DNA from: a virus
Lineage: Duplodnaviria > Caudoviricetes
Strand: one strand, 5' to 3'
IMG/VR virus record: IMGVR_UViG_3300020045_002087
Coordinates: 1 to 31,845 of that record
Length of the DNA: 31,845 nucleotides
The notes under the pieces were generated by a model. The model searched no databases. It was given only the letters and a program-made list of their open reading frames with translations, and was not told where the DNA came from. Numbering within the stretch: position 1 is the first letter of the stretch; every line of letters begins with the position of its first letter. The position numbers were made by a program, and so were the translations under genes. Shown here piece after piece: positions 1 through 31,845 of this stretch.

Positions 1-357
1 CCCACCGATACATCCTACATGCACCTTCTTGCCAAGCAGGATTTGCTTGATGATCCATGTGGTCATCTGCTTGAATTGATCCGCATCAGAGGGGATGCCC
101 ATATCGGGAATCGAGAACAGAAAAGACTCCCCTGAAACCCACGGGAACGCTTTAGGCGACTTTTCGATGCTGTAGTCGAGGCCGATGTATATGTCCGCAT
201 CCGAAACGGCTGGGTGGCTACAGGAGCCTCCGTGGATCACCATCCCATCTTTCAGGGGAAGTGGCTTGTGTGACTCGTAGCACCGGGGGGCGAATTTGGT
301 GTGCGACTTCCCGAACCGATCAGGGTACTCAAAGTCTTCATCGAAATGCTTGCTCAT
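1..357 (-). CDS. Protein-tyrosine/dual-specificity phosphatase-like protein (3' end runs off window)
   Basis: Not in ORF track. ATG at 357 overlaps the upstream stop (ATGA). Translates MSKHFDEDFEY...FSIPDMGIP...KKVHVGCIGG at the edge, i.e. acid loop plus the start of a CX5R P-loop. Confidence 0.8.
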   Translation of the reverse strand, partial: MSKHFDEDFEYPDRFGKSHTKFAPRCYESHKPLPLKDGMVIHGGSCSHPAVSDADIYIGLDYSIEKSPKAFPWVSGESFLFSIPDMGIPSDADQFKQMTTWIIKQILLGKKVHVGCIGG

Positions 358-1460
358 GGCCTTACCTCCGTTAATTTGACTTTCAACCCCGGCATGATCG
401 TCACCCACCCAGAGGCTTCCTTGGATTCCTTAATCGCTTGCTGCTTCTGCTTGATCTTCTCCACCTCCAGCTTGGCCTTGAACTTGCTGGGGTAGCCGTG
501 CTTGGCTACCTGTGCGTCCTTCTGATTCTTGTAGGATTTCAGGGCACCAAGTTCCTCCACTAGGAACCAATCCACATGGCCCTCAAAGGATGACCCGAGG
601 ATTCCACGGCACATGTCCCATGCCGACAACACCGACCCATCCGACCCGAGGCTTACCTCGTGAGATGCAATTAATTGCGGTATCTGCCCTGACCGCTGCA
701 CATCGAGAATCTTGTAGATGTCCCCACTGTAGTTCTCGTACAGCATCCCTTTGTTGAAGATGGGGCCGTTGTTATGGCACAGGGTAAAGGCGGTATCCAT
801 CATCATCTCCGCAGTGATCTTCCCCACCACGAAGTCCCTTAAAACGTCGGCCACATTGCCCCAAGCCTTGCCCCCGTAACCACTCTGATAGTTCCCGGTG
901 TGGAACACCTCGCACAGGTACTCCACGTACTGCCCTATGGGCATCTGGGGTTTGGATGAGCGGAAGGTGGATGCTGCTCCCTCCGAACTTTGATGGCGGA
1001 TGTTGCTGAACAACTCGGAGACATACGACCCGTACTTGGCCTTCATGGCGAGCCAGTAGGGATCGCTGGGGGAGTGCTTCTCATGCCTGCTTTCACGGGT
1101 GCATATCAGGAGCATGTAGAAGAACATCCTCACCGATCTGGCTGACAAGTTCCAATGGTACGCATCGAGGATGGGCAGGTACTCCCCCAGAGGCTCGTAC
1201 AGGTGCTTGCGCTGACGAACCACACTCACGGCATGGTTCAACAGGTAGAACATCAGGGCATCCCTTTCAGGAGAACCCTTGATCTTCTCGGCCACTTGCA
1301 CCCCGATGAGGTGAGTCATGCTGGCGTCCGAATCCTTCATGTAGGTGTTCAGACTATCCACCACCGTGCTCAAAGGAACCGCGCTCATGTTGCGGAACTG
1401 GAGTGCTGGCCTTACGCCCAATTGAAACGCCAGCGTGTCAGCCCTTAGACTTTGCTTCAT
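354..1460 (-). CDS. Hypothetical protein (~368 aa) of the dikinase/phosphatase module
   Basis: ATG 1460 after SD hairpin and promoter; motif-like segments YGGKAW and TLCHNNGPIFNKG; function unknown. Confidence 0.8.
   Translation of the reverse strand: MKQSLRADTLAFQLGVRPALQFRNMSAVPLSTVVDSLNTYMKDSDASMTHLIGVQVAEKIKGSPERDALMFYLLNHAVSVVRQRKHLYEPLGEYLPILDAYHWNLSARSVRMFFYMLLICTRESRHEKHSPSDPYWLAMKAKYGSYVSELFSNIRHQSSEGAASTFRSSKPQMPIGQYVEYLCEVFHTGNYQSGYGGKAWGNVADVLRDFVVGKITAEMMMDTAFTLCHNNGPIFNKGMLYENYSGDIYKILDVQRSGQIPQLIASHEVSLGSDGSVLSAWDMCRGILGSSFEGHVDWFLVEELGALKSYKNQKDAQVAKHGYPSKFKAKLEVEKIKQKQQAIKESKEASGWVTIMPGLKVKLTEVRP
666..679. repeat. 14-bp palindrome copy (intragenic)
   Basis: TGCAATTAATTGCG. 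Confidence 0.7.
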
Positions 1461-1461
1461 T

Positions 1462-1477
1462 AGCACCTCCTTGTGCT
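1462..1477 (-). promoter_or_regulatory. SD hairpin (CsrA/RsmA-type site)
   Basis: AGCAC-AAGGAG-GTGCT. Confidence 0.7.
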
Positions 1478-1490
1478 TGTTGATACATGG

Positions 1491-1518
1491 ATAATACCAG
1501 AATTGCGCCGTTTGTCAA
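1491..1518 (-). promoter_or_regulatory. Repeated sigma70-like promoter P1
   Basis: TTGACA-AACGGCGCAATTCTGG-TATTAT. Confidence 0.85.
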
Positions 1519-2090
1519 ATGATTTTGAACAGCTTCAGCAGTCGGGTAATGAAGTCGTCCTGCGCCGCCACCGGCACGGGGGCAACGTAGTGGTGCGGGG
1601 CCACCAGCAGCTTGTACCACTCAATCACCTCGGCAGTGTCGAAGCCGCGAACATACGCCCGTTGCTCCTCGGTTTCGATGGCATGCGAACTGTAGTCCCG
1701 GCGCACCACCTTCACGGGATCGGGGTAGGGAACCTCCACCCCAACCGCTGCCGTTTGAACTTCGTAATCCTGCATCGCCTTGACCATGCACCCCATGAAC
1801 AACCCGGTACGGCCCACGCCACCCCAGCAGCCGACATAGATGTCCTTGCCGTTGTACAACTCGCTGAGTGCAAAGCACAGGCCCTTCACCATGGCTGCTG
1901 GCTCAGGCACCGAGAAATCGACGGTATCCACGGCCATATCATGCGGATGGTTAATCTCCACGGCCATCTTGATCCCGGACAGGCGGCGGGTATGCGGGGC
2001 AAAGGACTTGAACGGGCCACCGAAGATGGTGCCCTCCACGTAGGGCAGTGTCACATGGATGCCATTACTCAGATTCATTTGATTCGACAT
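1515..2090 (-). CDS. Dual-specificity/protein-tyrosine phosphatase family protein
   Basis: VDFSVP acid loop, YVGCWGGVGRTG CX5R motif, AIETEEQ loop; AGGAG SD before ATG 2090. Confidence 0.9.
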   Translation of the reverse strand: MSNQMNLSNGIHVTLPYVEGTIFGGPFKSFAPHTRRLSGIKMAVEINHPHDMAVDTVDFSVPEPAAMVKGLCFALSELYNGKDIYVGCWGGVGRTGLFMGCMVKAMQDYEVQTAAVGVEVPYPDPVKVVRRDYSSHAIETEEQRAYVRGFDTAEVIEWYKLLVAPHHYVAPVPVAAQDDFITRLLKLFKII

Positions 2091-2098
2091 GCTTTCTC

Positions 2099-2494
2099 CT
2101 AACAGTCTGGACATTTTGAGGTCACGGAAATGTACCCTTTGACACACTCGCCACAACCATATCCGCTACAGGCTGGGCAGGGTTCTTTGACGGTGATGCT
2201 CTTCTTGTCTTTGCAGGACAAGCAGGGTGGCGTCACCTCGTACAGCTTGCTTCGCAGGATGGGAAGGCCGGGAGCATCCACCAGCACCACAGACAACCCA
2301 GCCCGTTTGCTTTTTGGCACCCCCTGCTTCACCTTGGCTCCGGGAAGTAGGGTAGTCCAGTTATCGGGGGACAGGGCGCACGTAGCGCCTCCGTCTGCCA
2401 TTAGGGTGATTCCCGTGGGGCCAGATGTAACCGACACCCGAACGTCACCCACGAAGAATTCCTGACCATCACGAAAAGTTAAAACTAGCGACAT
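2099..2494 (-). CDS. Divergent CsrA/RsmA-like protein with internal insertion and C-terminal Cys-rich Zn finger
   Basis: LVLTFRDGQEFFVGD-VRVSV and VVLVDAPG-LPILRSKLY resemble the N- and C-terminal halves of CsrA; four CxxC at the C-terminus. Confidence 0.6.
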   Translation of the reverse strand: MSLVLTFRDGQEFFVGDVRVSVTSGPTGITLMADGGATCALSPDNWTTLLPGAKVKQGVPKSKRAGLSVVLVDAPGLPILRSKLYEVTPPCLSCKDKKSITVKEPCPACSGYGCGECVKGYISVTSKCPDC

Positions 2495-4707
2495 TACTTA
2501 GCCCCGCTTAAAAGGTCGTACCAGTAGATAGGGGTGGGGGACTTGCTATTGCCCTTCTTACCCAAGAGTTTCAACAGTTTCTTGTACGCTTCCATGCCCC
2601 CAAATACATGCTTGAGGACTACATCCGAAACGTCCAAGGGGCCTTCAAATGCCATCAAGTCGGCCACGGTATTGACAGCGCCCATCATACGCACTCCCGA
2701 CGCCTTCAGGTCATTCATCAAGGAGGGGGTAATGCCCAATGGGAGCTTCACGAACACCTTGGCCCTCGTATCAGGGTGCCACTGTGCAATTGACTGCACT
2801 TTCAAGTTCATAGCCGGTACGGCTTGATCCACTCCGAAGATGGTGTTGAGCACCAAGTCACAGGGGGCCAAGTAGTCGCTCAGGGTCTTCAGATCAACGA
2901 TGATCTCCTCCGCTTTTCCCGCCTCCAGAGCGAGAGCTTGGCCCAGCACCTTGAGCCTGTATGCGATGGCGGTTTGAGAGCATGCCCCGGTGCCTTCCAA
3001 CAAGGCCGTGTCAATGAACAGGGACTTGGAGGTTGTAGCCGCCACGGAGTCAGACATCTCTTTCAAGTCCATGTGGTAACTGAGTTCAAGGCGCTCGGTG
3101 AATTCTGAGCCGGTGGCCCAAGACAAGATTTCATTCACCGCCTCCCCCTTCTCCCCGGACAGAACTGGCACATCCGTGGCGAACCACACGTTACCTGTGG
3201 TTCCGTCAATGGTCACCTTCACGAACTGATTGACTGTGATCGAGGATACCGTGTGGCAGTACCCCTCCTCGACGATCAGGTCAGTGCAACCAACCACGCA
3301 GGTCTTGTTCATCCCCCGTGCCACCACCGCTGCATGGGAGGTCAAGCCTCCGGTTGCGGTCAGGATGCCCACGCAAGCATTGATCCCGGCGATGTCGTCA
3401 GGGTCGGTTTCCTTGCGGATCAGGATGCACGGCTCCTTGCAATTGATTGCAGCGTCCGAGGTGAAGACGGCCACACCAGAGGTTACCCCTCCGCCTGCTG
3501 GGATGCCCGTTAGGTGGGCTTTCTCCTTGAAGGTGGGGTCGATTGTGTCCTGCAACACCGAGAGAAGCTGGGACTGCGTAACTCGCTTTACAGCGTCCGC
3601 CTTGGAGATGATCCCCTCGTTGGCGAGGTCAAAGGCGATCTGGAAGGATGCCTTCGGGCTGCGCTTACCATTCCGAGTTTGCAACAGGTACAGCTTGCCG
3701 TCTTGAATGGTAAATTCAACGTCCTGCATGTCCTTGTAGTTCTGTTCCAGAGCCACCAAGAGTTCCACCAGTTGATCGTGAATCTCGGAATTCCACTCAG
3801 CCATGAGGCCAATAGGCTGGGGGGTACGGATACCGGCAACTACGTCCTCTCCCTGTGCGTTTATCAGGAATTCGCCTTCTGGGAATGGGGTTCCCGTGCT
3901 GGGGCAGCGAGTGAAGACAACTCCCGTAGCCGAATTGTCGTTCAGGTTGCCGAACACCATGGACTGCACGGTGACTGCTGTGCCCCAATCATCAGAATAC
4001 CCGTGAATCTTGCGGTACTCCACGGCTCGGGGGTTATTCCAAGACTGGAACACCGCTTCAATTGCCCCCATCAACTGCTCACCGGGAGTGTCCGGGAACG
4101 TCTGACCTTGGGTTCCTACGATCTTCAGGAAGCGGGAGCACAGGCGCTTCAGGTGGTCACCCGATAGCTCGGCGTCGAACTTCACCCCTGCGTCGTGGCG
4201 CATCTCTGCAAGGGCATCCTCGAAGTGCTCCATGGGAACTCCCAAGGCCACCGACGAGTACATCTGGATCAGTCTGCGGTATGAGTCGTAAGCCGTGCGG
4301 TCACCAAGGCGTTCAGCCCAATCACCTATGGTATCGCTTGTGATGCCTACGTTCAGGATTGTGTCCATCATCCCCGGCATTGATACCCGTGAGCCTGAGC
4401 GGACTGACAACAGGGGAGTGTAGCCAAACTCCTTAGTCAGGTACTCGATCCCAGCCACCGCCTCGTTCATTACGCCTACCTTCAGGGCGGCTTTCAACGC
4501 GGCATTTGACTTCACCTTCTGGTAATGCACCGACACGCTACAGGGGATAGTGAAGCCGGAGGGGACTGGGAGGCCAAGGGATGCCATCTCAGCAAGGTTG
4601 GCCCCCTTTCCACCCAACAGGTTCTTCATGCTGGCGTCCCCATCTGTCTGGGAACCAAACAGATAAATGGCGTATGGGGAATTGGTATTGCTGGTCTTTG
4701 CTTCCAC
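2494..4707 (-). CDS. Pyruvate phosphate dikinase-like protein (ATP-grasp + phospho-His domains; non-canonical C-terminal domain)
   Basis: LLGGKGANL, SVRSG..SMPGMMDT, QGEDVVAG, DVEFT, LLQTR, GGLTSHAAVVARG; the PEP/pyruvate barrel motifs are absent. Confidence 0.93.
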   Translation of the reverse strand: MEAKTSNTNSPYAIYLFGSQTDGDASMKNLLGGKGANLAEMASLGLPVPSGFTIPCSVSVHYQKVKSNAALKAALKVGVMNEAVAGIEYLTKEFGYTPLLSVRSGSRVSMPGMMDTILNVGITSDTIGDWAERLGDRTAYDSYRRLIQMYSSVALGVPMEHFEDALAEMRHDAGVKFDAELSGDHLKRLCSRFLKIVGTQGQTFPDTPGEQLMGAIEAVFQSWNNPRAVEYRKIHGYSDDWGTAVTVQSMVFGNLNDNSATGVVFTRCPSTGTPFPEGEFLINAQGEDVVAGIRTPQPIGLMAEWNSEIHDQLVELLVALEQNYKDMQDVEFTIQDGKLYLLQTRNGKRSPKASFQIAFDLANEGIISKADAVKRVTQSQLLSVLQDTIDPTFKEKAHLTGIPAGGGVTSGVAVFTSDAAINCKEPCILIRKETDPDDIAGINACVGILTATGGLTSHAAVVARGMNKTCVVGCTDLIVEEGYCHTVSSITVNQFVKVTIDGTTGNVWFATDVPVLSGEKGEAVNEILSWATGSEFTERLELSYHMDLKEMSDSVAATTSKSLFIDTALLEGTGACSQTAIAYRLKVLGQALALEAGKAEEIIVDLKTLSDYLAPCDLVLNTIFGVDQAVPAMNLKVQSIAQWHPDTRAKVFVKLPLGITPSLMNDLKASGVRMMGAVNTVADLMAFEGPLDVSDVVLKHVFGGMEAYKKLLKLLGKKGNSKSPTPIYWYDLLSGAK
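2785..2798. repeat. 14-bp palindrome copy (intragenic)
   Basis: TGCAATTGACTGCA. Confidence 0.55.
3438..3451. repeat. 14-bp palindrome copy (intragenic)
   Basis: TGCAATTGATTGCA. Confidence 0.65.
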
Positions 4708-4710
4708 TTT

Positions 4711-4724
4711 GCACCTCCTTGTGC
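4711..4724 (-). promoter_or_regulatory. SD hairpin (CsrA/RsmA-type site)
   Basis: GCAC-AAGGAG-GTGC. Confidence 0.7.
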
Positions 4725-4740
4725 GTTTGGGATTGATGAG

Positions 4741-4768
4741 ATTATGCCAGAATCTAAAAGTTTGTCAA
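4741..4768 (-). promoter_or_regulatory. Repeated sigma70-like promoter P2
   Basis: TTGACA-AACTTTTAGATTCTGG-CATAAT. Confidence 0.85.
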
Positions 4769-4776
4769 GCGGTATT

Positions 4777-5334
4777 TCATGGGCCGAGGTCGGGGCCTAC
4801 CCACCAGTTCATGAAGGCATGAGCCTGACAACGCAAGTCGTCCATCGTGCCATCATTGACTATGCGGTAGTCGTAGCCATTACGGTAGATGATCCCCTTC
4901 TCGGATGAATGATCCCCAGCCACGCATCCGGGGCGAAGTAGGTGAATGATCGTGCCGCCTTCCTTGCGAATCCAAGCGGCCTCGTTCTCGTAGCGGACAT
5001 CCGTAATGATCAGTGCTTCGTTGCGGATTACTGACTCCCGCCACACCGGCTTCAGCGGGTCAATGAACAGGTCATCACCGAACACCGGGCGCAGGCCATC
5101 ATTCACCTTAGTCATTACCTCCCGAGGGATCACCCCTGTGTCCTCCCATGGAACGTCCTTGGTGTTGTCGTCGTAGAACACCGCCAAAGGGATACCTGAG
5201 ATGGTGTGCGAGATTTGCTTCACCGTATCCCCGAAAGCAGCCATGCGGGTGGTGGTTCCCATGATCTTCGCCAGCATGTCGCCAAGGGTGTTCTTCCCGC
5301 ACCGCTTGAAGCCCTGAATGCCTAAGAGTTGCAT
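4777..5334 (-). CDS. Deoxynucleoside monophosphate kinase (T4 gp1-like)
   Basis: P-loop GFKRCGKNT, AFGDTVKQ, IITDVRYENEA, H.SE. Confidence 0.88.
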   Translation of the reverse strand: MQLLGIQGFKRCGKNTLGDMLAKIMGTTTRMAAFGDTVKQISHTISGIPLAVFYDDNTKDVPWEDTGVIPREVMTKVNDGLRPVFGDDLFIDPLKPVWRESVIRNEALIITDVRYENEAAWIRKEGGTIIHLLRPGCVAGDHSSEKGIIYRNGYDYRIVNDGTMDDLRCQAHAFMNWWVGPDLGP

Positions 5335-5714
5335 TTCGTCATCTCCTCGATAATCTGTGCCACTTCTTCCACCGTGGCATCATGAGGCTCGATACCCGCG
5401 ATCTTGCCCATGTCGAACAGGAAGTCCCGCAAGCCCTGCACCTCAGGGTCGTAGCCTTTCATGGCTTGGATTGCCGCCACCGGGATTCGATTGATCGTCA
5501 AGACGCCATCCTTGCCTGCCTTCTTGCAGCACAGAATGTGGGTGTTCTTCTGGGAGGTCGCCTGATCGGTCAATCCCTTGCCGATGTTCTGGGCACCGAT
5601 GTTCAGGATAGCCTTCTTCTCCGCTTCCACGCTGCTTGCGGCGGTCACAATGCGTTCCGATACTGACTCGTCACCATCAGTGTGCGAATACACCCGCCAA
5701 AGTTGCTCTACCAT
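5322..5714 (-). CDS. Hypothetical protein
   Basis: AAGGAG SD upstream; overlaps the start of the kinase gene; start may be 5714 or 5720. Confidence 0.65.
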   Translation of the reverse strand: MVEQLWRVYSHTDGDESVSERIVTAASSVEAEKKAILNIGAQNIGKGLTDQATSQKNTHILCCKKAGKDGVLTINRIPVAAIQAMKGYDPEVQGLRDFLFDMGKIAGIEPHDATVEEVAQIIEEMTKCNS

Positions 5715-5733
5715 TCCCATCTCCTTAAAGGAA

Positions 5734-5753
5734 CACGGAGCCGAAGCCCCGTG
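5734..5753 (-). terminator. Putative intrinsic terminator with C(UUCG)G hairpin
   Basis: CACGGGGC-TTCG-GCTCCGTG followed by TTCCTTT. Confidence 0.6.
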
Positions 5754-5765
5754 CAATTAATTTCA
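5752..5765. repeat. 14-bp palindrome copy (gene junction)
   Basis: TGCAATTAATTTCA. Confidence 0.7.
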
Positions 5766-6023
5766 CGCTACTTGAGTTCTTCCCGTGGGGGTCAGACCCT
5801 TCTCAGCCAAGTGGGCTTGCAGGGCTTGCACCTGCCGCCAGCGATGCCCGGCGAACTGGCACACCTGCTGCACGGCGATGCTGATGATCCTCATGTTCAT
5901 CTTGGTAACATCCCACTGGATGCTGTAGTCCTCCCCCTGCTCCTTGGCGTAAGTCATCAGAGCTTCCCGCACAACAGGACTCATGCGGATGGGGTTGAAA
6001 TGCTGGTGCTTAGGCTTGCCCAT
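5763..6023 (-). CDS. Hypothetical protein
   Basis: ATG immediately after the thyX stop. Confidence 0.6.
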   Translation of the reverse strand: MGKPKHQHFNPIRMSPVVREALMTYAKEQGEDYSIQWDVTKMNMRIISIAVQQVCQFAGHRWRQVQALQAHLAEKGLTPTGRTQVA

Positions 6024-6024
6024 G

Positions 6025-6810
6025 TCACACCTTCCCGTGCTTGAAGGTGATCTCGAAATGACCTTCCACCAGTTCCCGCTCGGCGTCGGCATAAATGGCC
6101 GGGTAACGGTCGGCCACCTGATCAAACACGCTGTTGAAGGTCAGGCGGATTTCTTCTTCGGCATGGCGACTGGTACGCATTTCCAGCACATGACGCAGAG
6201 CACGGTGGTTGAACGTGCATTCAATGTGGTTGGCGATCCCGTTGCCAATGACACGGCGGAAGGCGCTGGTCAGCTTCTTCTTGGTGGCAAAGTCTTGGCT
6301 GTCGATACGGCTGACTTCGGCCATCTTCTTGATGATCTTTTCCTGATGCAGGATAGCTTCCTCGAACAGACCGGCCAGTTCGATGTTTTCCTGAATGCAG
6401 GTCGGGAGCCAGAAGGGCAGGTCGTCAAGGCGCACGAAGCGTCCCGAGAGTTGCGAGTATGCTGCCCCGGCGCGATGGCGAACCAGTTCATGGGTCAGCA
6501 CACGAGACACGTTGGTCAGCATGAGATTGACCACACCATGCTCAAGAACACTGCCGTGCTTGGTGGCGATCAAGCCCTGCTGGATGTAGTCGAAGTTGTT
6601 GCGGGTGCCAACCTTCGTCAGGTTCTTGTTCAGGTCAGTGCTGAAGGACATGTAGCAGAGCTTGCCTGCCGCTTCAACGATGACCTCGGTGCCGGATTCG
6701 GCATCGGTTGTCCATTCAGGGACGCCAATCTCTTCAAGGAAGGCTTTGAATCCTGCCTCCATGAGGGTGGTTTCCCCGATGATGAACGCCTTGGGTTGAA
6801 CTAATTTCAT
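6025..6810 (-). CDS. thyX: Flavin-dependent thymidylate synthase
   Basis: HGSVLEH, SRVLTHELVRHR...SQLSGR, NHRALRHVLEMR...AEEEIR; GGAGGAG SD. Confidence 0.93.
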   Translation of the reverse strand: MKLVQPKAFIIGETTLMEAGFKAFLEEIGVPEWTTDAESGTEVIVEAAGKLCYMSFSTDLNKNLTKVGTRNNFDYIQQGLIATKHGSVLEHGVVNLMLTNVSRVLTHELVRHRAGAAYSQLSGRFVRLDDLPFWLPTCIQENIELAGLFEEAILHQEKIIKKMAEVSRIDSQDFATKKKLTSAFRRVIGNGIANHIECTFNHRALRHVLEMRTSRHAEEEIRLTFNSVFDQVADRYPAIYADAERELVEGHFEITFKHGKV

Positions 6811-7112
6811 TGTGACTCCTCCTGATGGTGGGTGTAAATCGGCCAGTGCTCCGCTTTGGAAACAACTCCGGCCAGAATGTCGTCGATGGACAGGTCGCAC
6901 AGGGTCTCCATGCGCCCCAGAACGAACTTCAGGTTACCAATCTCCGCGCCCAATTTGACGCGGTTGGTGATCCTTTGGGGGTCGTCAGGGTGGTAGGAGG
7001 CGTAGCCATGCCGCAGAACCTTCATAGCGGCTTGAACTATCTCCCCTGCCTCCTCGGCAAGACATTCGAGGCGTTCTTCCTCGGCGTCCGTCAGGCCATT
7101 GGTGGTGCTCAT
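6807..7112 (-). CDS. MazG-like nucleotide pyrophosphatase
   Basis: LAEEAGEIVQAAMKVLRHG...EIGNL. Confidence 0.75.
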   Translation of the reverse strand: MSTTNGLTDAEEERLECLAEEAGEIVQAAMKVLRHGYASYHPDDPQRITNRVKLGAEIGNLKFVLGRMETLCDLSIDDILAGVVSKAEHWPIYTHHQEESQ

Positions 7113-7522
7113 TTCCCGGCCCCGACTGAATGCACAAGCGGGATGCCACCGGGGCCAATGGGCATGTAAATCTGGGTATGGCTGGGGCTACCGGCCATGC
7201 GCTCTTGGGCCTTGATTGCTTCATGCTGCAAATAGCGATCAGTCAGAGAGGAGTTGATGATCTCCTGTGCGCTGGCAATGCCTTTGGCCTCCTCCACCCT
7301 GATCTCGGCCCGTTTCTGCTCCACCGTGATCAACTGAGCCTGCTGCTGGATTTTGATCTCGTTGAGGGTGACTTCGTTCTCGGCACTGGTTCGGGATTGG
7401 TAGCGCCAGAAGGCCGGAAAGGCGAACATGACTGCGATGACCAATACCACGAGAATAGCAATGACCATCACTGCTACGCCGATGGACTTACCGGAACTGA
7501 TGCTTCTTTCGTTATAACTCAT
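7109..7522 (-). CDS. Membrane-anchored coiled-coil protein (resembles the SPFH/prohibitin C-terminal region)
   Basis: N-terminal TM helix; RVEEAKGIASAQEIINSSLT..YL; IYMP...GIP. Confidence 0.65.
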   Translation of the reverse strand: MSYNERSISSGKSIGVAVMVIAILVVLVIAVMFAFPAFWRYQSRTSAENEVTLNEIKIQQQAQLITVEQKRAEIRVEEAKGIASAQEIINSSLTDRYLQHEAIKAQERMAGSPSHTQIYMPIGPGGIPLVHSVGAGK

Positions 7523-7572
7523 GGTGCTCTCCTTATGTCACAGTCACTCAGCTTACTGGAAGCAGTGTGACA

Positions 7573-8118
7573 TTACGCGATGGTGGCACCCGCTGCCTTG
7601 GATTCGGCGGCGTAGTCCCGGTTCTGGGCATGGGCAGCATTGAAGCGAAGATCGGGGTAACGCTTCTCCAGCTTCTTGATGTTCGACTCGGCCACAGCGA
7701 GGATGTCCAGCTTATACACCCAGCACAGCTTGGTCAGGTATTCAAGATACTTGACGGCGAGGTCTTCCAGATGTTCCTTGTCCATCACCTTGCCGTAGAA
7801 CACCCCCTTCTTCACGTAGTCGGTGAGGGTTGCCGCCGTGATCATCAGCTTCACGGTCAGACCACCCGAGTCGCCATTGCAAGGCAGCTTGTCAAACGGG
7901 ATGATCTCCGCATTGACCAGATGGAACAGGTTTGCCATGTACCACATGCAATCCCCGAGTTCCCCGATGGTGTGGTCATGGAAGCCGAAGCCCAACTCGG
8001 CCAACTCGCCAGCTTCCCCAGCCATGCCCATGGTGCAGTGGAGAACCTGCATTTGCCAAGGGTCGTCCTTCATGGTGCGGACGGCGAGTTCCCTGTACTC
8101 CTCCAAACTTTGAATCAT
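7573..8118 (-). CDS. MazG-like nucleotide pyrophosphohydrolase (tandem domain)
   Basis: GMAGEAGELAE, ELGDCMWY, DYVKKGVFYGK, NIKKLEKRYP. Confidence 0.85.
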   Translation of the reverse strand: MIQSLEEYRELAVRTMKDDPWQMQVLHCTMGMAGEAGELAELGFGFHDHTIGELGDCMWYMANLFHLVNAEIIPFDKLPCNGDSGGLTVKLMITAATLTDYVKKGVFYGKVMDKEHLEDLAVKYLEYLTKLCWVYKLDILAVAESNIKKLEKRYPDLRFNAAHAQNRDYAAESKAAGATIA

Positions 8119-8152
8119 ACCTACTCCTTCTGGTTGATGGGTGCTACTAGAA

Positions 8153-8548
8153 CTACGGTTTTTTAGACCAGTAGATGGTGTTGGGCGGGGGCAGATCATC
8201 CCGCACCACTGAATTATATTCCCTCCCACCGGGGGACACGTAAATGAACGATCCTTTGGCACTCCCCTTCATGGTGACGATATTCACCCCCTGCACCGTA
8301 GGCTGGGATGGTTTGGGGCTGAACATGGGTGTCCATTCAGCGTCAGGAGTGATCGGCCCCACCCGGCTCATAGGGTAGCTTTGGGCAGAGGAGCCGTAGC
8401 CTACCAGTGAATGATTCACGGTGCTCACATATCCGGGGTAGGACACAGGGCCACGGAATCCGCCAAATGGGCCACGGTAACCATTTATGGGGCCACCCGC
8501 CATGGCATTGCTTGCCACCAGTAACGCTATCAGGATTGTCTTCTTCAT
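8153..8548 (-). CDS. Exported protein with Sec-type signal peptide
   Basis: MKKTILIALLVASNAMA; first gene after promoter P3. Confidence 0.7.
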   Translation of the reverse strand: MKKTILIALLVASNAMAGGPINGYRGPFGGFRGPVSYPGYVSTVNHSLVGYGSSAQSYPMSRVGPITPDAEWTPMFSPKPSQPTVQGVNIVTMKGSAKGSFIYVSPGGREYNSVVRDDLPPPNTIYWSKKP

Positions 8549-8551
8549 CTC

Positions 8552-8563
8552 GCCCTCCTTGGC
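8552..8563 (-). promoter_or_regulatory. SD hairpin (CsrA/RsmA-type site)
   Basis: GCC-AAGGAG-GGC. Confidence 0.65.
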
Positions 8564-8565
8564 AG

Positions 8566-8579
8566 TGAAATTAATTGCA
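8566..8579. repeat. 14-bp palindrome/operator just downstream of P3
   Basis: TGAAATTAATTGCA. Confidence 0.75.
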
Positions 8580-8587
8580 CTGACCCT

Positions 8588-8615
8588 ATGATACCCGTTT
8601 TCAAAAGTTTGTCAA
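8588..8615 (-). promoter_or_regulatory. Repeated sigma70-like promoter P3
   Basis: TTGACA-AACTTTTGAAAACGGG-TATCAT. Confidence 0.85.
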
Positions 8616-8621
8616 GCGGTG

Positions 8622-8858
8622 CTACTTGCCCAACCACACGATCTTGAAATACTGCTTGACTTCATTGTCCCACTGCACTAGCCCCATCTGAGCCAGCCTC
8701 CCGAGGATCGAGGATTTAGTCCGCTCAAGAGCAAAGGCCAGATCATTGATCGCGGCCCCTCCCTCAAACTGCACCCGGAGGAATTCCTTGTCCTCGCTCG
8801 ACCATTCGGTATGGTGTTTGGCCGGTGCGCTCACGACATGTCCCACGATTCGCGCCAC
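8622..8858 (-). CDS. Small helix-turn-helix-like protein
   Basis: WSSEDKEFL...INDLAFALERTKSSILGRLAQMGL. Confidence 0.6.
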   Translation of the reverse strand: MARIVGHVVSAPAKHHTEWSSEDKEFLRVQFEGGAAINDLAFALERTKSSILGRLAQMGLVQWDNEVKQYFKIVWLGK

Positions 8859-9790
8859 CCCTCAAACTGACTAAAGCGAGGTTTGCCCCCGGTCTTCACG
8901 GCTGGCTTGAACTTGTAGCGCATGATCTTGCCGATGTACTTGGCCTTGTTGTTCCACACCTCGTCCTGTAGCTTCACCGTGGGCACTGGCATTCTGAACT
9001 CGATTCCGGTGTGGATGTCTCGAACGACGAACACCCCGGCGCGGCCTGAGCCTACCTTGTTCTCTTGATGGGATGACTTCTTCTTGAAGCCAAGTTCATT
9101 GACCACGGAGGGGTTGTTATTCACCTCCCCTTCAAGGATGTCCAGAATCAGGGCTTCACTGGTAAGCCAAGGGACGTAGCGCATGAATCCGCCTTCCTTG
9201 GCTGTGCTGCGCCCCTGCTTATAGCGGAGGTTGGGAGCACGAAGCACCAAGCCCTCATAGCCCAAGGTCAGGGACTCCAGACCGTACTCCTTCACATCTC
9301 CGACGGACTTCATTATTCGGAAGGGGACGACCTCGATAAATGGCACCAAGGAAGCCTGTACAAGCTCTTGGCGCACCTGAAGCCGTGCAATGAAGGGAAG
9401 GGTAGGGTGGAACACGTCGAACGCATGGAGGATCACGTCAGGCATTCCGTCGCCAGAACCTACGCCAGAGGTGGTATTGACGAAGACATTCTCGTCATGG
9501 AATGCGCCGACAACCAGTTCCCCTTCAAGACCATTAAGGCACTCATGGCTGAAGAGCCGGGAAGTGTGCTTATTGCGGATGGGCTTGAGGGATCGGGCCA
9601 GCAATACGCTGGATTGGATGCCTCCGCGCACACCATTCAGCTTGGGCAGGGCGATAAGCGATCCCTGCGTTTTGAAGTCCCACTCTGACTCGGAGAAGTC
9701 TGCCGCCAGATTCGGGCTGAAGGTTCCGAGCGATGGTGCTGCCTCAGGCTTCAATGCGGTTTGCGGCTTCTTGATGAACGTGATTGCCAT
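8831..9790 (-). CDS. ATP-dependent DNA ligase (small viral type)
   Basis: PKLNGVR (motif I), LEGELV, AFDV, EGLVLR, YKQGRS, C-terminal PRF; AAAGGAG SD before ATG 9790. Confidence 0.9.
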   Translation of the reverse strand: MAITFIKKPQTALKPEAAPSLGTFSPNLAADFSESEWDFKTQGSLIALPKLNGVRGGIQSSVLLARSLKPIRNKHTSRLFSHECLNGLEGELVVGAFHDENVFVNTTSGVGSGDGMPDVILHAFDVFHPTLPFIARLQVRQELVQASLVPFIEVVPFRIMKSVGDVKEYGLESLTLGYEGLVLRAPNLRYKQGRSTAKEGGFMRYVPWLTSEALILDILEGEVNNNPSVVNELGFKKKSSHQENKVGSGRAGVFVVRDIHTGIEFRMPVPTVKLQDEVWNNKAKYIGKIMRYKFKPAVKTGGKPRFSQFEGWRESWDMS

Positions 9791-10253
9791 GGTGCTCCTT
9801 TCGTAGATATTCTTCCGGGTCATCGGTGAAGATTCCCCGCCATTGATAGTTGTCAAGAATCCCATACATCCCAGACTCCTGCATCACCAGTTCCAGATAC
9901 TCCGTCTTGAATGGGATTCCTCGGTAGGCTGATCCTGCTGAGTGCCAAGTAGGGTCGATCATCTTACCATCAGCATCCAGAATCCAAGCATGATGCACAG
10001 CGATGGGGGCGAACTCCAGCAGTGCAAACCCTTCCACGTAGGTCAGGGATTCATCGGACAGCACCAGCCGTGCAGAGTTGGAGAAGCACTCCTTGTCCGT
10101 CATCTTGCGGTAGCCGGGGGGTCGGAGGCGTGGCTCGAAGTCAAGTCCATGGTCTATCACCAGCTTGTGGATGGATAGGCCATGGTTCATGGGATTGCAC
10201 TGCACCATCAGGTCGTGCATCTGCCGCATTTGTGCCATCAGTTCAGTAGTCAT
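9744..10253 (-). CDS. Putative transglutaminase/papain-like Cys-His-Asp protein
   Basis: KECFSNS, YVEG, HHAW, IDPTW, YRGIPF. Confidence 0.6.
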   Translation of the reverse strand: MTTELMAQMRQMHDLMVQCNPMNHGLSIHKLVIDHGLDFEPRLRPPGYRKMTDKECFSNSARLVLSDESLTYVEGFALLEFAPIAVHHAWILDADGKMIDPTWHSAGSAYRGIPFKTEYLELVMQESGMYGILDNYQWRGIFTDDPEEYLRKEHHGNHVHQEAANRIEA

Positions 10254-10500
10254 CACTGCGCCCGTTCTTCTTGTAATCAGCCACCAGCTTGTGCTCAAGC
10301 TCCAACCACTCTGCCTTGGTCAGCTTGGCTTCCATGAACTTGCAAGGCTTGTCCCGCAAGGTTGCTATCTCTATGTCCTCTGCCCAATACCCGTTGATCC
10401 CCACGGAGTAATCAGGAAAGCACACCACTCCCTTGACGAGAACTGGGAAGCCCCCCTTGACGGTGGTTTCCACGCTGTAATGTGTTGAGTATCTGCCCAT
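10243..10500 (-). CDS. Hypothetical protein
   Basis: First gene after P4, with SD hairpin. Confidence 0.75.
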   Translation of the reverse strand: MGRYSTHYSVETTVKGGFPVLVKGVVCFPDYSVGINGYWAEDIEIATLRDKPCKFMEAKLTKAEWLELEHKLVADYKKNGRSDDY

Positions 10501-10503
10501 CTC

Positions 10504-10517
10504 GCACCTCCTTGTGC
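10504..10517 (-). promoter_or_regulatory. SD hairpin (CsrA/RsmA-type site)
   Basis: GCAC-AAGGAG-GTGC. Confidence 0.7.
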
Positions 10518-10519
10518 CG

Positions 10520-10533
10520 TGCAGTTGATTGCA
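10520..10533. repeat. 14-bp palindrome/operator downstream of P4
   Basis: TGCAGTTGATTGCA. Confidence 0.65.
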
Positions 10534-10545
10534 CCCGATACCTGA

Positions 10546-10573
10546 ATGATACCAGAATCGGGTAGTTTGTCAA
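10546..10573 (-). promoter_or_regulatory. Repeated sigma70-like promoter P4
   Basis: TTGACA-AACTACCCGATTCTGG-TATCAT. Confidence 0.85.
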
Positions 10574-10576
10574 GGA

Positions 10577-10768
10577 TTATCGCACGACGTAATAGGCACG
10601 GGATTCCCCGAGGCTGAAAATTTCCCCGGTAGCCGTATTGATGAATCCGGGCTTGCCGTTCCCCAGAGTGGCTTTTTCGATAGGGGCGTGGTAGTCCCGT
10701 TCGGTCGTGGCGAGGAAGGATTGCACCGCAGAAATGGAGTCGAAAACGATGTTTTGGAGAACGAGCAT
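10577..10768 (-). CDS. Hypothetical protein
   Basis: TAAGGA SD; sole gene between P5 and P4. Confidence 0.7.
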   Translation of the reverse strand: MLVLQNIVFDSISAVQSFLATTERDYHAPIEKATLGNGKPGFINTATGEIFSLGESRAYYVVR

Positions 10769-10797
10769 GGCAGTCCTTAGGGGGTGGGAGTTCCATA

Positions 10798-10825
10798 AGG
10801 TTACCAGAATTTAGAAGTTTGTCAA
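10798..10825 (-). promoter_or_regulatory. Repeated sigma70-like promoter P5
   Basis: TTGACA-AACTTCTAAATTCTGG-TAACCT. Confidence 0.8.
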
Positions 10826-11259
10826 GCGAGTTTCAACAGCACCTTGTTGCGCCTGTTCAGGGCGTCACGCATTCCCTCCTCCAAGTCCTGCCGGTTGAAT
10901 GTCTGGTACAGGGAGATGAAGGCCGGGACTACCTCGTCCATCACTTTGAGTTCATCCCCGGTAGCTCCCCATTTGCCTGTCCTTGTTTCCCTGTCCTTCA
11001 CGGAGTTGATTACACGGAAGGCTTGCTGCATCAACAGTAGGGCTTCCCGGCTCCCTTCTACGGCTGGTTTGCATGCGGCGAAGAACATGATCAAGTCCAT
11101 GCCAATCCGTGCGTTATAGAATCCTTGGCGGAGGGCTGTAACTGCCATGCGAGCTTTTGTTTCAATTTGTTGCTGCTGGGTGATAGGAAGGGGTAGGTTG
11201 CCCCCTGCCATCGCTTTGTGGGGCTGATACGCCCTTCTTGGCTTCTTGGTCTTAGACAT
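10822..11259 (-). CDS. Hypothetical phage protein (RTGKWGATGDEL motif)
   Basis: Basic N-terminus; motif recalled from betaproteobacterial prophage proteins. Confidence 0.7.
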   Translation of the reverse strand: MSKTKKPRRAYQPHKAMAGGNLPLPITQQQQIETKARMAVTALRQGFYNARIGMDLIMFFAACKPAVEGSREALLLMQQAFRVINSVKDRETRTGKWGATGDELKVMDEVVPAFISLYQTFNRQDLEEGMRDALNRRNKVLLKLA

Positions 11260-11773
11260 CGAGTTCATCCCTCCAGAGGTGCGGGTGGTCAGAGTAAATG
11301 GGGCCGATGTGCCCACTAGGGTATCCATCCAGCACCCCCATGAACCCCATCCTCATTGCCCAATCCATCGCGTACCCCTTCTTGATCGGTACGCCCAAAT
11401 ACTTGGCTCGGGGGTTGGCCTGAACCTTGGGCATTGTAGGATCAACGATGTAGCCATCCCGAGTAGAGCACCATCCGTGCCCAAGAGGGTAAGCCACCCC
11501 ATCATCCCCGGTGATCAGCACTACCCCCTCGCAGTAGATCAGGTTGCATTGGGAGGCTACTTGAAACGCTGCATCGTAGCACCGCGAATTCGGAAAGAGT
11601 GGCGTAGTCAGGTCGTGCGGCCTGTTCTTGAAGATCGTGCCGAACTTCAGCGAGAAGGGCTGGAACAGCTTGGCCCTTGCTATCTCGCATTCAAGATCAA
11701 TCCTCAGGCAAATACCCTCGGTCACGAAATAGTCCTTGTAGTTCATTGGTCTGTGTGCGATCCCGGTAACCAT
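11252..11773 (-). CDS. Putative Cys-His-Asp protein, paralog of 9744-10253
   Basis: RCYDAA, YCEG, GHGW, VDPT, YLGVPI; TAGGAG SD before ATG 11773. Confidence 0.65.
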   Translation of the reverse strand: MVTGIAHRPMNYKDYFVTEGICLRIDLECEIARAKLFQPFSLKFGTIFKNRPHDLTTPLFPNSRCYDAAFQVASQCNLIYCEGVVLITGDDGVAYPLGHGWCSTRDGYIVDPTMPKVQANPRAKYLGVPIKKGYAMDWAMRMGFMGVLDGYPSGHIGPIYSDHPHLWRDELDV

Positions 11774-11781
11774 CAGTGCTC

Positions 11782-12459
11782 CTATATCAAGTGCATTCGT
11801 TTTGCCATCCAGAAGTACGCAGCATAAGCAGGGTAGATTCTCACCAAGGGGAACTCCTGAAGCACATCCAAGAATAGTCCTGCCACTGCCCCTTGGGGTA
11901 CGGAAGAGTGCCTCCATACCCGTGTGTAAATGGGATTGGAATCCCCCTCCTCGGATACTGCCACCTTCTCCTTGAAGTAGGTGGTTGTCTCCATCTTCCA
12001 GTCCAATGGGTCGGATGACATGGGGGCGGTTACGGGTGTGTCTTCGGTCAGGATGCAGGTCAGGGTATGGTGGGGGCTGGATCGGATTGCTCCGGTCTCG
12101 GGGCCACCTACCAGAACCAGTTGATTTAGGTCGGGGCCTGCCACCACCATCTTAGTTACTGGGCCACCAAGGTGATGCACTGACTGGGTGACCCCCTCAG
12201 ACACCTGAGGACATTCCCCCAGCGTTATCCTGTCAGTGAGCCACTTGATCGCCATCGCCTCGCTCGTCGGCTGGAGGCCAGAGTCTAACAGGTACTTATC
12301 CACCTCTGCGAACAAGGTAACCCCTGTGATGAATCTGGCGCGGATGGTGTAAGTCATGTTCCAGTGGTTCATCATCACTTCTGTCTCTTGAATCATCTTG
12401 CAGGCTCCCCACATCTGTTGCAGGTTGTCTATCAAGTGGTGAGACTGGATCATTGCCAT
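11782..12459 (-). CDS. Hypothetical protein
   Basis: GAGGAG SD before ATG 12459. Confidence 0.7.
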   Translation of the reverse strand: MAMIQSHHLIDNLQQMWGACKMIQETEVMMNHWNMTYTIRARFITGVTLFAEVDKYLLDSGLQPTSEAMAIKWLTDRITLGECPQVSEGVTQSVHHLGGPVTKMVVAGPDLNQLVLVGGPETGAIRSSPHHTLTCILTEDTPVTAPMSSDPLDWKMETTTYFKEKVAVSEEGDSNPIYTRVWRHSSVPQGAVAGLFLDVLQEFPLVRIYPAYAAYFWMAKRMHLI

Positions 12460-12749
12460 GATTTTCTCCTCAGCTTCTTGGGGACTGGGACTTCGTTTCG
12501 GGTAAGGTAGTCGGTGAGGGCGGGGCATTCGTGCCAGTCTTCACGACCATCCACAACTTCACACTCAAGACCATTATCCACATAGCAGTGGCTACAACTG
12601 CGACACTCGCCCCAAGCATTATCATTGAAATGATCGGTAATGAACTCCATTCCCTGACAGCTACCACCCCCAAGACGATGAGGGAAGCGGTAAGCGCGGC
12701 AGTTGCAATTAATTTCACCGGGCCTACGCTTTCGTTTCTTCTTTGCCAC
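12450..12749 (-). CDS. Cys-rich basic protein
   Basis: CNCRAYRFPHRLGGGSC...CRSCSHC. Confidence 0.65.
   Translation of the reverse strand: MAKKKRKRRPGEINCNCRAYRFPHRLGGGSCQGMEFITDHFNDNAWGECRSCSHCYVDNGLECEVVDGREDWHECPALTDYLTRNEVPVPKKLRRKSWQ
12704..12717. repeat. 14-bp palindrome copy (intragenic)
   Basis: TGCAATTAATTTCA. Confidence 0.7.
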
Positions 12750-12750
12750 A

Positions 12751-13167
12751 TTACTTGCCCCTCTTGCTCTTTCTTTTGGCCTCGTTATACGCCTCGCCGG
12801 GATTGACCCGCTTACCCTTCTTTCCCCATGGGGCCGTGGGCTTCACGTATCCGAGGGCAGCGTCCAATTCTTTCTTGGTCACCGGCCCTTGGTATGGGTA
12901 GGTGAGTCTCATCGTGTCCCCTTGCTTCAATAGTCCGCTGGACACCACCTGCTCTATGGATTTCATGAAGCTCTCCTGCGAGGTCTCCATGGCGATGATA
13001 CGGCGCTCACGATCATAGGCTTCAATGAAGTGCCTACGCCCCGTGCATCTGGGCATGAGGATCATCAGGCCCTCACAATGAGCCAATGCCACGGCGAGGC
13101 TCAGGGTGGGTTTGCTGGTCGTTCTGAAGTGCTGGATGATCTGTTCCGGGGTCATGCCTGCAAACAT
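12751..13167 (-). CDS. Hypothetical protein
   Basis: TAATG coupling with the upstream gene. Confidence 0.7.
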   Translation of the reverse strand: MFAGMTPEQIIQHFRTTSKPTLSLAVALAHCEGLMILMPRCTGRRHFIEAYDRERRIIAMETSQESFMKSIEQVVSSGLLKQGDTMRLTYPYQGPVTKKELDAALGYVKPTAPWGKKGKRVNPGEAYNEAKRKSKRGK

Positions 13168-13559
13168 TACCTTCTCCCTGACAACCCTAATTCATAGGCT
13201 TTGCGGATGGCGGTTGCCACATCCATCTTGCGCTGCTTGAAGGCCGAAGCCAGCTTGTTCAGTTCGTCCTGAATGGAGTCACCCTCCATGAAATACTGGC
13301 ACACCACCGATTCATAGAGAGCCACCCGGCGACCACGGGCCTGCGGTGATGTCGATGGGCAGGTTCCAATGTTCCGCACCGAATTCGAGTCAATGAGCAC
13401 CGTCTTGAAGACCGGCCCCAGAGACTTGGGGGAGTCTGCCACAGGCAACCCTTTGGAGTAGCACCAGTTGAACGCTTGGGCACAGGTGAATTGCTCCGTG
13501 TGCTTGGCGTACTCGATCAGTAGCCCTCGGGCATGATCCTGCCAGCTTGCATCGCTCAT
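13167..13559 (-). CDS. Hypothetical protein (possible winged-helix)
   Basis: ATGA overlap; operon packing. Confidence 0.7.
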   Translation of the reverse strand: MSDASWQDHARGLLIEYAKHTEQFTCAQAFNWCYSKGLPVADSPKSLGPVFKTVLIDSNSVRNIGTCPSTSPQARGRRVALYESVVCQYFMEGDSIQDELNKLASAFKQRKMDVATAIRKAYELGLSGRR

Positions 13560-13996
13560 AGCACGAGAACCTGCACCGAGTTACGGGCTTCAACTATCTT
13601 GGTCTTGGCCTGTTTGGGGCCGAAGAACTTCCTGCAATGACCAGCCAAGCAACCAGACAAGGCCGTCAATGGTACGCCGGGAGGTGCGACGAACTCGCAG
13701 AATTGGCCTGACTTCAGCTTGCCAAGATTCTCCTTGATCTCCAGACTCGTGTAATCGTACAACTTCTTCCACTTCTTGGGAACCACGGGGGGTTTCACCT
13801 CCAGTGATCCAAAGGTCTCCCCTGTGATCGGGAGCCGGATAGCGAACTCGCACCCCATCCCGGCCAACCGGGTACGGATACGAGCGATCTCGTCCAGTTG
13901 AATCTCGCTCAGTCCGCTACCCGCTGTCTGGGCCATTGGTGTGTTCTTCTTTGGCACCAGTTGGATCGTCTTTACTTTGGCTACGGGATTCATCAC
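13556..13996 (-). CDS. Hypothetical protein
   Basis: Coupled ORF, GGAG SD. Confidence 0.7.
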   Translation of the reverse strand: MMNPVAKVKTIQLVPKKNTPMAQTAGSGLSEIQLDEIARIRTRLAGMGCEFAIRLPITGETFGSLEVKPPVVPKKWKKLYDYTSLEIKENLGKLKSGQFCEFVAPPGVPLTALSGCLAGHCRKFFGPKQAKTKIVEARNSVQVLVL

Positions 13997-14289
13997 ATCT
14001 CCAATTGAGGATTGCGAAGTACCTCACGGCGGTTCTCATGCCGATCGGCTTCAAAGTTGGCGGCTTGTCGCTGGTAGGCTTTGTCGATGCCCCGATCCTG
14101 CGCGTACTTCAACCCGGCTTCAAAGGTCTGGAACTGGGTGATCACCAGCTTGGTTCCCCTGATATGGGTTGGGGTGTCGGTGTCGTCATCATTACGGATG
14201 GCGGAATGCACGGTTATCCAGAACATGCCGTACTTCAGGAATTGGATGGCCCAATAGGCCCCCTTGGTTACAAAGATGATTCTATACAT
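13993..14289 (-). CDS. Hypothetical protein
   Basis: GGAGG SD. Confidence 0.7.
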   Translation of the reverse strand: MYRIIFVTKGAYWAIQFLKYGMFWITVHSAIRNDDDTDTPTHIRGTKLVITQFQTFEAGLKYAQDRGIDKAYQRQAANFEADRHENRREVLRNPQLEM

Positions 14290-14297
14290 GCTGCCTC

Positions 14298-14525
14298 CTA
14301 GCGGTATTGAAAGTGGGAAAAGTACATTGCATTCTTCGCTACACGGCGTTGGTCTGGGGTTACAAAGCAGTAATCCACATTGAACAGCTTGGATGCCAGC
14401 ACCTTGTATTCGTCGGTCGGCACCCCATGGGTTTCAAGGGACTTTTCCTTGTCCTCTTCGGTTGCCAGATGGGGAAGCCCTAGCATCTTACGGGCGTGGT
14501 CGTCGTATCGGGTAGCTTGCTTCAT
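14298..14525 (-). CDS. Small protein resembling the family A DNA polymerase fingers/O-helix fragment
   Basis: DEYKVLASKLFNV....VTPDQRRVAK; AGGAGG SD before ATG 14525. Confidence 0.6.
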   Translation of the reverse strand: MKQATRYDDHARKMLGLPHLATEEDKEKSLETHGVPTDEYKVLASKLFNVDYCFVTPDQRRVAKNAMYFSHFQYR

Positions 14526-14533
14526 TGGGCCTC

Positions 14534-14767
14534 CTAGTTGGCGTGGCACAGGACATACCGTGCCAATAGTTGATCTACGAAGAACACCTCGATCACGGTC
14601 ACGCCATGGTCAAAGCGGGTCACATCCACGAACTTCTCTGGGTACTCTTCCCGGATGCGCTTCACTGCCCTCCCCAGAGCGGAGGCGTAGGAGAACCCGG
14701 CATAAACCATCACCTTCTCGATCTTCTTGGTGTTGGGCAATCGCAATTGGAGCACAAAGTTGTTCAA
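14534..14767 (-). CDS. Hypothetical protein
   Basis: Probable TTG start overlapping the upstream TGA. Confidence 0.55.
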   Translation of the reverse strand: MNNFVLQLRLPNTKKIEKVMVYAGFSYASALGRAVKRIREEYPEKFVDVTRFDHGVTVIEVFFVDQLLARYVLCHAN

Positions 14768-14985
14768 TCCAACACCCCCGGCACGATGTCTTCCCACAAC
14801 AGGCACCCGGTATGCAGGTTCTCTTCATCCCCGCCCTTGCGCCAAACGTCCTGAATCACCCCCTCGTGGTGGATGGTCAAGGTCACTGTGACATCCGACT
14901 CTGGAATCTCGGGGGATTCCACGCGGACTTCGGCTACTTCTTGCCATGTGTTGCCGCCGTCAAGCGACACTCTGATTGTGCTCAT
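14764..14985 (-). CDS. Hypothetical protein
   Basis: ATGA overlap. Confidence 0.7.
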   Translation of the reverse strand: MSTIRVSLDGGNTWQEVAEVRVESPEIPESDVTVTLTIHHEGVIQDVWRKGGDEENLHTGCLLWEDIVPGVLD

Positions 14986-15182
14986 GCTTTCCCTTTCAAA
15001 CAGTCCAAGTTCTGCTTATTCACCCTAGCCGCCAGCTTCAACTTCTTCTTCAGGTACTTGGTTGCCCGTTCCATGTCTTTTATGGCCGTAGTGGTCTCCT
15101 GCTCATACGTCAGGAAGTCATCAAATGTGACAGCTATATCCACCGAGCGCCCGACTTTGACCGTGTAAGTTCTGGCCTTCAT
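14982..15182 (-). CDS. Hypothetical protein
   Basis: TAATG coupling. Confidence 0.65.
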   Translation of the reverse strand: MKARTYTVKVGRSVDIAVTFDDFLTYEQETTTAIKDMERATKYLKKKLKLAARVNKQNLDCLKGKA

Positions 15183-15475
15183 TACATCGCACCTTCGTAG
15201 TTCTTCACGGTAGCCATCTGGCCTTGTGACTTGTTCGGCTCTTGAATTTCAGTGATCGTGGGCATCTCAACGAATCCGAGTTCCCGCAGGTGCTTGCAGG
15301 GCTTGCGAATTCCCCCTTTGGCGTGAATCCAAGCTGGGCACGAACAACGACCGTTGGTGAGATCGACGCGATACATCTTGTTCGGGTTGGATTTGGACTT
15401 GACTTCCACAACAATGCAGGAGCCGTCAGCGTTCTTGGCGTTACTGAAGATCGAGGATTCTGCGTACTGTCTCAT
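15182..15475 (-). CDS. SWIM zinc-finger protein
   Basis: YRVDLTNGRCSCPAW...PCKHL (CxC..CxH); start moved to ATG 15475. Confidence 0.8.
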   Translation of the reverse strand: MRQYAESSIFSNAKNADGSCIVVEVKSKSNPNKMYRVDLTNGRCSCPAWIHAKGGIRKPCKHLRELGFVEMPTITEIQEPNKSQGQMATVKNYEGAM

Positions 15476-15478
15476 GAT

Positions 15479-15490
15479 GCCCTCCGTGGC
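15479..15490 (-). promoter_or_regulatory. SD hairpin (CsrA/RsmA-type site)
   Basis: GCC-ACGGAG-GGC. Confidence 0.65.
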
Positions 15491-15513
15491 GGTGAATGAG
15501 TGTCGATGTACAA

Positions 15514-15541
15514 ATGATACCAGAATCCAAAAGTTTGTCAA
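15514..15541 (-). promoter_or_regulatory. Repeated sigma70-like promoter P6
   Basis: TTGACA-AACTTTTGGATTCTGG-TATCAT. Confidence 0.85.
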
Positions 15542-15549
15542 TAGGAATT

Positions 15550-15563
15550 TGCAGTTAATTGCA
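15550..15563. repeat. 14-bp palindrome/operator upstream of the P6 -35
   Basis: TGCAGTTAATTGCA. Confidence 0.75.
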
Positions 15564-16004
15564 CTAGAGAAGTACGACCGATCTGGACTCCCTGACCGGC
15601 AGCTTCTCGGCCCCTTCCAGTGCTTCATCGTGCCTGAGTCGATACGGTAGCAGGGAGTAGAACACCGTTGCGTACTCCAGCTTTGCCACCCACTCAAGAG
15701 ACTCATGCGTCCCGGTATGAGTGGTGCTGGACTTGTACTGTAGGAAGAGTCCGAACTTCTTGAATACCCACCCATTCGGCTTGGCCGGTTCTTTGGAGCC
15801 TTCGAGTCCCAACTCCCGGTAGATAGTGTTCATCAGTTCCGCCTGTGCAGCGATGACCCTCTGTGCTTTCTCGATAGGCACCCCATCCAGAACATCCCCC
15901 AAGCTGTTGGCAATATCCACGGAGCCATCGGGCCGGTTGCCGAAGATGAACCAGTTTCCGCCCATCTTCTCGTCAATGTACTTCTCACGGCAAGGGTAGT
16001 TCAT
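15564..16004 (-). CDS. Hypothetical protein
   Basis: GGAGG SD. Confidence 0.7.
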   Translation of the reverse strand: MNYPCREKYIDEKMGGNWFIFGNRPDGSVDIANSLGDVLDGVPIEKAQRVIAAQAELMNTIYRELGLEGSKEPAKPNGWVFKKFGLFLQYKSSTTHTGTHESLEWVAKLEYATVFYSLLPYRLRHDEALEGAEKLPVRESRSVVLL

Positions 16005-16007
16005 AAC

Positions 16008-16196
16008 TTATCCTCCCATCAAATAGTTGCCCCGTTGAACCGGGCGATTGGCTTGCTCTGCTTTTTGCTTGGCTTCCCATGCGGTCACGCCCTTACGGCA
16101 GCGGGTGCATTTGCCATCGTACTCGGAGCCGTAACCCTTGCCGCACTTGCATACGATGCGCCCTGATCGTGGGCTACGCTGCTGACTGAAGTTCAT
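16008..16196 (-). CDS. Small Zn-ribbon protein
   Basis: CKCG...CTRC. Confidence 0.6.
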   Translation of the reverse strand: MNFSQQRSPRSGRIVCKCGKGYGSEYDGKCTRCRKGVTAWEAKQKAEQANRPVQRGNYLMGG

Positions 16197-16845
16197 CAGG
16201 GTTCCTTCCACCTGTGTGGGCGTACTCCGACTCGAACCAACTCAAGTCGAGGTCGGCATCTGCCACGTTCCCAAGCTGATGAATCTTGCACCCGCAACTC
16301 CAGATGACCCCATCAGGATCAACAGTCATGCTGTCACACACGCAACTTCCCATGTGCTTGGAGATCGGGATTCCTCGGGCCGGGTCAGCGGCTCGCCCCC
16401 ATGGGCCTATGTGCTTCACGGTGCGAATATCCACCAGAGCGGCATCCCCATGCGTTCCTGTCAGCGCCTTGAATCTCCTAATCACGTCCTCGTGGATAGG
16501 ATCGTGCCATTCGTCTTGGGACAGTTCCACCTGAAGGGGAATTCCACGCTCCACCATGTCAAGGAGTTTGTGGGCCTTCCCGTGCATCTTCCCATTGGTG
16601 ATGATGAGGGGAGGTAGCTCCAGTCCCCCCTTCCTGTGGCGCTCTGCGGCGTACTGCACCATGTCGAGGCAGTGCTTGTTGATCGTTGGCTCCCCACCCC
16701 CAAGGGTCACATACTCCCCCAGCCGCTCAGTAAGTTCCATGGCCTGAACGAAGGTTTCCCGGCTCATGTCGGTGCCCTTGGCTGTGGCCGCGAAACAGCA
16801 ATGAGGGCAGAGCATGTTGCAGCGTGTGCTCAACTGTAAATAAAT
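16174..16845 (-). CDS. Radical SAM protein with short SPASM/twitch-like tail (probable ATT start)
   Basis: CNMLCPHC, GGGEPT, ITNG, C....VDPDG.IWSC. Confidence 0.88.
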   Translation of the reverse strand: MYLQLSTRCNMLCPHCCFAATAKGTDMSRETFVQAMELTERLGEYVTLGGGEPTINKHCLDMVQYAAERHRKGGLELPPLIITNGKMHGKAHKLLDMVERGIPLQVELSQDEWHDPIHEDVIRRFKALTGTHGDAALVDIRTVKHIGPWGRAADPARGIPISKHMGSCVCDSMTVDPDGVIWSCGCKIHQLGNVADADLDLSWFESEYAHTGGRNPDELQSAA

Positions 16846-16846
16846 T

Positions 16847-17101
16847 TTAGCTCTCCTTGCGGTATTTGTCTGAGTGCTTATCCCGCAGATGCACATAGGC
16901 ATCGTCATTAACGCAGGTATCCCCCAAGCCCCACACAAGAAACTCGGCCTTCATGGTGGCCGGGAGCAAGTTAAAGGCTTCTCGGCATGTGTCGGGGTTA
17001 GCTTCCATCCCGAATTCCTCCAGCACAGAGGCAAAGCCTCTCCACCCACTACCTGAGAACAGTGTGTCGTAGGCCGGTTTCATCGATTCTTCAAGGGTCA
17101 T
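16847..17101 (-). CDS. Hypothetical protein
   Basis: Packed ORF, GGAG SD. Confidence 0.65.
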   Translation of the reverse strand: MTLEESMKPAYDTLFSGSGWRGFASVLEEFGMEANPDTCREAFNLLPATMKAEFLVWGLGDTCVNDDAYVHLRDKHSDKYRKES

Positions 17102-17102
17102 G

Positions 17103-17381
17103 TCATGACTCCAATAGCTTCATGATCTGTGCCCGGTGTTTCGGAAGGACTCTCCAGCCCTCGTCCTTGAGCACCTGATCCATGGCCGCTTTCAGCTCCG
17201 TTCCATTGCTGGTGGCGATCTGGTCAGTCATCTCGAATACTGAGTCAAGAATCCCGGCGTACTGGTCTGGGGTTGCGGTGCTGCATGAACCTCCGTAGAT
17301 GCTGCCGCGTACAGTGGGGATTTCATCGAAGGTGAAGCCGTGCCGCTTGGACACGAACTTCTGATAGAGTTTTTCTGCCAT
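17103..17381 (-). CDS. Hypothetical protein
   Basis: AAGGAGGT SD; TAATG coupling. Confidence 0.7.
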   Translation of the reverse strand: MAEKLYQKFVSKRHGFTFDEIPTVRGSIYGGSCSTATPDQYAGILDSVFEMTDQIATSNGTELKAAMDQVLKDEGWRVLPKHRAQIMKLLES

Positions 17382-17524
17382 TAGAATCCCACCTCCTTCA
17401 GGTTGGTTGGCTTGGCTACTTTGTCCCATTGGGCAAGGTCTTCAGGCCATTGCATTGCCCGTGCCAGTTCTTCGTATTCCTTTGGCGTCAGGGGGATGTC
17501 CCGGTCTTTAGGCTGCTTGGTCAT
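17381..17524 (-). CDS. Hypothetical small protein
   Basis: MTKQPKD..., fills the gap in the operon. Confidence 0.55.
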   Translation of the reverse strand: MTKQPKDRDIPLTPKEYEELARAMQWPEDLAQWDKVAKPTNLKEVGF

Positions 17525-17771
17525 CGAAGCCTTCTCCGATTGCTTCAAGGATGCCCTGCTCCACTCTGTCCCAATCCATGTCGGCATTGGTGAGTCCATT
17601 CCCGAATATGTTGCAGTCACAGGTTGTGTCCAATCCTTTGAACACCTTGCCCTCTGGGGCGTCGAGAGTGATCATCCACCCGTTTGCTGCACCTGTGTAG
17701 GTGGCGTCTAGGGAGCACCCGAAGGACTCCGCTAGTTTCGTTGCTCTGGCTAACCCTGACTTTGCATTCAT
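17508..17771 (-). CDS. Hypothetical protein
   Basis: First gene after P7. Confidence 0.75.
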   Translation of the reverse strand: MNAKSGLARATKLAESFGCSLDATYTGAANGWMITLDAPEGKVFKGLDTTCDCNIFGNGLTNADMDWDRVEQGILEAIGEGFDDQAA

Positions 17772-17774
17772 TCT

Positions 17775-17786
17775 GCCCTCCTTGGC
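17775..17786 (-). promoter_or_regulatory. SD hairpin (CsrA/RsmA-type site)
   Basis: GCC-AAGGAG-GGC. Confidence 0.65.
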
Positions 17787-17790
17787 TGAG

Positions 17791-17804
17791 TGAAGTTAAT
17801 TGCA
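17791..17804. repeat. 14-bp palindrome/operator downstream of P7
   Basis: TGAAGTTAATTGCA. Confidence 0.7.
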
Positions 17805-17813
17805 CTGATACCT

Positions 17814-17841
17814 ATGTTACCAGTTTGCAAAAGTTTGTCAA
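17814..17841 (-). promoter_or_regulatory. Repeated sigma70-like promoter P7
   Basis: TTGACA-AACTTTTGCAAACTGG-TAACAT. Confidence 0.85.
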
Positions 17842-17851
17842 GGATTATTTG

Positions 17852-18301
17852 TCAAAATGGTATATCTAGGTCATCCACGGAGTCTTCCTTCTGCTGCCGG
17901 GGTTTTGGTAGCTGCAATTCTCCCCGGTAGGATAGCTGGAAAGCTCTGAGAGCGTCTTTCAGCCTTCGGATGTAGGTGAGTGTCGCCACCCACGCGAAGC
18001 CTGCATAGCGCCATACTGTAGGCTCCTTGATGTTGGCTTCCATGTACTCGAACATGGTGTGCCTGTCCTTGAGGGCATGCTTCGGGATCGGGCCATGGAA
18101 CAGCACCTTCACGTTTGAATGCACGTCCTTCTCCAAAGGCGCACGAGGTAGGTACAGCTTGCCGGTCAGTTGGTCGAGTGTGAATTGCCACGCTCCGTTG
18201 ATCACCCATCCTTCGATGATGTTGCCCTGTACGTCAAGGACTTCAGCAACCAAGGAGAGCCGCCCATCACTTCCTACCCCGATGTAATCACCCTTCTTCA
18301 T
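17852..18301 (-). CDS. Hypothetical protein with SSB-like acidic C-terminal tail
   Basis: Ends in DDLDIPF; GGAGGAG SD. Confidence 0.7.
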   Translation of the reverse strand: MKKGDYIGVGSDGRLSLVAEVLDVQGNIIEGWVINGAWQFTLDQLTGKLYLPRAPLEKDVHSNVKVLFHGPIPKHALKDRHTMFEYMEANIKEPTVWRYAGFAWVATLTYIRRLKDALRAFQLSYRGELQLPKPRQQKEDSVDDLDIPF

Positions 18302-18500
18302 ACAGGTACTCCTCCAGATCAATAAGGGACTCCGCTCTGGCCTGCCCCAGTTCTATCAAGATACGCAGGGCATGAACGTCAAAGCAGGTGGTCTTGCCCA
18401 AGATGACCAGCAGTAAATCCGGTTGGAATCGAGACAACTGCTCCAACTGGTCTTTGGTCAGGCGGTTGATTTCGGTGCCCTTGTCAAACTTGGCGCTCAC
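18288..18500 (-). CDS. Hypothetical protein
   Basis: GTGA overlap. Confidence 0.6.
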   Translation of the reverse strand: MSAKFDKGTEINRLTKDQLEQLSRFQPDLLLVILGKTTCFDVHALRILIELGQARAESLIDLEEYLYEEG

Positions 18501-18862
18501 TTCAACAACTCCAGCAATTTACTGATGGTTCTACTGTGCAACACGAGGGCTTTCTTGGACACGAAGCCCCACTCGTGGATGCTCTCCAATGCGGTCAGGG
18601 CTACGGATACGATCTCTCCACACTTCTCCCGATGCAGGATGTCCAGTGCGGTGATCGTGTCCTTCAAGATCATGTTCTCCCGTATGATGCCCGAGGGGTC
18701 ACACATTGTCCCCAACTCGTGGATGTAGTCCCGCAGAGGCTTGGGTAGGGCGTTGATGTTCTCCGGGGTTGGTGTCCATCCCGGCACCCGCAACCACTGG
18801 CTGTCCTTGGTGCTATACACCCAGCCATTGCCGGTGGGGATCAGCACGTCCTCACTGGGCAT
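18497..18862 (-). CDS. Hypothetical phage protein (WTPTPENINALP motif)
   Basis: GGAGG SD before ATG 18862. Confidence 0.7.
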   Translation of the reverse strand: MPSEDVLIPTGNGWVYSTKDSQWLRVPGWTPTPENINALPKPLRDYIHELGTMCDPSGIIRENMILKDTITALDILHREKCGEIVSVALTALESIHEWGFVSKKALVLHSRTISKLLELLK

Positions 18863-19070
18863 AGTTGCAATCCTCCGTAAGTGCTTCCATAGGCGTGTAA
18901 CCGTCTTCATAGTAGTCCTTCCAGCATTCTTCCCCTGTGGATCGGGATATGCGATAGCGCCAGCCACAGGTCAGGGCCGCGCCATCAAGGAAGCCCAACC
19001 ACTGATCGAGGGTGAAGAGGGCATTGGTTTTACGAGCTTCCAGTCTGTCCTTCAGGTTGCTATTGGGCAT
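18852..19070 (-). CDS. Hypothetical protein
   Basis: CWKDYYEDGYTPMEALTED. Confidence 0.65.
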   Translation of the reverse strand: MPNSNLKDRLEARKTNALFTLDQWLGFLDGAALTCGWRYRISRSTGEECWKDYYEDGYTPMEALTEDCNYAQ

Positions 19071-19350
19071 AAGGGTAGGCTTTCTTTGGGCGGTATTCTT
19101 TGGCTACTCTCCGGGCAGAGCGCAGTTCCTTCTCCAGATACAGGATGCGTTCCTCCAATTCCTTTCTGGAATCCTTGGCGCGGGTCTGGGCGTTCTTCGA
19201 TTGGACGCAGTGGAGCCGGGCGAGTACCTTGTCTTCCACGGTGCTGGCTCTCTTTTCCGTAGTTGGCCCACATTCGCACGAGTGGAATACATCACGGACA
19301 AGGGCCTCGATCAATGCGTCTGACCGCTTGCTGAGTTTCTGTTTAGCCAC
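19060..19350 (-). CDS. Hypothetical coiled-coil protein
   Basis: GTG start near the upstream stop. Confidence 0.55.
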   Translation of the reverse strand: MAKQKLSKRSDALIEALVRDVFHSCECGPTTEKRASTVEDKVLARLHCVQSKNAQTRAKDSRKELEERILYLEKELRSARRVAKEYRPKKAYPYAQ

Positions 19351-19858
19351 GATGCGCCCCCGGCAGTTTGGCGACCTGTTCAGCCAACAATCGAACATGG
19401 GACTCCACATAGTTGAAGTCGGCATACTCGCCCGAGATGATCTTCAAGGTCTGGAAAGCTGGCACCAGATCGTCACAGTGAGCGCAGTCGAAGCCCACCC
19501 AGATGCCGCGCCCCATGCGGTAGTGAATCCCGCAAAGATTCTTCCTTGAGCCGTAGGTGATTCCCCCATGCACTTCCAACCCCATGAGTTCTGGGATGTC
19601 GTATCCGTACTGGCGACGGCGCTTCTTCAGGAACCGGAATTTGCCACCTTTGATCTTGCTGCTCAGACGCAGGTTCTTGGCATGCACCTTATCCGCCAAC
19701 GAGCCGTGTGGAAGTTGCACGTACCCCAGCAAGTGACCCATGGTTGGGTGTCGGATGACTACCCCCTTCAGCCCTGCATGCTTTATCAGTTTGAAATCAG
19801 GCTCCAGCGACCAAGGGCCTTCAGGGATGACCAGCAAGTTTTCTTTCTTAATGCTCAT
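19343..19858 (-). CDS. Conserved phage protein (VHGGITY / GFDCAH family)
   Basis: GHLLGYV, EVHGGITY, WVGFDCAHCDD. Confidence 0.8.
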   Translation of the reverse strand: MSIKKENLLVIPEGPWSLEPDFKLIKHAGLKGVVIRHPTMGHLLGYVQLPHGSLADKVHAKNLRLSSKIKGGKFRFLKKRRRQYGYDIPELMGLEVHGGITYGSRKNLCGIHYRMGRGIWVGFDCAHCDDLVPAFQTLKIISGEYADFNYVESHVRLLAEQVAKLPGAHRG

Positions 19859-19869
19859 GGTGATTCCTC

Positions 19870-21033
19870 TCACGTTGAACTCGGTTTGACTTTCCATGTG
19901 GATACGGTCTTCACGTTCGTTAGCATCTGGATACCCGGATCGGCGTGGAAGTTCTTCAGCGCCTCTTTCTCATCTTCCCCCGCTACGATCAAGGTATTTG
20001 CTTCGGTAACTCCACTACTGTTGATGAATTGGTAGGTCACTCCCCATGTGGCGGCTAGGGCTTTCCCAAACTTGGAGATGTCTCCTAACTTGGGCACGAA
20101 TTTCTGAGACATCGTAGTCTCCAGCACAATGTCTGTGATGGTGGCGTTAGGGTACATCTTCTGCACCTTGTACTCGGCCTGTTTGACCGAGAATGCCTTG
20201 ACCTGCATCATCTTATCGAAGTGGATTCCTATGTCCTCGTTGAATTCCTTGAACTTGACCTCGTACATCTTGGGTTCAGTCGCCTTCAGTAGATCAACCC
20301 CGCCCTTCAGGTACTCAGCCTCCTCCTCCGTGAAAGGCTCCTTGTGCTTGTTCTTCACCGCCATGGCCCACGCTATATCTGCCTTGGCGTACTTGTCCAT
20401 CTCCTTCTGGGCCTGCTGTGCCAGCGAGTCAATGAGGATCGTCTTGGCGTCGTCATTCTTCAGGGCGTCGGCAATCTCTCCCAGCGTATGCAATGGGTCG
20501 GAGGGGGTTGGGACTGGTTTATCGTGCCACGTATCCAGCACGGCATCGAAGCCAGCGGCCAGTTCATCATTCAACTCACCACACTTGTGGATTCTCAGCT
20601 TTCCACCAAGGACTGACACCAGATACCACTTCCCGGCCTTCTCGTCCCGCACCCATTCGAGAGACTTCTTCCCGCAGTGCTTGCACTTGGCCGGTTTGTG
20701 GGGTTGTTGCCCCTCTGCAATTAATTTCACCAGCCGTTCATGCCACCCGGTAGCCGTCTGCCCCTTTGGGATGTTGGAGAAGTTCGGGGTGGAACTGGAG
20801 AACTTCCCTGTTGTCGTTCCTTGCAGGTTGAAGCCGGGGTTCAACCACGCCCCTGCTGGGTTCCCTTGCACGGAGGTGACCATGGGGGCGTCCAAGTCCT
20901 TCACCTTTTCCACCAAGGAAGCACCAAGATCATCGAGAGCATCATACCCGGCAGCAATCTTCCCGTACTGGGGATCGAGACTGTACTCGCCTCCCGGTGG
21001 TTTCTTCTTCAGGTAGGTCAGCTTAATTGCCAC
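19870..21033 (-). CDS. Mosaic 387-aa hypothetical protein (Pol A-like peptide, Zn ribbon)
   Basis: GTTTGKFSSSTPNFSNIP; CKHC...HKC. Confidence 0.75.
   Translation of the reverse strand: MAIKLTYLKKKPPGGEYSLDPQYGKIAAGYDALDDLGASLVEKVKDLDAPMVTSVQGNPAGAWLNPGFNLQGTTTGKFSSSTPNFSNIPKGQTATGWHERLVKLIAEGQQPHKPAKCKHCGKKSLEWVRDEKAGKWYLVSVLGGKLRIHKCGELNDELAAGFDAVLDTWHDKPVPTPSDPLHTLGEIADALKNDDAKTILIDSLAQQAQKEMDKYAKADIAWAMAVKNKHKEPFTEEEAEYLKGGVDLLKATEPKMYEVKFKEFNEDIGIHFDKMMQVKAFSVKQAEYKVQKMYPNATITDIVLETTMSQKFVPKLGDISKFGKALAATWGVTYQFINSSGVTEANTLIVAGEDEKEALKNFHADPGIQMLTNVKTVSTWKVKPSST
20716..20729. repeat. 14-bp palindrome copy (intragenic)
   Basis: TGCAATTAATTTCA. Confidence 0.7.
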
Positions 21034-21358
21034 TTCGTTTCACCTTGTAGGATACGCATGCGCCCTTGGCTTCTGCACTAGCCAAAAGCTGACGCCAGTA
21101 TTTGCCGATCTTCTTCTTCAGGATGCTCATCTGGTTGTCCGTCAGGAAGCCTACCCGCTGGTAGAACTTGGCGAAGCTGGTCAGCACCTCGGCGTCAAAG
21201 GCCGTGAATCCCACGCTATTGTGCTCATGGGTGGCGTCACTTGCCTTCTCTGATTCAGTCTGCTTGGCGTAGATCGTCAGCAAGGCTTTGACCGCTGCCT
21301 TGTCGTTCGTTACGACCAACTTCTGGATGTCTTCTTTCGACCAAACCTTAGCTTCCAT
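21023..21358 (-). CDS. Conserved phage protein (N.VGF...DA / KY.RQL family)
   Basis: IYAKQT..E, HNSVGFTAFDA, KYWRQL; first gene after P8. Confidence 0.8.
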   Translation of the reverse strand: MEAKVWSKEDIQKLVVTNDKAAVKALLTIYAKQTESEKASDATHEHNSVGFTAFDAEVLTSFAKFYQRVGFLTDNQMSILKKKIGKYWRQLLASAEAKGACVSYKVKRSGN

Positions 21359-21361
21359 CTT

Positions 21362-21375
21362 GCACCTCCGTGTGC
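21362..21375 (-). promoter_or_regulatory. SD hairpin (CsrA/RsmA-type site)
   Basis: GCAC-ACGGAG-GTGC. Confidence 0.7.
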
Positions 21376-21391
21376 GTTGATCCATGTACAA

Positions 21392-21419
21392 ATGTTACCA
21401 GAATCAGCGCGTTTGTCAA
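21392..21419 (-). promoter_or_regulatory. Repeated sigma70-like promoter P8
   Basis: TTGACA-AACGCGCTGATTCTGG-TAACAT. Confidence 0.85.
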
Positions 21420-21444
21420 GAAGTATTTGCTGCCCTGATGTGAG

Positions 21445-21470
21445 AAAGGCCCACCATCTGGCAGGCCCTT
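21445..21470 (-). terminator. Putative intrinsic terminator
   Basis: AAGGGCCTGCC-AGAT-GGTGGGCCTTT-CT, with G-U pairs on the minus strand. Confidence 0.55.
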
Positions 21471-21524
21471 CAACTGGATTGTAAGAGTTGGGGGCGGGTT
21501 AGCAGGGGTGCTCCTAGACCTCCA

Positions 21525-21653
21525 CTAACCCTTACTAGATCGAAAGTCTAGGGGTTCAGCCTCACCGGCTGGGTTTGCCACCTTGCGGATTCTCGACCCC
21601 GATCTAGGCACCGGGTAGGACATCAGCAGGGCGGCTAGGATGATTCCGATCAT
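21525..21653 (-). CDS. Possible 42-aa peptide (alternatively a structured RNA)
   Basis: TGATG-coupled ORF MIGIILAALLMSYPVPRSG...; overlaps several hairpins. Confidence 0.3.
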   Translation of the reverse strand: MIGIILAALLMSYPVPRSGSRIRKVANPAGEAEPLDFRSSKG

Positions 21654-22081
21654 CACGCAGCCATCAGGTTGCGGTGGGCGGCGTATTTGGCGGTCATTTC
21701 AACCGTGACCAGATCACCGATTTGTTCGAGGATGACTGCACGGGAGAGGCCGAAGCGCATCACGCCGACTGCGGTATCCACCTTCACGTACTTGGCGTCG
21801 AGGCCCAAGAACTTCAGGGTGAAGGCGACACGGCGGCAACCTTTGGCGCTGGTCTTTTTGGTGGGGGCCGGGGCTGCTTGGTTGGCGACTTCAGCGGCGG
21901 CTTGCTCGGCTTCCAAAGCGGCGATCATGCGATTGTGGATTTCGTCGTTGATCTCGGCTTCCGTGCCGACCAACCAGCCCGAACCGTCCATTGCTTCGAG
22001 CGTCAGGTACTTGGTGCGGTTCTTCTTGGTGGAGCAACCGGCTTGAAGTTGAGCGACTTTCTTGGATTGGTAAGTTTTCAT
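21653..22081 (-). CDS. Hypothetical basic Ala-rich early protein
   Basis: First gene after P9. Confidence 0.8.
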   Translation of the reverse strand: MKTYQSKKVAQLQAGCSTKKNRTKYLTLEAMDGSGWLVGTEAEINDEIHNRMIAALEAEQAAAEVANQAAPAPTKKTSAKGCRRVAFTLKFLGLDAKYVKVDTAVGVMRFGLSRAVILEQIGDLVTVEMTAKYAAHRNLMAA

Positions 22082-22086
22082 GGTGT

Positions 22087-22098
22087 GCCCTCCGTGGC
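22087..22098 (-). promoter_or_regulatory. SD hairpin (CsrA/RsmA-type site)
   Basis: GCC-ACGGAG-GGC. Confidence 0.65.
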
Positions 22099-22125
22099 GT
22101 TGATGAAAGTTGATTCGATGTACTC

Positions 22126-22153
22126 ATCTTACCAGTTTATAAAAGTTTGTCAA
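22126..22153 (-). promoter_or_regulatory. Repeated sigma70-like promoter P9
   Basis: TTGACA-AACTTTTATAAACTGG-TAAGAT. Confidence 0.85.
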
Positions 22154-22161
22154 ATGGTATT

Positions 22162-22175
22162 TGCAGTTAATTGCA
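22162..22175. repeat. 14-bp palindrome/operator upstream of the P9 -35
   Basis: TGCAGTTAATTGCA. Confidence 0.75.
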
Positions 22176-22176
22176 T

Positions 22177-22353
22177 TTATTTTTCAAGCACTGCTGGTCG
22201 CTCTACCGTGGTGTCACATATCCCGCAGTTCCAAGACTTGACCAATACCCCCTGCCCCTTCACGGATCGGTTGCGGTAGAACACTTGCAGGCAGTTGCAT
22301 GCGGCACAGTGCCCTACCGTCTTGTCCCGCAGATGAACCTGCCTATCACGCAC
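22177..22353 (-). CDS. 58-aa Zn-ribbon protein (not in ORF track)
   Basis: GTG start; HCAAC...WNCGIC; fills the gap before P9. Confidence 0.55.
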   Translation of the reverse strand: MRDRQVHLRDKTVGHCAACNCLQVFYRNRSVKGQGVLVKSWNCGICDTTVERPAVLEK

Positions 22354-22903
22354 GAAGCCACCGCAGGAGGGAATCGACGACCCCTATAAGTACCCCTCGG
22401 AAGCCCGTGTAAGCTCTGTAGGGCATTTGTTTGACTTCAGGGATATGAGGTATAGGGAGGCGCTCCCACAAACCCCCACGGCCTTGCCAGTATTCCTTGC
22501 TTGCCGGGTGCGGGTACTCCCTCCCGAACACGATGCGCTTGGCCCCTGTGGTCGCCAGCATCTTGATGCAGTGCATGCACGGGCTGTCAGTGCTATAGAC
22601 GGTGTGGATGTCGTCGGGAAACTTGCACTGGGTCAAAGCATTCTGCTCGGCGTGAATGGCTTCGCATAGTTCCAACCCGGTGCCCGAGGGACAATCTGCG
22701 CCAGCACACTTGGAGTCGCTGCAATGAGGGCGATCAGGAGCAACACCGTTGTAACCTGTAGCCAGCACACGACCACGCTCATCAAGGAAGACACAACCCA
22801 CCTTGCGGCGGGAGCAAGTCCCCAAGCGTGAAATCACAAAGGCCACTGTCAGCCAAACTAGGTCTTTCAGTGTGCCGCGCAATTGCTTCCTTGATTTGTT
22901 CAT
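22346..22903 (-). CDS. dCMP deaminase
   Basis: TCSRRKVGCV, ATGYNG, HAEQNAL, SPCMHC; exact start uncertain. Confidence 0.92.
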   Translation of the reverse strand: MNKSRKQLRGTLKDLVWLTVAFVISRLGTCSRRKVGCVFLDERGRVLATGYNGVAPDRPHCSDSKCAGADCPSGTGLELCEAIHAEQNALTQCKFPDDIHTVYSTDSPCMHCIKMLATTGAKRIVFGREYPHPASKEYWQGRGGLWERLPIPHIPEVKQMPYRAYTGFRGVLIGVVDSLLRWLRA

Positions 22904-23237
22904 CTGTGTAGTTCCAGTAGAGTTCGGTTGCTACGGATGGGGTCATCCAGTATTCCATGGGATGGGAGAAGTTCCGGGGAGGGCCTTGCATGTCGAAAGC
23001 CGCATGCACCCACACAGCCTCCTCGGCGCACATCTTCTCCATAACGATAGGGCACTCATCACACGACCACCCGTAGTCGTCCCCGCAGTAATACTCACCC
23101 ATGCTGTTGGGAGTATCCACTTCTTTGCCCCCTGAGCATCCTCGGGCTAACACGCGGATGTAGCCCTTGGTGCCGGGTTCTGGTGCTCTGGGTATTCCTG
23201 TGGGGCGCACCTTGCCCCGTGCTCTGGCCTGTGTCAT
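22782..23237 (-). CDS. Hypothetical Cys-containing protein
   Basis: ATGA-coupled start; 3' end overlaps the deaminase gene. Confidence 0.55.
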   Translation of the reverse strand: MTQARARGKVRPTGIPRAPEPGTKGYIRVLARGCSGGKEVDTPNSMGEYYCGDDYGWSCDECPIVMEKMCAEEAVWVHAAFDMQGPPRNFSHPMEYWMTPSVATELYWNYTDEQIKEAIARHTERPSLADSGLCDFTLGDLLPPQGGLCLP

Positions 23238-23590
23238 CGCGTACCCCACAAAGATAGTCTAGGGATTTCCATGCCTATGGATCGGAAGTGCAGGTTGTGC
23301 AGCTTCAGCAGGTGCTCCATGACATCTGGCGGGAAGCCCTGTCTCAGGTTGCCATGCTGATCTGTTGAGTCGGTAATCAGCCCTACCAAATAGCCTTGCA
23401 ATTCCTCGCTGCCCCAAGTGGTTTCTACGGCCTGTGCAATCTTCTGGTAGGTGGTGCTCAGGTAGGCAATGCTATGAATCAACTGCTCGGGGTCACCCAT
23501 TAATCGTGGCCCTGCCTTGTCCTTGATCAACTCGATCTGGCGATCAAACTCTGCCTCTGTGAAGAGGTCAGGGAATACCAAGGCGCTCAT
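23234..23590 (-). CDS. Hypothetical protein (WG...YL..L..D...RQGFP family)
   Basis: Motif recalled from betaproteobacterial proteins; flanked by 16-bp direct repeats. Confidence 0.7.
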   Translation of the reverse strand: MSALVFPDLFTEAEFDRQIELIKDKAGPRLMGDPEQLIHSIAYLSTTYQKIAQAVETTWGSEELQGYLVGLITDSTDQHGNLRQGFPPDVMEHLLKLHNLHFRSIGMEIPRLSLWGTR

Positions 23591-23602
23591 CTCGTACCCC
23601 AC
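23234..23602. repeat. 16-bp direct repeats at 23234-23249 and 23587-23602
   Basis: TCATCGCGTACCCCAC vs TCATCTCGTACCCCAC (15/16). Confidence 0.75.
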
Positions 23603-23727
23603 GGGCGATAGTTCCGGGGGCGGGTGGTTTCAAGCCTCGACCACATCACCTGACGCCATCCTGAACGGGGTGTGTCCAAGCCTCCACAGGCCCATAGTAG
23701 GCAGACACGTTTCTTAGCAATCCTCAT
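23587..23727 (-). CDS. 46-aa hypothetical protein (not in ORF track)
   Basis: GGAGG SD; MRIAKKRV...PWGTR; ATGA overlap with the next gene. Confidence 0.55.
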   Translation of the reverse strand: MRIAKKRVCLLWACGGLDTPRSGWRQVMWSRLETTRPRNYRPWGTR

Positions 23728-23968
23728 GATATTCCTCCAAGGGGATGCCGGTTGTCCGGTGGTAGGTGCCGCCCAACAAAGGATCAGGAGCGCCTACGGG
23801 TTGCACTACTCGATTCTGCTTACCCTCAGCCTCGCACTCGTTCAGGCAGGACGCATGAACCATGTGCTTATTCCCGATGGGATCGACAAAGACTTTGTAA
23901 GAGAGCTTGCCATCGACCACCACTAGATCGCTTCGGCAGTTCCAACAGGGGGTTGTGCTCTTGCTCAT
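23714..23968 (-). CDS. Small Zn-binding protein
   Basis: CWNC...HASC; ATGA overlap. Confidence 0.65.
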   Translation of the reverse strand: MSKSTTPCWNCRSDLVVVDGKLSYKVFVDPIGNKHMVHASCLNECEAEGKQNRVVQPVGAPDPLLGGTYHRTTGIPLEEYHEDC

Positions 23969-24270
23969 TTGATCTTCCTTTCCTTGAACCCTAGACCTCG
24001 GTGCTGCTCGGACTGGAAGCAGATAGCCGTGTCGTCGGAGTGGCACTTCATTTCAAGGGACTCGCTGTGCCCACAACAGGTGCCGCTCACCACGAATCCC
24101 GCACTTACTGGTTTGGGCCACATCCACCAACGCCCATTGGATTCCGGCTGCACCTTGACACGAGCCATCATCTCGGCAACAGCTTGATGCACCAGCAGGT
24201 CAGGAAAGGTCACACCAATGTGCCTCGTGGGGTGCCCTTCCGATGTGCATTCAAATACGATGTACTTCAT
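23965..24270 (-). CDS. Hypothetical protein, MKYIVF paralog 2
   Basis: MKYIVF..FP..LVH..VAE..PVSAG..C.G.S. Confidence 0.75.
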   Translation of the reverse strand: MKYIVFECTSEGHPTRHIGVTFPDLLVHQAVAEMMARVKVQPESNGRWWMWPKPVSAGFVVSGTCCGHSESLEMKCHSDDTAICFQSEQHRGLGFKERKIK

Positions 24271-24563
24271 ATTCCGTCTCCGTCCCCTACGCATAGACCT
24301 ACACCATAGTCGTTCATGCGTAGCAATTGAGTATCGTCATCTCCACGGCTTTTCAGGTGTAGGGTGGTCGATTGGCCGTGGCACTCATCTACATCAAACA
24401 GGCTGACTTCACCTGCCGATATGGGAGTTGATTCTGCACTAAATGCCTCACGCAGCAAAGGGATTAAGGCTTCAGCCACGGATGAATGCACCAGCAGTGC
24501 AGGAAAGACAACGGGAATGTCCATGCACAGCTTGCCATGCACCCGGAAGACGATGTATTTCAT
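24267..24563 (-). CDS. Hypothetical protein, MKYIVF paralog 1
   Basis: MKYIVF..FP..LVH..VAE..PISAG..C.G.S. Confidence 0.75.
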   Translation of the reverse strand: MKYIVFRVHGKLCMDIPVVFPALLVHSSVAEALIPLLREAFSAESTPISAGEVSLFDVDECHGQSTTLHLKSRGDDDTQLLRMNDYGVGLCVGDGDGI

Positions 24564-24817
24564 GTCCCGGTCACCAGCTTGTAGGCTTTCTCCGTCAGGC
24601 CCCGCCATTGATGGGAGGGGTGGCGTCCAAAGATGGTCGGGTAATTGGAACCACGATAGGGGCACCACTCGTTACCATCCCAGTACCGGCGATTGCCTAT
24701 GATCTTCATGTTTCCCAAGCGGGGGAATCCCGGCTCGTTCCTTACCTCGTACTCACCGGGCAGATCGGGCATGATCTCGGCGCTGATCCAATCTGTTCTG
24801 CTGGCATCGGTCGTCAT
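24560..24817 (-). CDS. Hypothetical Trp-rich phage protein
   Basis: PGEYEV..RYWDG..W..WRGL. Confidence 0.7.
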   Translation of the reverse strand: MTTDASRTDWISAEIMPDLPGEYEVRNEPGFPRLGNMKIIGNRRYWDGNEWCPYRGSNYPTIFGRHPSHQWRGLTEKAYKLVTGT

Positions 24818-25044
24818 GATTGCCCCTTCAGTGCCAGTGCTTTGTTCCGCTCTGCCTTGCGTTGCCGTTTGGCCTCGGCAGCGGACTGGGTGGCGCTATC
24901 GTCACGGGCACCTTGCCGCCGATTTACCCTGTGAAGGAAGACGGTCATCCCGCTACCAAAAGCCGCATCACGCATGTGGGTGAGTGCCTTGCCCTCCAGC
25001 TTTCCCTCTGGATCGGTTTTTCTAGCCTGCCTCTTCGACCTCAT
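24814..25044 (-). CDS. Hypothetical basic protein
   Basis: GAGGAG SD. Confidence 0.65.
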   Translation of the reverse strand: MRSKRQARKTDPEGKLEGKALTHMRDAAFGSGMTVFLHRVNRRQGARDDSATQSAAEAKRQRKAERNKALALKGQS

Positions 25045-25054
25045 GACTTCTCCT

Positions 25055-25132
25055 CTAACTCAGTGCCATCAAAATGATAACTGCCAAGAGCACGTACCAA
25101 AAGACCTCTCGGTAGGTGCCCACACGTTGCAT
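25055..25132 (-). CDS. 25-aa single-TM peptide (not in ORF track)
   Basis: MQRVGTYREVFWYVLLAVIILMALS. Confidence 0.45.
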   Translation of the reverse strand: MQRVGTYREVFWYVLLAVIILMALS

Positions 25133-25143
25133 CAATGCCCTAC

Positions 25144-25476
25144 TCATTTCTTCAACTCCATCAGATCAAATACGATCTTCCTCATGTCCTCCAGATGGGA
25201 CTTGGTTGCCGACAACTCACCGGGGCTACCTACGTCGGTCGGGCGCACACCTGAATTCCACAACTCGTTCATCAGGGAGGTGGCCGACTCGTAGGTCAGT
25301 TCCATCATCGGGGGTATCTCCATCCCCTCCGTGCCATCCTCTGGGACAACCACGGTGAAGGGTTGCACGACCCCATCCTTGCTGCCGTTGGTTCCCTTGA
25401 TATGCCCATACACCCGAAACGCCTTGTGCATGATGTCTTTGTTCGCCCAGAACTCCAAGCCCTTGAATACCATCAC
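25144..25476 (-). CDS. Hypothetical protein
   Basis: GGAGG SD; LMNELWNSGVRPT...HLEDMRKIVF. Confidence 0.75.
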   Translation of the reverse strand: MMVFKGLEFWANKDIMHKAFRVYGHIKGTNGSKDGVVQPFTVVVPEDGTEGMEIPPMMELTYESATSLMNELWNSGVRPTDVGSPGELSATKSHLEDMRKIVFDLMELKK

Positions 25477-25859
25477 CCCCTCCTGTCGGTCATTGTCCTG
25501 CGGTCATCGGGGTAGTCTTCGCCTATGGCGTCTTGCAGGAAGCGGCGCTCCCAGTTGTCGGCCCTGCGTCTGCGAAGGGCGGTGTCCTTGTCCAATCCGA
25601 TCAGGGAATGGGACTTGACCTTGGCCTCCATAAAGGTGATTGCGCGTCTTACGTGGGCTGGCTTGTGGTTGAGGTATCGGGCATTCAGGGCGGCTATCTC
25701 CGCGACCAAGACACCCACCGAGAACGGTACGATCAGGATCACGTTGCGCCACACCTTCTGACAATCAGGGCACTTGTGCTGCTCGATATGCACTATCCCT
25801 ACAACTAGGCGCATTACGCCTGTGCTTCTCCCACAAAACGGACAATCAACCATGGTCAC
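25473..25859 (-). CDS. Hypothetical protein with N-terminal Zn ribbon
   Basis: CPFCG...CPDC. Confidence 0.65.
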   Translation of the reverse strand: MTMVDCPFCGRSTGVMRLVVGIVHIEQHKCPDCQKVWRNVILIVPFSVGVLVAEIAALNARYLNHKPAHVRRAITFMEAKVKSHSLIGLDKDTALRRRRADNWERRFLQDAIGEDYPDDRRTMTDRRG

Positions 25860-26191
25860 TCCCTCAATCCCAACTCACTCAACGTGGCATACACCACTGG
25901 CTTATCCGCTCTCTTCGGGCTGTCTAGGCGCACCTTGTAAAGGTCGTCGGATAAAGCTGCCTTGTTACTGCTTCCTTGTATCAGCAGTTCTATCACCCCT
26001 GTGTCGCCACCCTTGGCAATGAATCTCCAAGGAGCCACCTTATGTGCAATTAGCTGCACAGGAGTCCCGATTTCCAATACGTCCCAAGTGACCAGAGGAA
26101 GCCCCCTAACCGCTTGGATGCCTATAGGCAAAAGCCCCACATCTTGCAGGGCCTTGCGATTCGACAGGATGGATCGTATCGACTTGAACAC
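25856..26191 (-). CDS. Hypothetical protein
   Basis: Probable GTG start just after the upstream stop. Confidence 0.55.
   Translation of the reverse strand: MFKSIRSILSNRKALQDVGLLPIGIQAVRGLPLVTWDVLEIGTPVQLIAHKVAPWRFIAKGGDTGVIELLIQGSSNKAALSDDLYKVRLDSPKRADKPVVYATLSELGLRE
26045..26058. repeat. 14-bp palindrome copy (intragenic)
   Basis: TGCAATTAGCTGCA. Confidence 0.55.
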
Positions 26192-26192
26192 G

Positions 26193-26393
26193 CTAGACCT
26201 TGATGAACTGCTTCTCGAATTCGGCCTTGTCCATGTTCTGGATCGAGATGATCTCCTTCTCGCCCACAACCTTGTGGTACTGGACATCCATCTCCCCGAA
26301 GCGCCCTTGCTGGAGGCTTCGGATTTCGGCCACTGCCTTGTAGGATTCGGCGGTGTCGGCCTTCTTTACGAAATACGGATACTGGGTGGTCAT
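26193..26393 (-). CDS. Small protein, DUF1653-like
   Basis: YKAVA...VQY...EFEKQF. Confidence 0.6.
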   Translation of the reverse strand: MTTQYPYFVKKADTAESYKAVAEIRSLQQGRFGEMDVQYHKVVGEKEIISIQNMDKAEFEKQFIKV

Positions 26394-26623
26394 TGCTGAT
26401 CCTCCTGTTGGTGCTGCGGTTGAACAACCTTAGTGAATTTGATCTCGAACTCTTCCTTCTCCCGGCAGAAGCTATCATCCGGTACGCCCCGTGTGTGGTA
26501 GAGCATCATTACCTGCCCTGCCTTTGCGGAGTTGGTGCAATTAATGGACTCGCCCACAACGGTGTAATGTTGCCCGGTCTTATTGTTCTTCACCGGGTAG
26601 CGGTCTGCTCGTTTGTACATCAT
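26390..26623 (-). CDS. Small protein, DUF1653-like
   Basis: KTGQHYTVV...MMLY...FCREKEEFEIKF. Confidence 0.65.
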   Translation of the reverse strand: MMYKRADRYPVKNNKTGQHYTVVGESINCTNSAKAGQVMMLYHTRGVPDDSFCREKEEFEIKFTKVVQPQHQQEDQQ

Positions 26624-26850
26624 GGCTTCATCTCCCTGCAAATCTGCTTACCATCCCGCCCATACCGTGGGCTGAAGTCATTGTGCCGCAGGTACTCGCA
26701 CCCTGTTTCCGCATCCACCCAGATATGAGCCACCCTTATGGGACTGATGGCACTGGGCCTCTCCTTGGACTCGGCATGGGTGGAACCGATCATTACTCCC
26801 GCCAACAATGCTACAGCCGCCAGCAGTAGCGCCCTCCCCCACTCGCTCAT
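26620..26850 (-). CDS. Membrane-anchored small protein (DUF6440-like)
   Basis: TM helix plus VDAETGCEYL...PRY..DGKQIC. Confidence 0.7.
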   Translation of the reverse strand: MSEWGRALLLAAVALLAGVMIGSTHAESKERPSAISPIRVAHIWVDAETGCEYLRHNDFSPRYGRDGKQICREMKP

Positions 26851-27395
26851 GGCTTGATCTCCTCGATCTCCCAGCAGCGAACACGCACGATGTCTTGGAT
26901 ACGGGGAGTGTCCATCTTCATCTCGTACAGGCGGTAACGCTCTGGGTCTTCATCGGTGAGGGCACCACCCGTGGGAGGCCAGCTTTTCACGATCACGCCT
27001 GTGTCCCCGGTTTGGTATTGCTTCAACCACGAGAACAGGTCGTTGGTGATGCGGACTGGGGTGCCGTCATGGAGGTACTGTGCGGCCTTTTTGCCGAGCT
27101 TTTTGGGCTGGCTGATAGGTGGGGTAGGGTCAGCCTCCCCAAGGCCAACAGCATCTAATGCGTCCTTCTGGCGTTGGGTCATTTCCTCGACCGGCGCTGC
27201 TACGGGTTTGGCCGTATCCGTACTGGCGGGGTTCTTCTTGACGCCGAAGATCAGCTTCTTCTTGGCGAGTACGGCATCCGTGGCCGCATAGATTTCCTGA
27301 GAGATTTGGGCCGGGGACTTGCCCTTGCCCAACACGATGACCTTCTTTTGTGCGGGGGGTGTTTCGGCTGGTTTCTTGATCAACGTTATTGCCAT
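26847..27395 (-). CDS. Hypothetical Lys/Pro-rich protein with C-terminal SH3-like domain
   Basis: AAGGAG SD; GTPVRI..GDTGVIV..YEMKMD. Confidence 0.75.
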   Translation of the reverse strand: MAITLIKKPAETPPAQKKVIVLGKGKSPAQISQEIYAATDAVLAKKKLIFGVKKNPASTDTAKPVAAPVEEMTQRQKDALDAVGLGEADPTPPISQPKKLGKKAAQYLHDGTPVRITNDLFSWLKQYQTGDTGVIVKSWPPTGGALTDEDPERYRLYEMKMDTPRIQDIVRVRCWEIEEIKP

Positions 27396-27570
27396 TTTGA
27401 ATCTCCTTGAAAGGGACGCACCACACGCGGGTCGTACCTACCTTTACTCGTTTGAACTGTTGCTCTGCTTTGGTAGTGCATTCTGCCTTGTTGGGCATCA
27501 CCACTGTCTCGATGCTCGGCCTGTAGTGAGGGAAGGCCGACAGGTAGGCGATGACCAACAGGTGCTTCAC
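27130..27570 (-). CDS. Hypothetical protein; only the first ~55 aa look genuine
   Basis: GTGA coupling; C...C-V-P small-protein pattern; the rest overlaps the next gene. Confidence 0.5.
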   Translation of the reverse strand: MKHLLVIAYLSAFPHYRPSIETVVMPNKAECTTKAEQQFKRVKVGTTRVWCVPFKEIQNGNNVDQETSRNTPRTKEGHRVGQGQVPGPNLSGNLCGHGCRTRQEEADLRRQEEPRQYGYGQTRSSAGRGNDPTPEGRIRCCWPWGG

Positions 27571-28031
27571 TGCAAGCCACCCATAGTGGGCATCTCCGAC
27601 AGATCAAACGAATGCCCATACTGTGGAGGGGGCGGGAGGGGTTGGGTACTCGCCCTCATGGCTTTCCGCAACTGGCCCACATGGGAATGAACCTCCCCCA
27701 GAAGGTCGGACACCTGCATGGAGTAGATCGAGTTCAAGAGGTTCTGCATTTGGGTCGTCTTGCCCTGTGACTGGGTTCGGGCATAGGACATCAAGCTGGT
27801 GGTCAGGGCCTCCAGATCATGAAGCCGGTCATCGTTCATGAGGCGCACACACAAGGCCCCAATCGCCACGAAAGCATCTGCCCCCTCCGGGCCATCGAGT
27901 AGCTCCTTCAGGTGGGTGAAAGCCGCAAACTGGTTATCGTTATAGCGGCGGATCATGTCCTCGCCCATGGCCTTCATCTTGCAGGTGGGGGCTTCATCAC
28001 AGGAAGCACAATCATGTCCGGGTAGCATCAC
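27567..28031 (-). CDS. Hypothetical protein
   Basis: N-terminal CASC....C; coupled. Confidence 0.7.
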   Translation of the reverse strand: MMLPGHDCASCDEAPTCKMKAMGEDMIRRYNDNQFAAFTHLKELLDGPEGADAFVAIGALCVRLMNDDRLHDLEALTTSLMSYARTQSQGKTTQMQNLLNSIYSMQVSDLLGEVHSHVGQLRKAMRASTQPLPPPPQYGHSFDLSEMPTMGGLQ

Positions 28032-28354
28032 TTGGCCTTGAGTTCAAAGGTGTCAGCGGCGGCGTGTTCGATGCCCACATAGCGGCGGGTCACTGTGCCA
28101 TCCTTGGAGAGGGCGAAGGTCTCGATCTTCCAAGTGTTGTCCGGGTAGCGGGGGTTCAGCGGGATGCCAATGCCGGTCACGGACAGGCCATTGGTGCCCA
28201 GCCCCGAATTGGTGACGACGATCTGGCCCACTGTGTAGGGGCACGTCTGCTCTGCTGCCTTCTGGAGCAATTCTGTGCGGGTCTGGTTCTGCTCTTCGAT
28301 CTTGCGATCCAACAAGCGGACATCTTCAAAGATTGATGCTGTGCTGAGGCTCAT
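28028..28354 (-). CDS. Hypothetical protein
   Basis: AGGAG SD; CPYTVGQIV. Confidence 0.75.
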   Translation of the reverse strand: MSLSTASIFEDVRLLDRKIEEQNQTRTELLQKAAEQTCPYTVGQIVVTNSGLGTNGLSVTGIGIPLNPRYPDNTWKIETFALSKDGTVTRRYVGIEHAAADTFELKAK

Positions 28355-28362
28355 GGCTTCTC

Positions 28363-28614
28363 CTATTGAACGAACTTGAGGGTGAATAACTTCTGGGCTG
28401 CTTCGATGCAGTCTGGGATTGCCTTACCGATGGACTTGTAGAAAGTGGGATGCACGATGCACTCGTAGCCCAAGGAGAGGATTGCCCGTTCCTGCTGGGT
28501 CATCCCGATCCTGAAGTCCTTCACCACCCGCAGTGCTTCTTTGATTTTGCCTGCCTTGAAGGCTTGCACTGCTTTGGCGGTTTGTGATTGAGCCTTACTG
28601 AGTGAGTCTTGCAT
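28363..28614 (-). CDS. Conserved small phage protein
   Basis: KEALRVVKDFRIG...GYECIVHPTFYKSIG; first gene after P10. Confidence 0.75.
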   Translation of the reverse strand: MQDSLSKAQSQTAKAVQAFKAGKIKEALRVVKDFRIGMTQQERAILSLGYECIVHPTFYKSIGKAIPDCIEAAQKLFTLKFVQ

Positions 28615-28617
28615 GGT

Positions 28618-28629
28618 GCCCTCCTTGGC
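28618..28629 (-). promoter_or_regulatory. SD hairpin (CsrA/RsmA-type site)
   Basis: GCC-AAGGAG-GGC. Confidence 0.65.
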
Positions 28630-28650
28630 GTTGTTTGATTCGATGTAGCT

Positions 28651-28678
28651 ATCTTACCCGATTTCAAAAGTTTGTCAA
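28651..28678 (-). promoter_or_regulatory. Repeated sigma70-like promoter P10
   Basis: TTGACA-AACTTTTGAAATCGGG-TAAGAT. Confidence 0.85.
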
Positions 28679-28687
28679 TAGCCCTGA

Positions 28688-28701
28688 TGCAGTTAATTGC
28701 A
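28688..28701. repeat. 14-bp palindrome/operator upstream of the P10 -35
   Basis: TGCAGTTAATTGCA. Confidence 0.75.
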
Positions 28702-28703
28702 TT

Positions 28704-29393
28704 TTATTTCACCACGATTCTTAGTGCGTGTAACAGTTCCGCCTTCTCGACCCCGCATTCGACACCTCGTAGCCGGGCAAGTGCTTCTACCCCGTTCAGG
28801 CCGATGAGAGAGATTCCTTCACGCATCTGGGAGGCGTACTTCGACAGGGCCTCCACCTTCAGTGCCCATTGAGCGGTTACATCCACATAGACACCTCCTC
28901 GGTTCTGGCCTTCAGTGCCCCAGAAGGATTGAGGGTATTCATAGGCTGCTACCACGGAGGGCTGGTGCTTGGCGATACTCGGTCTGGTGGCCGCTATGCC
29001 CACCTCCCAGCAATACTTGTGGTCTTGGTGGCTGGAGGGTGTGGGGATCAGGACTTCATCAGGCTTGAACTCATCCTGTATCCGGTCAAGGGCTGCGACC
29101 ATCTCCCCCATAGGGAACATGTTCAGTCTTGAGTCGAAGCCGGGGGCGATGATCTCGAACTGCTGGACACCGAGAACCTTGAGGGATTCGATGAATTCCT
29201 TCTCCCGAGTGCAAGCGGAGACCTCGGCCTGTCTGTGAAGGAACTGGATAGACCCTATGGTTGCCAAGGCGACGAAGACCTCCCCGCCTTCTTCGATGAC
29301 TTTGGCGATGTAGCCCCCGCACCCGATCTCCATATCATCGGCGTGAGGAGACAACACCAATACCCGCTTACCGCGCTGTGCTAATCGGTTCAT
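28704..29393 (-). CDS. PIG-L/LmbE family N-deacetylase
   Basis: SPHADDMEIGCGG, R..E, HQDH, K..AL..Y.SQ. Confidence 0.9.
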   Translation of the reverse strand: MNRLAQRGKRVLVLSPHADDMEIGCGGYIAKVIEEGGEVFVALATIGSIQFLHRQAEVSACTREKEFIESLKVLGVQQFEIIAPGFDSRLNMFPMGEMVAALDRIQDEFKPDEVLIPTPSSHQDHKYCWEVGIAATRPSIAKHQPSVVAAYEYPQSFWGTEGQNRGGVYVDVTAQWALKVEALSKYASQMREGISLIGLNGVEALARLRGVECGVEKAELLHALRIVVK

Positions 29394-31315
29394 GCTTGTT
29401 CTCCTTGTAGATTATCCTTGGCCTTGTTCAGCGTGTCCTTGATCGACTGGGGCACGTTGGCTATAGACACGTTATGCAGTGCCCAGATTTCCCTTCTCGT
29501 GGTCAGCCCATAGACCACCCCTGCGAGGGCGTCTGAGATGTCCTTACTGGAGTGGGCCGGGTGGTCGATCTTGTTCTTCTTCGTGTCCTTCTCCAATGAG
29601 GCTAGTTCCTTCTGGAGTTTGGCATGCTCCGGGATACTGAGCCGCCCATCATAGAGAGCATTCTTCACGAAGTCATACGGGGCGGTCGTCGTGTCGATGG
29701 ACTGGTAGCCCACAACGAAGCCCTTCTGTTTGAGCAACTGCATTGTGTCTCTGCTCTGGAAGGAGTCAAGCGTCACCCACTTGATGTTTAGGCCCATCTT
29801 CTTGAGGGCGTACAGCACCTCTCGAATCTTGTAGAAGAGGATTTCTCCCCCCTTAGGCGGCTTCACCTCTAGGGCTACGTCTATCCAGATGTCCGGGAGC
29901 AATTCCTGCCCACCTCCCCGATCAACGTTCTTGAAGCCTCTGGCCGTTCCTATGCAAACGCCTGCACTGTCCCCGCTGATTGCCAAGTCGATATGGGCGA
30001 ACCTTGGGAGTTCTGGCTTGAAGAGCTTCTTGGGGAATATCTCTACCTTCGTATCCACGAAATCGACAGTGTTTCGCCCAAAGGCAATGAAGTCCTTCCG
30101 CATTGATCGGGAGATACTGTCACGGTCTTGGATGAACGGATGGGTAGCCAACGTACTTACACCGGCAATATCCCGCAATGAGTTCATGATGTCCTGTTCA
30201 AACTCAAGGCGGTACTCCTCCGGTATCTGCATTATCAGGTGCAGATCGTTGAGGGCTACGTCTTCCTTCTCCTCTAGGATACGGGGGCGGCGGGATTCAT
30301 CGCCAATGAACAGGCTGAACCAGTTGCCAGAGAATGAGCCTTCTGGCTTGATGTCCCATGTGCGCTTGTCGTAGATGTAGATGGTGGTCTTGCCATACAA
30401 GTCCAACTCTCCCTTAGCGTCCTCTTCCTTCTTGTCCGTGAATTGGCCGGGGAACCGTTTGGATGACACCAAGCACAACAGGCCGGGGAGCTTACCCGCC
30501 TGCATAAAGCGGGACTTCCTTCGCCGTGCAATGCTGTTGTAGAGCGCCACAGCCTGATCGTAGGAGCCTCCATCCACACTAGCCTTAGACTTCTCGATCA
30601 GGGCCATGAAGTTCATTTCATCAATCACGCCCCCAATCACGTTCTGGCCGATTGCCCCTGTCTCGGAGCCTGACACTGGCTTCACGATGATTCGGTTGGG
30701 GAAGCGCAACTCGCTTAGGATGTCCTTCTGGAACGGGAAGTGTTCCTTGAAGTAATCACTCTTCTCGATCATTGCCTTGAAGCGTTCGTAATCCACTGCC
30801 TTGGCGAGGGCCGCGTTGATGGACTGGAACACGAACAGGATTTCAGAACTGGGATCGAGGCCGAACAGGGCGTGAGGGTTCTTGTAGCAGGACAACAGAT
30901 ACAACTGGTAGGCAGTGCTGTACAGGGCAATGGTGGATTTGCCCGTACCAATGGCCCCTGTCAATACCGCTTCTTGGTAGTCCCCACTGTTGATGTCCTC
31001 CATGCACTTCATCACCTCAGGGTACATCACCCCTTTGGCGTTCATGAAATACTTGTCCTCGATAAACTTCTTCACGGAGACCGGCTTGCAGCGCATCTCT
31101 AGGCCACGGGACATCGGGGATTTGCCCTTTCCCTGCTTACGCATGTGCTCCACCTGAGCGACCATGACCTTGTACCACGCGATCCTGTCGTCCGTCTTGG
31201 TGAAGCTGCTGGCGGTCTGGAGTGCTGCCTCTGCTGCGGCAGTCCCCAAGGCGAGGGTGAGGTAATTCCGGGCTGCTGCCTCTACTACCTGAAGACTAGA
31301 GTGAAGGGATGTCAT
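29390..31315 (-). CDS. terL: Terminase large subunit
   Basis: Walker A GAIGTGKS, Walker B VIDEMN, nuclease HIDLA..GD and KIDHP...KDISDALAG. Confidence 0.9.
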   Translation of the reverse strand: MTSLHSSLQVVEAAARNYLTLALGTAAAEAALQTASSFTKTDDRIAWYKVMVAQVEHMRKQGKGKSPMSRGLEMRCKPVSVKKFIEDKYFMNAKGVMYPEVMKCMEDINSGDYQEAVLTGAIGTGKSTIALYSTAYQLYLLSCYKNPHALFGLDPSSEILFVFQSINAALAKAVDYERFKAMIEKSDYFKEHFPFQKDILSELRFPNRIIVKPVSGSETGAIGQNVIGGVIDEMNFMALIEKSKASVDGGSYDQAVALYNSIARRRKSRFMQAGKLPGLLCLVSSKRFPGQFTDKKEEDAKGELDLYGKTTIYIYDKRTWDIKPEGSFSGNWFSLFIGDESRRPRILEEKEDVALNDLHLIMQIPEEYRLEFEQDIMNSLRDIAGVSTLATHPFIQDRDSISRSMRKDFIAFGRNTVDFVDTKVEIFPKKLFKPELPRFAHIDLAISGDSAGVCIGTARGFKNVDRGGGQELLPDIWIDVALEVKPPKGGEILFYKIREVLYALKKMGLNIKWVTLDSFQSRDTMQLLKQKGFVVGYQSIDTTTAPYDFVKNALYDGRLSIPEHAKLQKELASLEKDTKKNKIDHPAHSSKDISDALAGVVYGLTTRREIWALHNVSIANVPQSIKDTLNKAKDNLQGEQA

Positions 31316-31844
31316 GATCCTTCTCCACTTCAAACTCTTCCAGCACCTTCATGAATGCCTGTGCAGCCACCTCCATCTGGTGCGAGGATTCCTGCTCTGC
31401 GATCACATGCGACTTGCCCTCGGATTCCACCGTAGTGATCCCGCCTTCCTTGCTGATCTTGGTCACCTGAGGCACACGACGCAGGGTGCCCAAGTCGAAG
31501 GACAGTTCTGCATACTGCTGCACGAAGCCCCCCAACGTCTTGAGTTCCCCACCCATGGAGCCGAACAGCATGGGCATGTCCTTCTCACGCTTGTACAGCT
31601 TGGACACCCGAGCCTTTTGGACGGTGATCAACTCGGCCACTTCCTTCAGAACGTCGAATTGCTCAATCGCCTCGGCAATGAGCTTGACCTTGCTGTCTTC
31701 CCGCATCAATTCCGCACGAACGGCTATGGTTTTGTCGATGACCTCCCACTTGTACCTGTTCAGGTACTTCCTGAGGGGGTTGTCGGAGAGGTCTTTGAAC
31801 ACGCCCCAGCCTTGTTGCAGCGTAAAGATGATGTCGGTGATCGA
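31296..31844 (-). CDS. Putative terminase small subunit (5' end off window)
   Basis: Helical protein directly upstream of terL; frame open to the window edge; positional inference only. Confidence 0.5.
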   Translation of the reverse strand, partial: SITDIIFTLQQGWGVFKDLSDNPLRKYLNRYKWEVIDKTIAVRAELMREDSKVKLIAEAIEQFDVLKEVAELITVQKARVSKLYKREKDMPMLFGSMGGELKTLGGFVQQYAELSFDLGTLRRVPQVTKISKEGGITTVESEGKSHVIAEQESSHQMEVAAQAFMKVLEEFEVEKDHDIPSL

Positions 31845-31845
31845 C

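Follow-up and report, generated by a model that had tools for sequence, protein, structure and literature searches.

Shine-Dalgarno hairpins behind the promoters

Why does this phage hold the Shine-Dalgarno (SD) sequence of nearly every gene that directly follows a promoter in the loop of a small hairpin, and which protein might read these hairpins? We analyzed a complete 31.8-kb virus record (31,845 nucleotides), which we call the window. The contig is a member of the DLP5/RcZahn-like phage group, and its terminase is 52 to 56% identical to those of the Stenotrophomonas phages DLP3 and DLP5, several Vibrio phages, RcZahn, and RHph_TM16. DLP3 and DLP5 are described as temperate phages (PMC7326821). 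The gene content of the region comprises nucleotide metabolism and small unknown genes.

The window has ten promoter-like elements of the form TTGACA-16 nt-TAnnnT (CATAAT at 4768). The first-pass annotation had placed SD hairpins behind nine of them, and we found all nine at those positions, on the minus strand, each consisting of an ANGGAG SD closed by 3 to 5 bp. Four sites have the form GCAC-ANGGAG-GTGC, which had 0 matches in 100 shuffles of the window. They lie at 1463..1476 (GCAC-AAGGAG-GTGC, 5 bp; before gene 1460-354, phrog_20946; promoter 1518-1491), 4711..4724 (4 bp; before the pyruvate-phosphate-dikinase-like gene 4707-2494; promoter 4768-4741), 10504..10517 (4 bp; before gene 10500-10243, phrog_18992; promoter 10573-10546), and 21362..21375 (GCAC-ACGGAG-GTGC; before gene 21358-21023, phrog_21015; promoter 21419-21392). 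The other five sites have the form GCC-ANGGAG-GGC (shuffle mean 0.07, largest 1). They lie at 8552..8563 (GCC-AAGGAG-GGC; before gene 8548-8153; promoter 8615-8588), 15479..15490 (GCC-ACGGAG-GGC; before the SWIM-finger gene 15475-15182; promoter 15541-15514), 17775..17786 (before gene 17771-17508; promoter 17841-17814), 22087..22098 (before gene 22081-21653; promoter 22153-22126), and 28618..28629 (before gene 28614-28363, phrog_18237; promoter 28678-28651). The tenth promoter (10798..10825, minus strand, -35 at 10825) is of the same type, and the SD of the gene that follows it, 10768-10577, lacks a stem.

The geometry of the nine sites is uniform. Each site lies 6 to 8 nt before a start codon, the leaders are estimated at 23 to 38 nt from the promoter, and the predicted probability of the closing pair is 0.68 to 0.99 when the leader is folded with 30 coding nucleotides. 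Eight of the nine leaders contain a single GGA; only the leader at 21362..21375 has a second. These features match the high-affinity Csr/Rsm site as it is described in PMC4005645, an ANGGAX hexaloop on a stem; according to that account, the protein recognizes the bases through its backbone, N is looped out, and the closing G is contacted by Thr5. The likeness that the first-pass annotation had drawn to CsrA-type sites over the SD is thus borne out, and it extends to the RsmE-hcnA complex (PDB 2JPP), which has an ANGGAX hexaloop on a short stem with a C-G closing pair over the SD.

Internal genes do not share this feature, as had been claimed from a few cases. At least three Watson-Crick pairs closed the ANGGAN SD in 9/10 leading genes and 0/14 internal genes (Fisher p 7.6e-6; start calls were heuristic, with some internal starts mis-picked, and the 14 are those with an ANGGAN SD among 61 internal genes). 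The internal ligase and MazG SDs have stems of 0 bp and 1 bp, respectively. Because all nine promoters have a common spacer signature and the leaders resemble each other at 38 to 81%, the window contains two stem variants rather than nine independent events; the strong evidence for covariation is that drawn from the sequences of relatives, not from the window alone. Terminator-like sites in the window were no commoner than in shuffles.

Hairpins in related phages

We compared the leader of the dikinase-like gene across orthologous loci, a covariation check that had been proposed along with the hairpins. An ANGGAN SD was present in 43 of 47 loci, and in 27 of those 43 it was closed by a 3-bp Watson-Crick stem, with ten different stem sequences. 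When the 3' arm was shuffled 5000 times, stems numbered 4.4 on average and 12 at most (three near-copy rows were left out, and the shuffle ignores relatedness). The third pair was T-A in 10 leaders, A-T in 9, C-G in 7, and G-C in 5. The first A of the loop was kept while N varied freely (C in 15, A in 14, T in 12, G in 2), as expected for a looped-out base. A second orthologous leader carried the stem in 22 of 39 loci, with eight stem sequences. The relatives thus show compensatory changes in the stem.

Restriction to leading genes also recurs. In RcZahn, stemmed ANGGAN SDs were found at 18/25 operon-leading genes and 5/43 internal genes, and hairpins were abundant in RHph_Y1_11 as well. The first-pass annotation had called the regulated operons early; that timing is suggested by the host-type promoters, and in RcZahn a lytic transglycosylase gene, too, is preceded by hairpins.

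The hairpin is not uniform across the group. DLP3 and DLP5 have 2-bp stems, the ANGGA loop of one locus (L100) is shifted, and the SIO-2 hairpin is of another kind, the tetraloop GCU-AAGG-AGC. A hairpin of at least 3 bp was absent from 13 of 52 non-identical loci that carry the csrA-like gene described below (4 to 27 kb of DNA per locus). Some of these 13 have 2-bp stems or shifted registers; four (L002, L013, L046, and L087) have little structure, and three of the four are close relatives of the window.

A long-form relative of CsrA

The gene at 2099..2494 (minus strand), which the first-pass annotation had called CsrA-like, encodes a protein of 131 residues. Taken alone, the protein had no Pfam or PHROG match, and single-sequence homologue searches returned only itself. 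We found its orthologues by synteny, as a similar gene located just after the dikinase-like gene in relatives. The resulting family of about 90 residues matches CsrA at both ends around an insert of about 35 residues. Canonical-length CsrA aligns by its residues 1-27 to the family start and by its residues 27-47 to the family end, which places the insertion of about 35 residues at CsrA residue 27. Pfam CsrA (PF02599) matched 24 of 29 aligned family members at E up to 0.1 (best 4.6e-8), and 10 of 12 matches of the family profile in PDB were CsrA/Rsm chains (best E 0.0015). The family is large, with 522 clusters at E up to 1e-10, and its members are annotated as hypothetical in the phage records examined.

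In the window protein, residues 1-27 align with one end of CsrA and residues approximately 67-87 with the other, a predicted four-strand insert lies between them, and residues ~90-131 form a Cys-rich, DnaJ-like zinc-finger tail. Its Thr6 and Arg81 correspond to CsrA Thr5 and Arg44. Arg occupies the Arg44 position in 97% of 175 family rows, the Thr5 position is Gly in 44%, Ser in 29%, and Thr in 14%, and the CsrA Arg6 position is a hydrophobic residue in the family. By these sequence comparisons the protein is a CsrA relative at the family level. It does not have the canonical architecture of five strands and about 60 residues, so the earlier description holds for the relationship and fails for a canonical CsrA, given the insert, the replaced Arg6, and the zinc-finger-like tail. 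The tree of the csrA-like gene recovers two clades of the marker tree, which is consistent with vertical inheritance of the gene.

The structure was predicted, with a mean pLDDT of 85, to comprise nine strands and one helix. Atlas models of long-form clusters named CsrA align with residues 1-88 (TM 0.56/0.80). A VIA fold search with the model ranked RsmN 36th, as a weak match (Z 4.1, rmsd 2.3, 49 aligned positions, residues 2-85). The top rows, above RsmN, were class II fusion-protein sandwiches with Z of 7.5 and below, a likeness that we set aside as a common beta-sandwich arrangement. A Foldseek search against PDB returned nothing at E 0.001, and such a single-chain search cannot match a two-chain dimer. 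The halves of the family profile align to each other with a score of 8.0, within the range of 30 column shuffles (5.1 to 10.3); a tandem duplication is therefore not supported by the sequence.

Co-occurrence of the gene and the hairpins

A profile search found the csrA-like gene in 61 of 62 loci that carry the group marker. In the remaining locus, SIO-2, the gene at that position is very divergent (E 0.02 to 0.03 within the few genomes searched). For comparison we examined three phages with no csrA-like match. RcDurkin, which infects the same host strain as RcZahn, had stems at 0/16 leading and 1/31 internal genes; RHph_I4 had hairpins at 0/69 SD GGAG sites (100 of 108 kb examined), and the Pseudomonas phage FBPa45 at 0/73. 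Hairpins in the company of neither a phage nor a host CsrA, a pattern that the first-pass annotation took as a sign of inherited cassette sequence or translation enhancers, were not found in RcDurkin or RHph_I4. All three are more distant phages rather than sister lineages that lost the gene, so the co-occurrence amounts to one clade-level contrast. As to the correlation that the first-pass annotation had proposed to examine, the gene and the hairpins occur together and are both absent from the three more distant phages; the 13 of 52 gene-bearing loci above without a 3-bp hairpin count against it.

Differences among lineages in the protein run parallel to differences in the RNA. In one clade of 12 rows the closing pair is A-U, residue 5 is Gly, and most of the proteins lack the C-terminal helix. 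With L041 and L052 left out as near-copies, 13 rows combined Gly with A-U, 2 Gly with C-G, and 23 a non-Gly residue with C-G. We rejected this association as evidence of co-evolution, because A-U is essentially one clade and a test of the 2 independent pairs gave a sign-test p of 1. The SIO-2 tetraloop hairpin accompanies a protein without the Arg44 position. The shifts in closing pair and tetraloop fit protein-RNA co-evolution, yet they come down to one or two events and did not pass the tree-aware test.

Proposed mechanism and alternatives

We propose that the phage long-form CsrA-like protein represses translation at the hairpin SDs, blocking ribosome loading on the first genes; we put the probability of this reading at about 0.65. 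Host-type promoters would make mRNAs led by hairpins, and the CsrA-like protein would accumulate from the second transcript and then occupy the ANGGAG loops, which would block 30S loading on the operon-leading genes. Repression would spread downstream only where start and stop codons overlap, as many starts in the window do with the previous stop codon and as the csrA-like gene does. The outcome could be either early-to-late timing or help in holding the temperate state.

The first-pass annotation proposed that the protein is autoregulated from one of these leaders. Its gene does lie on the transcript led by the hairpin at 4711..4724, but the SD within that hairpin belongs to the dikinase-like gene upstream (2494..4707, minus strand), the first gene of the transcript. 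Since the csrA-like ATG only overlaps the stop codon of the dikinase-like gene, autoregulation could act only through translational coupling, which would give the csrA-like protein indirect negative feedback. One relative (L006) has a 3-bp hairpin at the csrA-like gene itself.

A more far-reaching form of this proposal is that the family is a natural single-chain, one-site CsrA, with both dimer halves in one polypeptide, that reads a phage-private code on operon-leading SDs even in hosts without Csr. Protein and RNA would have shifted together by lineage (C-G with Thr/Ser5; A-U with Gly5 and no C-terminal helix; the tetraloop with the SIO-2 protein) and would form orthogonal repressor-site pairs. 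If a single polypeptide contained the two halves of a CsrA dimer and retained one site, nine strands would be expected. No internal repeat was detectable and the fold searches were indecisive, so the single chain is something we infer, and we offer this extended form tentatively, as possible and rather doubtful.

The repressor proposal has to be weighed against other explanations. The CsrA-like domain might instead be a targeting module for a partner, forming a switch that cleaves or modifies mRNA like T4 RegB, an enzyme of RelE-like fold that cleaves early T4 mRNAs at GGAG SDs (PMC3014915). A candidate partner is encoded by a small conserved gene with a THxxGNRRF motif that immediately follows the csrA-like gene in 43 of 52 loci; the two genes are fused in L099 and, as judged by eye, in P0027. 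We consider this explanation unlikely. The partner gene had no informative Pfam, Atlas, or PDB match, so that nuclease activity would be a guess from its topology; the window contig, L001, L016, and L030 have no copy of it and still carry 9, 5, 7, and 3 hairpins, respectively; and RNA structure protects against RegB as reported in PMC3014915.

Host CsrA/RsmA might read the hairpins, tying phage expression to the state of the host or being titrated by phage mRNA, while the phage protein has another role or competes. The window sites fit the canonical C-ANGGAX-G, and L100 also has a canonical csrA. Some relatives infect Stenotrophomonas and Vibrio, which have CsrA. R. capsulatus is not known to carry csrA, and hairpins are abundant in RcZahn as they are in RHph_Y1_11. 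S. meliloti is reported to lack a chromosomal csrA (PMC7366521). Among host assemblies of unreported completeness, a PF02599 search found no canonical match in an Azospirillum genome or in an Acetobacteraceae MAG, and the single weak match in a Thalassobaculaceae chromosome has coordinates within the phage gene. The phage loci of these three alphaproteobacterial assemblies carry 2, 3, and 2 hairpins; two other assemblies had PF02599 matches above the cut-off. The occurrence of hairpins in hosts without a canonical csrA match makes the phage protein the best candidate reader for the family. FBPa45, a distant relative that infects Pseudomonas, also speaks against reading by the host, having no hairpins. 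We judge it improbable that host CsrA is the reader of the hairpins, though a host CsrA could also bind the window sites, which are perfect C-ANGGAG-G targets for it.

Stems that act without any protein, by tuning initiation or shielding the 5' end of a short leader, and that multiplied as promoter cassettes were duplicated, would account for the resemblance among the window's promoters and leaders. They would also account for the stems that are weak or absent in some relatives with the csrA-like gene and for the differing SIO-2 hairpin beside a very divergent gene. A generic stem, however, would not fix a loop of six nucleotides or keep its first A with N free, and the stems are missing from related phages whose promoters are similar and in which no csrA-like gene was found. 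This account, too, has little probability in our assessment. Lastly, CsrA proteins can also act positively, but binding of the phage protein that stabilizes or activates the mRNAs seems very improbable, the site being the SD itself, 6 to 8 nt from the start codon, in the geometry of RsmE repression at hcnA.

Comparison with known systems

The phage protein resembles CsrA/Rsm proteins in matching both ends of CsrA and in keeping the Thr5 and Arg44 positions. It differs in being phage-encoded, in its approximately 35 inserted residues, in having nine predicted strands rather than five, in its hydrophobic Arg6 position and zinc-finger-like tail, and in acting, as we propose, on leaders of which eight in nine have one GGA. 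No Rfam match to an antagonist sRNA was found in the window, which is about one third of a typical genome of the group. In RsmN/RsmF of Pseudomonas aeruginosa, an insertion likewise reroutes the chain and leaves the RNA-binding sheet in place (PMC3791407). RsmN is dimeric and its insertion is a helix, whereas the insert of the phage protein is four predicted strands. YqeH provides a precedent for a CsrA-like sandwich in one chain (PMC2954204).

Canonical csrA genes have been reported in 30 phages (PMC7366521) and as PTXU04_00028 (PMC11879866), where csrA knockdown in PTXU04 gave smaller plaques. These genes were identified by their resemblance to E. coli CsrA, the proposed target of their products is the host, and the available text of the two accounts describes no phage-internal target set (PMC7366521, PMC11879866). 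T4 RegA and RegB share with the proposed system phage-encoded post-transcriptional control at initiation regions of early mRNAs, and RegB targets GGAG SDs (PMC3014915). In contrast, RegA acts at A+U-rich sites that lack structure, RNA structure blocks the endonuclease RegB, and neither protein is a CsrA relative. A search of mostly open-access literature found no published description of the long-form protein or its target set.

Roles of phage CsrA proteins have barely been tested and are usually framed as host manipulation (PMC11879866, PMC7366521). Here the candidate target set is internal to the phage and visible in its sequence, and it is directly testable in RcZahn and Rhodobacter capsulatus, a cultured pair. 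If the protein is a compact single-chain reader of a 12- to 14-nt hairpin, it would be a new architecture for the CsrA fold and usable as a translational switch in alphaproteobacteria.

A palindrome beside the promoters

The hairpins had been described as layered on an operator code. We found a palindrome, TGCARTYRAYTGCA, at 8566..8579, between the promoter at 8615-8588 and its hairpin. It is likewise placed between promoter and hairpin at 10520-10533 and 17791-17804, and three further copies, at 15550, 22162, and 28688, are found 8 to 9 nt upstream of a -35 box. In all, the window holds 13 copies with at most one mismatch (shuffle mean 0.08), and the palindrome lies beside 6 of the 10 promoters. 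The operator-like element is thus real, and its tie to the hairpins is not: RcDurkin has 24 copies and no such hairpin system, which separates the two and led us to rule out the palindrome as a part of it. The palindrome is likely a DNA operator that is independent of the hairpins.

Genes surrounding the csrA-like gene

In the window, the csrA-like gene lies between a DSP/PTPase-like phosphatase gene (1515-2090) and a pyruvate-phosphate-dikinase-like gene (2494-4707) with Pfam N-terminal and mobile domains. The arrangement is a conserved block and possibly constitutes a phosphorylation module. The PHROG label for the phosphatase gene, thymidylate synthase, is likely an error.

Directly 3' of the csrA-like gene, 43 of 52 loci carry a conserved small gene whose product has a THxxGNRRF motif and, in many cases, a DnaJ-like zinc finger; examples are RcZahn gp8 (L008:6832-7053) and DLP3_138 of DLP3 (L007:19119-19478). 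At locus L099, this gene and the csrA-like gene constitute a single fusion (756-1412). The THxxGNRRF-motif domain is absent from the window, where the zinc finger is instead fused to the CsrA-like domain.

The CsrA-like protein of SIO-2 (VPEG_00064, L093:36925-37407) is very divergent and lacks the position of Arg44, an RNA-contact residue of CsrA; SIO-2 leaders carry tetraloop hairpins, GCU-(A/U)AGG-AGC, in place of hexaloops. One contig that carries the long form also carries a canonical csrA gene (L100:1771-1960).

Additional features of the window and related phages

The 14-bp palindrome TGCARTYRAYTGCA occurs 13 times in the window (666, 2785, 3438, 5752, 8566, 10520, 12704, 15550, 17791, 20716, 22162, 26045, and 28688), with six copies flanking promoters and others inside genes. 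It is also frequent in other phages, with 18 copies in RcZahn, 24 in the more distant RcDurkin, and 7 within the part of the DLP3 genome examined. At four related loci (L028, L051, L072, and L085), it immediately precedes the Shine-Dalgarno sequence of the csrA-like gene.

Two members of the phage group are located within alphaproteobacterial sequences, one inside a 5-Mb chromosome (L101, OZ001190.1) and the other inside a 169-kb contig (L097, NZ_FZOI01000013.1), which suggests that they are integrated, whereas DLP5 is reported to be a phagemid.

Among other window genes, a 387-aa ORF (19870-21033) looks composite, with residues 63-97 resembling DNA polymerase family phrog_17, followed by a Cys/His motif. 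A PIG-L family deacetylase gene (28704-29393) immediately follows the terminase large subunit gene.
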